From Psammoneis japonica (taxonomy: Eukaryota), in NCBI GenBank assembly GCA_008632985.1, contig QPGO01000076.1, forward strand, positions 248,001 to 312,000: a DNA stretch of 64,000 nucleotides, in the 5' to 3' direction. The notes beneath the pieces are model-generated. The model saw nothing but the letters and a program-made list of their open reading frames with translations. It had not been told where the DNA came from and did not search any database. Each line of letters opens with the position of its first letter. Within the stretch, counting starts at the first letter, position 1. A program made the translations under genes and the position numbers. Below, in pieces: positions 1-64,000 of the stretch.

Positions 1-67
1 GCTGGAGCATCGACACAAAAACAAGAGACGTTTCCATCAACACTCACAGCTCCAATGCTTCCTGTCC

Positions 68-710
68 ATGTGCAGCCATCATTGCGTGCCCACACCTGCT
101 TGGAGACATGACATTGGAGAAACCTGTTTTCAAGATTGGGTGCCAAACAACTGCATTTCCTGTGGATGTGTGTCACTTGATGTTTTCAGTGTGGAGATTT
201 TGTGCAGAATTCCACAGGCAAATGTCGCGCGGAGTCCCACCCAGGGCTGGAATGCACGATCATTTGCACTGGATGGTGCAGCACAGCAAATTGCTTGTGC
301 TTGCTCTGAGTCCTTCATTGACACACACATTGTCTGTGACCACCCGGCAAAGAGGCATCCATCAAAGTGGGCATCCTGTTTCAGATGGGCTGATGTTGAG
401 AAGAAGAATTTTGAGTTCATTGCTGTGACAGCAGAGCTGCAGTCACTCCTGATGCAACAACGCAACACAATTGAGCATGCCACCCAAATTGGTGAAGCAC
501 AGAAGAAGATTCAGAATCTTGAGAACTGCGCAAAGCATCAGCCACCCAGCTTCTCTGTGAGGCTGGAAAAATTTGTTGAAGATGTGACTCAGCTGGAGAA
601 AGGGGAACATCAGAATTGAACAGCCCAGACTCAAGCAGATCTGTGGATTGTAAAAATGACAGCAGACAGGGATTCGAAATTCACAGTCTTGGGCAATTCT
701 GATTTTGTCA
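68..710 (+). pseudogene. Degenerate coding relic, possibly an XPG/FEN1/Exo1-like (PIN-fold) nuclease
   Basis: Translated segments IDTHIVCDHPAKRHPSKWAS and, after an in-frame stop, TAQTQADLWIVKM...VLGNSDF loosely resemble the XPG-N (FVFDG..K) and XPG-I (EAD...DSD) motifs. TpA- and CpG-depleted. The resemblance is weak. Confidence 0.25.
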
Positions 711-2109
711 TGATGTCAGTTCAAGCAGAAAATTGAGTGAAAACTTGCTGATGTCATGGCAAAAGACATCAAAATTGCCATGAGACTCAAGCAGCAGATT
801 TGTTTGTTCAGAATGCACACAGGTCAAAAACCCATCACGGATCTTCTTGACAAAATCCTCTGTCTGAAATTGGGGAGGTGCCCATCTCTTCAAACAAACA
901 AAGGACACATTCTTGATTGCCCAGTGCTCAGTGGGGTGCAACATCCAATTTGACAAAGGTCACCACCAGATGTAGAGATGCAAAAGTGACCAGTCAAATG
1001 TGCTGTCAACCCAGGTTGTGGCAGATGAAAAGCCAAGTGTGTGCTGTCAACCTGAGGCGTGGCCGATGATGAAAAGTTTGGGGTCGACAAGGCTCTTCAC
1101 AAGGGTTGTGTGGCTGTTGTCCATTCCGGCAATGAGAGAGGCACAAAATGCACCAAACTGTCTTGGTTCATTAAAAGAGGGTGCAAAAACCAACTTTGGG
1201 ACATTGATTTTCTCTGCAACATGTGGCGAGTGCTTGTGTTTCAAGCGAACTTCATGTTTGACATGTTTCAATGAACGTCGATGCTGCAATGCATTTTGCA
1301 GTGGCAACAACCGCAAATGGAATGTCACAATGATGCACCAAGAAACAGCGCAGAAATGCACAGTTACAAGCAGCACTGCAGTGTTTGCAACACAAGATGG
1401 CTCATGCCACTTGTGTTGACGCGGGTGAAGTGCATCTTCACTGCACGACAAAGCACGGTCGCAGACTCTACGACAAAATTTGCGCCAGAAAAATTGAGCC
1501 CCCCCTCCCCCCCCCCACCCCCAAAAATGAACCGTGAACAACTTCAATGGGCAATTTTTCACCTGGTGTGGGCAGAGCATTTTGACTGACTTGACTCAAG
1601 CACAGCAAGAGTCAACATGCCAAAGTGGCCTGGGTGTTAAAGTGTTGGAAGGAACACAAAACAGCATCAATGACCGCGGGTGGAGCCGGCAGTGGTGGCA
1701 GCAGAAAGGGCTCTGGCAGAAGAGTGGCCCACATCAAAGGACAAGGAGCTCCATTTGGGGCCAAGTGTGATGCCAAAAAAGAGCTGGAATGAAAGCAGAG
1801 TGCCCGGTCGGTCTTGGCCATTGTCGCGGAAGCACGCTCCAGACAAGAAAGCAAGCATCAGAAAACAAAAAACCGAAATCCATTTTGCCGCTGCCTTGCC
1901 ACAGCCCACACCAACACCGACCACAGCAGACCCACGTTCCCCAGCACCCACAAAGGTCAGCAGGGACAATTCAAACACTGCCAAACATTGTCAGAAAGAC
2001 AGTGCCATCAACATGTTGTCCAAAGGCAATGCTGCCAATGCATCATCAGAAAGAGGCTGTTTGTTCTAAGTCAGAACAGTGCCGACCAGATGCTCGAAGA
2101 ATGGACAAG

Positions 2110-2542
2110 TGCCCTGTGCATGTGCCAGGCGCTGAAAAAGAAGATGTGTTACGACTTTGTCGTTGTGAAAATTATGAGCTAGTTTAGAGTAGAGAAAATG
2201 GGATCGTGCGAATAGGGAATCTTGCCAAATCCCTATTCGTTCGCATTTGGATCGTATTAAATCGATCGTGCGTTCGCATTGTGGATCGTGCGAATCAAGC
2301 CATCACGCGCCATGCACGAGTGATGTCATCGTGTGGAATCACGCTACCATCGTGGGCCAGACGACGGGCTAGTGTGCTTCACACGGATGCTCTCTTAGCA
2401 TCCTTCTGGAATTGCCTAAGACCTAGAGCCACGCCCTCCTGTGGTCGTGCTTCCCAGGTTGCGTGTTGACAACACTGCGTTGCCACGCACAAGAGGCTCA
2501 TGCACGGTCTCGCCGTGGTGTCCAGCAGCGAGGCATGCTGCA
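2110..2542 (-). repeat. Gypsy 3' LTR (433 bp)
   Basis: Near-identical to 7482-7913 and adjacent to the PPT. Confidence 0.93.
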
Positions 2543-2581
2543 CACTCCCCCATGATCAGGGCCGTCAAGTGACAGAATGTC

Positions 2582-5500
2582 TCACTGGTGACAGGGTGCA
2601 ATCTGCCGTAGATTGTGCGTGTCTGTCAGCGCTCCGTTCTGGGTGCGCAACGTGCCATTGTCACATGCACGGACAACTCTGGCGGGTCCTGCACAGCTGT
2701 CAGAACCGCATTTAGAGGATTGTTCCTGTTTGACAAGTGCCAACTGCCCTGCGGTGCATTGACACTCCTTGCGTTTCTGATTTTCACGCTTGTTGTTCAA
2801 GTGGATGAGCTTCTGCTTTCTGGTTTCTGTGTGCTTCCACTTGGCACGATGGGCAATGGACAAAACCGCATCGCGTCCGAAGACCAATTGCGTGGGACTT
2901 GCACGCATGGTCGTGTGCACCGCAGCTCTGACAGCGAAGGCCACTGCGGAGAGGATGCCACTCCATGGGTCATCTTCGTCCAGTTCCACATCCTGCACTG
3001 AAAAGGAACGCACCATGTCACCAAGTGTCTGGTGTGCACGTTCCACTGTGGCATTTGCCTGTGGATTCCGTTTGCTCATGGGTTTCTTCAAAATCCCATG
3101 GTCATTTTTAATCATCTGGCTAAATTCTGCCATAAATTCTGTCCCACGGTCATAAACCACCTGGGTTGGCCACGGACATCTGCGTGGCCACGTTTGTTCC
3201 ACGACGTTTGCTGCGACGTCTGCGCGTTTCGCAGACACTTCTTTAATCTCGAACCACCCGGTTGCTGGGTCAATCATTGTGACTGCCCACAATTGCAAGG
3301 TGTCCTTTCCGCGTCTTTGAATTTTATATGGCCCTGTCACATCCATGCATGGGAGTTTCCCATGGAATTGTCTCTGCGACCTTTTCTGGTGGCTTCCCAC
3401 AACGCTGCGTTCGGCGTTTTGTCTTCTGGCACTTGACGCACGTAGAATGCACCGTAGACCTCATGCCAGGCCAATGGAAGTGCTGGGCAACAGACACTTC
3501 CGCACGTGTCTCACCTGGATGACACAGTGTCTCGTGGTGCCATTCAGTTGGCGGAACCTGCAATGACTGTGGTGCTGCGATTTTGTCCTTATGACAGATT
3601 AACTGTCGTGATGACCCTCCCCCACGATGCGCGCGAATGGAGCAGTCGGACGAGTCCTTGGCTCTTGAGAGTGGGTGCTTGTCCTTTTGTTGTGCTTTTT
3701 GAATGCGCTTGAAGCCAATGGGCAGAGACAGCTCATCTTGAGCATCTGCATTAAAGGCTTCATGCAAAGGACGACTCGATGGAGTGTCCCCCACATCTGG
3801 ATTGGCCTCGGAAGGCAAGCTGGGTGCTGGTCGAAGGCGACTGAGAGCGTCAGCGACTGGGTTGTGGGTGCCCTTAACACAGCGTAATTCGGGACCGCAT
3901 TCTTTGCATGTCAACCGCCAGCACATAACGCGCTCGGCATTGAATGCTTTGTGCGCAAGATTTTTATGATCAGCACATGTGATCATGCGATGACCAAGGA
4001 GAGTCGTTCGAAATTCTTTCAACGTCTCCACAATGGCGAGCAATTCTCTCTCCGTTGTTGTGCAATTTAATTGCGCGCTGTCAAGCTTTCTGCTGCAAAA
4101 GGCGACAGGTTTGTTGTCTTGGGACATGACTGCTCCCAATTGACATTTAGAGGCATCGGCATGTGTCTCAAAGGGTTTGTTGAAATCAGGATGTGACAAT
4201 GAAACATCATCCGATGTCGCCCGTTTGACGGTTTCGAACGCCTCGTCTTCAACGGACGTCCACTCCCACTTGACAGTCTCACTTGCAAGTCGTGTTGGCG
4301 GAGCCAAGACTTCAGAACGTCTGATCCACGTGTCGCAGCAGTGGTTCACCATGCCAACAAATGAACGCAGGTCGCGTTTGTTGGTTGGGGTCGCGATTCG
4401 CTCAATGGCATCGACTTCATTGGGTGTTGGTCGCACTCTGTCTCTGTTGACCAGACAACCCAAGTGTTCCAACTGGGTTTGACAGAAGTGAGATTTGGTT
4501 GCATTGACTTTTGGTCCTGCTTTCTAGACCCTCAATGAAACTTCTTCAAGTTTGTTGAGGTGATCTTCATGGGTGCCTTTCGTCACGACGAGAAGGTCAT
4601 CTAAGTGCGTTCGAACGACAGATCTTCAAACAAGCCTGACATGCATTCTTGGAAAATGTCTGGCGAATTGCATGGTCCCATGGGCAATGCCTGCATCTCA
4701 CACTTGCCCCACGGGAAGATGAGCGTGCAGAGCTTCTTGCTGTCAGTGTCCAATCGGATGTGATGACAGCCCATGTTTAAATCCAGCGATGTGGCCCACA
4801 TAAAGCCTTCGAGCTTGAGTGGCATGTCTTGGACATGAGGAATCGGACAAGGCAATCGCTTGATCCGTTCACTCAGCTCTCTGAAATCATCAATGAAGCG
4901 TGCCGTTAACACGGGATCCGCGGATGCACCAGGGGAATCTGCGAAATGCGGGATGAAAGGGGAAAGGGGCAAATGTGAATGGTGGAAAAGTGACATGCTA
5001 TTATTTTACCTAGAGGGAACCTTTAGTCAGCCAAACACGCTTATTGCCGATTTGACCCTCGTAGGTCCGTCTTTCGAGGTCGTTAAATTGTGAGAGCAGA
5101 CGCGGTCTCTAGAAATAATTTTATATATTTTATTAGACCATTAATATTATATAAATCTGAAAACGACACACATAAAAAAGTGAATTTTCAACTTTATATA
5201 ACCTTCATAGCCATATATATTATATAACGATTAATCCTCAGACGCGTCCGTCACAACATTTTGACACCCCCATAAGACGGACCTGTGATGGTCAGATGAG
5301 AAATGTGCGTGTTCGGCTCACTAAAGGGACCCTTAAGGCACAATGATAGCCCTCACTTTCCCACCATTCCCATTTGCCCTTTCCCTTTCATCCCGCAATT
5401 CCGGTGCACCATGGATCCCGTGTTAAATCTTTCTTCGGTATGATAAATGATGGAGCTGCCCATTGGGATCGGTTAACGCGTTTGAGAACACCGATACGTA

Positions 5501-6211
5501 CTAGGCGCTCTACTTCCTTACGTAGCGTAGCTTCGTACGCACGAGGTACTTTATACGGACGAGCCTGGTATGGTTCTACACCCTCCTTGAGTTGGATATG
5601 GTAGGGTTCTCCCTTCCATTCTCCTAATGTCCCATCAAATAAGGACTCATGGCGTTTCAATAGTGCCAAAAGGTCGTTTTGTTGAACTATAGAAATTCTA
5701 TTGCCCCTCGCGTTATGTCCTCGAGGCAGGCCGGCGCGTACTTAGCGTCTAAAATACGCGAAATCCGGTCGGTTTCCGAAGATAAGGCTTCTGGATCTTG
5801 AAGATAGAAGGAGGTTTCCACCGTAGCATCTACGTGCCTCATTGGTACTTCTCCATTGACTAATGGCCACTCTATCATCTGTTTAGAGAAGACAATATCA
5901 ATGCCTTGTGTCTCCAGAATGTCACGTCCAATAATCATATCGTACTTGCCCAACTTTCCGTTGTGTACGTGGACGGTATGCTTAAGTTCTGCAGTTTCGG
6001 ATAATTCTGGTAACCGAAATTTAACGGTACAGTCGTTAGACGTACTAAACGAGCCTGCTACCGTAGTCCAGTTTGTCTCAGCCGTTGAATGGCTTCGCAG
6101 ACGTTTACAGTATCGACTATCGAGTAGAGTACTGCTAGCGCCACTATCTAGTAGTGCCTTAATAGTTTGAGTCTTGCCCTTGCCATGTTTAGTATTCATA
6201 GCTATAAACAA
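2582..6211 (-). pseudogene. Gypsy pol (protease, RT, RNase H, integrase), frameshifted and interrupted by a MITE
   Basis: Protease ALLDSGASS. RT SQWAAPSFIIPKKD|LTARFIDDFREL, SLDLNMGCHHI, LPMG. RNase H HADASKCQLGAV and TTTERELLAIVE. Integrase HETLCHPG, MIDPATGWFE, YDRGTEF, NPQANATVERAH. Confidence 0.92.
4910..5422. mobile_element. piggyBac-like non-autonomous element (MITE), 513 bp, TTAA TSD
   Basis: TTAA at 4906-4909 and 5423-5426. Imperfect terminal inverted repeats of about 80-90 bp begin CACGGGATCC. AT-rich non-coding interior. Removing the element plus one TTAA restores the RT frame (PKKDLTARFIDDF). Confidence 0.9.
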
Positions 6212-6343
6212 GATTGGAGTAAGATGAGTCTTTTTAACTCGTTTACGGGATTGGCCTACAACACGTGTACGATGGTAATTCAGTTGTTCATTTATGCATT
6301 CATCTAATGTATTAAAACTACCTGTATCGTGTCGGCCCCCTTC

Positions 6344-7393
6344 TCAGGCGTCCGAATCTTCGGAATCACTTAAGTTGAGGTCGCGGAAGTGATTAAGCTC
6401 CTCCTCGCGGGCCTTACGCTTTTTCTGAGCGTTGGCAAAGTACTCCTCGACCTTCGATCCGATGAGAGTATTAATATCTTCCTCATTCCGAGGTTTTGTA
6501 TTAGGCTTGCCGCCTCCGTTATTGGAATGTCCAGTCTTGACACGTTTCACGTGGTGCTTGAGCTGACGGCAATCTTCCGTATCATGTCCACAGTTAGTCC
6601 CGTGTAGTATACACGACTTCTGGGTGTTCCGCTGGGTCGTGATCAACGACTCAGGATTGTCCATTCTACGTCCCCGATTACGTAGAATCTTAGTATGTTG
6701 GTCCTGGTTACCTTCGGTAAGCTCGACCTGCTCGATGCGCTCGCAGAACTGTACAAATTCGGCGATAGTATGCGCCAACGGGTCAAAATTCTGTAGCGTC
6801 ATGAACTTCTGCCATGCGTTCGGCACACCGTACTCGAACATGTCGCATAGTTCGTCATTGGGTGATGGTGCCGGTGCTTCTCCATCCTCCGTCACGGGTG
6901 GAAACTGAGAGACACAGCCGTTAATTTCAACAGCCCTCGCAACGTGGTCACGAGCAGAAACCTCTGCGGGCTTGCGCATGAAGCGCCGCAGATGACGCTT
7001 CTGCAGCAGTGCCGCCCCATTTGGGAAGACACTTTCCTTTAGCTTCGCGACGCATGCTGCGTGCGCAGCGTTGGTTTAGGACGCCTGCTTGTCAGCGGCA
7101 TTGTCAAATGACGTCAGAGCATCGCCCTGCAGCAAGTCACGCACAAGGGCAAATTTCGCTGGCCCGGTCGTGATGTTTTGTCCTTCGTGCGCGTGATCCA
7201 CGTTGCGTGGAAAGATTGGAAGTGTCTCGCATGTAGCCGCAGAAAGGCACGGGATGCCCATCTCGTGCGTTGGACTGTCCGAATCAGCAGGGTTGTTGCG
7301 CAGCTTGAACGTCTGGTGCTCGCCCTGCTGCAGCTCTTTCTTCTCCGGCCGTGCGAACGGAATTGGCGGCTCAACCCGCTTCTTCATGGTCAT
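6344..7393 (-). pseudogene. Gypsy gag with one in-frame TAA (7076-7078)
   Basis: ORFs 7076..7600 and 6344..6979 share a frame. Contains a CILHGTNCGHDTEDC zinc-knuckle-like motif and lies between the 5' LTR and protease. Confidence 0.8.
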
Positions 7394-7481
7394 TTTGAGA
7401 TTTGTCGGTCCCACCAACATTTCGTAGTTTCGTTTCTGTAGATTTCGTTGCCTCGCACAATGTGCGGGAGCAACATTGCTG

Positions 7482-7913
7482 TGCCCCATGCATGCACCAG
7501 GCGCTGAAAAAGAAGATGTGTTGCGACTTTGTCGTTGTGAAAATTGTGAGCTAGTTTGGAGTGGAGAAAATGGGATCGTGCGAATGGGGAATCTTGCCAA
7601 ATCCCCATTCGTTCACATTTGGATCGCACCAAATCGATCGTGCGTTCGCATTGTGGATCGTGCGAATCAAGCCATCATGCGCCATGCACGAGTGATGTCA
7701 TCGTGTGGAATCACGCCACCATCGTGGGCCAGACGACGGGCCAGTGTGCTTCACACGGATGCTCTCTTAGCATCCTTCTGGAATTGCCTGAGACCCAGAG
7801 CCACGCCCTCCTGTGGTCGTGCTTCCCAGGTGCGTGTTAACAACACTGCGTTGCCACGCACAAGAGGCTCATGCACGGTCTCGCCGTGGTGTCCAGTGGC
7901 GAGGCATGCTGCA
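7482..7913 (-). repeat. Gypsy 5' LTR (432 bp)
   Basis: Near-identical to 2110-2542 (transitions plus one 1-nt indel) and upstream of gag. Confidence 0.93.
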
Positions 7914-8899
7914 CAAGCCCAGCCACACCCACTTGGGAGACACAAAAACAAACATTGCAGAAAACCAAACATGTGTCCATCTCCGAAGACACTTTGCTTG
8001 AAGAGAGTGTGAGTGAAATTCCTGGCATGAAACCATCCAGGAAGTCCAACACGGACCCCAACAATGAAAGGAAATGATGGTCGCTGAAAAATGCCATCAT
8101 GTGCAGAATTGTGCAGGAATTGTGTGCTGAAGCTGCAGCATCGAAGTGTGAGAAGAGCAAACACTCAGACCTGGAAATGCTGGCCACTTGAAAGACTCAT
8201 GAAGACCAACTTTGAAGTGCCATGCAGTGTTGATCATGACATTGAATTGCACTGCAAAGAAAACTTGGAGGAAGAACATTGGCAAGAAAAACAAAGGATG
8301 AAACTTGAAATGGTCTTGACTCGAAATTCTGACCAAATGTGCAGAATCGCACATGGAATTTGCACTGAAATGGCTGACTTGGAAATTGCTGAATCATGCA
8401 GAAATTAAAGCAGAAAACATGCTGACACATGGAAAGAAAATGCAAAGAGATGCGACACCATGGCGGTGCCACTCCCCCGAATGCAGACACAACAGAGCAT
8501 CCCCTCTGACACCTTTTGGTTTCTCTGTCATTGGCACAACTGCCCAACGTCCCAAAGTGCCCGAAGAGGTTGGCATGCCACCACACTCTCACATGGGACA
8601 ATCCTGCGGGCGCTTGCGCAGAATTGTGAGCATCAGAAAACAGTCATGGCAGAGCAGCAAGTGGCCAGAGCAAGGGAAAGGCAAGAGGCTTTAGAGCAAG
8701 AATTGATTGACAAGCAAAAAAGAGATGAGGAAAAACAAACTCAGCATGCCTTGTAAAATGTCAAGGCAGCAGCTGCAAAAGAGCATTTGTGTGAGGGGAC
8801 CAAAATCAGAGGGAGGGCACAGTCAGGCAAAACAGGATGTTTCTAGAACAAGCAAGATGCAGAGAGAATTGCCAATCAAGGCAAAAAGCAAAAGCACAT

Positions 8900-9260
8900 T
8901 CAAGCTTCAACAAAAGCAGTTTTAACAGTGGCACAGTCACAGCTCCTCGCAGCCAACCCTGCAACAACAGTGGTGACAACAACAGAAGTCCAAATGGCAC
9001 CAGCAGTCACAATGATGGCAGTTGCAACAATCACAGTTTCCACAATGGTGGTTGCCACAGTGGCAGTTGCAATGGCAGTGGCTGCAGTGGCAGCAGTTGC
9101 AGTGCAGCCTGAATGGCAGCACAGCTGCAATGGTGCCATCAGCAAACAACAGCAGTCACAACAGCAGTGGTTGAAATTGCAGCAGTGTTGCGACAGCAGC
9201 AATTTCAATGGCAGCAGTCAAAATGGCAGTGGTGGCAGTCATGATGCCAAGAGCAGTCAA
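8900..9260 (+). repeat. Low-complexity Gly/Ser/Asn-rich coding relic
   Basis: Reads GSCNNHSFHNGGCHSGSCNGSGCSGSSC, consistent with a former GSY/GGY repeat after Tyr->Cys/His conversion. Confidence 0.4.
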
Positions 9261-9784
9261 CCCACACGCACCAGTTTTTGAGGGCAGTGCAGCCCTGGGC
9301 CCACAGCATTGAAAGACACTCCCTTCCTTGGAAGTGTCAATCAATGCATCACCAGGGAGCAACCTCCCTTGGCTCCAGTTGGCTGTCTTGATGTTCAGAG
9401 GTGGGGGGGACCCAAGCCACATGAACATCTTTGCAAGAAGAAGTTGCCTGGGTGGTGCTGGCCTCTGCAGCCAGCGAGCAACCCATGCAGTCACTCAAAT
9501 GTTCAGAGACAAAAGCAGCCTCTTTTGCCAGCTGTTCCCAGATTTTTCCGAAAGTGGCAGATTGCAGATTGCCGCAACGAATGCTCCATGCCCTTGAGTC
9601 GCCCCTTGTCTCCCCTTTTGACATGTTCCAGCCTCGCGCAAACCAAGGAGTGTGCACAAAAACAACATTTGTGTGAAAAGTCTTCATTGTCTGAATGACA
9701 AATTCTGCACTCTTCAATCCATTGAGAATGAACAAATTGAGATGTCACTGTTTTGAGAAAAGAGCCTGAACATCAGCAAAAAAT

Positions 9785-10106
9785 CTCAGAAGGAATGTTT
9801 GTCCATTTTTGGGCTCTTTCTCTCTCACCTCTCTTTTCTCATGTGTGTGCACTGTGCACTTCTCCAAGTGCAATGAAGCATGTCATGTGTCAGCATTGTT
9901 GGTGGGAAGAGTTTGGTGGCAAAGCAACATCAGCTGTTAAAGTTGTGAGACTCCAGACTGTGGATGACAACAAACTCACAGAAGGAGTTTCCGCCCATTT
10001 TTGGACTTTGTTTCACACCTGTCTCTTTTCATGGATGTGCTGCTTGTCAGAGCAAAATGTGGCATGCAATGCATTGGCATCATTGGTGGGAAAAGGTTTG
10101 GTGGCA
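9785..10106. repeat. Degenerate direct repeat (two copies about 190 bp apart)
   Basis: cagaagga...ccattttt.gg...ctctttt.cat...ttggtggga..a.gtttggtggca occurs at about 9785-9921 and 9978-10106. Confidence 0.55.
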
Positions 10107-10434
10107 CAATCCAGCATTGGCTGTTGCTGCCATCATGTGGTCTTTTTCCTGTGTTGCACTTGAAGCTTGTGGTGGTGAAACACTCGCCACACCTCTCTAC
10201 AAAAGCCACTGCATTGTCGGCAAAACAGCCTTGCAGACACACAAGTGGCTTCACCACATGACGTTTGCACCAGCGCTTCGATGCATTGGACAATTTCTCT
10301 TTGTCACCTCCGACCTTTTCCTGTGCTTCCCTTTCCTTCGCAATTAAGAACTCCACCTTCGAGACACCCGCCAAAGTCTTAAATGCGGTCTTCATGCCAT
10401 CAAGGTCAACAGCCTCCGATGCACTCATTCTCGA

Positions 10435-12845
10435 TCACTTCCTCCTTGGTTCAGGAGGAGTGGCAGCAGCAGGTGGAGGAGCCTGAGCCAAATCAGCTGA
10501 GCTGAGCATGTCAGCCCTTGCCTTCTGGACCTCACTTCTCACCATGGCCTGAGTGAGGTCCATGATGGGGCTTGCTTCTGTGGGATCGCAAAGAGAGCCA
10601 CACAACTGAGCCTTGATGGTCTCCAAAGTAGAGTCGGAAGGTTTTTTTTTACATGCATGAGCGATGATGTCAATGTTGCGCAGGTCGATTCTGTCCTCAA
10701 GACCCAGGCATGCATCAAACCACCAACTGGGCATGGTTGTGCCCCCATGGACGTCCACATTTAGGAAGATGCACTTGAAGGGTGATGCGTTGTGGGTGTC
10801 CACAAGTTGCTCTTCACGTGTCAGTTCAAAAAGCGTGGCCGCATCTTGCTGGCGGGTTTGTGCATTGTTGACGGACGTGTGCCTGGCACTTGTTGAGATG
10901 TTGGACATGTGCACATCTGAAAAAAACAAAGAAGCATTGGACATCGGACATTTTAACACAACAAGCAGCAATGACACTCATGCGGAATGCAGTCCTCACA
11001 GCTGTTGACATTCAAACCATGCAGAAAACCCCATGCAGCAAACAAGTGCGCAGTCTTGCAAAGCATGTGAGCTCCGACTTGAAACTTGTCAGGGTCGCAA
11101 CCAAGGACGGCGATAATTGGATGCTTCAAATGGTCAGAAAGGAAGCACAAGCAATGTGCGCCTGGCTGTTGAGGCCATCTGGAGCAGCCTTTTTTGGTGA
11201 CACCGAGTGCAGAGGAAACAAACATCCACCACGCATCTTGCACACATGAACACACCACAGCAGGTGGTGGATGGGACAAAATTTGGGGTTCTCGTCATCA
11301 GCATGGAGAACCAAACAAACAGGCACTTTGTCCAATTTACCTTGCACTTCCACTGCCACTGTGCACACGTCCTTCTCGTGGATGACCTGAAGTTTAACCA
11401 AGGCATCTCACTCCACGTTGCCTTCATTTCTGCAGTTCTTTTTACCTCTTGGATAAAAAGAGTCGCTGAAGTTAATTGCCTTGAGTGACACAATTTTGTC
11501 AGCATGCAGAAACAACTTGATGCCAAGCAATGTCATGAGATGTGTCTGAACTCACATGACATTGCCCCGAAACAGTGGAGTGTTGCGCAGTTGTCGCACT
11601 TCACCAGGAAGCAATTGCCCATTGCCCTTTGTCTCATGCGTGTTTTTCTTCTGGGTCAGCCAGAAAAATTCGCACCATGACTCAAGGATGGATCTACGTG
11701 CTGCGGTCTAATTTAAAACAGCTTGCATTTCCCGCACTTCACCGTGACATTTTGACCTGCCTCGGAACACACCAAACACTCATGCGTTCGTCAAACCCTC
11801 ACAGGGGCTGTCAGACAGCCATGTGAGCTGCACATTTGGTGCTTCAAATGCCACTTGTCGACCTGTGCCCTGTTGTCAGGTCATAAAAACTGCCAATTTT
11901 TGCTAAAATCGGGCTTCTCATGGGAGATCAGCAGTGACTTTCCAGGAAATGCCGATGAGTGGCATTTGACTGGCTGCAGACATGTCCACAGTCGTCAAGG
12001 TAAAAGTCGCACATGGGCACACCTGTCTTTTGAGCATTCTGGGGTGTCTGGCGAATGGACAAAGTTCGACCCATCGCTGAAATTTTTTTTTTGCGAATGC
12101 GCGCGCATTTGCTGCAATGCATCTGGGTCATTTTTATGAAAATTGTGAGCTCCCAAAAAACAGACCGCAGCACGCAGATCCATCCTCAACATTGACATCA
12201 CTCATGACATTGCCCTGTGAGTGAAGTGGTGGATTCATCGCATGATGGGTGCAAGAATGACATTGTCCAGTCTGCGGCTGTGCCGGGACATCCATGGTGG
12301 GGGCAGCACCACCAGCGCTTGGGTCATTGTTGGAAGGGTCATTCATCTGTCACATGGCTGATGCTGCAGCAGTGCACCGAGGTTGTGATTTAAAGATCCC
12401 GCTCAGGACAATTTGACACACAAAGACCCTGGCATGTCAAATGGTGGTTGTGGAGAAAGTTGATGGCCGTGCTCATTTTGCAGCACGAACTGGCAGGGGA
12501 TTCCCACCCACCCAAGACAAATGTGGGAGTGCCAAAAATGTCGCGCACAGGTTGCGATGTCTCGGGGTGAACGAGCGGTGTGCCGGGGTTGCCGAAGCAA
12601 AAATTGAGGCAAAGACGGAAGCTCTCCTTCTTGAACGGCAACGGATTCGATGGACAACAAACACGATCACAGAGCATGGCAGACTGACAACACCCAATGA
12701 TGAAAAAGAACTTTCTCATTTCGCTCCATAAATTTTTGTGGTTCCTCACTGTGTCTCTGTCAAGTGCACAGTTGGGATCATTGTGGGGATCCCATGGTTG
12801 CTGTTTTTTCAAGTCGAGTTTTGTGATGAGAGCACCCAACTCCAT
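10435..12845 (-). mobile_element. Decayed tyrosine-recombinase (Crypton-like) element
   Basis: Minus-strand fragments: LLGIKLFLHADKIVSL (from RxxE), VEVQGKLDK, FCPIHHLL, GGCLFP, GAHMLCKTAHLFAAWG (from HxxR), SARHTSVNNAQT (H...Y box). No RT nearby in this block. Confidence 0.7.
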
Positions 12846-14926
12846 CTCACCTTTGTTGATGATGGCATCAGAGCACTGAAGTTTGAATCACACTGCATGA
12901 GTCAGGGGTCACCAGAGCCGCAGGCCTGGCATGTTGACGTCACATGCACATTTTGTGCCACAACACTGCGTGAGACACGACGTCATCTCCCTCCAAAATT
13001 GTTGCAAGACAAGTTTTGTGTGGGTGACCATGATGAATGCGCAACAACTCTGGTGGCAAACAGCAAGTTTGTTGTCAGCAGGGCATTGTGGATCTGTCAC
13101 ATTTTCTTTCTTTCATTGAAAAGCGCAACTTTTCTGGTTGAAATCACCCCAAAACACCTTGTTTTCTGCTTGCAAACATTTGGGACCCGCACAAAATCCC
13201 ATGTGCTGCAGTCCAAGTTGCAACCCAACAGAAGTTCCAGTTGCCTGAATCTCCCTGCTTCAATGGATGTGCATCGAGGTGAAGTTTTTAAATTGTTTTG
13301 AAGAGCAGCATGGCAAAATTTGGATGAGAGCACCGCTTTTGATGCTTCCAATCATGAGACGGATGCCGGAACATGCATTGTGAGGTGAGCACTCAAGGGC
13401 AAGTTTCACAACACTTTCTTTTGTTGTGCTCACAAAATTGATTGTTTTCGACATCTTTGTTGTTGAGGTGAAGTTTTCTTGCCTCTTGTTTCAGAAAGAA
13501 CAAGAATCAGAAAGCAGTGAAACACAGACAGTGCATTTTGTTGCTCAAATCAAGCATTTGGGGAGGCCCTCCCTTCCAGCAGTTAGCACCAATTTCTAAG
13601 ATGAACCAGCTCTAGAGCCCCAGATGACTGGCCAAAATGTGCATTGCATCAACAACAGATCTCCAACAGTTGCTGCATGACTCAGAGAACCTCTTCCGCT
13701 GTTTTGGTCGGACAAGCCCGATCTGCAAGGACCTCCAGTGCAACAGCTTCTGGCACCCAAAGCAGCACTTGAAAAACTTTGCTGTTCCCTCCAATCACCC
13801 ACAATTGTTGCAATCGAGGAATCTTGGCAAGATGATGTTGATTTGACGACAATGTGCAGCGCATCTTGTTGAAGTCCAAGTCGATCATTTGGTTGTCAAG
13901 TTGGCCGAGCGGCGAACCACTTCAAGGCAGATGTGAGTTTGTTTCTGCTCAAACAATGCCCCAGAAAGCCAGACACCTCTCCCTGTCCTCTTCAAAACAT
14001 GCACAAGTGAACAAACACGATTGCATCCAATGGGCTCCAACCTGGACCTTGGAAATGGCGATGCCGGACGATGCGCCTGCGGCAGAAATTGTGATGGACA
14101 GCAAAAAAGCGTCAGCAAAAGTGTGTGACAATGGACAGTTTGAGCAGCAGTCGAACATTGTGGCAGCTCTATGATAGATCCGGGGTCATGATGGTTGACA
14201 CCGTCAACGGCACCTGCTGCATTCATGCGGGTCGTAAAAATGCACGTGATGGAGAATTGTTCTTCGTCCGGCTCGCTTGGTGGAAAAGGTTGAAGCGAGC
14301 TACATTTCGCCGATACAAACACGTCGTAGAATTTCTACCGTACGGTACTTGAGGTGCAGTGACCGTTGTTTTGATGGGCACTGCATACGGTAAGCAGGGA
14401 TGTGTTGGCGAGACAAACAGATCGGCTTGACGACAGCAGGCTACTGTACAAAAAAATGAGATAGCTTCTCGAGCATCACCACCAGGGCAAAATACTTCGA
14501 CCATTCAACACTCATCGCCCACCCAAAGGACAATCGACACCAACTTCCTCACCCAGCTTTTCACTGCAACGACGGCAAGTTCACTCGTCTCCGCGGGTCG
14601 CAACACGGGAGGACCGAACGGGTGATAGAGTCAGGGGAGGAATCTCAGTCTCAAGTCTCAAAGGGCGTCGGTAAGTCGTCTACATGCCGGGCGAAACAAC
14701 CATTGGGCCCGATATCAATCGGCTCCATCAAGAAGTGAAACGTTTTGTGACAAATGACTGACAGTACATTCACATTGTTTTTTCTGCCTTTCTGACCGAC
14801 ACCACTCTCTTGTTGGTAAAGACATCCAAACGTAACCGACACACATTTTCGAGGTAAGAAGTCAGGTCGATCTCCTCTCATCCCAACATAGATCTGCTAG
14901 ACCCACGACGTAGCAGCGCCCGCAGA

Positions 14927-17900
14927 ATGCTGCTACGAGCATCCAAGGATTCAAGCAAGTGGGCCTGTGGTGGAACCGACATGCGACTTGTCATCTTCTA
15001 CATTTTGTTCGGCGCTGCACGTGAACTGGTGCATCTACTGTGCTTTTCATCCCTGCATGCAATTCTGCAGCCTGGTGACTCCATCAATGATGTGTCGATC
15101 GAACGGGATTATTCCGTGAGGGCAATCGCGAAAATGTTAATTGGAAGGTACTGCTTAATCAACCGAAACTTGACGTCCGGAGAGCATGCAACCGAACAAG
15201 CCATGTCCTCTTCCAACGATGATGTGAATCAGGAGCTGCACTTGCTGGTTGCTATGACGCGCCACGCAGGATGGTTTTTAAGCATAGTGCTCGCGTTCAC
15301 CATGCATGCAATGCATGTGCAAATCAAATCACGAACGAAGACAGGGACAGCCGTTCTCAAACCCGGGGTCAACAACGTGTCCGCTTCATGGACCGCATTA
15401 GCCGCCGTCTCAGCATATGTAGTCGCAATCGAAGCGATCGCCACCGATTTGCTGGGCTTGGTTCCTCAAGAACTAAATGGTTTCGACAACAGAATAGAGA
15501 TATTCTTTTGTGGCAACTTTGGCATCATCCTTCTTAACAGCAACTGGGTAACGCAGGACGGCGGTGCGACCGCCCTGGACGTGCTTGAAAAGATGATTAG
15601 CGTCACAATGATGCGCGGTGCGCAGACTGGCGGCGCTGTTACTTTTGTCGATGGGGACTCCAACGGGAAAACCCCAAAAGGAGGACAACCTATGCTGGAA
15701 GGAATTCGTTCTCGCGTTGTGAATGGCAAACGCACCGATCTCTCCAAACTAATGCGTCGCAAGGTTGAGCTGGACACGAAGAGATTCCTTCGACGCAACG
15801 AAATTAAGAAGAACTACTTTGCAAGAGGATTCTTTGGTCACACACGATTTGCAACGTCGTCTAAGGAAACTCTTGACGGTACACACCCGCACATATGGAC
15901 CCCCAAATCTCCCAGGAGAATAGTATACCAATCTTTGGGCGATGAGTTCGCGATCCAAGCAAAACAAATAAATGTTGAGAACTACATAACTCACAACGGG
16001 GATCTGGACTTCTACGTCGTCAATGGGAAGTACTACGACTTGTCCGCAATCCAGCGGTGGCTTGAGCTCGCAACGGAAAGCAAGATGACCACGAATGTAG
16101 ACAGTGCGGCGATTGCCGGTCTTGTCGATCTTATCCGAACAAAGGGTTGCTTCGGGTTAAGTGCAAGGTTCGTAGTTTGCTTTGGGCTGCCCACTAGTGA
16201 CATGAGCCTCAATCCTCTTGAGAGGCTACCTACCTATCAAGAATACGAAGAGATAGGGATGGTGTTTGAGGAGGTTTTGAAGACACACGTTAGTAAGGAA
16301 AAAATGAACCTTGACAGCATTGCTTCAAGTTCGGTGGAACGCACGAAATTCGTGTTATCTGTCCTACGGAAACTGGACGAAGAATACACGGAAGCTTCAG
16401 TATTATTTTCGTCCGGTTATCATGGCAAATACTATGCTCTGTCTCGATTCATCGACGACGAGCAAGGAGCAACTCTGGGTGCGTTTGTAAGAGGCACCGT
16501 CGACGCCTTTTTCGATAATGACCTCCTGCATACAACAAACACGTTCCTCTCTAATGCAAAGGGATCATTTGGGTTGATGGTCGCATCCTCCCTCGATGCT
16601 GATCGACAGTTCTGCATCGCAGCAAAAGGACAGCCCATGTCAGTGGCATTTTTTCCCTTCAAGGGTCTCATCTGTTATGGATCGGAGCTTTCTGCTGTGA
16701 AGGCCGGACTTGAAGTCGAGACACCTGGTGGAGATCTACTCGATGTAAGCGGAGGACTAAAAGCAAACGCAACAAAACGCATAGACCTGGATGATCTCGG
16801 AGGGGAAATCTGTTTGCTTGATTGGGGCGGTGGGGAGCCAGCCGTATCTCCCCCCAACGAACATCTTATGGTACATAAACTCATGCACGAATCGATCTGC
16901 GTAGTCTTCCTACAAAAGAGCAAAGCACTCGAAGCGGCAGATAGATACATTTCGAACCGGATCACACTTCTCGAGGGTAATGATCATATCAAGCCACTGC
17001 CAAAGGATTCGAAAGACGTTGTCCTGGGTGATATACAGGACATTCCTCGTGCTTTGAGCGAGATTCAAGAAGACTGGCAACATGTCAACCTCAATCGTCT
17101 TGCTGCATGGAATCTGGGGCAATGCCTGCAGAAAAGACTCAAGGGTATTATTGATGGGTCGGTTCCTCGTCATGCAGGTTCAATTGACATTTTGCTTACG
17201 GGATGCGAAGTGTCACTGTGGATTGCCGAACAGTTTGCCACCGATCTCCAGAAGTCGTTTCCAAAGTTGTTTGTAAGGGCAGTAAGCAGTAACAAGCTGC
17301 TTGGACTTTTCGGACAAGAGCTGAGCATACCATGTGTTGGCTACCCGCTGTCACAGAAAACTCACGACCTGGCCAATACTATCATAATTATCGTCAGTCA
17401 CAGTGGTGGAACTTTCGCCCCGCTAGCCTGCTCCAACCTGCTGCAGAGCTTGACGAAGAACATCTTCGTCGTATCTTCAGAATGGGATACACAGATTGGA
17501 AAGCAGCTTCGCAGCATGCAGTCGGAAAATATCGACTTGATAACCAATCGTGTTTTCTCCACTGATATAGGGGTTCGACCGGCCGAACCATGCTCCATCA
17601 GCGTGGCAGCAACTCATCAGCTTCTTACAAACATCTTCCAGCACCTTTGCATCACCATTCTTAGCAACCTTCGTTTCCGACATGCGACAGGAGCCGTGAT
17701 TACCGAGAGGGACCTGCAGATTCTGGAGCGATGCAACCAGGAAAATATTTACGCACTCGAAGAAATTGTTGGATTTAGCACCTCCGGCGAGAAACTGAAT
17801 AGTAAATCAGCTGCACCCGAAAGGGAGCTTCGGGGAGCAGCAGACGTATGGGCAGATCATATCCTCGAGAATGCAAGGTGTATCATTATGTCTTTCCTTT

Positions 17901-19601
17901 ATATCATTGGAACTGTGACCAGTGGCTATCCGCTAGTGACGGGTCTGGCTATAGCGGCTGGCCTTGACAATCAGTGGCTGTTTCTTTGTACGTATCCACC
18001 AAAGTTTCCAATCGTTCATGCGGTATTTCATCATTCTGATCTCACATACTCAAACCTGCTGGATAATGCTGTGCAAAGGTCGCTTCTTTGACGGCCTAAT
18101 ATACTTCTTTCTGCCCCAGATTAACATACTTCTGCTACGTATCTTTCAAAAGAGGAATCTCCGCCAACGCATGGTTGGTCGGACGGTCGTGATAGGAGAC
18201 TGTCCCTGGGTTTCACAAGCAGCCGATGCCTTTCTTAGCAAAGTCTTTGCCACATCGTATTCTTGCGCAAGTCTGACTGTTTTGAGTGCCAATCCTGCTG
18301 ACCATATGGTTCACCGTCATACCCATCGGGTTGTTCGAGGCACTCTTCTGGTCTGCGGACGACCGGATGGTCGTTTGTCTGCCTTGACAACCTTAGAGGC
18401 CACGACGTGCTTGTCTGTGAACCAAGCTAGCAGCATCCAGAGCATAGGAGGAACCTGCGAAAGTATTACAATAGGTCATAATCCCTACCAGCTACCTCTA
18501 AGTGCAAAGGCGGTGATACTCCCCACAAGACGGCCAGACTTTTTGTGTGAAACCATTCTGCGGAATTCAAAGCTACAGACGTCGGAGATACGCCGGGCAC
18601 CTCCCAACAGGGCTGACTCCTTGACCTCTTTGGGCCGGAGCGTGGTAGGAAATCTTCTGGGATCCAGCAGGTCCGTAGCTCGCAGGGATTCCAGCGATAA
18701 AACATCGAGGAGACCGTCAAGCTCAAACAATCATGGCCGAATCCTCGGTCTCTATGCAGATCTATCTCGTAAAAACTCTGGTCTTACAGCAAATCCGGGA
18801 GGAAAGAATCCCTTGAGCCAAAGACCTTCTGAATCGTACTCCCTCGACGATATTATCAGCACCTTAACCAAGGAAAAGGCCGGATGTGACCGTCTTCGAA
18901 CTATCTTTGATACGATTGACATAGAAGGAAATGGCCATCTCGATGAAGATGATTTCGCAGCTGCATACCCCCAGTTCGATCCTTCTCTGTCGGAGCAAGA
19001 AGCACGCACCCTTTTTCAGGAAGCCGATGTCGATGATAGTGGTAAGCTGAGTTTTGACGAGTTTGTGGCCTTCTCTCGCATGCCGGCATCAAAAAGGCTG
19101 TCCGTTCTTCAGAGCAAGATTTACAGCGATAAAGGCTTGCTCCAAGTGCAGCCAAGCAAGGAATCATACTTCGGAGAAGAGTTTCGGAAGAATGCACCCG
19201 ATGGAGCGGACGCATCGGCGAGTCTGTCCAAAATCCAGGACTTCAGCATGGAGCTGTACGAATCCCGTGTAGCCTCCTTGCAGCGCTTTGTGGCCATGAC
19301 GGTGATGTTTCACCAAATGGGGAAACGAGTTGGGAGCTTTTTTGACCGGTTTTCCCTTGGTCTACTGGCATACCGCATGGACAGGACTCACAGCATCACT
19401 CGCATCCAAACCACCGCGTCCCCCGTAAGTGGCGCTGACGTTCGCGAACGAATGGAGTATCTCCGTTTGGTGAAATCGATACACCAGTCGATTGCAACGA
19501 TATCTCGGGCCTGGCTGAAATACAAGTATGGTGAGGTACAGCAGACACCGGATGGCGTTTCTCCCACTCTCCGCCACTCTAAACACCATCATACCGACTG
19601 A
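14927..19601 (+). CDS. Large GlmS-like protein: N-terminal hydrophobic segments, class-II (Ntn) glutamine amidotransferase, SIS-like domain, TM segments, EF-hand pair. Intron 17988-18078; start codon uncertain (14927 or 14981)
   Basis: Motifs CGNFGII, RGAQTGG, GHTRFAT, THPH, HNGD, ILLTGCEVS, VSHSGGT. EF-hands DIEGNGHLDEDDF and DVDDSGKLSFDEF. A 91-nt GT...AG intron joins ORFs 14927..18091 and 17964..19601 in frame. Normal Tyr content. Confidence 0.85.
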
Positions 19602-21399
19602 TAAGAACCTGCCAAATCTTTGACGACCAATTCCCAGACTTTGTATTTGATCAACCAGCATTGCACAGCTGGTAGTGCGTGGGAAACACTATCTGTTTCA
19701 TCTTTCTTTGCAAACTTACTGGGGGTAAACCACTCAGTTTTCACGTACACACTATACTAGCTAGAGTGGGCTTCAACAACAATGCTCATACTTACTCACT
19801 AAAAAAGCATTACTGTATCTACTACAGAAAGTCCACTCAAATTTGATAATTTTTTATGAGTGCCATGTCACTGCTAACAATGATGTTTGACTCTCCACAA
19901 TGATGGCAAAATGTTGTTTTTTGCCACACAATCCTGTTCTTTCCCGGCAGGTCTAATTGTCAATGATGGAGTTGATTGTGAGGCAGAGTTGTGTGGTGCA
20001 CTGTGACGTTTTGTCATGTGCTTCAGGTGCAGGTCTTGGCATTGTGGCACACACTGGTGGTCTTAGATGTGCGTGAGACATTCAAACAAACAAGCAACAC
20101 CAAAAGCAAGAACCACCATTCAAATCCACATGAAATGAAAACATTGTCAACAGTGATGACCTGCAGCAACTTTTGTCAAAACAGCTCTTGTCAGTTCCCT
20201 TTGAGAACATGGTCCAACACTGCCATTTGGCACACAACAGCAAAAATGATGCTGTCCCTCATCACACGGGCCAGAATCTTCCTTCACTGGATGTGAAGCA
20301 ATCTCTCAACAAAATTGCACAGAATGGATGTGGAGGCTTTTGTGTCATGATCAACTTTTCATTTAGCTGGTTGTTGAGAGTGCTTGGACACCAAGCATGT
20401 CTTGTTGCATTGGCAGATGTTGGATGTCATCAGAATGTTCCCGCTCATGTCATCATCCTTGTCAATGGAGTGCAATTGCCTGCTTTGGATTCATCTGGCA
20501 ATGCCATCAGCAAAATGCAAGAATCAACAATGCAACAGTGCCAGTGCTGGTCCATGCTGGTTTTTGTGATCAGGGAATGTGCAACTTGGTGCTTCCCCTG
20601 TTTCTTGATGGACCCGTGTGTGACAAACACGGCAATCCCTTTTGTTTTTGAGCAGATGTCAGCAACCCTTAGTTTGACACTGCCCTGTTCCGGAAGCAAG
20701 TTCACATGGCTCTAGATGTGCAGGAACCCATGTGCCAATTCCAAGCCACCAACGATTTGCCAACGGATGCACCCAAGTTCTTGGCCGGCCCAAAAATGGC
20801 TCTCATGACAAGTGCTTTGTTTGCAAACAGATGGACATGTGTGCTGAGGGCATGTGACACCGGGTGGTGACTGTGTCAAGTGGGTTGAAAAGGGGGGAAT
20901 GCTTCAACAAATCAATCTCCTGAATGAGGCAAAATGGCACAAAACACTGCTGCATCATTTTGGGGTGGCACTTTCCACAGAAAGCCAAAGTCAGCAGAAG
21001 TGCGTGCACTCAAAAAGTCTGGTCTGCTGATGCTGTGTCAGAGAGCATTTGTTCAATTTCTCTTCTTTTGTTTTCATTTCAAATGTCAGTTGCTCAGTTG
21101 CCACAGCATGAACAATTTACCCATGTTGTTGATTGTTGACAGTTTCAGGTGCTGCATCTTTGGTGACAGCATGCCAAACCCAAGTTCCAGGATGACTCTC
21201 ACTTCCAGAATTGGCAGTGTGATGCTGCACCTTTTCTTTAAGTCTTGCCCCCAGTTCAGGCAACCACAGGGCAATTTGTTCACTTTGTCCTCAGAGCTGT
21301 TGCCACGCGCAACAACAAATGCAAGTGATCCCCTTGCTTGCAAATGAGTCGCAGCACCTGAAAATGGCGCACAAATGTCAGGGGTGACAAGAAAACATC

Positions 21400-23940
21400 T
21401 GCAAATGATGCAGGTTCATGTTTGATGAGTGCAAAACTCCCAGAAGTGGTGCAAATTCAATGCCCAACCAAACGGAAAGTCCAGAAGAAAGCCCCATGGC
21501 TTGAGTCCCTTGCTGTCAAGGGATGCTTCTGCTCTGACCAGATGTTTTTGAAGGTTAAATCAACACACCACAAGACAGGAGGAAGTGTCTTTGCCAACAG
21601 AAGAGGGTGCAACAGGTTCCATCCTTGGAAAAGGAAGCAGGACCACCTGGATGCCATCACGTCATTCACACATGATGTTGGCATGCCGCAAAGAACCCTT
21701 GTGTTGGATGGCACACTGGAAATGGCTGAAGGCTAGACCAAGGACATTTTCAAGGAGCACAGGATGCATCAGGAGGTGTCCACTCCATGCAGCCCATGGC
21801 AGAACCTGGCAAGGCATCCATTTGTGAGTTGAAGAAGAGAGTCCACGCAACCCTGTGCCGGACTGGCACTTGTCAATGACTTTGGTCCCATTGTGCCAAA
21901 TGGACATGTGCTGTTTGACATTTGACAGCAACTGGCATGTCGGACATGGGAGGATGAGTCCCAGAGGAGGAGACATCAGGCTCAACACCTGACATCTCAT
22001 CTCTCTCTCTCTCTCTCTCTTTGATTGGTGTCAACCTGTCTGCTGCTGCATGCCTGTGGCGGAGTTCCCACATGGGAAGAAGTGCATCGGTCGCTGGCTT
22101 GGAGTGGCTGACAACTGCACTGAAGATGTGCATTTGTCATCCTGCCCAAATCAGGCAGACCCATCATTTGGAAGGATGCATGGGCTGTGCTGGAGGATGA
22201 TCTTAAAACTCTGGCAATCCAGATGGTTCTCGCATCGGTTGATCAGGCTTTGATCAAAAGGCTGGCCATCCTGGAACAGGGTGCCAAAGCTGACTTCCCT
22301 GAACTCCCTGATGATTTCATGGATGAATGGGACGATGCTGTGGAACCCGTGGAATCTGATGCAGCCAAGCCAGAGGCTGATGAGTGTGCCCTGGAGGGGC
22401 TTGATGAACACCTCACAGCTGCTCAAGTCATGTTGCCACGTGGAGGTGAGCTGACTCATGCTGGGGTCATTGCACGCAAACGGGACAGTGACAGGGTTCC
22501 TGTTGGTGCTGGGAATGACAACCCTGCCCTGGACTCTAGAACACACGAGGATGTGGAACTCCCCAATGGATCCACAGACTCCTGCACTGCTGATGCATTG
22601 CAGAGAATCCATTCCCTCAAACAGACTCTGAAGGCAATGCCTGCCAAATCATGAAGGAGATGGTTGATCACTGAAGTGATGCTTGTGCTGCAAAGGCTGA
22701 TGATGGGCATGTGACAACTAAAACCAGTGAGTGTGCTCCCAGGATGATGACCGCAGGCTGGGACCTGCAAGTCGAATGGAAGGATGGGACTGCATCCTGG
22801 GTTCCTCTTGAGGATTTGAAGGAATCCAACCCAGTCGAGGTTGCCGAGCATGCTGCAGCAAACAAAGCAGCTGGTGAACCAGCTTTTAACTGGTGGGTCT
22901 GAGACATCTTGCATCACAGGTCAAGGATCCTAAAGAAAGTCAAGCAGCATCACTGGAAATGCACGCACAAGTTCGGAGTTGAACTTCCAAAATCTGCCAA
23001 GGAAGCCACAGAGACAGACAACAGAAAGGCCTTGTTGGTGTGCTCCAATGGGCAGTTGAACTAGGACGAGTGGACATTTTTGTTGCTGTCTTGCTCATGT
23101 CCTCCTGCTTGGCAGCACCACGAGTCGGGCACCTGGATGAGGTGCTCCACATCTTTGCATGCTTCTTGAAGGCTCATTCCAAGTCTGCACCAGCCCAGTG
23201 TTTGATGACACTGAGCCCATCTTTGATGAGAGCCAATTTTTGCCAAGTGTGATTGAAAAGAATGCCATCCTGGTGAAGCTGAACCAACGCTGCTGAACAT
23301 GCCAGAAACATGTGGGAATGGCGTCACTGCTGTTTGCTTTGTCGATGCCGATCACGCCGGATGCCATGTGATGCACAGGTCCCACACTGGGATCCTGACA
23401 TTCATTCAATGAGCACCCATCTCATGCTGCTCCAAGCAGCAGAATGCCACAGAGTCATGTGCTTTTAGGTTGGAGTTTGCAGCAATGAAGACTGCAGTGG
23501 AGCAAATTGAAGCCTTGTGTTGCAAGCTTCAGATGCTTGGAATTCCCATGGATGGGGCCACTGACATCTTTTGCAACAATGAAGCTGTCTTCAAGAACTC
23601 AACTGGACCGGAGACTGCGTTAAAGAAGAAGCACAATGCCGCTGCCCATCACAGAACTTGCGAGGCACAAGCCGCTGGAACAGCATGCATTGCTTGGGAA
23701 GACAGATGCACAAATTCAGTGGATGCACCAACCAAGTTGTTGCCTGGACCAAAGCTCTGGGAGATTGTAAGTCATGCATCATGGTGAGTCCCAAAAGGGG
23801 ACAAACCAAATGAGTTCACCGCTTGGCATGGCTTTTCCCATCCCCAAATCAAAACACTGCCCTGAATGGGGCAGCAGGCATCAGGTTGCATTTGTCTGTT
23901 GATCTGGCCCAAGCGGAGCCAGCGTCAGTTCGAGGGGACT
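21400..23940 (+). mobile_element. Highly decayed CoDi-type Ty1/Copia relic with most of RT deleted
   Basis: IGRWLGVA, GWDLQVEWKDGTASWVPLEDLKESNPVEVAE, LQWAVELGRVDI, FVDADHAG, EFAAMKTAVE, LKKKHNA. Purine tract TTCGAGGGGA at about 23930. The element probably extends upstream to about 19900. Confidence 0.85.
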
Positions 23941-24239
23941 GAATGAATGTTGGCGCACTGTCACGGATGTGGGCAGTTCATGTGACATTGGTGGTTGGTG
24001 CACCATCACTTGTTTGTTGGTCCCAGCAGAGCAACATCTCACAATTCTAGAACCTGTTGATGCTGCTCAACACTCTGTCTTGTTTTGCACCCAGCTCTTG
24101 GCTGTTGTGGCAGCATTTGTTCAATGTGCTGAATGCAGAAATGGGCCGGTGATGAGAATCAAACCCCAGCGCATCACCTGGAGCTGGAACAGGCTGCATT
24201 TTGCACTTGAGGGTCTTGGCAACAATGGATCGCCAGCAA

Positions 24240-25100
24240 AATGAAATTTCTTGACAGAGGTTTCTTTCTCCTCAGCTGGAAATGGTTTCCCACTCTGCAT
24301 CTGCTGAAGATGGATGAGGTTTGGCGGCACTTGGTCATGGGGGGGGGGGGTTGTTCATGCCTTTGTTGACAAGATGAAAGGGCTTGTCCATGATCTTGAT
24401 GAGGCCAGATGCACACTCACACCACACAATGTTCTTGGCAGCACTCAGTGTGCACCCAAGGAAGATGCCCTTCTGAGAGTTGTTGTGCAGCTTGGCTGGG
24501 CACTTGGTGTTCTTGCTTGCGGCCGGGCCCAGACATGGCAGCCAAATGTGTGAAAACCAGCAAAGTCCCCAACCTTTCCTGCAGCAAGAGTGATGGGAGA
24601 GACATCTTGGATGCAAGTGCAATGATGGAGTGCATGTTTCCAAAACTTGACTGGCAAATCAGCTCTGATGAGCATGGCCTGGAGATTGTGTTCTGTGCTG
24701 CTGAGTGACTGCGTTCAATGGGGCCACTCTGATTGGAGGTGTCCATGCCAGAAGGACACACACAGTGCACCAAAATCTTGCTCAAAAGGTCTGTGCACTG
24801 ACAGACAGATGCTGTGAAATTCACCACCTTGACCCACAAATGCGCCACACTTGTCTTGACATTTTGGTGAGTTCACCTGCAAAAACGGCAAACTCATTTG
24901 ATTGGAGTGGCCTTGAAAACAATGGTGGGCGGTGGAGCCATGGAGCCAATGGCTGCAATGTTTCTCCACAGCCTCTTTTGCATGACATTTTTGCCACAAA
25001 TGTTGGCACCACCAAAGACAGGCTTCTTTGGAGAGCAAGCCACTGCAGGCTGGAGTTTTGCTGCTGCGCACCACTGTGTGAACAAGAGCGCACATTTGAT
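24240..25100 (-). mobile_element. Fragment of a second Copia family (integrase region)
   Basis: DTSNQSGPIERSH, ADLPVKFWKHALHH, FHTFGCHVWARP, PAKLHNNSQKGIFLGC match the Copia integrase C-terminal half. Confidence 0.7.
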
Positions 25101-25976
25101 CTGTTTTCTTGGTGCTCAGAATCAAGTGCAGCGTCAATGGACACAGCTTCTCTGCTCATGAGAGAAAAAAGAAAGAGCCCTCAGCTCAAAGTGCTTCAAA
25201 AATTGCCTTCTCGTGATGTTTGCATCTGGCATCTGCAGCCAAGGAAAAGCTTGGTGTGTGCAGAGTGCCTGGCTCTGCTGCAGCAGCCACCTGCCCACGA
25301 CCAAGTCAGAAAACTTCCCTCTGCCCTCCACAGCTGTGCCAGAGTGGGCAGTGGCACTTTTGTCAGTCCAAAAGCAAGGGCAATCTGGATGAACTGCTCC
25401 TGGAGCAAGAAAAGTGTGGGTTTGATCATCTGCCAGCCACAAAACTTCTTCTCTGTGTTCCAGAGCTTTCTTTCTTTCTTTGGCTGGGTGGCTTTTGCTT
25501 TCTCGGCAGACAACTGTGCTGTTCAACTGCTTGCCATCATGCAGCAGAGCATTTTGACATTGAGAAGTCCTGCATCAGTTACAATGGCAGCAACTGCAAA
25601 TCTCATGATTAGCGCAATGCCCTTTCTTTGGTGTGAGGCACGACGACCACGCGCGTTGGTTTCGCGTGAGAATCGTATACTCCTATTAACCATTGAATAA
25701 AGTTATGATGATGATCGCGGAATGAGATTGGCGAATCCGTTGCGCGTAGAATCCATGTTGAAAATACCGTATCTTTTCTCGTTGTACCGAGTCTACGAAA
25801 TTTCTACGATGAAATTGCCACCGCCACATCACCGCCAAAAAAGTGAGACACAAACTCGCGTCATCGCCGTTGTTGTGTTCTGTCAAATCGCAACAGAGCT
25901 GTTGTTGTCTCAACCACGTTTTTGTTGTGTGTGTTTGAACCATCTTTTCTAGTTCCCACAAAAGTCTGAAACGAAT

Positions 25977-26708
25977 ATGTCTCGAGAAGCAAACCCAAGA
26001 GAGCGCAAGAGGCAAAAGACCGAAGCTGCTCCTTCGACTTCGGAAGCTGCGTCCGCTCCTGCCGCAGTGACACCTGACAAGTCGTCGTCCAAGAAGCGGA
26101 CAGCTGCTGTCGTCAGTCCGAGTCGGAAAAAGAGGAGGGTAACGGGCGGTTCAGCAGAAGCTCCTCCTACAGTCACTCCTCCCAGGGCTGACAAAACGGA
26201 AGCAGCGGCGCCGACGGAGAAGAAAAGCTCAAAACGGGAAACATCTGCCGTAGGACCAGTCGCCTCTGCTCCTGTTCCGTCAATGATTACAAGAAGTAAA
26301 GCCAAGAACACTGCCGCCGTGTCGACTGTTACTACAGCTTCTCCTATAGTTACAGCTTTTCCTACTCCTGCAGCCGCAACTCCCAAGGGCAGGCCCAAGT
26401 TGACCAAGGCGCAGAAACGCGCTCTCGGTGTAAAACCCAGGAAAAAGGATGTAAAGGCTTGGGTTGTCTTGGTATCTTGCATGGTGGCTATTCTTCTTGT
26501 CTGGCTTTGGATCTTTTTGTCGCATTCTCGCTACGTGACAAAGTCAAAAGGGACGACTTTATCTCTTGCTCCAGCCCTCCAACCGGTGACAAAGGAAGAG
26601 CCTCCCCCGGCCAAGGCTCCCGCTGTCAAGCCCAAGAAACAGAAGCTAGCTCCAGAGGACAAGGCCGGCAGTGATTCAATGATGTGGGCCAGTGCGGTCA
26701 TGAATTAA
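25977..26708 (+). CDS. Hypothetical 243-aa protein: basic low-complexity N-terminus with NLS-like stretches, single TM helix
   Basis: Clean ATG-TAA ORF in TpA-normal DNA. PSRKKRR stretch and hydrophobic AWVVLVSCMVAILLVWLWIFL. Confidence 0.7.
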   Translation: MSREANPRERKRQKTEAAPSTSEAASAPAAVTPDKSSSKKRTAAVVSPSRKKRRVTGGSAEAPPTVTPPRADKTEAAAPTEKKSSKRETSAVGPVASAPVPSMITRSKAKNTAAVSTVTTASPIVTAFPTPAAATPKGRPKLTKAQKRALGVKPRKKDVKAWVVLVSCMVAILLVWLWIFLSHSRYVTKSKGTTLSLAPALQPVTKEEPPPAKAPAVKPKKQKLAPEDKAGSDSMMWASAVMN

Positions 26709-26856
26709 AAAGACCGTGGATGTGGTTGGTAGCAACGACAAAATGCGAGTCGGAGCAGATATTTTTTTAGGACTCCAGGACAGAATGTTTGATTTTAAAT
26801 AGCATTCTACTTTATAACTTTTTTTCCTATCGATACATTTTGATTCGCAGTAACGC

Positions 26857-28802
26857 CTAAAGATTGTAATCAATGGTCTCCACGGAATCGGGCTGCTGAG
26901 TTGATACAAAAACTCGTTGGATCATTGCCATGGTTCGAACAGATACACCTTCAGACTCGAGTCGACGGCGCAAATCCTTTGCCACTCGACGGAACCTCGA
27001 ATATCGAGCAGGCGAAGCGTTGTTATTATTGACTTGCTCCTCGTCTTGCTCTTGTGGTTGGTCCTCTGCTGCTGCTGAAGACAACATGTGGTTGAGCAAG
27101 TCCACAATTCCACCATTGATATACACCAAACTGTCTCCATAGGTGGACATTTCATGGATTTGATCGTCTTGCAAAACAGTTTCAACCTTGCCCGAAAGAA
27201 TGCATGTGAATTGCGAGTCAAACCGAATCTCATAGAGCCACCGCCTCGATCCCTGCCAAGTAGTACCATAGAGTTGTTCCCATTCAATAATGCCATGAAA
27301 TGTTTTCGTACTCAGGTCCCATGTAATGTTGCTAAAGGCTACTTGAGAAGGTATTGGAGAGCCGTCATCCAACGGTGGCCATTGTCCGCACAGGGAGTGC
27401 TCGTAACAAATGTAGCAGTTGTCGTCTGAAAGAAAATGATAGGATGCCAAACCAACTTTGAGAGCTTGAATGAATGTGTTTCCCCACAAGTCTTGAGAAT
27501 GATACGATGGCATGGATGTGGAACGATGTGCATCTGAATGAACACGATGGTAGACGAGACCGCGGGTAGGGCCAAACAACTGTACCTTATGTGGTGGGTT
27601 TGTTTCTATTGTTTGGCGTTCCTTGTTGTTGAGAAGAAGCAGATGAGCAAGCAGCGCACTACACAAGGGTCCAATTCAGATACTCAAACTCACCCATTTT
27701 ATTTTGGTATACTCGGGATCATTTGTGGTCCATGTCACGATACCTCCCACCGGCGGACCCTGTGGCTGTGCCTCCAAGTCAACGCCAGAGGTTGCTGTTT
27801 GAAGCGTAGCAGTGTCTCCTCCATGAAAAGTCATGGGCCATGTAAATTTAGGCGTGCTGGGATTGCTGGTATCAAGCGTATATTCAAAGGGACCCAACCG
27901 AAACACTCCTCCCTGAATGTTAATGCACGCCACTATACCTGGGGAAGATTCCCATGTAACTTTCCATTTGCCATCCAACGGCCATGGATAAGCAACGCCT
28001 GGAGGACGGTCGCGTCGTTTTACCAAAGTTCCACTCGAAACATGACGCAGATCCGAAGAAAACTGCAAAACCATTTCCCATACTCTAGATCCATGGAAGG
28101 TTCTGGAGCTCTCAGTATCGTGCTACAATTCAGACATGCTGTGAGTCGACGGGAATCAACAATCAATCGAGGACACGAAACATAGGCGACGTTGCATACC
28201 TTGCACCATACCAGCCTCCCGTGAAAGGTTCTAGTCTTGTCATGAAAGTGACAACCCTCTTCAAAGTATTTTCGAGACGGGGGTGGTGACCCATCATCCA
28301 ATGTTACATCCCCGTTGACATTTTCAAAACTCATATACGGCAAAGGGCGACCATGAGAATCATGTTCGGTTTGTTGCTGATCTTTATCATCTGGAAAGTG
28401 CAAGCTATAGCTTCCCACAACTTGAGCATAGGTCAAACCTGCAATAGGTGAAAGGTGAATATTGTAATTCTTTTTATACAAATTTTCGTTGGATCGCTGC
28501 TCTTTCAATTCAAACAGACTGAGTTCGGCTCGGCAGATGGGACACCGCCCGAGAGTCGTTGCCAGCAAGTGAGAATCGGGATCGTTTTCTGGTATGTAGC
28601 TATGAGGCGGCGGACGCTTTGCTAATAAAATACGTTCCATACAGGCAACACAGAGACTGTGACCACATGGGCCTGCCACGCTGACATTGTCTTCAGGCGC
28701 TGCAAAGCAAATGGGACAGCAACACTCCTCCTCATCTTCCTGGTCTGTTGTTGCCAAGGACGACGATGATTGCTTCTCGTTTTCTTCCTCGTTTCTCTTC
28801 AT
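26857..28802 (-). CDS. RING-finger protein with a duplicated uncharacterised domain (3 exons: 28802-28200, 28122-27694, 27621-26857; about 598 aa)
   Basis: CPIC...CGHSLCVAC...CPIC. GT-AG introns 28123-28199 (77 nt) and 27622-27693 (72 nt) join three ORFs in frame. LDDGSP...TFHG...W motif occurs twice. Confidence 0.82.
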
Positions 28803-29204
28803 ATTGTCAAACTGTTTAGCAATCTTATTGATCGATCTCCGGAGTTTAAATAGCAACAGTAGCGATGGTACAGACAGTAAGTCAACAGCAATCACCAGCA
28901 CAACTCTAACTCAGCATCGCAACACCTCACACCTCGCATGCTGGATCGAAGCGCGACGCTCTGCGTTGTTTTGGGCGAATAATGTTTGATCTCCATGCAT
29001 GAAATTAAAAGTATGTATTTTCAATCTCGCTTTTAGTCAAATCCGCGACCATTCAACGAAATTCAACATTCTGAATGAATGCGTTGGATCGCGAAAAGAA
29101 ACGGCAGGCGAAATCTCGAGGACAAATTCTGCGGAATTCTGTCATTTGGACTTGTTCTTTATTCATCACCGCAGCGCTGAAACATACCGTATTCCAAAGC
29201 AACC

Positions 29205-30301
29205 ATGTCGGGTAGCGCTGCTGCTTGGTCGGACACCGACGATATTCTATGCCCACTTTGTCACGATTTCTTTGGGTTTGACTTGGCGGCGAGTGATCGA
29301 TCCACCCTTCCGGTTCGTTCGAGGGAATGTGATCACTGCATTTGTCATGGGTGCCTCGGTGTGCAGCATTCCATGCTAGTAGCAGCAGGTCGCCCGACTG
29401 CTCGACATGTGCCGTGTCCGGTTTGTAATGAGCCAAAAGCATTTGACGCCCAGGATCCTCGGCCATGCCGGAAGACTTGCCGGATCGTTACTCATTTTCT
29501 TGAAGAGCCACATTCTGGTAATCAAGAAACGAAATCAGTGGCGGTCAAACAAGAGCATGGAGACGAGTTACAGGACAACAGTAATGAAGGGCTAAGTATC
29601 TTTGGTGAGGAGGAAAGTGGACGCGCTGCTGTAGCAGTTACGAACAAGCGTCAGATAAAAGTCGAGGAAAATCAAGACCGAAAACAGAAAGCGAAATCAA
29701 GCAATCGTGACGAAACGAGCCCTCATGCTACAAACTCCGACGCAGTAGAAACGACTGTTCAAACGGATTACACTCCTCCTCCCACTGTGTCTCCTACTAT
29801 GCCTGAACCGTCCGAAACCAAGACGCCAGGTAAACCCATTGGTGTAGCACGTGGCAGAAAGCGTCAGGTAGAATCCACGGACGACAGAAACCTGAAGAAG
29901 AAAGCCAAATCAAACCATCGTCCTGGAAAGAGCACTGATGTAAAAAACTCTCACAGAGTAAAAGCGAAGGCCAATCGAGTGGCACAGGTCCTGCCGTGGT
30001 GTCTCCTATAAAACAAGAAGCAACATTGCCAGTAGAATCGGGAACCATCTCCTTGACTGACCTGCTCCATGAGAAGAAAATGAAGCCTTCTCGCGACTAT
30101 GACAATGCTGGAGTATGGATTGGCAAAGGTCCACGCAATGAGCGTGAACTCTTGCGTTTCTATTCAGATGGAGTCGGACTGATTCAAGCCAAAAAGAAAC
30201 GATGGGAGTGGGACGCAGCGGATCCGGAACTCGTTAAAGTACGTGCGATTCTAGAAAATACAAGAGGGTACAAGAGCTCCCCAGAGAAAGCATTGGAATG
30301 A
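29205..30301 (+). CDS. RING-type zinc-finger protein with an apparent frameshift at an A6 run (about 29942-29947)
   Basis: CPLC...CDHCICHGC...CPVC followed by low-complexity charged sequence. The downstream frame (ORF 29996..30301) is open back to the A run. Confidence 0.65.
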
Positions 30302-30958
30302 CCTGAAACGAGCAAGCGCAACGGATCACCAGGTTGGTCGGTTTATAGCCTCTAGTAGCAGTTGCACAAGCAAATGTCAGCATCGTCAATCCTTATCGAC
30401 ATGTCGCCTTTCCGATGACCTTCATTGTAAGCGTTGCCTTGTCGGTGTTGCTGTCTGCGAAGTCTATTGCTTTTCCCCCTATATAATAAAAAATAGTTTA
30501 TTTTTTTATGAGAGTATGGTAGCTTGCGATGGCATGCTTTCTCAAATTCGATGAAGATTCAGGGAACAAGGCGGCAGTCAAGACTCAGTTCAATGGCCTC
30601 ATCTCTATGATGGCCCCCCTTTACCCCATGGCGAACCTATCTGACTAAACACTGTTAGTGGAGATGTGAATCCTGTACGAAGTATACGGAGTACTATCAG
30701 GTTATATGGTGTATATAATCACTGTCAAATACGCGTGTTGGGTTGATCATTGGGAAAAGGTGTACTGTTCGCGAATTATGCATCGCAGTCATTTGAACTT
30801 TTTCAGTGAGGTAGTATAAAAGACGGCCGCCGGAACAGGAAAAGCTGATACAACCAAGATCCGGCGAAACGTAGAAATGTAACATGTAAGCACCACGGGT
30901 AGAATGAAAGTAGAACGTATCATTCCGTCCTAATCTCTCGCGCCATTGAGCATGTCTC

Positions 30959-33286
30959 TTAAGGTTCAAAAGAGAGCGCCCCAGGGCAAGTTTCCACCTT
31001 GTCAGCAACTTGATCGACCATGGCAGATTCCTCGTCCTGGCCCTTTGCAATTTCAATCGGGTTCTTGCTAACGGACCCTTTATTGGGTTTCAACAAGCTC
31101 GCGTTCTTCTTGTCGAGAACAGCGCGACGGAATTCCTCTCTAGAAACCTCACCACTTTCATCCGTGTCCATGCTAGCAAACAACTGCTGGATCTGATCCG
31201 TGGTGAATCCTGCGTCGACGAGCGGATCGGTAACTTCGCCCACATCAATAGCGTCAGACTGGTCAATATCGATAGCGTTGAAAAGCTCGTCAGCTTCAGC
31301 TTCCGTCTTTACGCCATGGATAACGATTTTTTTGATTTCCTGGGCTACAGTATCTGGATCATCGGCATTGGTTATTACGGACGAGAACATGCCCGTGCGA
31401 CGGCTTTGGGCTCGCTTCAGCTTCTCGTCCGACTTCAGCTTGTCTTGGGTGCAACTAAACCGGCCAAGTACGACTTCACAGATTCGCACCACTGCAAAGC
31501 CGACAAGCAAACCCAATGCCAACGAGGTGGAAATAACCATGAGACCCCCAAAGACATTGTTGGCCGCGTCATTGGTTTCATACGTCTTGATCGTTTGGTC
31601 CGTGCCTTCAATCTTGATCTCGCTCTCAATAAGAGGCGGCGGGAAGATGAGATTGAACCAGAACTTGGCAATTAGAGACCCCGGTACGAGCTGGTAGAGT
31701 GCCGGCATGAGAATACTCCAAATATTCATATCTTGGGATCCTACTATCGTCTCAATGATGAGATTCTCTTCAAAGGGTTCCAGCTCGATCTCTGTATCTT
31801 GGCCTTTTCGTCTGGCCTCAGAGAGTTTCTTCTCCAAGTCCAGCTTTTGGCGGTCACTCTTGCGGCCCAAACGAGTGACGCTACCAAAGTAAACACCGCA
31901 CGTCATGGTCTTGTGAATCACATTTCCGGCAGCGGAATTGGCTTCATCGTGTTGGAGGATGCGGCCGTCATGGTAGTAGCGGAGCTTGTTGACATACCAC
32001 GAGAGCCCGCACGCAGTTACAACGGCGGCAGCGCTACCCAAAACATTGGATGTGGCCGTGTCCAAATTGTCACGTGCATGAATGGTGGAAAAGTACTTGA
32101 GCAGCTCGTACTGCACTTCGTATGCCACAAGCATGACAATGAGAGCTCGCCAGTAGCGAAGAATGGGAAAGCGGTAGTGTCCCAAGGCAGCGCAGGAACC
32201 CAAGAGGAAGAGTGGGATGCGCCACCACTCATCGTCCAAGTCAATTCGATTGCAATTGTCAGCCGCATCAAACCACGCCTGCTGGGCGTCTCCCACGACT
32301 TGCAGTCCAAAGGCGGCCCCGAGGCTGAGCACAAAGGTCTTGACGCTCACGGCAATGAAGCGCGTGACTCCAACCGACAACTCGCCGGCAATAATCTCAA
32401 GGATGCCAATAACAAAGGCTGTTCCGTAAAAGAACCAATACAGCGCCCCGAGAAAAATGGCAGAAAGGCATATTTCATCATCCTCGTAACGGTAGTATAA
32501 CCCGGTAATAAGTCCAATGGTAGTACCTACCAGAACGTCAGTGAGGATGCTTGCGCTGCAGAAAGTAAGCAACCACTGGACACAGCCTGCAGCAAATCCA
32601 CAGAGAGCGGCAATACCGAAATCAGTCCAGTCGCCATTGAAAAAAATAACAGCACAATTGGCTGCCACTAACGGGTACAAGACGAGACGTCCGGGAAAGT
32701 CTCGCAAGAACCTTCCAGAAGCCGCCGTGTGCTTGCCCGCTTTGGTTTCGGACTGGTAAATGAGCGCCTCGTTAATGGTAATGTCGCCATCCATGAGTGC
32801 CACCGCAATACGGTAGTACATGTCTTGGTACTCACTGTCGTAGTCGCAGGGGACCTTGCGATGGAGTTCGTGACCACCATCCTGCAGACGAAACTGCATT
32901 TGAGAGACTCCCAAGTCCCACGTCATGCGGAGGCGAAAGTGATCCTTGAGCTGTAGTAACAAGATACGAAACGAAAAAATCTTAGCACATAAAGTGTTTG
33001 TACGTTCTCGAGGGAAACAGAGTCCGAAGTTGCATGAACTCACCTGCTGCAAAATCTTGGAGGTCAAAAGCGTCAGGTGCCATGCACGGTGGAGCTCCAC
33101 AGCTGTACGCACGGCAAACATGACCTGCAAGCCGTACTCTTCTCCAAACTTGGCCGCCAAGGACTTGTACACCCGCTGCATGTCGGCCGGTAAGGTCTTG
33201 ATGTTAAACTTTTTCTCGGTGAGATGGACCATTCCGCGAATGTCCGCGCCATTCCAGTCCGACGATGGCTCGCGCTTGGACGACAT
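30959..33286 (-). CDS. ThrE-family (threonine/serine exporter-like) multi-pass membrane protein with C-terminal EF-hands. In-frame 93-nt intron 32951-33043
   Basis: About 10 hydrophobic segments. GILEIIAGELSVGVTRF and LYQLVPGS resemble ThrE motifs. EF-hands DIDQSDAIDVGEV and DTDESGEVSREEF. Splice sites CAG|GTGAGT and CTACAG|. Confidence 0.8.
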   Translation of the reverse strand: MSSKREPSSDWNGADIRGMVHLTEKKFNIKTLPADMQRVYKSLAAKFGEEYGLQVMFAVRTAVELHRAWHLTLLTSKILQQVSSCNFGLCFPRERTNTLCAKIFSFRILLLQLKDHFRLRMTWDLGVSQMQFRLQDGGHELHRKVPCDYDSEYQDMYYRIAVALMDGDITINEALIYQSETKAGKHTAASGRFLRDFPGRLVLYPLVAANCAVIFFNGDWTDFGIAALCGFAAGCVQWLLTFCSASILTDVLVGTTIGLITGLYYRYEDDEICLSAIFLGALYWFFYGTAFVIGILEIIAGELSVGVTRFIAVSVKTFVLSLGAAFGLQVVGDAQQAWFDAADNCNRIDLDDEWWRIPLFLLGSCAALGHYRFPILRYWRALIVMLVAYEVQYELLKYFSTIHARDNLDTATSNVLGSAAAVVTACGLSWYVNKLRYYHDGRILQHDEANSAAGNVIHKTMTCGVYFGSVTRLGRKSDRQKLDLEKKLSEARRKGQDTEIELEPFEENLIIETIVGSQDMNIWSILMPALYQLVPGSLIAKFWFNLIFPPPLIESEIKIEGTDQTIKTYETNDAANNVFGGLMVISTSLALGLLVGFAVVRICEVVLGRFSCTQDKLKSDEKLKRAQSRRTGMFSSVITNADDPDTVAQEIKKIVIHGVKTEAEADELFNAIDIDQSDAIDVGEVTDPLVDAGFTTDQIQQLFASMDTDESGEVSREEFRRAVLDKKNASLLKPNKGSVSKNPIEIAKGQDEESAMVDQVADKVETCPGALSFEP

Positions 33287-35600
33287 GGTGATGGTGCTTA
33301 CAACAACAAGGACAGCGACAGGTTCAGGTCGTTATGGGTATGAATGATCGATGAGAATGATACAGTTAGAACCGCTTTGGTGCCCCGGTGCGGTATCTGC
33401 TGCCATTTTTTGACATTTGTTCCTTGGAGTGAACCTCACTTTTTGGTCATCCGAAACACGGCATGCAGGAATAGGTCTAGCTAGCTAGCTACAGTAGGTA
33501 GGTAGGTACATACATAGCGCACTTGCCAGATTGCGCCGCGCACCTCGCGCAACGCACATCCATCCCGATGTGTCGAGTGCTGCGCGCTGATTTGACAATT
33601 TGTTGTTGTGATTTATCCAAACAACTTTCTGGTGGTGAACAATGCAGGATTCTACCTTGATGTGACAAAAGGTTTTTTGATGAGATTGTGTGTTTTGCAA
33701 AGTTTTGCATTCTTGAAGCCTGTGCTGCTGCAAGAGTGCTTGCCCGGCTGCAGCTTGCGGGTGTGCTTCCCAGTGGCTGCGATCGAGACCCCATCAAATG
33801 TTGGCTGACATGCTGCACTTTAAAAAAATGTGCAGGTCCCATTTGTGAAAGACATTCCAGCTGTTGCATCTGCTGCATTTGTCCACACTGGCGTGCTCGC
33901 ATCATCCAACTCCCCCCCCCCGACTTGCTGCTGACAAAGGAGAGAGGCAAAAGCCCACTGAGCATGTGCTGGCTCATCTTGGATTCTTGGCAATTGCCGC
34001 TGCATTTTGCCACTTTACACTGACCACCCCAGCGCAGATTCAAGTGCTGGCTGTGGCTTTGAATTGGTTTGCTGTGCTCACTGGCACAAGAGCACCAGCA
34101 ATGGCACCCCTTGTTTTTTTCCAATTTTTGGTGCAGCATCACAAGAGCTGTCTGAGACACACCCCAACAAGACCCTGCATTTTGCACATGTGTGTTGTCA
34201 CCCATGCTCCACCAGAGGTGTAAATTTGCAAACTTCTGGCACAGAGAGCACAACAGCAATCTTTCGTGCTGTAGAGTCATTTGCGCAGAAATGTGCAGAA
34301 CAGTGCCAAGACAATCATTGAAAAGTCTGTCTGTCTGTCCTTGGTGAATTTTAACTTTGCAAAAAACAATGGACTTGACTGTTTTCTGATCAGGTGCATT
34401 TTTCTTCAACACATTTGCAAAAACACACCTGACCCGACAACAGTCAAGTCCATTTTTACACAAATTGTGTGAACATGACAGTTTCAGTGCAAAAACTTGT
34501 AGATTCCACAGGCACCCACAGTTGTTCTGTGCTTTTTACATCGCGGGTCATTTTCAAAAGATTCCCATTGAGAGAGCAGGGCTTCACTCCTTCACTCATT
34601 GGCTGACAAAGAGCTCCAACTGGGCACACCAGCTGCTTTTTTGGATGCTGAGGGAGGGCTCTTGACTCTCACATCATCAGAGGAGCCCACAAAATGTGTT
34701 TCACCCCTCTCTGCTGGCTGCTTTGCATGGTGCACAAAATGCTTTTCCTGCAAGGTTTGAGCGCGGGTTTTGTGTCATTTTGTCTCAACTTGTGCTGGCT
34801 GCAGAGCACACAGCTGTCATCTTTCATGATGATTTGGGGGGGGCAACCATCATGAAAAATGGGGGTGTGCAAATGCAAGAACTGCGTCAGCTGGGCAGCA
34901 CGCAGGTGGAGTGTTGCTGTTTCTGGCTTGGTGCTCCAAAGCTTTGCACAGCTCTCAAAGTTGTCAAGCAGCTTGTGCAAAACTTTCCATTTTGTTTTCA
35001 AGCTGACTTTTCAAAGTTCACAAGAAAATCACACTCACACACATTTGTGGCTCAAATTCAAGAAATTCCTCTGATTGCAGACCCAACCCTGAGCTCTTCT
35101 GGTCATGAAACGGTGCACCCATTTGCTGCAGCTGGGGCTCTGCTGTGAGAAGAGCAAAAAGCAACAAGTTGGCAGTGTGGTGCACTGGCACTGCGGCTGT
35201 CCCACATGGAATGTCGCACAAAAGTGCAGCTGCACACACTGAGCGAGACAAGTGTTTTGTCAGGGTCAACTCATCTTTTGCACTCAAATCGTTGCAGAGT
35301 TGTCGCTGCACTTGGAAATTGTGTGAGCCGAGCTTGCGCTGTTTCTGGCCCAAGCTGTGCCACTGCTGCTGGTTTGCACACTGCTGTTGGGCAAGAAGCC
35401 TGCTAGCTTGTTCTCCCTCTTTTTGGCTTTTTGGCTGCCCTCCTCTGGCAACGCTTGCCAAATTGTCATCGGTCACTTTTGCGACAGTTGGCAGTCTGTC
35501 CGTCAATGGGGCGACGATAATCTACGACCAAGAAGACAAGACTGCCCGCGAGCAAATCGTTTTGGCGAGCGGGGAACACAAAAAGAACCATCAGTTGCCC

Positions 35601-36440
35601 ATGACGAATCGATTTTCGGCTCGCCTTCTCTGTTTCCTTATTCTGTTTGTCATTGAAGCCATTGCCATGGTGGCTTCCGACACTTCCCAGTCAATTCGAG
35701 TAATGACACTAAACGTTGCTCATGGAAGAAAACGTCGCTTTCATCAAACGTTCATATTCACATCGACCATTCGCAGTCATCTGGATGAGATCGCCGAGGT
35801 CATTCAACGAGAAGACCCTGATGTTGCAGCGTTACAAGAAGCAGATGGACCGTGTTGGTGGAGTGGAAGATTTGACCACGTAAAATACATTGCAGACAAG
35901 TGTGGCATGAAGTGTGCGTTTCGGGGTTCACACATGAACTTGTTCCGATTGGACTACGGAACTGCCATCATCTCAAAAGTGCCATTGATCAACAGTGAAT
36001 CAATCCCGTTTCCATCTACATGCCCGTCACCGCCAAAAGGCTTTGTGATTGGCAACGTCAAGTGGAACGGTTTGGATGTTGATGTGGTTTCGGTTCACCT
36101 CGATTTCTTGAGAGCATCAAAGCAGCGAGAGCAAGTTCAAATGATTGCCGACAAGGCACGGCAACGAAAGAGACCAGTGACAATCATGGGTGACTTTAAC
36201 TGTGGGTGGGAAGGGGATGCTTCGCCACTACAAATGCTCTGTGATGATCTCAATTTGAAAGCATTTCGTTCGAAAGAGACAGAAGGATTGGAGAGTTATT
36301 ATATTGCCTCGAAAGGAATGCGTCTCGACTGGATTCTTCTCCCGTTTGAATCACACATGGACTTTTCTGAATGTTCTACAGTGCCAGATGTTCTATCTGA
36401 CCATTTTGCTGTACGCTCAGAAGTGAAGATGTTGAATTGA
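35601..36440 (+). CDS. Endonuclease/exonuclease/phosphatase (EEP) family protein with N-terminal signal/anchor, 279 aa, intronless
   Basis: IRVMTLNV, DVAALQEAD, SVHLD, MGDFN, RLDWIL, SDHFAV. Confidence 0.9.
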   Translation: MTNRFSARLLCFLILFVIEAIAMVASDTSQSIRVMTLNVAHGRKRRFHQTFIFTSTIRSHLDEIAEVIQREDPDVAALQEADGPCWWSGRFDHVKYIADKCGMKCAFRGSHMNLFRLDYGTAIISKVPLINSESIPFPSTCPSPPKGFVIGNVKWNGLDVDVVSVHLDFLRASKQREQVQMIADKARQRKRPVTIMGDFNCGWEGDASPLQMLCDDLNLKAFRSKETEGLESYYIASKGMRLDWILLPFESHMDFSECSTVPDVLSDHFAVRSEVKMLN

Positions 36441-37787
36441 GTGATCAAACGAGGACTCTCGGAAGTTTCCTTTCGTTTGAGTTTCTCTAGGTAAAAAGAA
36501 ACTTTGTGTTACTAAAATAAAGGTCAGCCGAATGTTGATGGAGAAAGGGTTCAAAACTTTTTCTTAAGGTGTAGCGTAACTTTTTACTGCTTCTATCACT
36601 AACAGCTCCTCTAGCTAGAGAGCAGAAGGGCTCGAAGAGGGCCACCCACAATGATGCCGGCCATGAACGAAGAATGAAAGTTTGTCCGCCAGCCAGTGTA
36701 GTTTGGGGTTTGGCCAAAAACATCACACAAACAGCACTGGAACTTTCGCCGATGATGGCGACAACGGAGAGGGCGCTGCGCACACTCTCATCAGAGATGC
36801 AACATGTTGTGTGATTCCTCAATTCACAATGTCACACCCACCAATGCAAGAGAAGATGAGAGTGGCTCGTCGACACATGGGAGAAGCGCCACACAAATGG
36901 TGCCAAAACCACAGTCCAAGACAGCAATGCCTCAATGCTGTCAACATTGAAACTTGACAAAGTCAAGGCACTCATTGACAAATCCAAACTCAACAATGAT
37001 CTGAAGTGTGGCAAAGGAGGATTTCAAGGAACTTGGGCAGCGGTGCTGTCGCTCCAACAGACATGGCGTGACTCACACACCACCACCTTGAAAAGAAAGG
37101 AGAAGATTGAGCTGCACCTGCATGGGAACAAGGGGCCATTGAAGGAGCTCTTGTGGTGCCCCCAACTGCCTTGCCTCTTGGCTGCTCCAGCACGGCACTC
37201 ATGAGTCAGCTGAGGAAAGAAACACGCAGGAGCACCGCCAATGCCACAAAGCATCATGCCACAGGAGACACTGCACAAAATCTTTGACTCCAAGCCCATG
37301 AATGGCAAATGATGGCAGCATCAAAGACAGCAGCACAGCAGAGTGATGGTGGCACCTGACTCTGAGTGCCAACTTCTCTCTGGCATGCTTTGCATGAGGT
37401 GCTGGTGGAGACAGCTTTTGTTCACCAGCCAATCCCCTCTGCGCCGTTCTGGGGGGTTGGCCCTGGCATCTTCTGGCAGTCAGGACATGGCTCAGAGTCA
37501 ACAACTGCCAGGCAACTCAGAGCTGTGGCAGCGGCACCATGCCACACCTTCATTTTAGGAGCACTGGGGGGTGTCATCTTGACCAGCTTTTGAGACCAGC
37601 CCTCAGTTTGAGGAAGCTTTGCCAGCTGGCACACAGCACACCAGTTTTGATCTGGAAGCTTTTGGGGTGCCTGCCAAGGCTGTCTTGCCCCACCTCATTT
37701 TTGCACTGAGGGGCAACAATCTGCACACTTTTTCTCTTCCTTCTGCCCATGCACAGGCTCAGAACTGAGGTCTGCATGCAGCAATTG

Positions 37788-38063
37788 TGACAGGATTTGA
37801 ACAGGATTTAGGTGCGCGCGAAGCATCGCGCGCTGTTTAGTTTACCGTGCACAGTTTTGTGTGCTTTAGTTCCACGCGTTCACGCGCGATGTAGTTTGCT
37901 TTCGAGCCACAAGGCTCACAAGAATAATGACAGTAGCCCGATTATACCGACTCACACGTCTTTCGGCTCCTGTAACGGTCTCTGAGCGGAGACTCATCTG
38001 CTATTTAGACAGCAGTAAGGAGTTATTGTTTGAATTCTTGCCATTTGCCTTCAATTTCTGTCA
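37788..38063 (+). repeat. Copia 5' LTR
   Basis: Differs from 44607-44882 by 14 transitions (hand count). Confidence 0.95.
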
Positions 38064-38989
38064 GATTAACAGTCTTGCTCATTGTCAACCCATTGAGCAA
38101 CCGCCATCGTCGTCGTTGATTTACCAACGACGCTATTTCAATTCTACGTGGACCCCGTATATATCCTACATACATCGGCAAGTCTACGCGCATTCAATAC
38201 CAGGGCATCGGCAGGAAGTTAACGTCACCGTCAAGTCTCCTTACCGCTGGATATCTGGATTGATTATACTACCTTTGATCGCTGAAGACATACATTCAAC
38301 GGTCATATCCAAGTCTATCCTTGATCATCATCCCTTGATATACCTGTTCATCGGTTAACGGTCAAGAACCCTACATATTCAAGGATCTTCGTCGCTGAAG
38401 ACATATATATATATACATGTCTTCACGGCCAAGAACCTGTACCCACTCTTCGGACTGCGGTTTTGCCACCACTCTACAAGCACACCGAGTCCATTGTACC
38501 TGATCTACCCCGGACCACTGGTGCTCTACAGTTCTACTAGGTCCACGAGGACGACTGTGAGAGCAAGCAGCCGTGATTGCAGCCTGCGTTGGGGCGAGGG
38601 TGCTTTCCCGCGTTTGTTCGTTCGTCCACAGCGCCTGATGCCTGCGTCAACTGGCCAGCCTGATCGGGAAATCCAACCGATGTAAAACAAGAATGGTTCG
38701 GGGGTCTTGTCCACCTCTGGTCAGCTTGCCTGCAGGGGTTTGCAACCCGCTGCTCCGCTCGCAAGCAACCCAAAGCGCCGCCAGCTGCGGGCTCGGACGT
38801 GCCGGCACAACTCTACGGACCGGATGGGAAGTTTGGCACTTGACAACGAACGGGATGACAAAGCCCGGCGACTTCTGATTTTAAGACAGTTCAAGATTTC
38901 AAGTCAAGTCTGTTTCAAGTCAAGTCCATTCTCACCCAAGTTTCGAGTCCATCTTCTCTTTGACTGTCCTGACACCACCTTTGTCTGCC

Positions 38990-41900
38990 ATGGTTCTCAC
39001 TCGTCAGCAACAAACCGATGGTTTCGAGCACGTGGTTGGAACCGTGCTTGCCCAAGGTGCTGGGAGTCCTCTTCGTTTGGCTTTGGCCCAAGACGGCACG
39101 GACTCGCATCAGGAACTGTTCACGTTCATGCCGTCCCAAATCGACTCGCTTGAGTGCGACAACGGCGCCAATGCAATCCCTTTGCCCCGTGGTCATGAGA
39201 ACATGTCAGCAGCACTGGTCAGTCTGTGCATTGTCAAAGCACACAAAGGTCTTGACGTTGCCAATGACTCCTCTTTGTTCGCGCATGATGAGTTCCTTGC
39301 CTGCCGCCTCAGCCCCGACTGCATGTCTTCTGTGTCCATCGGCAGCTCACCCCTTGCACCTCCACATGTCACCAACCCGACCAAGGCACGCGACCCGGTG
39401 CGGGACTTCAAGCGAGGCATCAAGCATGATCCCACCGCTTTCACGGCTCTCAAATCCGACAAGCAGTGGCACACTTGGCACACCTCACTTGTGGCACAAG
39501 CCCGTGCCCAAGACGTCGAGTGCATTCTAGACTCGTCGTACAAACCGACCAGCCCCGAAGACAAACTGCTCTTTGCTGAACAGCAAAAGTGCATGTTCGC
39601 CGTCTTCGAACGCATCCTTCTCACCGACAAGGGCAAGGCTCTCATTCGCGAAAATGTGGGGTCTTCTGACGCACAGACCGTCTGCCGCTCCTTGTCTGAG
39701 TGCGCGCTTGCCTCCACCCGCGCATCTGTCGAGTCCTCCACCCTGCTCACGCACCTCACCACCGCGCGTCTTGGTGATGGCACTTGGAAAGGTCCGACCC
39801 ACGGGTTCATCCTTCATTGGCAAGATCAGTTGCGCAAGTGCGAGGCACTCATCCCGGCCAGTGACCACTTCTCTGAAGGACAGAAGCGCATCATGCTCGA
39901 GAATGCCGTGCACCCTGTCGAGGAACTCCGTGCTGTCAAGAACCAAGCTGATCAGCATCGCACGCAGAGTGGCAAGAGCCTCACATGCGATCAACACTGT
40001 GGCTTGCTCCTCTCCGCCGCAGCTCAGCACGACAGCACATTTCAACCCAAGACGACACCTCGAGCTCCCCGACGCGCCACACACGCACATGACGTCTGCT
40101 CCGAGGAACCGTCCGACGATGTGTTCTACGACATTGACAGCGACGTTGACATCCTTCAAGCCAATGCTGCCTGCACCCGCGGTCCCAGCCTCACCGGTGT
40201 CCAATGGAGACGTCTCCCTCCCGACCACCAACGGCTCTGGAATTCGTTGCCCGATTCCTCCAAGGCGATCATCCTTGGGCATTCTCGTCCACCTCCCCGC
40301 AACCCGCGAGCCAGCAACTGCCATGAGTCTGTTACGGCCAACCTTCATGACCAACGCCTTGGGAGTGACGGTGATGTCAACTTGTCCAACACGACTCCTG
40401 CTGACTCTGGTGACTCCGCTCCACATGTGGACGCCACTTCGGACAATCCCATCCTGGCGCACCTCACCAAGCGCAAGCCACTGCCACCCGGTGATCTGCA
40501 ACGTCTGTTGTCTCCTAACCAAGCCCCCAATGCCAGTCGACCGGGGCCATCCGCCGCTTCCTCTATCCCGCCAGCTTCTGCAGATGACATGGAACTCAAC
40601 GGTCGCACTTGCCGCCGCGTTGACAACCACAATGTCATTTGCTCTGCTTCTGCTCATCGCTCCACACGCACTGGCACTCTAGTCGATCGTGGGGCCAACG
40701 GCGGCATTGCTGGCGATGACGTTCGCGTCATTGCACGCACCTCTCGCCAAGTCGACGTTCAGGGCATTGACGATCATCAATTGGTGGACATCCCCGTTGT
40801 CACCGCTGGTGCCGTCATTGAGACCCAGCGTGGTCCCGTCATCGCCACACTCCATCAGTGCGCATGCACGGGCAAGGGCAAGACCATCCATTCCTGCGAC
40901 CAGCTTGAATGGTGCAAACAGGATGTCAACGATCGCTCTGTCAAGGTGCCCAACGGCTTGCAACGCATTGCCACTCCTGATGGCTGTGTCATCCCCATTG
41001 ACATCAAGGCTGGCCTGCCTCATGTTGCCATGCGACCTCACACTGACGCCGAATGGGACACCCTGCCCCATGTCATCCTCACCGGTGATGACACATGGGA
41101 CCCTTCCGTCCTCGATCACTCTGTCACTGACGACGACCAGTGGTGCGACGCGATCTCTGACCTGCAGGACGATCCCACTGCCAACCCATTTGACGAACAC
41201 GGCAACTACCGTCATCGTGTCGTTGTCAACGAGACCATCATGTCCGCTTCCTTGTCTGCCGATCACGCGTCCGCCCTCGATGATCACCTCATTCCGAACG
41301 ACGACGTGTTCTACGAGTGTCATCTGCATGCGATTGGCCCCCAGGGCGATGATGTTCCACCTCCGGAGCGCACTGCACAGCCCAAGGACCCCCCCTTCGA
41401 GTCTCTTCGGCCTCACTTTGGCTTCCTACCTGCCGATGCGGTCCGTCGCACTTTTGACTGCACCGCGCAGTGCGCCCGCATGCCCGCCGGTGCACACCTT
41501 CGCAAGGCCTGCAAATCACCCAACCCCGCCCTTAATGTGCACCGCCGCAATGAGCCCATCGCCACTGACACCGTTCATGCCGACACCCCGGCCATCGACT
41601 CTGGTTGCACCAGCGCCCAACTGTTTGTTGGCACCGAGTCTACCGTCACTGACGTCTGCGGCACTGAGACGGACAAAGAGTTTGTCAACACACTCGAGGA
41701 TCAGATCCGTGTGCGTGGTGCCCCATCCAAACTCATTGGCGACCGTGCTCAAGTTGAGATCAGCAACAAAGTGCTCGGGATCCTACGCACCCTCTTCATC
41801 TCTAGCTGGCAAAGTGAGCCTCACCAGCAACACCAAAACTTTGCCGAGCGTCGACACCAGACCGTGAAGCGCATGGCAAACACTGTCATGGATCGTTTTG

Positions 41901-44659
41901 GTTCGCCCGCCCACACATGGCTGCTGGCGCTCATGTGCGTGTGCTTCATGCTCAACCACACAGCGTCCCCACGTCTCCACTGGCGCACGCCCCTTGAGAC
42001 TCTCACTGGCTCCACCCCGGACATCAGCCCATTGCTTCGCTTTCACTGGTGGGAACCCGTGCACTTCCACCTCGATGACTCCGATTGGCCGTCCGAATCC
42101 CGTGAGTTGCGTGGACGCTTCGTTGGCATTGCTGAGCACGTCAGCCACCAGATGACCTTCAAGATTCTATCTGACGAGAATCAGAAGATCCTCTGCCGGT
42201 CCAACGTCCGCTCCGCTACCCCCGATCCTGCCGTCTGAAACCTGCGTCTTGATCCTCCTGATGGGGAGCCACCTGAACCCATCATCAAATCTCGCCATGA
42301 CGACAACCCCGTCGACTCTCCTGATGGGGAGATCAGGACACCCAAGATGCCAGTTTTCGATCCGCAAGACATCATTGGACGCACCTTCCTCATGCAGCCA
42401 CAAGAGGACGGACAACGCCACAGAGCTCGCATCGTCAAGGCCGTCGAAGACCACGAATGGAAAGTGAACGGCAATCCCGAGCTCACTAAGTTCGTCTGCT
42501 CTGTCAACAATGACGAATACGAGGAAGTCCTTGCCAGCAATGACATCATGAATCACATTGAGCAAGAAGACGAAGACACCACTGTTTGGAAATTTTGACG
42601 CATCGTGTCACACGAAGGACCTCTGAAGCCTCACGACCCAACCTGGAAAGGCTCCAGCTACAACATCATGCTTGAATGGGAAAGTGGGGAGATCACGTCC
42701 GAGCCTCTTGCCATCATCGCCAAGGATGACCCCATCACCTGTGCCATCTGTGCACGAGAGAACAGACTCCTCGACACGGATGGCTGGAAGCGGTTCCGCA
42801 CCATCGCGAGGCGCCAAAAGAAGCTGTTTCGCATGGCCAACCAAGCCAAGCTTCGCTCCTTCCGCACTGCACCTCGCTGCAAGTGTGGATGCGAAGTTCC
42901 CCGGAACTGCAAACACGCCATGTCACTAGACGAACGCAACGGCAACCGCAAGTGGGGAGACGCAACTAATCTCGAGATGGACCAACTCGACGAATACGAA
43001 GTCTTCCATGACTGCGGGCCCTTCAAGTCTTCCACTCCTCCTGCGGGACACAAGAAGATCCGAGTGCACCTGGTGTGCGACGTGAAACACGACGGTCGCC
43101 ACAAGGCACGACTCGTAGCCAACGGGCACCTCACGGACACACCCATCGACAGTGTCTACTCCGGAGCAGTCTCCCTCCGTGGCCTTCGGCTGATGATTTT
43201 CCTGGCCGAACTCAACGAGTTGGAGACATGGGCCACCGACATTGGCAATGCCTGCCTTGAAGCCACCACCAAGGAGAAGCTTTACATTGTAGCTGGACCC
43301 GAGTTCGGCAAACTCGAAGGACACATCCTTGTCATCCACAAGGCACTGCATGGACTGCGCAGCTCCGGTCTCCGCTGGCACGAGCGCTTCGCTGACTGCC
43401 TGCGAGCTGAAGGCTTCTTCCCCTGCCGCGCCGAACCCGACATTTGGATGCGCAGGAACGGCGACCACTGTGAATGCATTGCCGTTTATGTGGATGACCT
43501 CGCCATTGCCATGAAGGACCCTCAATCTTTCGTCGACACCCTCACGGAAAAGCACAAGTTCAAGCTCAAGGGTGCGGGACCCATTGAGTTCCATCTGGGT
43601 TGCGACTTTTCCCGGGAACCCGACGGAACCTTGTGCCTGTCTCCGCGCAAGTACATCGAGCGCATGGTCGACAGCCATGCCCGACTGTTTGGGGAGAAAC
43701 CCACCACCAACGCCCTGTCACCTCTAGAGAAGGGTGACCACCCCGAACTGGACACTTCCGAACTGCTGGGACCCGATGGCATCCACAAGTTCCAGTCTCT
43801 TGTTGGTTCACTCCAATGGGCAGTGTCCCTTGGTCGAATTGACATCACCACGGCCGTCATGTCACTCTCTAGCTTCCGAGCTGCGCCCCGTCAAGGCCAC
43901 TTGGATCGTGCCAAGCGCGTCTGTGGGTGCCTCTCCAAGATGCGACACGGTGCTCTCCGCGTTCGCACGGAAGAGCCCGACTGTTCGGATCTCCCTGCTC
44001 CGGCCTGTGAATGGATGCATTCCGTGTATGGTGAAGCAGAAGAGATGATCCCGAAGGACGCTCCACCGCCCCTTGGCAAGTTCGTCACTGCCACCCACTA
44101 CGTCGATGCAAACTTGCACCATTGCATGCTCACCGGACGCTCTGTCATGGGAATGCTCCACTTCCTCAACAAATTCCCGGCTGATTGGTTCTCTAAGAAA
44201 CAAGCCACCGTGGAGACTGCGACCTGCGGGTCTGAATTTGTTGCTGCAAGGACTTGTGTTGAGCAGATTGTCGACCTGCGCATCACCCTGCGCTGCCTTG
44301 GCGTCCCGATCCGTAACGTTAGTTACATGTTCGGTGACAACAAGTCGGTTGTAGACAGTGCCACCATCCCGCACTCCAAGTTACACAAGCGACACACCGC
44401 ACTGTCGTTCCACCGTGTGCGTGAGGCAATTGCCTCTGGTTGCCTTGAGTTCCACTTCATCGAAGGCTCCCGCAACCCTGCTGACATTCTCAGCAAGCAT
44501 TGGGGTTGCTCCCAAATCTGGGACCTTCTCCGCCCCCTCATGTTCTGGAACTTCATTCCATCCGAAGTCGAATCTGTTTCTGTGGCTCCTCAAGCAAACT
44601 GGGGAGTGACAGGATTTGAACAGGATTTGGGTGCGCGCGAAGCATCGCGCGCTGTTTAG
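38990..44659 (+). pseudogene. Copia gag-pol polyprotein (protease, integrase, RT, RNase H) in one frame with two TGA stops (42236, 42596)
   Basis: LVDRGANGG (protease). ATDTVHADTPA, GDRAQVE, QNFAERR (integrase). HKARLVA, TDIGNACL, LHGLRSSG, YVDD (RT). YVDAN, SEFVAA, GDNKS, NPADILSK (RNase H). ORFs 38960, 42347 and 42605 share a frame. Confidence 0.93.
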
Positions 44660-44882
44660 TTTACCGTGCACAGTTTTGTGTGCTTTAGTTCCGCGCGTTC
44701 ACGTGCGATGTAGTTTGCTTTCGAGCCACAAGGCTCACAAGAATGACAACAGCAGCCCGATTGTGCCGACTCACACGTCTTTTGGCTCCTGCAACGGTCT
44801 CTGAGCGGAGACTCATCTGCCATTTAGACAGCAGCAAGGAGTCATTGTTTGAATTCTTGCCATTTGCCTTCAATTTCTGTCA
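44607..44882 (+). repeat. Copia 3' LTR
   Basis: Direct repeat of 37788-38063, preceded by the PPT. Confidence 0.95.
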
Positions 44883-45099
44883 AATTGCATCACTTGCAGA
44901 CCTGCAGTTGTCGAAACAGCAGCACATTTGCTCATTTGAAGCAAAAAATGAAGTGCTCAGCAACCTCACACGTGCTTTCATCACAAAAAAATTCAAGCCA
45001 TTTGTCTTTGCAAACTAATTTGCAACTCATGAATTTTGCGTTTCAGCAGTCAGAGAGTGCTTGTAGAAGTGGAAAGCAGCTCACATTGTTGTGTTGTCA

Positions 45100-46280
45100 T
45101 GTGCAGACCATGTCATCTTTTGAGGAACAAACAATGCTGGCAATTGTGTCCAAACTGACATCAACCCCATCCACACTTGGATCTGCCTTCATTGTGCACA
45201 ATGTGCTCAGAAGTCCCAAGGAAAAGCGACTCAGGGTGAGCCAGCTTCTTGTCTTGCCATTGATCATTGGTGACATCATGTTCAGGTTTTCTGTCATTTC
45301 TTGGGCACATGGCCCATGCTGGAATCTTTGTCTCATTTCATTTTGGGTGCAAGTGGGGCCACAGGATTGTGCACAGCACAGAGGTTCTTTCTTCTTTTTG
45401 CTTGGCCTGCTGTGTTTGTGACAAATGCATGCCTCAGTGTCAGCTGTGTTCTTGTCATTGGACACAAGGGGTCAGATGAAAAGCTGAAGAAAAGGGTGTT
45501 TCCATGGTTTTTGCTCTCCACAGCTTTTGTGAGCTTTGGTGTGGGGCGTTCACAGCTTTGGCCAAAGACCTCCTCAATCCACCCCCCTTGTTTTGCTTTG
45601 TCAAACCATGTCCATTGGGATGTGAGGGTGATGCATGCAAGCAAGGTGCAGATGCCAATCTTCATCAATGGCTTCCAGCTCTTGGTCCTCTCTGGACTTG
45701 CTTTGCAATCTTGATTGCAGATTGCAGCAATGGTGGTTGTGCGTGTCAATGTCTCTGGTGTTGCTGAGAGGAGACCAAAAGGAGAGCACCCCATTGAAAC
45801 CCCTCAAGGTGGCTCTGCCTGCAGGGCCAGCAGCCACAGAGTGTGCTGTCAAGTTCAACCTCTGGCAGAGCTGGAGAATTGGTGTCCAGTGCATCAGCTG
45901 TTGCTGCAGTGCTGATGATGGATGATTCAGATGAAGGACAGCACACCTGCAGAAATGACAGATCACACCACTGCTGGATCAAAACAAGCTGGCTGGATCC
46001 AGAGGATGAGCACAAGGCAGCAGCTGTCATCACTTTCAACTGGCGGCAGTCCAAAGTCTGCAGAAAATCAAGATTCTCTCAATCTCACACCAGATTGACC
46101 ACTGCCAAGCACATTTGTTCACACACCAGCCTTCACAGCCACCTGGCTGTTTCCAATGGTTGGGCGAGCTGTGCAAGAAAATTTGCATCAGCTCTTGGTC
46201 TGCATTGCCATCTTTGCCCCACTCCAAGGATTCTTCAATGCTCTTGTTTGTGTGTGTCCAAGGTGCACTCAGAATCAATG
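45100..46280 (+). pseudogene. Decayed 7TM GPCR-like host gene (diatom type)
   Basis: Frameshifted fragments: SKLTSTPSTLGSAFIVHNVLRSPK, FLGTWPM, GASGATGLCTAQRFF, NACLSVSCVLVI, LLNPPPLFCFVKPCPLGC, IFAPLQGFFNALVCV (cf. PLQGFFNALVY in TM7). Confidence 0.75.
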
Positions 46281-46827
46281 GAAGCATCCACAGATGTCTT
46301 GTTTCCATGCAGCTGTCACCATGGATGATGAGGTTGCCCATGAAATCAAAAACAGAGGCAGAGCTCAGCAGGGTGTTCAGGGTGACATGAGCACGATCAC
46401 TGACAGCTAAAAAAACAGAATGAACACTTCCAGAAAGAAGTGCAAAGGTGTGTCAAACAGAGAGCAGGCTTTGGTCTGTGAGAGTGCAGACAACCACACC
46501 AGGTGTTGTGACTGTGCTGTGTTGTGCAGGCACAGCATGCATCAGAAGCACAATGACAACCGTCAAGCCAATGCTTTGGAAAGAAAAAGGCCAATGAAGT
46601 CATCACCAAATTGTGAGCATGAACTTGAAATGAGGACAATGACAATGAGTTGCAATTGCTGGAAACAAAACTCACCGGTCCATTGATGTCAACGTGTGAA
46701 AAGCGAGGGTTTGTGCCCCTGCATTGTGAATTGTGTGGCACAACAAAGCTCTGCAAGATGAGTGCCGCCAGAGAGAGAGAGAGTGGCTCTCTGCCACTGC
46801 CAGCTGTGACCACTTCTAATCCAGTGG

Positions 46828-46830
<3 letters not shown>

Positions 46831-46864
<34 letters not shown>
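46831..46864. repeat. (AG)n microsatellite
   Basis: About 17 AG units at the edge of a TpA-depleted block. Confidence 0.9.
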
Positions 46865-46866
<2 letters not shown>

Positions 46867-48112
46867 AAGACCATGGTTGCACCTGCGGCACCAGCAAAAC
46901 GTGTACAATCCCTGCTGCTCTAGCTAGAGCGAGAGCACCGGTGGGCCCTCTCTACTGGCTACTAGAGCAGCTCTCTAGCTAGCTAGCAGCAGTAGCTGCC
47001 GGTACAGCAGTAGAGCAAAACAAGCTGCACTCGCAACCGGGCGGAAGGACGGACTGCACCGCAGTCGCGAGATACAGTAGATGTACAAACGACAAACGAT
47101 GGAAAAGCAATAAAAGCTGCAGCATACATAGCGCTGAAATTTTGAGGTGTACCCAGTATATGATACAAAATACAGTGCCAATCAGATAGAAGAGGTGACA
47201 AAGCAAATTTTGGACTGGTTTGTGCGTAGCCTTATCACCAATCACTGTACACGTATCGCACGGTAGGTGCAAAGACGAAAAAGCAAAACAGTCGAGCAGA
47301 TATCTTCGAAATGAGGCGCTCTCCGTGCGCCTCTTTGTCGTTTTCCCTCCTTGCCCTTGTTTTTCGTGAGAGTCGTGTGGGACAACGGCTTTAGCAAGCT
47401 GCTGCGGTATGACCCATAGCGAATGCCGCCAGAAAAAGTGTCAATAAACTTAATACGTCGAGTCCTTTTCATGACATTCGTATTCACTACACAGACCGTC
47501 ATCGATTTCCTCGAGAACTGCAACATCCAACATGACAAGTTGTCAGTCTGCGGAAGCAGGCCATCAGAAAACGAAAGATGGATGGAGAATCATCGCAACG
47601 TGTCACGGATGAGGATATTTTGGCAGAAACCTGTGGCTTGACTGCTCATTCGTATGAACTCTACAAGCAATCGCAATCATACAAACATTCCAAACGATGT
47701 GGCGGACATGAGCTCGTTGGTCTCAGATTTTTTTGACGGACTGCCCTATTGATAGCTCGAGTCCGGATACACCAAGGGATGGGGAAGCAGCAGCTGGACT
47801 CGTGTCAGTGGACCAATTGTTTTAGCTGTGAATTTGCGCATGCGCTGGGCTTCTTTTGTTGATTTTTTGGTGAATATTATCGCCATGAGCTGGACGAGAC
47901 TTGGTGGAATCTGCCCGTTTGGCGTGGTATGCTCTGCCCAACGCGGGTGGTCCCGACTACATGCCTCTGTTTCTCATCCGCCCCCAATCCAAGACAGTGG
48001 AAGTCTTTGGTTTCGCCGTTGCTGAAGAAACGAACTGATGCTCTCAACGCCCTAATGCGTTTTTCTTTGCCGTATAGCTAATGCATACATGCAGAAGTTG
48101 ACTTATTTATGT

Positions 48113-51100
48113 CTAAGGATTGGGCCGATTCCATTTGCACCACAGAAGCATGGAAAGGAAGAGGGTAATTCCTATGCCCGAGAAGATGGAATAAAGGTAA
48201 ATAATAAAGCTGAGATAGGGCTGAGGGTGGTCCCAGTTCAATCCGACAATGAGTGCCGTAATGGTCAAGTAGATTGACATTGGCACCACGCGCCAAAGCC
48301 AACGCGCAATCCAGTCTCTGGAGGTGTCCCTTTCGGCGTCATGGCCTTTGGCTCCCCAGGAAGTATCGTGGTAGTTTGCCAGGGGACGGATCGCCACCGA
48401 TACACAGAAGGGGATGCAGCAAATGATAAAGGCGGGCAGACACAGAAGAGCCTTCCAAAACTTCCGGGGAAACATTATGAGGGGATAGATAAGGGCAAGG
48501 AATGGAAGAGTACCAATCACAACCCACACAAGCCAGTCTGGGTCGTATAAGTCCTCCGCTGTTGACGTAGGGGCGCTCAGCCACAAGAAGGTCACGCCCA
48601 CTTGGGTCAGGCAATGTGCGGTGAAGACGGTGTAATACAGAGGCTTTTGCTTTTCTGGATCTCTGCAGAAAATTGCAAGCAGCACGTAGCCAGCAAGTAT
48701 GGCAAAATGGATCCATTTCCAGGATTTGGCTAGTCCAAGAGTCCAAGGTGAAGGCGGCAAAATCGTCTCATCCGAGTCACTAGCACCAATGACACGCTCT
48801 GCCAAAACGCAATGGACCAGAATGAATGTCCCGTAGAGCATGACACTGTATACGGTCCAGTAAGTCATCAACCAAACGAGGTGAACGAGTATCGCTAAAC
48901 GTCGTAGGAGAGTCTTGCCATTGGAAGATCTGAAGAAAAGCTGCCTCGAGCGTCGGACCTGCCAAAATAAGACACTCAAACCGCCATTGAACCAACGCTT
49001 GCGCTGCTTGACCAAGGCCGTGTATTCAGTCGGTGCGTCGAAATCGGCAACGATATCGGGGTACCAGCGAACTACGCCGGTACGGGCCATTTCACCACCC
49101 AAGAATGTGTCTTCGGCCATGTACACGTTAGCCCAAAACACGCCTAGCTCGTGGTCCCTGGAGTACGAGTAGATCTCTAGTGGACTGATGTCATTTTCCG
49201 GGCGCCACACCTGTTCCTTGCTGATCGAAGGCTTCTGCGTCGAGATATTGCGCGGAAGCAAACTTTCCTCGGATGAAAGTTCTAAAGTCTGAGAGGTTGA
49301 AACAGAGCTAAGGTCCGTGCCGTGATCTTCCCTCTTACACGCGCGTAACCACTTGTTTCGAGTGAGTAGCTGTTTCCCGCACAATGCTGACCAGCGAAAA
49401 GCTGCGGAAGGCCCCGATGTTGGGTGCAAAATCCCCATGATTGAGTTGAAAACAAAGTTTACCGGTATGTTAAGGTACTCAGTGTACTGCATTTGCTGGA
49501 TAGGATTCCACCACTGGTCCAGCCGAGCCACGATGTTGCTGCAGCATACCACCACGTCTTCATCGCGTGCGAGGCTATGGTATTGGTTGAACAACGCATC
49601 ATTCACCGGGAAAGTGCCAACATCTAAGATGGTTATTTGAAAGGGCTGAATTGCATTGCCAAGACCGTTGAAGAGCCAATCATGGGAGCTCAGCTTGCCG
49701 CCGTTCTTAACCTTGGCTAGAAGGATTACGGCCATCGTTGCTTCGACATCTTGTACGCTACCATGAAAGGTGCCACGGAAGAGATGAACCGTCGGTTCGA
49801 ATTCATCAACTGTCGATTCTGGGATAGGCAACCAAAGACCTATATCTTCAAGCATCTGCCTCGTGCCTTCGTTTACTTTTTCGATTCCATCCAACATGAT
49901 GACGGTCGCAATCTGTTTGTCGTACTTGTCGTTCCTGTCAAAGCGAGGTGATGTCCTGATGATTGATTCCAGTGTGCACTGCAGGAAGTCCGGTTCCTCA
50001 TTGTACATGGCAATACCAAAGAGGACACAGTCCTCCAGACCCATGATGTTGTGGTAGCTGGCGAACTCATACGGCTGGCAATAGACTTTTGTGTAGGTCG
50101 TGTCCGTGACAAGCAGCTTGAGAGTTGGGTCGACCGGACAAAAAATGATTTGGTCCGGAGTACCGATCTTCTGCATTGCGCATGTATCTCCAAGAGTGGA
50201 ATTGGTTTCTTCAGACAGAGCACACGACACTACACTGTCGTGGGAAGGATCATTAGATTCAACGTCAACAAATCCTTTTTGAGGATTCCCCTTTTGCTCC
50301 AATTGACGAGCCATAGCCAACAACGTGGCCAAGAAGGCCTTCTGGCTTTGCTCAGCTTTCTGATGTTTGTGAGACATCATACTTGAAGGAAGCGGCTCCG
50401 CCCAGTTAGGAACACCTGTGTCTACCGGAAGTGGAGTCTCGGCGTCTTGTAGATAGGATACGTTTCCGGGAGGTGATGGGGGGTGCCGACATATTTTTTG
50501 AGCATCTATCCTATGCCGGTGCGACTGTGCACAACTAGGAACCCCTGTGTGTGCTACATGCGGAGTCTCGGAAGCCTGTAGATGGGATACTTTCCCTGGC
50601 GGTGAGGGACGCCGCCGGCTTATTTGCGCATCTGTGTGGTATTGATGCGACTGCACCCAGCTAGGACCGCCTGTGTGCACTGTATTCGCAGTATCGGCAA
50701 TCTGTAGAAAGGAGACGTTCCCTGGTGGTGAGGGGGGGCGGCTTGTCTGCGAAGCTTTCTGAGATTTATTCGAAGTGCGTGACTGCGTCCGGCTATTGGG
50801 AACTCGTATGCAGGAGATGTTCCCCGGTGGGGTCCTTTCACCACGGTCATCGTTCTGGGCTTGATGCTGGAGGAGCATCTCTGAAGGGCGCAATTGCGCG
50901 GGGCTGGGAACGTCGGTGTTTAGTGAATGCGCCACTTTTTGTCGATGGGAGACGTCCCAGGAAGATGAGCTAAAACTGAGCAATGAGTTTCTGCTGAGAG
51001 AGAACTCTGACCTCCAAGAGTCATGCGATAGAGCGTCCGCAAGGCGGCCGATCATGCTCCTGTAGAAGCTTGAAGAACTTGCGCCATCTTGTTCTGTGTC

Positions 51101-51724
51101 TCCGGCGCCCACATCGGGGGTCGTGCTTGCTGCTCGATGGGAGAAGCGCCGCGATGCACCAACGCTGAGCAATGATCGACTGCTGATTAAACCCCGTGGC
51201 TTCCCCGAGTCTTGTGACAGAAAGTTCAAAAGCCACATGGCTGTGTTTTCACGGAAACTTGATTTTGTACCTTCTCGTTCTGTTGGCCATTGGATTTGCT
51301 CCAAAGAGGCCGACACTGCACCGGTCGTAAACTGTTTGGAAGGTAGTGACGCGCCACGTCTTTCTTCTGATTTCTTGCTGGGCTTGCAATCAACGACTTT
51401 CGGCTGGAACTTTGATCTGCTTGACTCCTGGTTTGTGTCGCATGTTACATGATGATCGTTGCTAATGCTGATGGCACCATTCGAGGGTAAATCAGCGTCC
51501 ATAACTTCAGAGACAAACGTCGAGGATGTCGACGAGCCTTGAGGAGAATCTGTTTTAAGGCGCTCTTTCGTCGCAGTGCTTTCTTCCGCTTCACTCCCAT
51601 CCACAAGATCATAGTCTCCTATAAAGAATCTCTTGAAGACTTTGCCTCCCATGAATGGATGACACTGGTGCAGCCTGATGATACCTGCACCCCCTGACGA
51701 GGAAACTTCTTGCTGGCAGTTCAT
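48113..51724 (-). CDS. CHS: Chitin synthase (GT2, Chitin_synth_1-like), 1203 aa, long disordered N-terminus, C-terminal TM helices
   Basis: AMYNE, KVKNGGKLSSHDW, LDVGT, QYTEY, MAEDTFL, QRKRWFNG, HDTSWGAKG. Uninterrupted ORF with normal Tyr usage. Confidence 0.88.
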   Translation of the reverse strand: MNCQQEVSSSGGAGIIRLHQCHPFMGGKVFKRFFIGDYDLVDGSEAEESTATKERLKTDSPQGSSTSSTFVSEVMDADLPSNGAISISNDHHVTCDTNQESSRSKFQPKVVDCKPSKKSEERRGASLPSKQFTTGAVSASLEQIQWPTEREGTKSSFRENTAMWLLNFLSQDSGKPRGLISSRSLLSVGASRRFSHRAASTTPDVGAGDTEQDGASSSSFYRSMIGRLADALSHDSWRSEFSLSRNSLLSFSSSSWDVSHRQKVAHSLNTDVPSPAQLRPSEMLLQHQAQNDDRGERTPPGNISCIRVPNSRTQSRTSNKSQKASQTSRPPSPPGNVSFLQIADTANTVHTGGPSWVQSHQYHTDAQISRRRPSPPGKVSHLQASETPHVAHTGVPSCAQSHRHRIDAQKICRHPPSPPGNVSYLQDAETPLPVDTGVPNWAEPLPSSMMSHKHQKAEQSQKAFLATLLAMARQLEQKGNPQKGFVDVESNDPSHDSVVSCALSEETNSTLGDTCAMQKIGTPDQIIFCPVDPTLKLLVTDTTYTKVYCQPYEFASYHNIMGLEDCVLFGIAMYNEEPDFLQCTLESIIRTSPRFDRNDKYDKQIATVIMLDGIEKVNEGTRQMLEDIGLWLPIPESTVDEFEPTVHLFRGTFHGSVQDVEATMAVILLAKVKNGGKLSSHDWLFNGLGNAIQPFQITILDVGTFPVNDALFNQYHSLARDEDVVVCCSNIVARLDQWWNPIQQMQYTEYLNIPVNFVFNSIMGILHPTSGPSAAFRWSALCGKQLLTRNKWLRACKREDHGTDLSSVSTSQTLELSSEESLLPRNISTQKPSISKEQVWRPENDISPLEIYSYSRDHELGVFWANVYMAEDTFLGGEMARTGVVRWYPDIVADFDAPTEYTALVKQRKRWFNGGLSVLFWQVRRSRQLFFRSSNGKTLLRRLAILVHLVWLMTYWTVYSVMLYGTFILVHCVLAERVIGASDSDETILPPSPWTLGLAKSWKWIHFAILAGYVLLAIFCRDPEKQKPLYYTVFTAHCLTQVGVTFLWLSAPTSTAEDLYDPDWLVWVVIGTLPFLALIYPLIMFPRKFWKALLCLPAFIICCIPFCVSVAIRPLANYHDTSWGAKGHDAERDTSRDWIARWLWRVVPMSIYLTITALIVGLNWDHPQPYLSFIIYLYSIFSGIGITLFLSMLLWCKWNRPNP
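50400..50835 (-). repeat. Intragenic tandem peptide repeat (about 42-43 aa, 3-4 copies) in the chitin synthase N-terminus
   Basis: SPPGNVSFLQIADT..VHTGGPSWVQSH / SPPGKVSHLQASET..AHTGVPSCAQSH / SPPGNVSYLQDAET..VDTGVPNW. Confidence 0.85.
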
Positions 51725-53617
51725 GTGACTGAAGCCACGATTCGATGCTCAGACCAAAATGAAGAGATGTAGCGTTTTCCTTATTCAAACTTTTTGCCAG
51801 CTGCGGTCTGTCAAGAATCACTTTAGTAAACACAGGAACGACTGAAGGGCACGTTGTTTCAACTCGATGTCAAGCGAGGGAGGGGAGATCGAGAACGCGA
51901 TGGTGCGTGATATGATTTTTTGTGAGGGCGGTGTTGCTTTGGCCCATGAGAGGATCAGACAAATTAGTGACCCACCAAAGTCATTCATAAATGACCTGGT
52001 CATTTTGATTTAACAGAGGAACCCTTGCTAGAGAAAGATCATTAAATGCTGTTTCCGTTCATCAGGCATCGCAGACATTTTGTTGCCGTCGGTCGTCCTG
52101 AATTTCGTGACCCGAACACAATTCGCCCACATCTCTCGCTGCACCACCAAAGAATTGCTGCAGCTTAATTTCTGCACGGGAATTCTAGCATGGATCTGAC
52201 AATCGAAGTAGTTGTCAAACAAGTTGAGCATGGCTTGGACAGTTGCCATGCAAATTTGTGTCATTGTTTTGGAGCAGCATCAGCAGACAAGGAGCAAGGC
52301 TGCTTCTCCTCAAAGTTTTTCACGTTTGCTGTTGTGCTGGATGTGCCAACGGCACTGCCTTCAACAGGCAGATGCATTCTCGTGTCATCCGTTGATTGAT
52401 TCTTTCCAATCATGTGCTGCGCAGCTCATGGTGGGGGCTGCCCTGCCCTGTTTTGACAAAAGTTGTGTTGGCAGCAAAGGCTCCAACAACAAGAAGCCAC
52501 CCGCACTCTTTGCACTTTGAAGGCTGCCACTGAGCTGGGAGGGGGGGTGTCAGAGGATCTTGCCAAGCAAAAAAAACAGAGGTGCAGCAAAGAAGGTGCA
52601 GTGGGAGACTTGGGGCACAAACCCAAACCCAGCATTGTGGCGCAGCTCACCAGGTGAGCAGGGCTGTCTCAAAAACAAAGAGCGACCAAGTTGACAGACA
52701 GCTCTGCTGCAAAGATCTTTTCAAGATCAGCATCTTTGCAAGTGTGTGGGAGAAACTCTGCCAAGCTCTTCTGTGGCTTTTTGCTTCAAACAACAGCCAT
52801 GCCACGGATCTCTTTGAGCTTGTTTTGCAAGAGCACACCACTTGCTTGTCCCAAATGATGGGCAACTCCGCGGTGCTTTCTCTGTTTGCCAATCATGGCT
52901 TCATTGCACAGCAAGCTGGCCATGAGCAAGCTGGGCAAGCCTTGCTCTGGTGACATTCTTCCACAATCCTCCAGAGCATCCACTTGCCACCTTGAGCCAG
53001 GGTCGTGCCCTGCTGGTGCATCGCCACATGGCGGCATCTCTTCTGTGCCCAAAGGAGTGTGCAGCAGTCAGCCACCCAACCAGGCATCCAAAAAGTCTTC
53101 CAAGGACAGTGCCTTTCCTTGCACAAATCATGAGAGGTGGCCATTGTGCACTCCAAGAAGCAAAGGTGGCAAGAGAGCCAAAGAAGTCCATTTGCGTGCA
53201 GGCCTTCACAGTCAGATGTTGTTGCCCAAGTGCAGCTGCGGTGGCGTGGATCAAAGCCATGTCAAGCGCGACGACGGACAACGGTAGACGTCAAACTGAA
53301 AATCTCGCCATGCTCGTTGGGAGACACTCTAGCTAGATAAACATGTGGAGAAGCCCGCATCGTGTATGGTGCAAAGCAAAGCGCCGGCTATCGACTCCAG
53401 TCACAGTGGGGAGCTCACAAAAGAAGGAACAATTTGCATCGACGGATGCGAACACCTTTGTGAGTAGCGCACAGCCTTTTCATAGCGTTTTCAATAAATG
53501 CATCAATATAGGGAATTATAGACAGTATGAAAGATTGGTGAATCGGCCCGCTCTCACTTCTCAGTTCATCCAACAATAAATATGCGAATGCAAAGCTTGC
53601 AGTGGACTTTCTTCCCG

Positions 53618-56146
53618 TTATTGAACCCTTCTTTCTCGGTAGTATCCATGACAGTCGCTTGGATCCTGGCCGACATCAAGATTCAGACGCGGCAGTTCCT
53701 TTTCTTGCGTAACAATATCATGAACAAGGACAGTGTGCCTCTTCATGGTCATAACATCATTGTCGAACACGAGACTTCGGGCATCCATATTTGAGTAGCT
53801 CCAACAGCCGCCCATGATTTCGGTTCCATCGGCGTGTGAAATTGAGAAACGAGGAGCGATTTCGTCCACTGAAACATTGTAGACGAAGAAACCGTCAAAG
53901 GGTTCCTCTTTGTCATATCTTGATCCCCACTGTGTAACAGGAATGATCAGGACCTTGTTAATATCGAGGTAACGAAACGCCTGATGGTCATACTCGGCTG
54001 AGCTCGAAGCATGATCGTCGACGAAGTTCTGCAGTCTACGCGGATTTGCAAGGTCCGCTACATCGAAAAGAGAGATCTGCAGGCCACCACGCCACCCTTC
54101 ATCAGGATCAACATACTGACCAACCCCAAGAATAACCGATCCATCTATTGGGTGGAGGTAACTACTGTAGCCAGGAATCTTTAGCTCGCCAACCATTGAC
54201 GGATTGAATGGATCGCTCATTTCAATCGTGTAGAAAGGATCTACTTGCCGGAACGTTACGACAAAGCCACGAAGATCGATAAACCGGACAGAGTAAATGC
54301 GTTCTGTGACACCGAGGCCGTCTACCAAACCCACTGTAGTCAAGTTGGAGCTACTACCTTCAGTCGGGAGAGACAAGACCGTGACCTGGCTCGATGATGT
54401 GTCACGAGGACGCCAGAAAAGAGGTCCACCTTGCAACGCATTATCCTGCTCCCATTCTGTCTCTTTTGTGGTAGCAACGCGCAAATAGTCGATGCCATCA
54501 ACTTGGTAAACGTCCAATGAGAACTGATTCAAGACATAACCAGGAACGCTTCCAACGGCCACGGCGCTGGTGGTCGCATTAAAGAACTCAAACACAAATA
54601 AAAACGTTTCCTCGTTCCAGACGCTTCGCCTCACTTCATTCCATCCTTGAGATGACATTATGAGAAAGTTCTTGCTGGCATAAATGGTGCTGAGCCGGTT
54701 TGACATAAACAAACTTTTGGTGGATGTCGGAAAGCTAGCCTCGTTAACATCATTCACATCGAAACTTGTTGTAAAGGTCACATGTCCAAGGACCTGGTGG
54801 TCTGCAAACCATAGCTCGTGCATGTCAGTCTCGTTGAAATCCGAGGTCTGCAAAAGAGCAAGTCGGACAATGCCGTCACATGTGGAACTTTCCGTAGCGT
54901 CCAAAATTTCATCTCGCAGCTTGCGAGCAAAGAACTCCAGTTTTTCTTCCACCATAGCTTTGGCCGCATTTCGGAACGCATACTCGGGAAGGTCTCGAGG
55001 ATATAGGGAGAAATCATATCGATCGACAAAGCTCAAGAATGATTTGTAACTGTCAATGTCTCTGGATGTGATGATGTGAATGAACTGGCCAATTGCTCGA
55101 CCATTCAAGTACATCCCTGGGATATCTCTTCTTCCCATGAGTGACAACGGTGATCCATCCGTTGGAATATTTGAAACGTCGTAGACATATACTCTTGTAC
55201 TCTGCGGTGACAAAATGGGGTGCAAATCATCTGCGGGGTCTGAATATCCTGGCTCATAGAAGGAGCACTCTCCTGATGCGATCACGACGAGTTGCTCATC
55301 ATGGAGCAATAGGCCTGCAATATTTGAATAGCAGTGAAACGAGTCGCCTCTAATTGAATTCTCGTCTTCTTCTATTACAGTTCCAATGTTCTCCATTTCT
55401 TCCAAGCTGACAATTGGGATCCTTGTGCGGCTTTTGAGTTCAAGTGTCTTCACCTCCCACACTACAACCTCGTTGCCATATTTAGCAAAGACATGGTTCC
55501 CATCTGACTTGACAGAGTCAGGTTCATCCACGCCCTCGACCTGATTGTTCGAAAGGAAACTATCTTCACCACCGCCAGATTCACCACCGCCAAATGTAGG
55601 TGTCCCTGGTGATGGCATTGCATTTTCCGTTGGCGCACCAGTTTCACATCCCCAGCATCCTCCGCCTAACCCGTAGTGGTACCACCTATCGTGATAGTAC
55701 GCTTGAGCACCGGTTTCGATCGCAAAATTAGCCATGTACTTGAGAGCGAGACGTAAATCGTTCTCAAACTCGCTGCAGTTCTTGTATGGCTCCAAGATCT
55801 CTGGACCAAAACCGTTCAGTTCTACTGCAAAGGAACCGCCGCCGGCCGAATCGCCACCTTCGTCCTTGGTAAGCCCAAAGCCGAGTCCAAACGCCAAACC
55901 CACAGCTGCGACTAGAACGATCAAAACACCAACAACGGACTTGGGTCTCTGCATAATTCTCTGTAGAAACGATTTCGGCTGAAGGGTGTTGTCGAGTTCT
56001 TCGAGATTACTTCTCGCCGATTCCAAGATTTCTTTGTCGTCTTTCGAGATAGTGCTCTGCTTCATTTCCTCTTTAGCAACTCCTACATCGATGGCAACAT
56101 TGCCAGCTTCGGCGTCACTTTCGTTCTCTGTTACTTCCATCATCAT
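53618..56146 (-). CDS. Membrane-anchored beta-propeller domain protein (Beta_propel/PF09826-like), 842 aa, copy 1
   Basis: N-terminal TM helix. NNQVEGVDEPDSVKSDG, VLNQFSLD, LRVATT, ERIYSVRF, VTFRQVDPFY, GELKIPGYSSYLHP. Confidence 0.88.
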   Translation of the reverse strand: MMMEVTENESDAEAGNVAIDVGVAKEEMKQSTISKDDKEILESARSNLEELDNTLQPKSFLQRIMQRPKSVVGVLIVLVAAVGLAFGLGFGLTKDEGGDSAGGGSFAVELNGFGPEILEPYKNCSEFENDLRLALKYMANFAIETGAQAYYHDRWYHYGLGGGCWGCETGAPTENAMPSPGTPTFGGGESGGGEDSFLSNNQVEGVDEPDSVKSDGNHVFAKYGNEVVVWEVKTLELKSRTRIPIVSLEEMENIGTVIEEDENSIRGDSFHCYSNIAGLLLHDEQLVVIASGECSFYEPGYSDPADDLHPILSPQSTRVYVYDVSNIPTDGSPLSLMGRRDIPGMYLNGRAIGQFIHIITSRDIDSYKSFLSFVDRYDFSLYPRDLPEYAFRNAAKAMVEEKLEFFARKLRDEILDATESSTCDGIVRLALLQTSDFNETDMHELWFADHQVLGHVTFTTSFDVNDVNEASFPTSTKSLFMSNRLSTIYASKNFLIMSSQGWNEVRRSVWNEETFLFVFEFFNATTSAVAVGSVPGYVLNQFSLDVYQVDGIDYLRVATTKETEWEQDNALQGGPLFWRPRDTSSSQVTVLSLPTEGSSSNLTTVGLVDGLGVTERIYSVRFIDLRGFVVTFRQVDPFYTIEMSDPFNPSMVGELKIPGYSSYLHPIDGSVILGVGQYVDPDEGWRGGLQISLFDVADLANPRRLQNFVDDHASSSAEYDHQAFRYLDINKVLIIPVTQWGSRYDKEEPFDGFFVYNVSVDEIAPRFSISHADGTEIMGGCWSYSNMDARSLVFDNDVMTMKRHTVLVHDIVTQEKELPRLNLDVGQDPSDCHGYYRERRVQ

Positions 56147-56743
56147 GTAAACGTTGACCTTTTGGAGATTGTACGATTGATTGTACGATTGAATGCGTGT
56201 TCGCAGTTCGCAAACTGCGATGTTTATTCCTCACAGATGTTGTCTTTTCGCGACGATGCAGTCGTGGATGTGTGATTCCCAAATTTCTGCGGTGGGGCAC
56301 CACAGTCGCAGCCAGCAGGGACACAAACTTCATGCCTGAAAGAAAATGCCCTGCTCCTGAATGCAGTTCATGAGATTTCGATCGTCATGGCTGTCCACAA
56401 ATGGCTTTGTAGCAATTGTTGTTTGGGTGTCGGCTGCTCGTTGCACGCGACAGTTCAGTGTGCGCCATGACGTGCGCACGTTCCAGTCACAGCGCCAGCG
56501 ATGCGCCATCTCAGTGACGCAGCCGGTCTCCACAATGCCAAAATAGTCAGAGAGTGAAGCAAGTGGTTTGAAATGCATCCCAAACATTTAACAGCAAAAC
56601 ATGAACTTTTTGAGACACCAGCAGGTGCCCGCTCCTGGTTGTTGGGATGCTCCTCATGGAGCACTGCAACTTGCTGCTGTGTCAGACAGGGATTTGTGCT
56701 CTTGTCGCAGCGCTGCTGTTCTCCAAATGAGAAAGGTCCTGCC

Positions 56744-57003
56744 GGCCTGTTCCAGCTCCAGGTGCTCCGCACGGGTTCGATTCCCATCATTTGGAAATTT
56801 GTGCATTCAGCGCAATTAACTTTTTCCAAATCCGTTTTTTGCCAAATCGAAGGGCAAGCGCACACTTTGCATGCATTTTCGGGTGTGCACTCACCTTTCG
56901 ATTTTCGAAACGATCAAAATTGAAGGAGCCAATTGCGCTGAACTGCGCAGAAAATCGGCCTCTCGTGTGATGAAAAGCAGAGCACCTGGAGCTGGAACAG
57001 GCC
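56744..57003. mobile_element. Putative 260-bp MITE with perfect 24-bp TIRs and 4-bp TSD TGCC
   Basis: GGCCTGTTCCAGCTCCAGGTGCTC at 56744-56767 and its reverse complement at 56980-57003. TGCC at 56740-56743 and 57004-57007. Confidence 0.75.
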
Positions 57004-59929
57004 TGCCTGCAAAATGAGCCAAGCATTGCATCATTGTCTTTGCCAGCAGCGAAGGCAAGTGTGGTTCCAGGAGCACACACTTGGTTGTGGCATGGCAGAA
57101 GATTTCCTTCTCGGGCCTTTTCTGCACGGTTCACCTCTGCACTGCCTCTCCTGCCCTTTCTTGACTTTTGCTTGGCGGCCCCTGCACTTTTGCCAGGGCT
57201 CCATTCTGTCCACAACTGCAAACCTGAGCTCTTCTTGAGGAGAGCTGCTCTTTGCCAACCCTGTGCTCTTGGAAGCTGCCTCTGGAGCCCAACCTGTGGG
57301 AAGGTCCTCCAGCACGTGCTTGGCTCTTCTTGTTTTCTTTGTCGTTGGCAAGACACGAAATGTGCCCTCTGTCAAACACTTTGTGCAAAAGCCACTGCAG
57401 ATGAAAGTCTTTGTTTTGGGTGACTTCAGCTGCAGCATCTGTCACAACAAGAGAGTGTGCTTGCACTGGCGGGGTTTGTCCAACCCACCACAGACAACAA
57501 AAAGCAGTTTTTCAGCTTTGCAGTGGACTTGAGGGGAGTGCGCCACTTGGCACAACTGCTCTCCCAAAGTGCAGCTCTTTGTCTTTGTGCAGAACAACAA
57601 ATGGCAAAGCACTGGACCTTTGAGAGGAGGAGCTTCACCTGCATCTTTCTCTGGCCCAACAACAGCCATGTTGTGATGCCCTCCAAACCCACTGCCAGCA
57701 GGGGCACAAATCAGAGGCATCCAAAGGAGCACAAATGTGAGGAAGCTCAAGCCCAGAAAGGTCCCACAGCAATGGCACCCAGGAGTGCCCAGCAAATTTG
57801 GAAAAGGAAGGTTGGTCTAGAAACTGACCAAGAGGCAGAGGGGGGAGATGACATTTCCAGAGCAGCTCCACCTGCAAAATGTGTTTGTCCCAGAAGTGTC
57901 TGTGCAACAAAGCCAGAAATGTGAAAATGCTGCTTTGCCTTTCATGTGCAGTGAAGTGCACAACACAAGGAGCTGAGTGACCTCCTGCTGCCAGCAGCAC
58001 TTGGGCTGATTTCCAAAGCACCTGCCCTCCAACACCTTTGCCAGAACATGCCAATTGGCAGGTTGACCACAGTCTTGACAGCACTGTTGTTTGCAAGCCA
58101 GCTCCAACATGGCAAAAGCAACATGGCTTTTGTCATCACTTCTTGCCAATGGACACTTTGCAAAGCAAAGCCAGCTGCTCTTTAATCTCTGTCATTGCAT
58201 GGAAAGACAGCAGCAGCAGCACAAGTGGCTGTTTGACACTGGTGCAGCAGGCCAGCAGTTGAGTGCTGGTGTGGGCCAAAAGGAAGTGCTGGACTGGGGG
58301 ACAAGGAGTTTCTGCTTTTGATGCTTGTCAGATGTGGCCCACCCACACAAACCAATGTTGAGAATTGGCCCAGAGCAAAAAGCCTTGAGTCAGGACTGGG
58401 TTGAAAAAGGACTTGCTGAACCCCCTCCCCCAACATTTGTGGCTCATTGAATGCCTTGCCAAACCTTTGTGTTTTTTTTTGCTGTTGGAGATGCTTTTCT
58501 GGGTCCATCTTTTCTTTGTGATCTTTGTTTGTTTTGCCTTGTTGTCAGCCCAAAAGAAAACCACAAACTTGTTTTGTCCTTGTGTCTCTCAAAATGTTGT
58601 CAAGTGCCCATGAGGAAAACATGTTTCACTTCAAAGCAGCCACCCATTTTCCCATGAGAGTGCCCACCCTCTGTCCCTGCAAAACCTTCAAATTAAAAGC
58701 ACTTGCGTTGTGAATTGTTTTTTTGTTGTTTGCATCAATTTCAAATGATGCTGACAGGAGAGACGACACCATGACACCCGAGCCCTGACATGCTCACCAG
58801 ACACAATCTGTGGATGGAAAAATGGAGGTCAGGTGACCACAATGAGACTCACAAATGTGGCCCTGAGGCATGACCCGACACCTTTCAGCAACGCAGGGAT
58901 GCAGGAACCCTGGGCTGTTGTGCTGTGCAATGCTGCCACTCTCACAATGCAGAGAGCTGCTGTGCAACAAGATTCAGAATGGGGCCAAAAAGAAATGAGC
59001 AAGTTAAAAGAGTTGGCACTCACCGCAAAGGAAAAACAAAACCTCCAAGCTCTGGTTGTCTTTGGAACAAGACAACCATTGAGTCACCCTCAAGAATGAT
59101 CCACACAAGTGAGCAGACATGAAACTCACATGATTCATTGCCAAAAAGTGCAGAATGCATTGTGAAAACACAGTGCAGATGGGTCAACACAGCCAACAGA
59201 AACTGCAACATGGACTTGCGGTTGGGTTGTCTGCCACTGCCACCACCAATTCTGGTGCCTGTGAGTTTTTGGCAGCAGCTGCAGCTCTCTTTCTTAAAGC
59301 ATTGTTGCTCCAACCCACCTTGTTTGTTGCCAAAAAGTGTGTGAAGCACATTGTGAGAGTGCAGCATGGATGAACCAACATGGCCAGTGGGAATGGCAAC
59401 ATGGGCTTGCCGGTGCATCTGACGCAAATGACTTCAGAGCAATGTGGGTGCCAGTGCATGGACATTGAGTGCCCAGCTCCACCCCCACAACTAAAAAAAA
59501 AGAGAAATGCTTGAGAAAGCACACGAGGAAGCAAGCGGCACTTGCTGGAACAGCTGCAGGAACAAGCACCACATGCATGTGTGCCACACTTCACAAGAAG
59601 GTGTTGCACAAATGACAAGCCACAATGGCTGAGTTTGCCCCACACCTCCTGTGCTGCAGCGCAAATGCTTCATTGACGACACATTTGGAGTGCAGACTGG
59701 AGACAGCAGAGAGACCTGGGAAGCCTTTAAAAATGAGCTTGACAACTCAGGCAACCTCCAGCAGGTCACGTCCCCACTCTCTCTGTCTCTGCAATCTTTC
59801 TGGATCTGGACATGACAAAAATTGAAGAAGATGGGTGCACTGATCTTTTTGCATGTGCCTTGTTTGAAGACTGTCATTTGTGGTAACTTGTGATGATTCT
59901 GGATGCAAGACTCTGACATGCATGTCTGT

Positions 59930-60162
59930 GCTGCCCTGCAAAAGAACTTCAGAGTAAAAAATTTGCACAGAAGCAGCTCCAGGGCCCCAGCAGAAATGCT
60001 CAAAAAGTCTGGAATGTCAAGAAACTGCACAGAATTCAGCATGGAATCAGTGCCAGGGATGTCAAAAAATCATGAAATTCCAGACTTTTTTGGCATTTCC
60101 ATTTGGGACCTGGTGCTGCTTCTGTGCAAATTTGTTGTTCTGGAGTTCTTTTGTGAGGCAGC
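59930..60162. repeat. Degenerate long inverted repeat (fold-back), arms about 90 bp
   Basis: aaagaacttcaga...aaatttgcacagaagcagc...aaaaagtctggaat pairs with attccagacttttt...gctgcttctgtgcaaattt...tctggagttcttt. Confidence 0.7.
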
Positions 60163-62117
60163 ATGCCAACACTGCAGAAAAGTTTGCCAATGGACAGCTC
60201 ATTGCAATGTGCCAGCTTGGCATTCTGAATTCTGGGTGGCTCTTTGACAGATTTGTGACAGCACACTTGCAAGCATGAAGCTCAAGAGATGGCCCAATCA
60301 AAACCCATCTTGACCAACCAGAAGGACAGCAGGTCTCATCACATGTTCAGCTGCTGTCATCAGCTGATGGGGCAAAGTCTTTTGCTGCCATGGCAGGTTG
60401 TTGACATGCAGATTTGCAACAACGTGCAGAATGCACATGAGCCACAACAGCGCACACTCTTGCTTTTCAATGTTTGGGGAGAGGGTGTGCTGTCATGAAG
60501 TGTGCAGAAAATTGCACATGCAAAAAATGCTGAAAATGCTGTGGACCACCAACGGGCTGTGCAAATCTGGGAAGCATGAAAAATTTAAGGTGGGGGTGGA
60601 AGAGTGCGTGCGTGAGGTGGGGTGCACACATGCAAGGACACACAAACATGAGTGGTGAGTGGGGAGGACAAAGTTAAAACAATGCTCAGCTGACGACCAT
60701 CAAAAGAGGAAAAAGCAAACCATGTCTCAAAAAAAGGTGCAAACACCAATTGAGTTGAACATTGTGTGCATTTGATTGAAGCTTGTGTCAGAAAAGCCAA
60801 TGAGACACAAGAAGAAATGCAGAAAACAAGTGCATTTTGTTGAGCTGCTGCTGGCATTTTTCAAATTTGACTTGTTGGCAATTTTAACAGCATGTGTGCA
60901 AACATTTACAAAGGAAAGTGGAGACCCCTTTGTCAGTCTGAAACTCTTTTTTGACCTGGCACTTTGTTGTGACTGCCTTGCCAGTCAAAGAGCACAACAG
61001 CTGTCCTGAGTGCAGAAAGTGGAAGTTCATTTCAATGCAAGAAATGTGCTGGCTTTGGCAGCAAGTGCAAGTGTGTTGTTGCCTGGGAAAGTGTGCTGGC
61101 TGTGTTGTCAAAAGCAAGCATTTGCAGAGAAACACTGTTCATTGTTCATGGGCACATCCTCTTTGTTGTGTTTCACAGCTTTGTGCTCACCCTGCCACAG
61201 AATCCTCCTTGTGGCTTGCACTGCAAGCACCAGAGTTCCAGGGTTGGCAAGCACCACATTTGGCAGAGGGTCTCTTCTGCATCATCAGCAACAGACTTTT
61301 TCATGCCAGCAAAGCACGGGCTTGTTGGCTTGAGCCCCTGCTTGTGTTTGATTTGGCTGAAGTCCTGGACATGCAGGAGCAACTCCAGCAACCATCGTGG
61401 ATGTGCTTTGAAAGCTGTTGCAACAGCAAATGTAAAAAATTGTGAGCATCATCATCAGAACAAAGATTGTGAGACATCATTTTTCATCCTCAAAGACCGA
61501 CCCCACACAGAATTGCGAGCTGAGAATGAACTTCAACATCCATGACATGTGACACCAGATGGCTGCACCCCACCCACCGGCACTCCTGGAGAGCAGGTGG
61601 AAATCCTCCATCTAATTTACAACGTGCCGTGCATGCAGGAGAAGACTGGATCACGGCAACAATGTCGCAGCAATCATGACAGGATCGCACTTTGAGTCTT
61701 GTGACGGCTGGTGAGCACGACTGGGGCAAGTTGTGACAAACTTAACACAAAGCACTGAAGACTGGTGTGAATGGGGAACTCCTGTCAAAGGTCATCATGG
61801 TCAGATGTGACAGCCCAAGTGCAGCTGCGGTGGCGTGGATCAAAGCTATGTGAAGCGCGACGACGGACAACGGTCCACGTCAAACTGTAAATCTCGCCAT
61901 GATCGTTGGGAGACTTTAGATTAAAATTTCGAGAACGATCCTGCAAAGCGCCGGCTATCGACTCAGTCGTAGTGGGGAGCTCACAAAGAAGGAACAAATC
62001 CATCAATATAGGGAATTATAGACAGTATGAAAGATTGGTGAATCGGCCCGCTCTCACTTCTCAGTTCATCCAACAATAAATATGCGAATGCAAAGCTTGC
62101 AGTGGACTTTCTTCCCG

Positions 62118-64000
62118 TTATTGAACCCTTCTTTCTCGGTAGTATCCATGACAGTCGCTTGGATCCTGGCCGACATCAAGATTCAGACGCGGCAGTTCCT
62201 TTTCTTGCGTAACAATGTCATGAACAAGGACAGTGTGCCTCTTCATGGTCATAACATCATTGTCGAACACGAGACTTCGGGCATCCATGTTTGAGTAGCT
62301 CCAACAGCCGCCCATGATTTCGGTTCCATCGGCGTGTGATATTGAGAAACGAGGAGCGATTTCGTCCACTGAAACATTGTAGACGAAGAAACCGTCAAAG
62401 GGTTCCTCTTTGTCATCTCTTGATCCCCACTGTGTGACAGGAATGATCAGGACCTTGTTAATATCGAGGTAACGAAACGCCTGATGGTCATATTCGGCTG
62501 AGCTCGAAGCATGATCGTCGACGAAGTTCTGCAGTCTACGCGGATTTGCAAGATCCGCTACGTCGAAAAGAGAGATCTGCAGGCCACCACGCCACCCTTC
62601 ATCAGGATCAACATACTGACCAACCCCAAGAATAACCGATCCATCAATTGGGTGGAGGTAACTACTGTAGCCAGGAATCTTTAGCTCGCCAACCATTGAC
62701 GGATTGAATGGATCACTCATTTCAATCGTGTAGAAAGGATCTACTTGCCGGAACGTTACGACAAATCCACGAAGATCGATAAACCGGACAGAGTAAATGC
62801 GTTCTGTGACACCGAGGCCGTCTACCAAACCCACGATAGTCAAGTTGGAGCTACTACCTTCAGCCGGGAGAGACAAGACCGTGACCTGGCTCGATGATGT
62901 GTCACGAGGACGCCAGAAAAGAGGTCCACCTTGGGGCGCATTTTCCTGCTCCCATTCTGTCTCTTTTGTGGTAGCAACGCGCAAATAGTCGATGCCATCA
63001 ACTTGGTAAATGTCCAATGAGAACTGATTCAAGACATAACCAGGAACGCTTCCAACGGCCACGGCCCTGGTGGTCGCATTAAAGAACTCAAACACAAATA
63101 AAAACGTTTCTTCGTCCCAGACGCTTCGCCTCACTTCATTCCATCCTTGAGATGACATAATGAGAAAATTCTTGCTGCCATAGATGGTACTGAGCCGGTT
63201 TGACATGAGCAAACTTTTGGTGGATGTTGGAAAGCTAGTCTCGTTTACATCCCTCACATCGAAACTTGTTATTAAGGTCACATGTCCAAGGACCTGGCCT
63301 CCTGCAAACCAAAGCTCGTGCATGTCAGTCTCGTTGAAATCCGACGTCTGCAAAAGAGCAAGTCGGACAATGTCGTCACATATGGAACTTTCCATAGCTG
63401 CCAAGATTTCATCTCGCAAATTGCAAGCAAAGACCTCCAGTTTTTCTTCCACCATAGCTTCGGCCGCAATTCGAAACTCATACTCGGGAAGGTCTCGAGG
63501 ATATAGGGAGAAATCATATCGATCGACAAAGCTCAAGAATGATTTGTAACTGTCAATATTACTGGATGTGATGACGTGAATGAATTGGCCAATTGCACGA
63601 CCATTCAAGTACATCCCTGGGATATCTCTTCTTCCCATGAGTGACAACGGTGATCCATCCGTTGGAATATTTGAAACGTCGTAGACATATACTCTTGTAC
63701 TCTGCGGTGACAAAATGGGGTGCAAATCATCTGCGGGGTCTGAATATCCTGGCTCATAGAAAGAGCACTCTCCTGAAGCGATCACGACGAGCTGCTCATC
63801 ATGGAGCAATAGGCCTGCAATATTTGAATAGCAGTGAAACGAGTCGCCTCTAATTGAATTCTCGTCTTCTTCTATTACAGTTCTAATGTTCTCCATATCT
63901 TCCAAGCTGACAACTGGGATCCTTGTACGGCTTTTGAGTTCAAGTGTCTTCACCTCCCACACTACAACCTCGTTGCCATATTTAGCAAAGACATGGTTTC
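62118..64000 (-). CDS. Beta-propeller domain protein, copy 2 (5' part beyond the window edge)
   Basis: Highly similar to 53618-55500 at an exact 8500-bp offset. 3' flank homology extends to about 61800 (cf. about 53210). Confidence 0.9.
   Translation of the reverse strand, partial: NHVFAKYGNEVVVWEVKTLELKSRTRIPVVSLEDMENIRTVIEEDENSIRGDSFHCYSNIAGLLLHDEQLVVIASGECSFYEPGYSDPADDLHPILSPQSTRVYVYDVSNIPTDGSPLSLMGRRDIPGMYLNGRAIGQFIHVITSSNIDSYKSFLSFVDRYDFSLYPRDLPEYEFRIAAEAMVEEKLEVFACNLRDEILAAMESSICDDIVRLALLQTSDFNETDMHELWFAGGQVLGHVTLITSFDVRDVNETSFPTSTKSLLMSNRLSTIYGSKNFLIMSSQGWNEVRRSVWDEETFLFVFEFFNATTRAVAVGSVPGYVLNQFSLDIYQVDGIDYLRVATTKETEWEQENAPQGGPLFWRPRDTSSSQVTVLSLPAEGSSSNLTIVGLVDGLGVTERIYSVRFIDLRGFVVTFRQVDPFYTIEMSDPFNPSMVGELKIPGYSSYLHPIDGSVILGVGQYVDPDEGWRGGLQISLFDVADLANPRRLQNFVDDHASSSAEYDHQAFRYLDINKVLIIPVTQWGSRDDKEEPFDGFFVYNVSVDEIAPRFSISHADGTEIMGGCWSYSNMDARSLVFDNDVMTMKRHTVLVHDIVTQEKELPRLNLDVGQDPSDCHGYYRERRVQ

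What the first reader, a model, noticed from the sequence alone, without database searches (positions are those of the whole stretch)
1..61840. Repeat-targeted TpA->TpG/CpA (A-to-G) hypermutation: a mirror-image RIP-like genome defence
Seen in sequence: blocks at about 1-4990, 6860-14170, 19880-25580, 33520-35500, 36700-37790, 38900-46860, 52200-53280 and 56330-61840 are almost free of TA and rich in TG/CA. Adjacent host genes use TA normally, and the transitions are abrupt. Direction is fixed by conserved motifs in which Tyr became Cys or His: Gypsy DLNMGCHHI (GYYHI), HADASKCQLG, AFCSRKL, NCTTTERE, ECGPELRCVKG; Copia HQCACTGKG, DIGNACL, LHGL, TCGSEF. The 1092-aa Copia ORF keeps only 4 Tyr by my count. 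TA->TG and TA->CA both occur, so both strands are hit. Established knowledge: fungal RIP and 5mC decay are C->T and create TpA, so this runs the opposite way. Inference: an active A:T->G:C mutator aimed at silenced or repeated DNA. Candidates are a TadA-like DNA adenine deaminase, deamination of a modified adenine, or Pol eta-type error-prone patch repair (known WA/TA A->G bias). I know of no description of such a system in diatoms but could not search the literature.
Basis: partly seen in the sequence, partly recalled or inferred. Interest (0 to 1): 0.96.

Follow-up and report, generated by a model that had tools for sequence, protein, structure and literature searches.

The report
TpA-erasing hypermutation of transposon DNA
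In this probably diatom genome, transposon-derived DNA has had nearly every TA step rewritten to TG or CA after insertion, which kills the elements without creating stop codons and runs opposite to every transposon-mutating system described so far.

Summary
Nine segments (36.5 kb, 57% of the window) have TA observed/expected 0.08, against 0.64 elsewhere, with TG and CA raised to about 1.7.

The direction is TA to TG/CA:
- A Gypsy ORF keeps 0 of 13 conserved Tyr (7 Cys, 5 His, 1 Phe).
- Two Copia ORFs keep 7 of 25.
- A Copia with an intact 5-bp target duplication has 9 of the 14 TA of its 5' LTR changed to TG/CA in its 3' LTR, so the change happened in the chromosome after insertion.

The process is strand-symmetric and acts site by site. 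It is strictly TpA-specific in a polarised comparison of related metagenome copies (A>G 16/58 after T, 4/343 elsewhere). It comes in sharp-edged tracts and runs far faster than background. A 2-kb tandem host-gene duplicate is untouched.

Contigs of a public run reproduce TA-free sequence at single-copy depth. Independent metagenome contigs and database proteins show the same Tyr to Cys/His signature, so it is not an assembly artefact.

RNA editing, APOBEC-type cDNA editing and Pol eta WA mutagenesis fit poorly. The enzyme is unknown. I favour adenine deamination at TpA in silenced chromatin, which is inferred. Ten literature searches found no description.

The parts
3..2148 (.). TA-free, CpG-poor old repeat block (TA o/e 0.05, CG 0.36). 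It is the left flank of the Gypsy.
   Evidence: no Pfam hit
2110..7915 (-). Ty3/Gypsy LTR retrotransposon, a mosaic of mutated and unmutated tracts. LTRs are 2110-2544 and 7482-7915. Order on the minus strand is protease, RT, RNase H, integrase. No target-site duplication was found (ACAAG vs AGCCC).
2430..4997 (-). Mutated tract of the Gypsy covering integrase, RNase H and the RT C-terminal part. TA o/e 0.17, CG 0.81. It keeps 0 of 13 conserved Tyr.
4999..6849 (-). Unmutated tract of the same Gypsy (most of the foldback insert, RT N-terminal part, protease, part of gag). TA o/e 1.07, CG 1.22.
4907..5420 (.). 514-bp foldback (MITE-like) insert in the Gypsy RT. It has terminal inverted repeats flanked by TTAA and sits at the mutated/unmutated border.
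   Evidence: an X1 contig joins 4890 to 5425
6856..14165 (.). TA-free segment: Gypsy gag part and 5' LTR (to 7915), then an old unrecognisable repeat block. TA o/e 0.09.
   Evidence: an X1 contig of depth 60 covers 12826-20000
19878..25577 (.). TA-free, CpG-poor block (TA 0.05, CG 0.22). It holds a degenerate Copia RT/RNase H relic at 22923-23769 (+) and an Acetyltransf_2 fragment at 20134-20712.
33520..36192 (.). TA-free block (TA 0.12). It overlaps the 5' two thirds of an Exo_endo_phos ORF (35109-36437, +).
36623..37787 (.). Old TA-free block into which the Copia inserted (the HMM segment runs to 37803). The last 5 bp (37783-37787, AATTG) are the left target-site duplication.
37788..44882 (+). 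Ty1/Copia LTR retrotransposon. LTRs are 37788-38063 and 44607-44882 (TGACAG...CTGTCA). TSD is AATTG at 37783-37787 and 44883-44887. ORFs are 38885-42235 and 42599-44656.
37809..38539 (+). Unmutated part of the Copia (5' LTR and leader). TA o/e 1.00, CG 1.17.
38544..44882 (+). Mutated tract of the Copia (TA o/e about 0.12, CpG near normal). It keeps 7 of 25 conserved Tyr. 9 of the 14 TA of the 5' LTR are TG/CA in the 3' LTR.
44888..46812 (.). Old TA-free, CpG-poor block to the right of the Copia.
52213..53280 (.). TA-free block with no TA at all (o/e 0.00, CG 0.29), between the chitin synthase and Beta_propel genes.
56232..61842 (.). TA-free, CpG-poor block (TA 0.06, CG 0.25) between the two Beta_propel gene copies.
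53493..55498 (-). Control: host Beta_propel gene copy 1, tandem duplicate of 61993-63998 (96.5% identical). Not hypermutated.
61993..63998 (-). Control: host Beta_propel gene copy 2.

Best explanation
SHOWN.
The TA-free blocks are transposon-derived DNA. They comprise a Gypsy, a Copia, a Copia relic, an APE-type fragment and repeats too decayed to name. In them, almost every 5'-TA-3' has been changed by one transition to TG or CA.
- The change happens in the chromosome after integration.
- Each TpA is hit independently on one strand or the other, and a site that has changed once is no longer a target.
- Other A/T contexts are spared.
- The changes come in tracts with sharp edges that differ between copies.
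- The rate is roughly two orders of magnitude above background and several times above CpG decay in the same DNA.
- The process can never create a new in-frame stop (TAA becomes TGA or CAA, TAG becomes TGG or CAG). It destroys Tyr codons, ATA, NTA and T|A codon junctions, so elements die with open frames.

INFERRED.
An enzyme recruited to silenced, cytosine-methylated transposon chromatin recognises the palindromic TpA step in duplex DNA. It deaminates the adenine to hypoxanthine, which replicates as G.
- Action on the bottom strand gives TA>CA on the top strand.
- Because TpA is palindromic, an attack on the thymine cannot be told apart from this by sequence.
- Targeting is by chromatin or transposon identity, not by sensing duplication.

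The confidence of 0.4 is for the whole statement including adenine deamination. For the shown part alone I put it at about 0.9.
For: Direction.
- Gypsy ORF 3327-4523(-), against the 60 best of 549 homologues: 0 of 13 conserved-Tyr columns kept (7 Cys, 5 His, 1 Phe), while 173 of 232 other conserved columns are kept.
- At least 34 of its 72 departures from consensus are the predicted codon changes. Examples: 6 of 6 Thr>Ala are t|GCN, 4 of 4 Leu>Pro are CCA, 2 of 2 Lys>Glu are t|GAR.
- Copia ORFs: 18 Tyr columns give 6 Tyr, 7 Cys, 3 His, 1 Trp, 1 Phe. Another 7 columns give 1 Tyr, 3 Cys, 1 His, 2 Phe. Other conserved columns kept: 296/329 and 136/163.

After insertion.
- The Copia has matching AATTG target duplications.
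- Its LTRs differ at 14 events: 9 TA-type (the TA always in the 5' LTR), 1 TG-vs-CA, 3 CpG-type, 1 other transition, 0 transversions.
- Gypsy LTRs: 13 TA-type of 19 events, 12 with the TA in one LTR.
- Control host duplicate: 11 TA-type of 71 mismatches (Fisher p 5e-7).

Specificity, in metagenome copy L038 polarised by three little-mutated relatives.
- A>G: 16/58 after T, against 4/343 after A, C or G.
- T>C: 25/64 before A, against 3/193 elsewhere.
- Double changes TA>CG: 2 observed against 8.6 expected (p 5e-4).

Strand symmetry and site-wise action.
- TG:CA is 3771:3840.
- Runs tests show no strand clustering.

Tracts.
- Sharp edges.
- Different copies of one metagenome family carry tracts at different places.

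Link to methylation (indirect).
- CpG o/e is 0.76-0.81 in young mutated tracts, against 1.17-1.40 in unmutated parts of the same elements.
- 4 of 5 CpG-type LTR changes lie in the mutated LTR.

Not an artefact.
- An X1 contig of 8677 nt at depth 60.2 covers 12826-20000 with 3 differences. It joins TA-free DNA to host genes.
- Another X1 contig covers 1-771 with no base difference and one gap.
- The same Tyr>Cys/His signature occurs in metagenome loci L038 (0/107 Tyr kept), L019, L034, L039 and L072.
- It also occurs in database proteins P0112, P0180, P0200 and P0268 (0 Tyr kept).
Against: - No enzyme was identified, because no genome is held for this window.
- From recall, no natural duplex-DNA adenine deaminase with TpA specificity is known.
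- Sequence cannot tell whether A or T is the attacked base.
- The mosaic could partly be assembly chimerism or gene conversion from intact copies. The Gypsy has no target duplication, and a high-copy foldback sits exactly at its mutated/unmutated border.
- The unmutated 5' part of the Copia could be a converted, restored tract and not a spared one.
- Flanking preference is inconsistent. Surviving TA in the window are poor in ATA/TAT and rich in TTA/TAA. In L038, a 5' A is not preferentially lost, although a 5' T is again the most resistant.
- The CpG link is mixed in metagenome loci. L034 is reversed, and L019 and L037 show no difference.
- The library type of run X1 is not on record and only contigs were served. 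The run may be the window's own source, so it is not strictly independent.
Confidence: 0.4

Rival explanations
1. Thymine route. A TET/JBP-like dioxygenase or other thymine-modifying enzyme marks T in TpA in silenced DNA, for example as 5-hydroxymethyl- or 5-formyluracil or a J-like base. The modified base mispairs with G, or is repaired with error, giving T>C on either strand.
For: TpA is palindromic, so all the sequence evidence fits T>C at TpA as well as A>G. From recall only: thymine-modifying enzymes exist in protists, base J sits at T-before-A in kinetoplastid telomere repeats, and 5-formyluracil causes A:T>G:C changes.
Against: From recall: organisms with massive 5hmU (dinoflagellates) do not show such TA loss, so 5hmU itself is weakly mutagenic. 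No such enzyme could be sought because no genome is held.
Confidence: 0.2
2. Error-prone patch repair by a Pol eta-type polymerase (WA hotspot) in heterochromatin.
For: Both strands would be hit.
Against: AA is not hit: 1/150 A>G after A, against 16/58 after T in L038. AA/TT o/e are not lowered in the blocks (1.22 each). LTR events include 0 transversions among 37 mismatched columns. Near-saturation of one dinucleotide, with mutual exclusion of the two bases, suggests site recognition and not polymerase error.
Confidence: 0.05
3. The changes arise rarely, then spread among copies by GC-biased repair of heteroduplexes (T:G or A:C mismatches corrected towards G:C) during ectopic recombination between the hundreds of copies.
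For: The Gypsy family has about 100-480 copy equivalents by summed contig depth. Mosaic tracts with sharp edges look like conversion tracts.
Against: Biased conversion is not dinucleotide-specific, yet A>G is confined to TpA. Neighbouring sites take TG or CA independently, and different copies differ site by site. Low-copy and single-copy-depth blocks such as 12826-14165 are TA-free as well. An origin for the TG/CA alleles is still needed.
Confidence: 0.05
4. A-to-I editing of retrotransposon RNA (ADAR- or ADAT/TadA-like, which prefer U before the edited A), fixed by reverse transcription and reinsertion. Alternatively, APOBEC-like editing of cDNA before integration.
For: The 5' U/T preference of known A-to-I editors matches TpA (recalled).
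Against: Only the sense RNA is copied, so only A>G on the sense strand would result. Here Tyr>Cys (A>G) and Tyr>His (T>C) on the sense strand are 17:9 across the three ORFs, and TG:CA is 1:1. The two LTRs of one Copia insertion with an intact TSD differ at 9 TA sites, so the change followed integration. Blocks with no recognisable retroelement are affected too.
Confidence: 0.03
5. Sequencing or base-calling artefact of modified DNA, left in repeats that polishing could not reach.
For: The blocks are repeats. The window's sequencing technology and the library type of run X1 are unknown, and X1 may be the window's own data.
Against: k-mer contigs of X1 reproduce TA-free sequence at single-copy depth, contiguous with host genes. 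The same signature occurs in contigs of other public metagenome assemblies and in proteins from several sources. TA gives TG or CA but almost never CG, which strand-mixed miscalls would produce. LTRs are only partly converted.
Confidence: 0.03
6. Native composition or selection: these families are naturally TA-free.
For: None beyond the composition itself.
Against: Conserved Tyr residues are replaced by Cys/His. Unmutated parts of the same elements have TA o/e 1.0. Most of the 77 related loci have TA o/e 0.6-1.04 (the range is 0.22-1.04, and 11 hold TA-low tracts) and keep Tyr.
Confidence: 0.01

Closest known systems
Repeat-induced point mutation (RIP) of Neurospora and other fungi (RID/DIM-2 dependent; recalled, with passages of PMC9998398 for the RID-DNMT4 relation)
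   Same: An in-chromosome, dinucleotide-specific, transition-only hypermutation. It hits both strands, comes in tracts, can approach saturation and kills transposons.
   Different: The direction is opposite. RIP is C:G>T:A at CpA and makes TpA, AT-rich DNA and stop codons. Here the change is A:T>G:C at TpA, which erases TpA, raises G+C and cannot make stops. RIP senses duplication, whereas here a 2-kb tandem gene duplicate is untouched. A cytosine-methyltransferase-like enzyme cannot explain changes at A:T pairs.
Decay of methylated CpG by 5-methylcytosine deamination
   Same: A palindromic pyrimidine-purine step in silenced transposon DNA, each strand independently, with the same products TG and CA. 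It co-occurs in the same blocks (CG o/e 0.22-0.52 in old blocks).
   Different: A different base pair is attacked. The TpA change is far faster: in the Copia 3' LTR, 9 of 14 TA changed while the CpG-type differences between the two LTRs number 3 (2 of them in the 3' LTR) and 1 other substitution occurred.
APOBEC3 hypermutation of retroviruses and LTR retrotransposons (PMC4866542, listing and abstract only)
   Same: Deaminase-type hypermutation that inactivates retroelements and has a dinucleotide context.
   Different: APOBEC acts on minus-strand cDNA before integration and gives strand-specific G>A. Here the change follows integration, is strand-symmetric and is at A:T pairs.
A-to-I editing by ADAR, and by fungal or bacterial TadA/ADAT-type enzymes; laboratory adenine base editors derived from TadA (recalled)
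   Same: The chemistry reads as A>G, with a preference for U/T before the edited A. Base editors show that a CDA-fold enzyme can deaminate adenine in DNA.
   Different: The natural enzymes act on RNA. No natural TpA-specific duplex-DNA activity is known to me. Membership cannot be tested without the genome.
Pol eta WA-motif mutagenesis in somatic hypermutation (recalled)
   Same: TA>TG is its strongest hotspot.
   Different: It also hits AA and gives transversions. Neither is seen here.

Membership tests
Fungal RIP | C:G>T:A transitions, mostly at CpA, which create TpA | tested here: not met
   The direction is TA>TG/CA: conserved Tyr become Cys/His and the LTRs agree. TA o/e is 0.08.
Fungal RIP | Triggered by sequence duplication as such (linked duplicates of a few hundred bp or more) | tested here: not met
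   The 2006-bp tandem duplicate of host genes (96.5% identical, 8.5 kb apart) has 11 TA-type of 71 mismatches and 28 transversions. Caveat: selection could have removed mutated alleles.
Fungal RIP | Dependence on a RID/DIM-2-type cytosine methyltransferase and premeiotic timing | not testable with these tools
   No genome is held. Diatom DNMT4 is related to RID and its function is unknown (PMC9998398, passages).
Methylated-CpG decay | CpG depletion with a TG/CA excess in silenced DNA | tested here: met
   CG o/e is 0.50 pooled and 0.22-0.52 in old blocks. There are 5 CpG-type LTR differences. This is a second signature in the same DNA. It cannot explain the TA loss or the Tyr>Cys/His changes.
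APOBEC-type cDNA editing | Strand-specific change acquired before integration | tested here: not met
   TG:CA is 3771:3840. The LTRs of one TSD-flanked insertion differ at 9 TA sites.
ADAR/ADAT-type RNA hyperediting fixed by retrotransposition | A>G on the transcribed (sense) strand only | tested here: not met
   Both Tyr>Cys and Tyr>His occur on the sense strand: 7:5 in the Gypsy, 10:4 in the Copia. Outcomes at neighbouring sites are independent.
Pol eta WA mutagenesis | A>G at both TA and AA, with accompanying transversions | tested here: not met
   AA 1/150 against TA 16/58. There are 0 transversions among 37 LTR mismatches.
Ty3/Gypsy LTR retrotransposon (element 2110-7915) | LTRs, and the order protease, RT, RNase H, integrase | tested here: met
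   Pfam hits RVP/gag-asp_proteas, RVT_1, RT_RNaseH_2, Integrase_H2C2 and rve, in that order on the minus strand. The element is collinear with P0291. The LTR pair is 94.7% identical. No TSD was found.
Ty1/Copia LTR retrotransposon (element 37788-44882) | LTRs with a 5-bp TSD and an RVT_2-type RT | tested here: met
   RVT_2 at E 5.8e-26. It is collinear with the 1881-aa P0122 over residues 1-1880. The TSD is AATTG on both sides and the LTR termini are TGACAG...CTGTCA.

The most novel reading that the evidence does not exclude
Diatoms, at least a benthic or mat-dwelling group of them, possess a natural duplex-DNA base editor. It is an enzyme system recruited to methylated transposon chromatin that converts A:T to G:C specifically at TpA. 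It irreversibly disables transposons while never creating stop codons. It would be the chemical mirror image of fungal RIP and the first natural counterpart of laboratory adenine base editors.
Probability: 0.35. Interest if true: 0.95.

Novelty: new variant of a known kind. Interest (0 to 1): 0.88.

Why it matters
- **Mechanism.** Known transposon-directed hypermutation (RIP, APOBEC, CpG decay) all works by cytosine deamination and drives DNA towards A+T. A TpA-specific A:T>G:C process in chromosomal DNA would need a different enzymology, either adenine deamination or thymine modification. It could point to a natural DNA adenine editor.
- **Annotation.** The process removes TAA and TAG (7.4 against 36.1 per kb) and doubles the density of ORFs of 120 aa or more (2.63 against 1.24 per kb). 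Dead transposons therefore look like intact genes.
- **Dating.** It inflates LTR divergence. The observed divergence is 5.3%, but only 1 of 14 and 1 of 19 difference events are neither TA- nor CpG-type. LTR-based insertion dates in such genomes are far too old.
- **Composition.** It shifts G+C content and dinucleotide composition of more than half of this window.
- **Breadth.** The same signature in unrelated metagenome contigs suggests the process is widespread in an ecologically major algal group.

Tried and rejected
- **Whole genome.** None is held, so there was no genome-wide profile and no search for deaminase, TET/JBP, DNMT4 or Y-family polymerase genes.
- **Host identity.**
  - A homologue search with the whole chitin synthase ORF found nothing at E<=1e-20.
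  - With the catalytic region it found 1 unnamed protein.
  - The Atlas gave only 'chitin synthase', mostly fungal.
  - The only taxon label is a Fistulifera solaris (diatom) protein, 61-62% identical to the Copia RT ORF. 'Diatom' therefore rests on a transposon relative.
- **Expression.** No RNA holder is listed among the runs.
- **Raw reads.** Only Logan contigs were served and the library is not on record. Read-level allele fractions and a PCR versus PCR-free comparison were not possible.
- **Variants among Gypsy copies.** Only 40 of 237 variable places were shown. They mix CpG-type and TA-type differences and were not decisive.
- **Strand-processivity.** Runs tests were not significant.
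- **Extended sequence motif around TpA.** It is inconsistent between the window and L038.
- **Gypsy LTR pair as proof of in-situ change.** I set this aside because no TSD was found and a foldback lies at the tract border. The Copia carries that argument.
- **Earlier notes of this scan.** Nothing by place, sequence or the first word query. Notes under 'diatom retrotransposon' do not bear on this finding.
- **Literature.** Ten full-text searches were run. Their terms combined diatom, transposable elements, hypermutation/hypermutated, A-to-G, T-to-C, TpA, TpG, RIP-like, 'TA to TG' and 6mA. None returned a description of TA>TG/CA transposon hypermutation. The library lacks most subscription journals, and no supplements were opened.

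Full report
**1.
In 500-bp windows TA o/e falls to 0.00-0.2 and TG/CA rise to 1.5-2.3 in the stated blocks. A two-state segmentation gives nine TA-free segments totalling 36,526 bp. They are 3-2148, 2430-4997, 6856-14165, 19878-25577, 33520-36192, 36623-37803, 38544-46812, 52213-53280 and 56232-61842.

| Dinucleotide o/e | TA-free segments | Rest of window |
|---|---|---|
| TA | 0.08 (186 TA) | 0.64 |
| TG | 1.71 | 1.16 |
| CA | 1.63 | 1.14 |
| CG | 0.50 | 0.96 |
| GC | 1.20 | 1.01 |
| AT | 0.86 | 0.98 |

The shifts in GC and AT follow from TAC>TGC, GTA>GCA and ATA/TAT changes.

**2. What the blocks are.**
Pfam and tblastn identify four kinds of transposon sequence.
- A Ty3/Gypsy element on the minus strand (2110-7915, LTRs 2110-2544 and 7482-7915).
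- A Ty1/Copia element (37788-44882, LTRs 37788-38063 and 44607-44882, TSD AATTG on both sides).
- A degenerate Copia relic (22923-23769).
- An Exo_endo_phos ORF (35109-36437).

The remaining blocks give no family hit. They are also CpG-poor (0.22-0.36), as expected for older, doubly decayed repeats.

Host genes between the blocks have TA o/e 0.56-0.61. These are EF-hand, RING, ThrE/EF-hand, chitin synthase and two Beta_propel genes.

A Copia relative that is 61-62% identical is a named Fistulifera solaris protein. This is my only support for 'diatom'.

**3. The direction is TA to TG/CA.**
- The Gypsy ORF 3327-4523(-) was aligned with the 60 best of 549 homologues. It keeps 0 of 13 conserved Tyr (7 Cys, 5 His, 1 Phe) but 173 of 232 other conserved columns.
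- The other losses are the predicted ones:
  - Ile kept 6/18, changed to Val, Thr and Met.
  - Thr>Ala 6 times, all preceded by T.
  - Leu>Pro 4 times, all CCA.
  - Lys>Glu 2 times, both preceded by T.
- The Copia ORFs keep 7 of 25 conserved Tyr and have 10 Cys and 4 His. Other conserved columns are kept at 296/329 and 136/163.
- Unmutated parts of the same elements have TA o/e 1.0-1.07.
- Most of the 77 related metagenome loci have TA o/e 0.6-1.04 (the range is 0.22-1.04) and keep Tyr.

The families are therefore not natively TA-free.

**4. The change happened in the chromosome, after insertion.**
- The two Copia LTRs, bounded by identical AATTG duplications, differ at 14 events. Nine are TA in the 5' LTR against TG (4) or CA (5) in the 3' LTR. 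The others are 1 TG-vs-CA, 3 CpG-type and 1 other transition, with no transversion.
- Nine of the 14 TA of the 5' LTR are thus lost in the 3' LTR, while one non-TA, non-CpG change occurred in about 280 bp.
- The Gypsy LTRs show 13 TA-type of 19 events. The Gypsy lacks a TSD, so I do not rest the argument on it.
- The control pair of host genes (2006 bp, 96.5% identical) shows 11 TA-type of 71 mismatches, 24 other transitions and 28 transversions (Fisher p 5e-7).

Duplication as such is therefore not the trigger, unless selection hides it.

**5. Anatomy of the process.**
- It is strand-symmetric: TG:CA is 3771:3840 overall and 0.74-1.24 per block.
- Neighbouring sites choose TG or CA independently (runs tests).
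- A family of metagenome copies 77-91% identical to each other allowed a polarised spectrum. The ancestral state was taken where three little-mutated copies agree.

| Change in copy L038 | Context | Sites changed |
|---|---|---|
| A>G | after T | 16/58 |
| A>G | after A | 1/150 |
| A>G | after C | 2/104 |
| A>G | after G | 1/89 |
| T>C | before A | 25/64 |
| T>C | before C | 1/69 |
| T>C | before G | 2/64 |
| T>C | before T | 0/60 |

- The odds ratios for the TpA context are 32 and 41.
- Of 69 ancestral TA sites in L038, 20 stayed TA, 25 became CA, 20 became TG and only 2 became CG, against 8.6 expected (p 5e-4). A changed site is therefore no longer a target.
- Surviving TA in the window are enriched for TTA/TAA and depleted for ATA/TAT. 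In L038 a 5' T is also the most resistant, but a 5' A is not favoured.
- Tracts have sharp edges (4998, 6850, 38540) and sit at different places in different copies.
- Young mutated tracts have CpG o/e 0.76-0.81, against 1.17-1.40 in unmutated parts of the same elements.
- The process cannot create in-frame stops. TAA+TAG fall to 7.4 per kb (36.1 elsewhere), and ORFs of 120 aa or more double in density.

**6. The sequence is real.**
- Run X1 holds 0.88 of the sampled words of 14001-24000.
- One of its contigs (8677 nt, depth 60.2, 3 differences) runs from TA-free DNA at 12826 through the host genes to 20000. Another covers 1-771 with no base difference and one gap.
- The library type is not on record, and the run may be the window's own source.
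- Independent support comes from elsewhere.
  - Of the 77 loci fetched, 76 had enough aligned Tyr columns to score. L038, L019, L034, L039 and L072 keep 0-17% of Tyr with many Cys/His, and L061, L037, L046, L042 and L041 are partly affected. Typical loci keep 65-90% and have 0-5 Cys.
  - Database proteins of both superfamilies (P0112, P0180, P0200, P0268) keep no Tyr.

**7. Mechanism.**
- The shown features exclude RNA editing plus retrotransposition and cDNA editing. Both predict strand asymmetry and pre-integration change.
- They argue against Pol eta (AA spared, no transversions) and against biased gene conversion as the origin (no dinucleotide logic).
- A 6mA intermediate is unlikely. Eukaryotic 6mA is reported at ApT on active genes, is absent from Phaeodactylum and is weakly mutagenic (bioRxiv 10.1101/2024.10.28.620566, passages).
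- I therefore favour an enzyme acting on duplex TpA in silenced chromatin. It would most likely deaminate adenine. Modification of the thymine is the main rival, and sequence cannot separate the two.
- The tie to cytosine methylation is indirect.

**8. Comparison and novelty.**
- The process works like RIP: in-place, context-specific, transition-only killing of transposons.
- It fails RIP's defining features of direction and duplication sensing.
- It resembles CpG decay in symmetry and products, but attacks the other base pair and is much faster.
- Ten full-text searches found no description.
- Diatom DNMT4, related to RID, has no known function (PMC9998398, passages), but a cytosine methyltransferase cannot account for changes at A:T pairs.

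**9. Caveats.**
- No genome is held, so no candidate genes were sought.
- Only contigs were available, not reads.
- The Gypsy mosaic may be a chimera or a recombinant. A TTAA-flanked foldback (4907-5420) lies exactly at its tract border.
- Unmutated tracts could be conversion-restored rather than spared.
- 'Defence' is an interpretation of an inactivating, transposon-confined process.

Noticed in passing
window 4907-5420: A 514-bp foldback (MITE-like) element with terminal inverted repeats flanked by TTAA on both sides, a piggyBac-type target by recall. It interrupts the Gypsy RT at residue 266 of relative P0291. It is not TA-depleted and sits exactly where the Gypsy switches from mutated to unmutated. 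An X1 contig joins 4890 to 5425 without it.
   Followed up: partly
window 17988-18078, and run X2: Run X2, labelled 'DNA?', behaves like RNA. One contig skips a 91-nt GT..AG intron in the EF-hand gene. X2 also covers the unmutated Gypsy part 6287-6712 at depth 161, so unmutated copies of this family may be transcribed.
   Followed up: partly
window 53200-55498 and 61789-63998: Tandem duplication, 8.5 kb apart, of a Beta_propel (PF09826) gene. The genes are 96.5% identical and the flank next to the TA-free blocks is about 80% identical.
   Followed up: partly
window 20134-20712 (+): A fragment matching arylamine N-acetyltransferase (Acetyltransf_2, E 7.8e-8) lies inside a TA-free, CpG-poor block. 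It may be a captured or dead host gene that was hypermutated along with the repeat.
   Followed up: no
all TA-free segments: Long open frames occur in all six frames (96 ORFs of 120 aa or more, 2.63 per kb against 1.24 per kb) because TAA and TAG are erased. Gene finders will over-call here.
   Followed up: yes
window 37788-38063 vs 44607-44882, and 2110-2544 vs 7482-7915: LTR divergence of 5.3% is almost wholly TA- and CpG-type. Only 1 of 14 and 1 of 19 events are of other kinds. LTR-based insertion ages would be greatly overestimated in this genome.
   Followed up: yes
window 2110-7915: The Gypsy family is very abundant in run X1. Summed contig depth is 5,000-29,000 against about 60 for single-copy DNA. 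This copy has no recognisable target-site duplication (ACAAG vs AGCCC). X1 contigs join 1741/1824 to about 8631-8664, so other copies of the surrounding old repeat lack a 6.8-6.9-kb stretch that includes it.
   Followed up: partly
window 48116-51748 (-): The chitin synthase ORF (1211 aa) has only one relative at E<=1e-10 (47% identity) within the searched length range of a 5.8-billion-protein collection. Its first 560 residues match no family.
   Followed up: no
loci L033, L034, L036-L039, L041, L042, L046, L050, L051, L061, L072: A Gypsy family in metagenome contigs, 71.9-91% identical in nucleotides among themselves. Its copies range from little mutated to Tyr-free, with TA-low tracts at different positions. 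It is a ready data set for a fuller mutation spectrum.
   Followed up: partly

Follow-up and report, generated by a model that had tools for sequence, protein, structure and literature searches.

RIP of fungi is a saturating mutation of repeats that is dinucleotide-specific, acts on both strands and creates TpA. So far a single preprint, on the unrelated alga Bigelowiella natans, has made a TpA mutator known; in it Mettrop et al. describe TpA hypermutation of integrated viral DNA, an enrichment of transposon domains in TpA-poor sequences and, for hypermutation of this type, an ongoing rate about 1000-fold above background (bioRxiv 10.64898/2026.01.13.699255). The main text of the preprint, in its available form, does not contain the words diatom, island, promoter or retrotransposon, and a literature search of limited sensitivity, covering papers outside subscription, returned it as the sole relevant report on TpA mutators in diatoms or on spared zones. 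Transposons of the diatom Phaeodactylum tricornutum are CG-methylated by DNMT5; the available text of that study mentions neither a TpA mutator nor an unmethylated zone within an element (PMC9998398). In Arabidopsis, VANC anti-silencing of VANDAL transposons brings about a family-wide, sequence-specific loss of methylation inside the transposon; VANC is a DNA-transposon protein, and its targets are often tandem repeats and non-coding (PMC5735166). Elements of the piggyBac type insert at TTAA and prefer active chromatin (PMC5333637).

The diatom locus described here shares with Bigelowiella the restriction of A>G and T>C changes to TpA, on both strands, in integrated chromosomal DNA. It differs in its host, in being near-saturating on LTR elements and MITEs, and in having fixed spared zones. 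What it shares with RIP is that repeats are mutated to saturation, at a specific dinucleotide and on both strands. RIP itself was rejected: it is expected to make TpA through C>T, whereas here TpA is destroyed, and to spare only unpaired single-copy DNA, whereas the spared zone occurs at 86 genome places. Homology by itself is not what triggers the mutator, since the spared region has 85 partners, and the suggestion that the patch merely lacks a pairing partner (RIP-like, homology-dependent) fails. As with VANC, the effect is family-wide and located within a transposon, and would be sequence-specific; unlike VANC targets, the centre of the Gypsy zone lies in coding DNA and has no tandem repeats (no 7-mer is present more than twice in 5501-6150).

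The window is a stretch of 64,000 nucleotides of Psammoneis japonica (contig QPGO01000076.1, positions 248,001 to 312,000). It contains a Gypsy element with two LTRs, TG...CA ends and a short target duplication. Pfam matches on the minus strand follow the order RVP, RT_RNaseH, Integrase_H2C2 and rve, that is, protease, RT, RNase H and integrase, as in Ty3/Gypsy; the RT core was identified from the translation only. The gag of this copy has no Pfam match, and an Rfam search of 2000-8000 gave 0 matches. The features are as follows.

2110..7913, minus strand: Ty3/Gypsy LTR retrotransposon with a 4-bp target duplication at either end; its 20-mer occurs at 86 genome places
2110..2542, minus strand: Gypsy 3' LTR, TpA partly retained in the window copy
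2550..4905, minus strand: integrase, RNase H and RT part, TpA-erased; mutable sites kept 3/141
4910..5421, no strand assigned: MITE, 512 bp, non-coding, with terminal inverted repeats and a TTAA duplication (4906-4909 and 5422-5425); unmutated here
5426..6850, minus strand: spared island comprising the RT N-terminus, the protease and the 3' part of gag; mutable TpA kept 81/84, CpG decay 1/96 vs 19/195 outside
5739..5943, no strand assigned: core common to 34/34 fitted family islands, from nested island fits
5732..5778, no strand assigned: candidate protective centre, from rearranged copies; post hoc, chance about 0.011
5687..6343, minus strand: aspartic protease ORF, following the gag stop codon (6344-6346) in the same frame
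6859..7480, minus strand: 5' part of gag and leader, TpA-erased; 0/25 kept
7482..7913, minus strand: Gypsy 5' LTR, TpA-erased
37787..38560, plus strand: spared zone of a Copia element (5' LTR and leader, for comparison), recurring in the Copia family

The window copy has a TpA-rich patch between TpA-erased flanks, as the original prediction held. TpA occurs 24 times in the 2356 bp of 2550-4905 (o/e 0.18), 36 times in the 512 bp of the MITE (o/e 0.88), 109 times in the 1435 bp of 5426-6860 (o/e 1.09) and 6 times in the 620 bp of 6861-7480 (o/e 0.21); the island differs from both flanks with a Fisher p=1.7e-29. Sites that mutate in sister copies are retained at 81/84 in the island, 3/141 to its left and 0/25 to its right. 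Tyr is absent from the RNase H ORF (0 in 399 aa) and occurs 5 times in the 218 aa of the protease ORF. All five peptides quoted earlier, MGCHHIRL, GKC(EM), EPYHIQL, PYQARPYKVPRAY and GKYDMIIG, are found on the minus strand, and depletion does resume near 6860, with the last kept site at 6848 and the first lost at 6859. The patch had also been said to start at the MITE; its existence stands, while its left edge can be placed only to about 100 bp, between the last mutated site at 4901 and the first MITE TpA at 4999, and not precisely at the MITE end.

The mutator acts at the DNA level, after insertion and on each copy independently. Across the family, the outcomes at TpA are TG 6632, CA 6858 and CG 58 times, and A>G outside TpA columns amounts to 7-13 per kb. 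The concordance of the mutated state between copies is 0.61, which equals the site expectation, and the window LTR pair differs by 16 TpA-type, 2 CpG-type and 1 other change over 434 positions. LTR pairs that differ mostly at TpA, together with independent states between copies, place the mutation after insertion. Editing of RNA or cDNA by ADAR or APOBEC would be expected to leave a one-strand bias and matching LTRs, and is contradicted by the similar numbers of TG and CA and by the LTR differences. The hazard is 2.14 and 1.98 for TAC and TAT vs 0.81 and 0.63 for TAG and TAA, a preference that singles out no enzyme. The genome has 5 matches to the deaminase family PF14437, which is widespread (12/14 controls).

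The spared zone is fixed in position across the Gypsy family, is independent of the MITE and fades with distance on both sides; this single family provides 86 natural replicates. As the earliest copy sets had been picked by similarity and were biased, counts were taken from a census by a 20-mer without mutable sites, with one mismatch allowed, which found the Gypsy region at 86 genome places and misses more diverged copies; L076 and L078 are without this 20-mer. Duplicate-like copies (L059, L060, L075 and L117) were excluded from the island fits, CpG decay, marker tables, linkage, and composition and subfamily analyses. At least half of the core is kept in 36/85 other Gypsy copies, and 44/86 copies are mutated through the core. 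At least 60% of TpA is kept in 39/77 copies at 5626-5825, compared with 4-13% in every bin outside 4510-6425. All fitted islands (34/34) are nested on 5739-5943, with a retention of 0.98 at the centre, about 0.6 at -500 and at +200 to +300 bp, and at most 0.11 from +900 bp; left and right reach are correlated (rho 0.50, p=0.004, n=31). Selection on the protease was rejected, by inference, as the cause of the kept TpA: outside this region the copies are dead, and retention does not depend on codon position. Subfamily has a weak effect on island presence that is confounded with age (35/58 vs 5/18, p=0.029), and LTR-pair age is the same in island copies and others (6.7 vs 6.2 other differences per kb). 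Transversions were set aside as an age clock, because their higher frequency inside islands (48/22900 vs 66/66037) probably reflects consensus errors.

The MITE shows the features of a piggyBac-derived element, with a TTAA target duplication, terminal inverted repeats and no coding capacity. It is flanked by TTAA on both sides in the window, and the ends of 19 full-length copies inspected are TTAA or mutated forms thereof; an insertion into open chromatin would agree with the preference of piggyBac (PMC5333637). Unlike piggyBac, it has no transposase partner among the end matches inspected: a search for a partner with shared ends gave 36 end matches, and two unpaired ends inspected by eye are short relatives without a transposase ORF. 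In the original prediction, a promoter or insulator brought by the MITE shields its right flank, which we consider very unlikely. The MITE is indeed rich in TATA, with the described TATA-like tracts at 5148, 5195 and 5221, and the window island is the most intact in the family (81/84) and among the longest in rightward extent; the MITE may contribute to the strength of this one island. However, 30 of the other copies that keep the core have no insertion detected in 4400-6900, the left edge lies at a median of 4848 in the other island copies (within 100 bp of the MITE site in 11/31), and L029, L030 and L031 extend equally far to the right with no MITE. L068 has the same MITE family, mutated, at the opposite edge, and L053 has a related unmutated insert with adjoining sites kept at 1/24 and 0/14. 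Protection of flanks at other insertions was not borne out either: 13/21 loci are themselves mutated, and of the unmutated ones 0/8 are TpA-normal in either flank at 0.3-1.4 kb, a test weaker than the census because young MITEs inserted after flank mutation cannot report protection.

The MITE is a passenger within the usual reach of the zone, and a spacer that cuts protection on its far side. The left reach of the window island including the MITE is 756-854 bp, and that of MITE-free long-reach copies is 373-875; sites 4870, 4891 and 4894 are kept in 6/6 of the latter and all three are lost in the window. MITEs at island edges should be read with caution, as passengers. Insertions fall in the zone in 18/37 cases (p=0.008), an enrichment that is gone after dropping the window and one six-piece copy (12/31, p=0.15).

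CpG decay is 55/2110 (2.6%) inside islands vs 872/6623 (13.2%) outside and, over the same columns, 40/1273 in island copies vs 182/1197 in other copies. This low decay suggests that the islands are unmethylated; absence of DNMT5 CG methylation, the known diatom mark from Phaeodactylum tricornutum, would explain it (PMC9998398). The genome contains 27 matches to PF00145. As a mark, low CpG decay is indirect, and it would also be expected after recent replacement. Little-mutated copies have a CpG decay of 6-13% with most TpA kept, and the two processes are therefore not always coupled. Because CpG decay and TpA loss drop together inside islands, the earlier proposal that the mutator follows chromatin or transcription state holds, by inference, for its chromatin part, and falls for its MITE-supplied shield. 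The mutator works after insertion, disregards copy number and halts at fixed sites where CpG decay halts too, which speaks for targeting through chromatin or methylation rather than for a count of homologous copies or the editing of RNA.

Islands might instead have been pasted in, by gene conversion in which an unmutated donor overwrites variable-length tracts from a fixed hot spot near 5750-5900. This is unlikely, although it would account for nested tracts round a common core and for the low CpG decay inside, and although tracts resembling conversion are present in the family, L041 and L075 sharing 50 derived states in a run (6580-7652). In island copies, marker 5981 is linked to 3299 (r 0.73, p=1.5e-4) and to 6877 (r 0.82, p=9.5e-5), as tightly as in controls (r 0.73, 0.84), and the sign of linkage is equal in 30/31 computable pairs (of 37). 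Linkage of island markers to the far flanks of their own copy argues that the DNA was spared in place, and the earlier idea of repair by conversion fails in its arbitrary-sister-donor form; a donor may come from the same subfamily or be an allelic copy. Further points against conversion are a rare core allele in the window and L029 (2/27 island copies) alongside their own flank alleles, and mutated cores without excess sharing (concordance 0.603; 5/659 pairs above 0.88, four resembling duplicate pairs). Private non-target C>T is 1.09 per kb in islands vs 1.19 in the same region of other copies, values that assembly errors may inflate, and scattered island losses are of both TG and CA type at identical sites.

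An assembly chimera or polishing artefact is most improbable. Among the 8 of 613 read contigs listed, none bridges the whole stretch, and the window has one-base deletions relative to reads or sister copies near 5266, 5349 and 5695. Against this, the depth per assembly copy, taken where read contigs equal the window sequence, is 46, 56 and 52 at three places (28, 28 and 6 copies), with a single-copy depth of ~47-55, so that read depth agrees with the assembly's number of unmutated copies. The window island has its own subfamily alleles, and the earlier suggestion of a chimera does not hold as a family-level artefact.

Rearranged copies weakly place the island centre at 5732-5778, the only interval kept by three such copies that still have an island; copies without it have an island in 0/7. 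The mapping uses 3 + 7 copies and an interval chosen post hoc, with a chance probability of about 0.011, and excludes L122, the alignment of which is in pieces. No compositional feature marks the centre, where composition is ordinary, and scans of the core for B-box, TATA and MCB found none. A single SCB/E2F-like word at 5757 is ruled out as a necessary signal by its absence from 4/34 islands of ordinary size. CGCG clusters are found at 4334-4392 too, where there is no island, and about half of the copies with an intact centre have no island. The loss of islands with the interval in cis speaks against an improbable alternative, in which a small RNA or homology signal guides the mutator with a gap over the zone, reached only by spreading from the sides. 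Erosion from both sides would fit the fixed position and graded edges, and the available part of the Bigelowiella preprint mentions that RNA might act as a guide (bioRxiv 10.64898/2026.01.13.699255). A gap in trans, however, should spare every copy, whereas over half are mutated through the core at equal age, and islands do not clearly shrink with age measured as flank CpG decay (rho -0.37, p=0.052).

We consider it likely that a Gypsy-borne site keeps its surroundings from the post-insertion TpA mutator, with the zone as unmethylated open chromatin and the MITE as passenger and spacer. A DNA-level mutator of the host, whose gene homologues also mark it as a diatom, would convert TpA to TpG or CpA in transposon copies after insertion, and would be active only on methylated or silenced chromatin. 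The Gypsy family would have its own site near 5730-5900, in the protease/RT linker, sparing 0.35-2 kb around it in ~40-50% of copies, where a bound factor or internal promoter may keep the chromatin open and unmethylated. The MITE would have landed at a TTAA ~330 bp from the centre and come under the cover of the zone, displacing the RT DNA beyond it out of protective reach. A more specific and tentative possibility, which we hold to be rather doubtful, is that a short cis-element within 5732-5778 in pol recruits a host or element factor that actively blocks DNA methylation and the TpA mutator, as a retrotransposon anti-silencing site. If true, anti-silencing would leave a permanent mutational footprint, and protected sites would be mappable genome-wide from sequence alone. 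The 47-bp candidate interval and the methylation prediction are provided for testing.

The Gypsy 5' LTR is seldom spared (5/67 copies). In the Copia family, the 5' LTR zone is spared in 6-7 of 19-20 evenly picked copies, with a CpG decay of 10/313 vs 224/1871; this zone has the position of the promoter and parallels the Gypsy island.

The window was drawn from a 91.4-Mb assembly, and named homologues of one of its genes are mostly from diatoms (Cylindrotheca, Seminavis, Entomoneis, Thalassiosira and Skeletonema), on which basis the host is treated as a diatom. Most TpA has disappeared from the repeats of the window, which are enriched in TpG and CpA. Two elements are considered:

2110–7913, minus strand: Gypsy retrotransposon bearing two LTRs and flanked by a 4-bp target duplication; the order of its protease, RNase H and integrase domains is that of Gypsy elements
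37787–44886: Copia element whose 5′ LTR and leader (37790–38560) are spared; its 22-mer occurs at 221 places

The observed/expected TpA ratio of the Gypsy element is 0.18 left of a 512-bp non-coding MITE (4910–5421), 0.88 within it, 1.09 at 5426–6860 and 0.21 further right (p=1.7e-29, island versus flanks). The window keeps 3 of 141 sites that mutate in sister copies on the left, 81 of 84 in the island and 0 of 25 on the right. These values bear out the original observation of a TpA-erased left part, a TpA-rich patch and depletion resuming near 6860, and the peptides it quoted (including MGCHHIRL, EPYHIQL and GKYDMIIG) are all found in the window translation. The left edge, which it put at the MITE, is less sharply placed: the MITE itself retains TpA, but its first TpA is at 4999, which leaves an uncertainty of about 100 bp. 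The protease ORF starts immediately after the gag stop codon at 6344–6346 and in the same frame, an arrangement like that of readthrough-type gag-pol junctions.

In the first 58 aligned Gypsy copies, TpA columns comprise 6,153 TA, 6,632 TG, 6,858 CA and 58 CG, with one transition per site, on both strands equally. Derived-state agreement between copies is 0.61, equal to the 0.61 predicted from site bias, and the LTR pair of the window Gypsy shows 16 TpA-type, 2 CpG-type and 1 other difference in 434 positions. Single transitions on both strands, copy independence and the LTR differences therefore indicate mutation on DNA, post-insertion and in each copy separately. TAC and TAT mutate at roughly three times the rate of TAG and TAA. 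The signature is the one reported for TpA hypermutation in Bigelowiella natans (bioRxiv 10.64898/2026.01.13.699255); literature searches of limited coverage turned up no description of such a mutator in diatoms. The assembly contains 27 matches to the cytosine-methyltransferase domain, of which several are broken or lie in clusters (contigs C297 and C10), and 5 tRNA-deaminase-like matches.

The spared island is a property of the Gypsy family. A census with a 20-mer lacking mutable sites placed the Gypsy region at 86 genomic places, all 86 of which entered the alignment. Of 77 other copies, 39 keep at least 60% of their TpA at 5626–5825, compared with 4–13% in each bin outside 4510–6425. Half or more of the core is kept in 36 of 85 other copies, and about half of the Gypsy copies have no island. 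By class, 30 copies (including the window) have the core kept and the flank mutated, 6 have both kept, 44 have both mutated, 4 keep the flank only and 2 lack the flank. All 34 fitted islands (346–2,075 bp) share 5739–5943; TpA retention is 0.98 at the centre and falls smoothly with distance, and left and right reach are correlated. No literature on fixed spared zones was found in a search of limited coverage. Copies L070, L074, L119 and L131 have another, less common kind of spared tract, which covers the integrase end and 3′ LTR (window-equivalent 2300–3500), and the LTRs are partly spared (3′ LTR in 9 of 53 copies, 5′ LTR in 5 of 67).

The MITE, originally proposed to shield the island, is rejected as its cause: 30 of the 36 core-keeping copies have no detected insertion in 4400–6900, some without full coverage of that span. 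At 13 of 21 other loci the MITE is itself mutated, and the 8 unmutated loci include none with TpA-normal flank at 0.3–1.4 kb; at L002 and L008, where MITEs are nested in MITEs, short TA-rich flanks (read by eye) stop at the termini of the enclosing elements. The left edges of the islands have their median at 4848, a distance of 61 bp to the MITE insertion point. In copy L068 a mutated MITE of this family lies at the opposite edge, with 21 of 25 sites kept on the near side and 0 of 12 on the far side; around the inserts in L089 and L034, near sites are likewise kept and far ones lost. Sites 4870–4894, lost in the window, are kept in 6 of 6 MITE-free copies with a right reach to 6690. With its length included, the left reach of the window is 756–854 bp, inside the range of these six copies. 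The MITE thus behaves as a spacer within a field of limited reach; an insulator at its far end may produce the same pattern. Small DNA transposons of about 20 types have inserted 37 times in Gypsy copies L033–L131.

Island DNA is spared, not replaced. Linkage was assessed with 37 marker pairs picked from control copies only, one marker inside the island and one outside. The sign is kept in island copies for 30 of 31 computable pairs, many of little power; for the best-powered, r is 0.73 in island copies and 0.73 in controls (5981–3299), and 0.82 and 0.84 (5981–6877). A rare core allele (2 of 27 island copies: the window and L029) accompanies flank alleles of the same subfamily, and mutated cores show no excess sharing of derived states. 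Gene conversion from an allelic or same-subfamily donor may nevertheless have occurred. At 6580–7652, copies L041 and L075 (contig C184) agree in 50 consecutive derived states, through partial duplication or a conversion tract. Of the two, L041 alone has an island.

Read support came from one sample, represented by three contig sets. Over stretches in which read contigs are identical to the window, depth per assembly copy is 46, 56 and 52 (single-copy depth about 47–55); four other intervals, with letters differing from the window, give 9–129 and are not comparable. Per-copy depth near the single-copy level therefore places the family-level island in the reads. No contig among the matches listed bridges mutated and unmutated DNA of the window copy, so its continuity rests on marker linkage. 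Relative to read contigs or sister copies, the window lacks one base at each of 5266, 5349 and 5695, probably through consensus errors. One contig of sequencing run X2 covers 6287–6716 and about 7425, skipping 708 bp at a 4-base microhomology; the skip has no canonical splice, and none of the loci retrieved has the joined form.

The island is kept in L067, which lacks everything up to 5731, in L123, which lacks 5779–5993, and in L089, interrupted by an insert at 5887. Copies lacking 5732–5778, the candidate protective centre, have an island in 0 of 7 cases (chance about 0.011, post hoc). The element's sole SCB/E2F-like word falls within this segment; it is absent from 4 of 34 islands. Composition, B-box and RNA family do not mark the centre.

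CpG decay is low within islands (55 of 2,110 versus 872 of 6,623 outside), also in the window (1 of 96 versus 19 of 195; p=0.005) and when the same columns are compared (3.1% in island copies, 15.2% in others); LTR pairs place both groups at equal age. Cytosine methyltransferase genes are present in the host genome, and DNMT5 places CG methylation on diatom transposons (PMC9998398). Judged from sequence, the islands would be unmethylated. Five little-mutated copies (L033, L035, L078, L040 and L126), with cores more mutated than flanks and CpG decay of 6–13%, speak against strict coupling of TpA and CpG decay. The low CpG decay within islands indirectly supports the original proposal that the mutator follows chromatin state; the mutator would be targeted through chromatin.

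The Copia element spares its 5′ LTR and leader, and not its 3′ LTR (14 versus 5 TpA). Among 20 copies, each fifth of the first 100 listed among the 221 places, the 5′ LTR/leader zone is kept in 6–7 of 19–20 (about a third) and gag bins in 0–2 of 20; CpG decay is 10 of 313 in kept bins and 224 of 1,871 in mutated bins. This spared zone lies at the promoter position, which supports a regulatory site. The Gypsy island may work like an unmethylated, factor-held island. It resembles VANC anti-silencing in effect (PMC5735166) but lacks the repeat targets of that family. A direct repeat in the window (53200–53792 and 61789–62292, 8.5 kb apart), a duplicated host beta-propeller gene region, is not TpA-erased.

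Follow-up and report, generated by a model that had tools for sequence, protein, structure and literature searches.

Probable in-place TpA to TpG/CpA hypermutation of a Copia-type retrotransposon inserted into TA-depleted DNA of an alga

Introduction

A single precedent was found for natural A:T to G:C chromosomal hypermutation, namely that of the chlorarachniophyte Bigelowiella natans, in which, according to a 2026 preprint, the de novo mutations in integrated viral DNA are only TpA to TpG or CpA (Mettrop et al., bioRxiv 10.64898/2026.01.13.699255). The mutations there fell mainly on two inserts, one of 186 kb from a giant virus and one from a virophage, which still hold 3.3% and 9.2% TpA; only 124 clusters were identified across about 95 Mb, and RT and DDE domains were enriched in TpA-depleted genes (10.64898/2026.01.13.699255). 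Here we analysed a window, by which we mean the whole 64-kb stretch of DNA, from an alga that is probably a diatom. The window resembles B. natans in that the change is nearly only A to G or T to C, only at TpA and on either strand; in that TpA-depleted clusters are enriched in CpA and TpG; and in that the change is limited to kb-scale foreign or mobile regions, with normal mutation in the remainder of the genome, although most of the TA-free DNA here is without recognisable origin. The window is unlike B. natans, as described there, in that ~24 of 64 kb stand at 0.4% TpA and what is hit is LTR retrotransposons together with relic DNA that can no longer be recognised. A further contrast is that the TA-poor domains here have also lost CpG and that tetranucleotides are converted unequally; LTR, retrotransposon, TTAA and CpG are words absent from the main text on B. 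natans (10.64898/2026.01.13.699255). Mutation was measured in real time in B. natans, by the same account, whereas here it is known from standing sequence differences.

RIP of fungi is likewise a dinucleotide-specific, transition-only and regionally saturating chromosomal mutation of mobile DNA, which inflates LTR divergence and inactivates elements. However, RIP is a C to T change at CpA that makes TpA and stop codons and is triggered by duplication, whereas the A:T to G:C change seen here destroys TpA, makes no stop codons, left a 2-kb duplicate untouched and converted single-copy DNA. Retroelement editing by ADAR or APOBEC3 also leaves deaminase-type transition clusters, ADAR sharing both the A to G change and a 5' U/T preference. 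These enzymes act on RNA or pre-integration cDNA in a strand-specific manner, and leave LTRs alike or replication-polarised; here, in contrast, both strands were struck, LTR polarity was irrelevant and non-transposon chromosomal DNA was affected. Decay of 5mC at CpG, which turns CG into TG/CA in silent DNA, may account for three of the 14 Copia and two of the 22 Gypsy LTR differences, and for a CG rho of 0.27 in old domains, but explains none of the TA loss.

Results

The element at 37788-44882 is a Ty1/Copia-type LTR retrotransposon, as shown by its direct LTRs of the form TG...CA, 5-bp target-site duplication and RVT_2 reverse transcriptase (Table 1). Both LTRs run from TGACAG to CTGTCA. The interior (38961-44606) gave a TA rho of 0.15 and a CG rho of 0.90 by dinucleotide counts. 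A Pfam search of ORF1 gave no match; its residues 771-1089 showed 49% identity to the stretch upstream of the RT in a relative, P0011, with Tyr replaced by Cys or His in the alignment. We take the C-terminus of ORF1 to be integrase-like, from its position upstream of the RT and from characteristic motifs; Pfam rve had no match in the element or in P0011.

Table 1. Features of the 64-kb window (strand: +, - or. for none)
Feature	Coordinates	Strand	Evidence and remarks
Gypsy-type LTR element	2109..7915	-	LTR alignment, TA position list
TA-free, CG-poor domain	8001..14000	.	dinucleotide map; 32 TA, 136 CG in 6 kb
TA-free, CG-poor domain	20001..25500	.	dinucleotide map
N-acetyltransferase relic, inside 20001..25500	20134-20712	+	Pfam search of ORFs
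Degenerate Copia pol relic, inside 20001..25500	22929-23832	+	tblastn
Three CA in window against TA in single-copy read contig	36152..36181	+	read contigs; positions 36152, 36157, 36181, inside Exo_endo_phos ORF
Copia upstream flank, TA-free, CG-poor	36901..37787	.	dinucleotide map, 1 TA, 9 CG; read contig over 37205-37786, single-copy depth 49.9
Left target-site duplication AATTG	37783..37787	.	flank ends ...GCAGCAATTG immediately before LTR
Copia 5' LTR, 276 bp, TG...CA, unconverted copy	37788..38063	+	repeat search, alignment, position-by-position comparison; 14 TA, TA rho 0.75
Copia unconverted tract, 5' LTR + leader	37788..38539	+	TA position list; 52 TA including (TA)6 at 38404-38415
Copia converted tract	38540..44882	+	TA counts, 46 TA in 6.3 kb; direction from protein and codon outgroups
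Copia ORF1, 1092 aa	38960..42238	+	ORF and alignment to relative P0011
Copia ORF2, 684 aa, RVT_2 reverse transcriptase + RNase H region	42605..44659	+	PF07727, E = 6e-26
Purine run GGGGAG adjoining 3' LTR (polypurine-tract position)	44601..44606	+	LTR alignment; putative function, from position
Copia 3' LTR, 276 bp, converted copy	44607..44882	+	position-by-position comparison, TA counts; 5 TA, TA rho 0.30
Right target-site duplication AATTG	44883..44887	.	position-by-position comparison
Copia downstream flank, TA-free, CG-poor	44883..46600	.	dinucleotide map, 3 TA, 10 CG; read contig over 45016-46822, single-copy depth 52.5
Control, duplicated beta-propeller gene segment, 2006 bp	53493..55498	-	alignment; partner 61993-63998, 96.5% identical
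TA-free, CG-poor domain	56501..61500	.	dinucleotide map; 17 TA, 54 CG in 5 kb

The original prediction held that two 276-bp LTRs with an intact AATTG duplication differ at 14 positions by transitions only. Both LTRs were found with AATTG on either side, and position-by-position comparison gave exactly 14 differences, with 0 gaps and 0 transversions. All nine sites said to carry TA in the 5' LTR were recovered, facing TG in the 3' LTR at four (37810, 37926, 37944, 37946) and CA at five (37934, 37973, 38002, 38016, 38024). The TG against CA site is an adjacent pair, TG at 37928-37929 facing CA in the 3' LTR, and the remaining three differences are of CpG type, CA against CG at 37874 and CG against TG at 37885 and 37964, again as had been described. 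Nine or more TA-type differences among 14 would be rare at the rate of the control duplicate (binomial P = 5e-5), and the one-way 9:0 split gave P = 0.004. Outside the TA-type and CpG-type sites the LTRs differ at 0 positions, which bears out the claim that LTR-divergence dating is distorted. The TA kept in the 3' LTR stand in the contexts TTAG (three times), TTAC and GTAG. At the nine sites, the direction TA to TG/CA would follow from their position in the contiguous converted tract; a search of metagenome contigs for exact occurrences of a 26-nt LTR motif had 0 matches.

Polarisation of the change was possible at three levels. Among 25 conserved Tyr columns of the RT ORF, defined from 57 homologues, 16 were lost, to Cys (11), His (2), Phe (2) and Trp (1). 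In a codon alignment with 15 metagenome relatives, 23 conserved TA had been kept (8) or had become TG (9), CA (5) or TT (1), so that 14 of 15 polarised changes were to TG/CA; 0 of 59 conserved CA/TG had turned to TA (Fisher P = 4e-10 for the contrast), and 17 of 18 conserved CG were kept. In the same alignment the element retained 35% of TA, 66% of AT, 77% of AA and 83% of TT. Read-derived family copies carried TA where the window has CA at 39194 (80%), 39207 (93%), 39174 (53%) and, in the LTR, 37953 (75%). This last polarisation draws on 40 of 379 variable places, only two of those 40 lying in the LTR, and the read runs X1-X4 are one sample, possibly the assembly's own reads. An ancestral TG/CA, that is, classical RIP, had been named in advance as the outcome contrary to the original prediction; wherever polarisation was possible, in protein, codons and read-derived family copies, it was not found. 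As judged from these alignments, the direction is TA to TG/CA and not that of RIP.

Most metagenome relatives had a TA rho of 0.5-1.0, and 3 of 50 were TA-depleted, at 0.13-0.31. In these three, 13 of 16, 15 of 18 and 10 of 21 conserved TA were converted, as compared to 1 of 21 in each of two unconverted control relatives; another relative, with a TA rho of 0.53 (L044), had TA to TG/CA at 0 among 9 conserved TA. LTR pairs of relatives, sought among 7 loci of at least 5.5 kb with terminal repeats, five being 100% identical overlaps, gave no TA signature.

TA has been erased from over a third of the 64-kb window, and ~24 kb of mostly single-copy intergenic DNA is almost devoid of it. The TA-free domains (24.1 kb) showed rho values of 0.06 for TA, 0.27 for CG, 1.75 for CA and 1.79 for TG. 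As compared to the gene domains (26.7 kb), TA was reduced from 3.60% to 0.41% and CG from 5.45% to 1.61%, and CA+TG was raised from 15.2% to 22.1%; the sum of TA, CG, CA and TG was 24.10% in TA-free and 24.20% in gene domains, with a GC of 0.488 in both. The long genes of this host read as single open frames, unlike those of B. natans. In an Atlas search the beta-propeller protein matched first a cluster consisting mostly of Bacillariophyta (score 0.95), a lead towards a diatom host; the chitin synthase gave an uninformative result. No mutual similarity was found among the TA-free domains within the window. A Pfam search of 38 long ORFs in these domains, selected from 73 of at least 110 aa, gave no match for 37 and one match, and tblastn of the Copia and Gypsy proteins against them found nothing beyond the Copia pol relic. 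Read contigs over the TA-free flanks had a depth of ~50-57, the same as in neighbouring genes, and a 6055-bp read contig across TA-free 52001-52999 had 1 difference from the window. The three sites at 36152-36181 constitute a polymorphic conversion cluster, and a further TA/CA difference between assembly and read contig lies at 33170.

The Gypsy element has a mostly unconverted 3' LTR (2109-2544) and a converted 5' LTR (7481-7915), so that the LTR spared is the 5' one in Copia and the 3' one in Gypsy. All 22 substitutions between the Gypsy LTRs (22/22) are transitions: TA faces TG/CA 12 times one way and once the opposite way, three adjacent TG-against-CA pairs account for 6 positions, 2 differences are of CpG type, and a single T/C at 2257 is neither TA- nor CpG-type. 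Outside the 3' LTR, TA is retained at ~5000-6900 and depleted elsewhere in the element. The control duplicate showed 43 transitions and 28 transversions; of these 71 differences, 11 were TA-type and split 6:5 by direction; the transition to transversion ratio of 36:0 for the Copia and Gypsy LTR pairs differed from this 43:28 (Fisher P = 1e-6). Extension of the duplicate into its TA-free flanks gave alignments that are unreliable left of 53200 (188 gap columns with mafft; 104 blocks at 50% identity in a purine/pyrimidine-coded local alignment). Since the TA-free domains are mutually dissimilar in the window and the 96.5% duplicate is untouched, the process is not repeat-triggered. The claim that the changes are chromosomal and arose after integration was supported by the opposite LTR being spared in Gypsy, by flanks that are TA-free at single-copy depth and by the TA/CA polymorphism at 36152-36181.

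The change follows a tetranucleotide preference, RTAY being converted most and TTAA being nearly immune. TTAA made up 44 of 177 residual TA as compared to 50 of 1158 TA in unconverted DNA, and RTAY 8 of 177 as compared to 354 of 1158. The strand balance of TG to CA was 4:5 in the Copia LTRs and 9:5 in the codon analysis. Strand-coordinated runs of TG or CA, expected of a processive single-strand deaminase, were not detected by a runs test in the TA-free domains (z -2.1 to +0.5); the gene domains gave z of -1.7 to +0.7, and two converted transposon interiors +1.8 and +2.5. Apparent same-strand runs were seen inside two LTR pairs, too few to count.

Discussion

We consider it quite likely that a Copia element was inserted into TA-stripped DNA and was then hypermutated in place, chromosomal TpA giving TpG or CpA. 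A Ty1/Copia-type retrotransposon would have entered DNA already without TA, and after integration a chromosomal mutation process would have struck it from 38540 to the end of the 3' LTR, changing TpA to TpG or CpA, an A:T to G:C transition that may fall on one strand or the other, and sparing the 5' LTR and ~480 bp of leader (to 38539). In the LTR pair this process would have left nine 3' LTR sites turned from TA to TG/CA, a dinucleotide struck once in each copy, three CpG transitions and no other difference. Other transposons and intergenic relic DNA would be subject to the same process in tracts of kb scale, with neighbouring genes spared, and a slower CpG loss would accompany the loss of TA. 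The TA process is much faster than CpG decay, because the young Copia interior has a CG rho of 0.90 while its TA rho is 0.15. The spectrum, the direction as read from the alignments, the tract structure, the independence from LTR polarity and from duplication and the tetranucleotide preference are features of the window itself. Chemically, an enzyme would deaminate adenine in DNA to hypoxanthine; targeting presumably follows silent, methylated chromatin, and the role may be defence against mobile or foreign DNA, by analogy with the TpA hypermutation of B. natans.

A different history is conceivable, in which the element was fully converted, either from a converted progenitor or in place, and ectopic gene conversion from an unconverted copy later replaced the 5' LTR and leader. 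The sharp switch at ~38539, where 52 TA in 750 bp give way to 46 in 6.3 kb, would suit such an event, and donors would be many, given the high abundance of the family (read depth summing to 65,000-173,000 as compared to ~55 in the flanks, a figure that is not a copy number); moreover, since no stop codons arise, the frames of a converted element stay open and its transcription would remain possible. We nevertheless regard gene conversion as unlikely: the tract would need to stop exactly at the outer edge of the element with the target-site duplication kept, the Gypsy element would require two separate unconverted patches (3' LTR and 5000-6900), and in-place activity at the locus is independently shown by the TA-free single-copy flanks. 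Far less probable still is editing before integration, whether ADAR-like A-to-I change on RNA or a deaminase on cDNA, as APOBEC3 acts on retroviruses. Tyr to Cys, which is a sense-strand A to G change, does exceed Tyr to His by 11:2 in the RT ORF, and a U on the 5' side of the edited A is favoured by ADAR, as stated in the preprint (10.64898/2026.01.13.699255). However, both strands were struck (4:5 in the LTRs, 9:5 in the codon analysis), Gypsy spares the opposite LTR, and the same change occurs in non-transposon single-copy flanks and in the polymorphic site cluster. In addition, both LTRs derive from a single template in reverse transcription, the same minus-strand DNA, and RNA editing therefore cannot make them differ.

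An artefact, in which the assembly shows T or G for modified bases (e.g. 5mC, 6mA) of silent chromatin through systematic miscalling, would explain why CG and TA are both almost fully lost with exact mass balance, as a per-motif miscall would yield, and the library type of the read runs is unrecorded. Yet read-derived 31-mer contigs match the TA-free sequence almost letter for letter at a depth of ~50-57, which implies accurate reads; at some positions the reads have TA and the assembly CA; independent metagenome assemblies hold relatives converted likewise; and another alga shows the same signature among de novo mutations called from Illumina data (10.64898/2026.01.13.699255). We give miscalling as little credence as editing before integration. 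The reading we find hardest to credit is a classical RIP-like C to T change at CpA/TpG, by which the 5' LTR and leader would be the mutated part and TG/CA ancestral. The raw LTR comparison is by itself symmetric, and TA against TG/CA is a product of RIP in Neurospora-type fungi. The polarised comparisons point the other way, with 0 of 59 conserved CA/TG turned to TA and 14 of 23 conserved TA turned to TG/CA, and with conserved Tyr replaced by Cys/His. Moreover, the TA rho of the 5' LTR and leader, 0.75, falls inside the 0.5-1.0 of most relatives and shows no enrichment, the linked 2-kb duplicate is unmutated, and single-copy domains have lost TA, not gained it.

A literature search on diatoms, hypermutation and genome defence found no description of TpA-erasing mutation in diatoms. 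The window is probably the second case of natural A:T to G:C chromosomal hypermutation, far more saturated and in a probably unrelated lineage. It is possible, though our confidence falls somewhat short of even, that the host alga, probably a diatom, possesses a chromatin-targeted enzyme system that deaminates adenine at TpA, prefers RTAY, spares TTAA, needs no duplication, removes TA from new retrotransposon insertions before one ordinary LTR substitution has accrued and has remodelled about a third of the intergenic DNA; taken with that of the chlorarachniophyte, this case would then place a natural defence by DNA adenine deaminase in distant protist lineages. The thousands of converted sites allow one to read off which targets are favoured (RTAY over YTAR), how long the tracts are and how they correlate with chromatin, and the genome is one in which to hunt for the deaminase. 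Base editing currently relies on evolved TadA, and a naturally occurring enzyme that deaminates adenine in DNA would be of interest to that field.

Diatom transposons have been LTR-dated with one constant rate (10.1101/2025.10.24.684338). Constant-rate LTR dating would be badly wrong here, as the 5.1% LTR divergence of Copia holds no ordinary substitution. TA to TG/CA change never creates stop codons; the open frames of converted elements therefore stay long, and annotation will mistake them for intact genes.

The Copia LTR pair

A repeat search of the region returned a single direct-repeat family (37787-38067 and 44606-44886), and after trimming to TG...CA a complete LTR retrotransposon was obtained. 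The product of its ORF2 matched RVT_2 (PF07727, E = 6e-26), and the C-terminal 320 residues of ORF1 showed 49% identity to the segment upstream of the reverse transcriptase in a relative, which indicates Copia gene order. A GGGGAG run adjoins the 3' LTR. Both LTRs are 276 bp long, with AATTG on either side, and differ at 14 positions without any gap, all 14 being transitions. Nine are TA in the 5' LTR versus TG (4) or CA (5) in the 3' LTR, and the remainder are one adjacent TG versus CA pair, one CA versus CG and two CG versus TG. The original prediction had given the same length, flanking AATTG, 14 transitions and nine TA versus TG/CA sites, all correctly, and position-by-position comparison recovered its other classes too (one TG versus CA site, the rest CA/CG and CG/TG).

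Copia is a mosaic of a spared tract, in which TA is kept, and a converted tract, in which TA has become TG or CA. As many as 52 TA lie across 37809-38538 and 46 in the remaining 6.3 kb. For TA, the dinucleotide index (rho) was 0.75 in both spared parts (5' LTR and leader), against 0.15 for the interior and 0.30 for the 3' LTR, while for CG it was about 0.9-1.25 along the whole element. The five TA left in the 3' LTR are TTAG (3), TTAC and GTAG. An intact (TA)6 microsatellite lies in the spared leader, about 125 bp ahead of the converted tract.

Coordinates of features (window positions)
Feature	Position	Strand	Basis or remark
TA-free domain	1-2000		500-bp profile
TA-free domain	8001-14000		500-bp profile
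TA-free domain	20001-25500		500-bp profile
TA-free domain	33501-35500		500-bp profile
TA-free domain, upstream Copia flank	36901-37787		500-bp profile
TA-free domain, downstream Copia flank	44883-46600		500-bp profile
TA-free domain	52001-53000		500-bp profile
TA-free domain	56501-61500		500-bp profile
Gypsy LTRs	2109-2544, 7481-7915		minus-strand element
Gypsy RNase H and integrase ORFs	4352-2582	minus	
Gypsy spared centre	5000-6900		
N-acetyltransferase remnant	20134-20712	plus	PF00797
Decayed Copia pol	22929-23832		in TA-free domain
345-aa ORF	33501-34535	minus	no Pfam match
Raised read depth	33667-35000		
Exo_endo_phos ORF	35211-36440		
Copia LTRs	37788-38063, 44607-44882		
Copia spared tract	37788-38539		
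(TA)6 microsatellite	38404-38415		
Copia converted tract	38540-44882		
Copia ORF1	38960-42238		
Copia ORF2	42605-44659		RVT_2
Chitin synthase	48113-51724	minus	PF01644
Control duplicate	53493-55498, 61993-63998		PF09826

Control spectrum and the Gypsy element

A duplicated gene segment within the window (2006 bp, 96.5% identical) served as control. Its 71 differences comprised 43 transitions and 28 transversions, with 11 of TA type in directions 6:5. Against this spectrum, at least nine TA-type differences among the 14 of Copia had P = 5e-5, and the transition excess in both LTR pairs together had P = 1e-6; the one-sidedness of the Copia TA-type differences (9:0) had P = 0.004. The duplicate consists of two beta-propeller genes about 8.5 kb apart, whose homology continues at about 80% in 53200-53432 / 61789-61997 and is lost at the start of TA-free DNA.

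In the second LTR element, Gypsy, all 22 LTR substitutions were also transitions. TA in the left copy faced TG at six sites and CA at six (12 together), with one site in the opposite direction; the rest were three adjacent TG versus CA pairs, two CpG-type differences and one other. The spared LTR is the 3' one in Gypsy and the 5' one in Copia, and the asymmetry is therefore unrelated to the replication cycle. The spared centre of Gypsy is unusually TA-rich (39-45 TA per 500 bp, GC 0.41-0.47), and the spared tracts of both elements are the AT-richest parts of each. Nineteen stops occur in one reading frame across 4400-6979.

Direction of the change

Three kinds of evidence establish the direction as TA to TG/CA: a protein outgroup, a codon outgroup and read-derived family copies. 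When the Copia reverse transcriptase protein was compared with 57 homologues, the 25 columns with Tyr in at least 70% of them carried Cys (11), His (2), Phe (2), Trp (1) or Tyr (9) in Copia; Tyr to Cys was by far the commonest replacement and was also visible in the integrase-like region of ORF1. The codon alignment used 15 of the 22 metagenome relatives examined, namely those without a stop in the matched frame. Of 23 conserved TA (present in 80% or more of the relatives), Copia kept 8, with TG at 9, CA at 5 and TT at 1; none of 59 conserved CA/TG had turned to TA, 17 of 18 conserved CG were kept, and other dinucleotides were 66-100% kept. Among family contigs, TA made up 80%, 93% and 53% of summed depth at the Copia CA sites 39194, 39207 and 39174, and 75% of summed read-contig depth at LTR position 37953, also CA in Copia; this polarisation draws on the 40 listed of 379 variable places, with the nine diagnostic LTR sites outside the listing. 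For those nine, the direction is suggested by the continuity of the 3' LTR with the converted interior and of the 5' LTR with the unconverted tract.

Ancestral TG/CA, which would imply classical RIP rather than the predicted direction, was thus examined in three ways, and polarisation gave ancestral TA instead. Classical RIP is excluded by 14/23 conserved TA changed to TG/CA as against 0/59 changes of conserved CA/TG to TA.

Metagenome loci related to Copia gave independent support for the process. Three of 50 were strongly TA-depleted (L036, L030 and L016, with rho 0.13, 0.27 and 0.31), and polarised conversion at conserved TA was 13/16, 15/18 and 10/21 in these loci, against 1/21 in each of two unconverted relatives; a further relative, L044, showed 0/9. 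The closest metagenome relative (L001, 75% amino acid identity) has terminal repeats (3-416 and 7495-7908) with 14 transitions and no transversion, mostly T on the left versus C on the right, in TC, TT and TA contexts. The pattern, T/C and context-free, is a different one; a separate editing process or variants mixed in assembly may lie behind it.

TA-free domains

Counting TA and CG per 500 bp over the whole window revealed kb-scale TA-free domains (0-4 TA, 2-10 CG) alternating with gene-bearing domains (12-33 TA, 20-37 CG). When 24.1 kb of TA-free DNA was pooled and compared with 26.7 kb of gene domains, TA was 0.41% versus 3.60%, CG 1.61% versus 5.45% and CA+TG 22.1% versus 15.2%, while their sum (24.10% versus 24.20%) and GC (0.488 in both) agreed. 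TA-free DNA has the composition that gene-type DNA would take on through TA and CG to CA/TG transitions. Copia was inserted into DNA converted beforehand, and since it has lost most TA but not yet CG, the TA process is faster than CG loss.

Self-comparison within the window detected no mutual repeats among the TA-free domains, and both Copia flanks had single-copy read depth. One domain contains a decayed Copia pol. Another match, to arylamine N-acetyltransferase (E = 8e-8, profile positions 3-71 of 240), looks like a decayed, converted non-transposon gene; 37 of 38 TA-free-domain ORFs tested lacked a Pfam match. Summed read depth was raised within one domain (740-2200 versus about 55 around), indicating a repeat there. 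In gene domains, the 1203-aa chitin synthase has a single open frame, and the EF-hand, ThrE/EF-hand and RING genes have long frames with no obvious introns.

One sequencing run (X1) contained 93% of sampled words from 44000-53999. Its contigs had depth 50-55 over the TA-free flanks versus 57 over neighbouring genes, and differed from the window at 2 positions in 37205-37786, 9 in 34544-37203 and 1 in 47199-52999. The TA-free sequence is real DNA and the process recent, the support being not fully independent as the four runs are a single sample and possibly the assembly's own reads. Among 16 differences listed in Copia-flanking stretches, four were TA in reads versus CA in the window (33170, 36152, 36157, 36181); the other 12 were two forming a CA versus TG pair, five CpG-type and five other. 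Three of these T/C differences fall within 30 bp (36152-36181) on one strand, with TA in the read contig and CA in the assembly, inside an ORF which could be a LINE-type endonuclease; depth in a second run (X2) was 265 there versus 19 for neighbouring genes.

Target preference

By context, the 177 TA sites remaining in converted DNA (33.8 kb) were compared with the 1158 present in unconverted DNA (29.4 kb). Counts were 44 versus 50 for TTAA, 19 versus 46 for CTAG, 1 versus 96 for ATAT, 1 versus 82 for GTAT, 3 versus 80 for GTAC and 3 versus 96 for ATAC. After correction for length, retention ranged from about 0.76 (TTAA) to about 0.01 (ATAT), and ranking by flanking base gave A < G < C < T. 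The process hits RTAY preferentially and scarcely affects TTAA (Fisher P about 1e-16 each).

Nature and significance of the process

The process acts on chromosomal DNA, where it makes only transitions, specifically at TpA, and converts A:T to G:C along tracts about 0.4 to 6 kb long. It affects transposons and relic DNA but not neighbouring genes, and hits either strand; flanking bases modulate it. The original prediction had placed the changes after integration rather than in reverse transcription, and such action in place is borne out by the opposite LTRs spared in the two elements and by the converted single-copy flanks. The process is not repeat-induced, as it has left the 2-kb duplicate alone and converted DNA present in a single copy. 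A runs test on TG/CA order gave no sign of long same-strand TG or CA runs; as far as tested, it is not strand-processive.

A preprint on Bigelowiella natans (10.64898/2026.01.13.699255) reports, for two integrated viral regions, 231 de novo mutations of which 230 were A to G or T to C, all of these at TpA, with a rate about 1000x the background, and counts 124 TpA-depleted clusters in the genome. The window, from what we take to be a different host, is far more affected, with LTR elements as targets and CpG loss added. The host is taken to be different since genes in this genome have long single frames and the beta-propeller protein lies closest to a cluster composed mainly of diatoms, the latter being no more than a lead. 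Besides this preprint, whose main text contains no occurrence of TTAA and no tetranucleotide rule, we found in the literature no further description of a TpA-erasing signature, in diatoms or generally; a term look-up in the diatom transposon paper PMC2806351 returned neither hypermutation nor dinucleotides. As the preprint hypothesises, naming an ADAT2-like candidate, adenine may be deaminated to hypoxanthine, which would pair with C. Targeting could proceed via silent, methylated chromatin, as suggested by CpG loss in the same domains, and the role may be defensive.

Another diatom transposon study dated LTR insertions at one constant rate (10.1101/2025.10.24.684338). Because TA to TG/CA changes cannot create a stop, frames of 1092 and 684 aa remain open despite the loss of 16 of 25 conserved Tyr, and open frames in converted elements here carry no information on activity or age. 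The Copia LTR pair is the visible tip of pervasive TpA-erasing hypermutation, a kind described once before, to which are now added LTR-pair evidence of in-place action, a tetranucleotide rule, saturation and independence from duplication.
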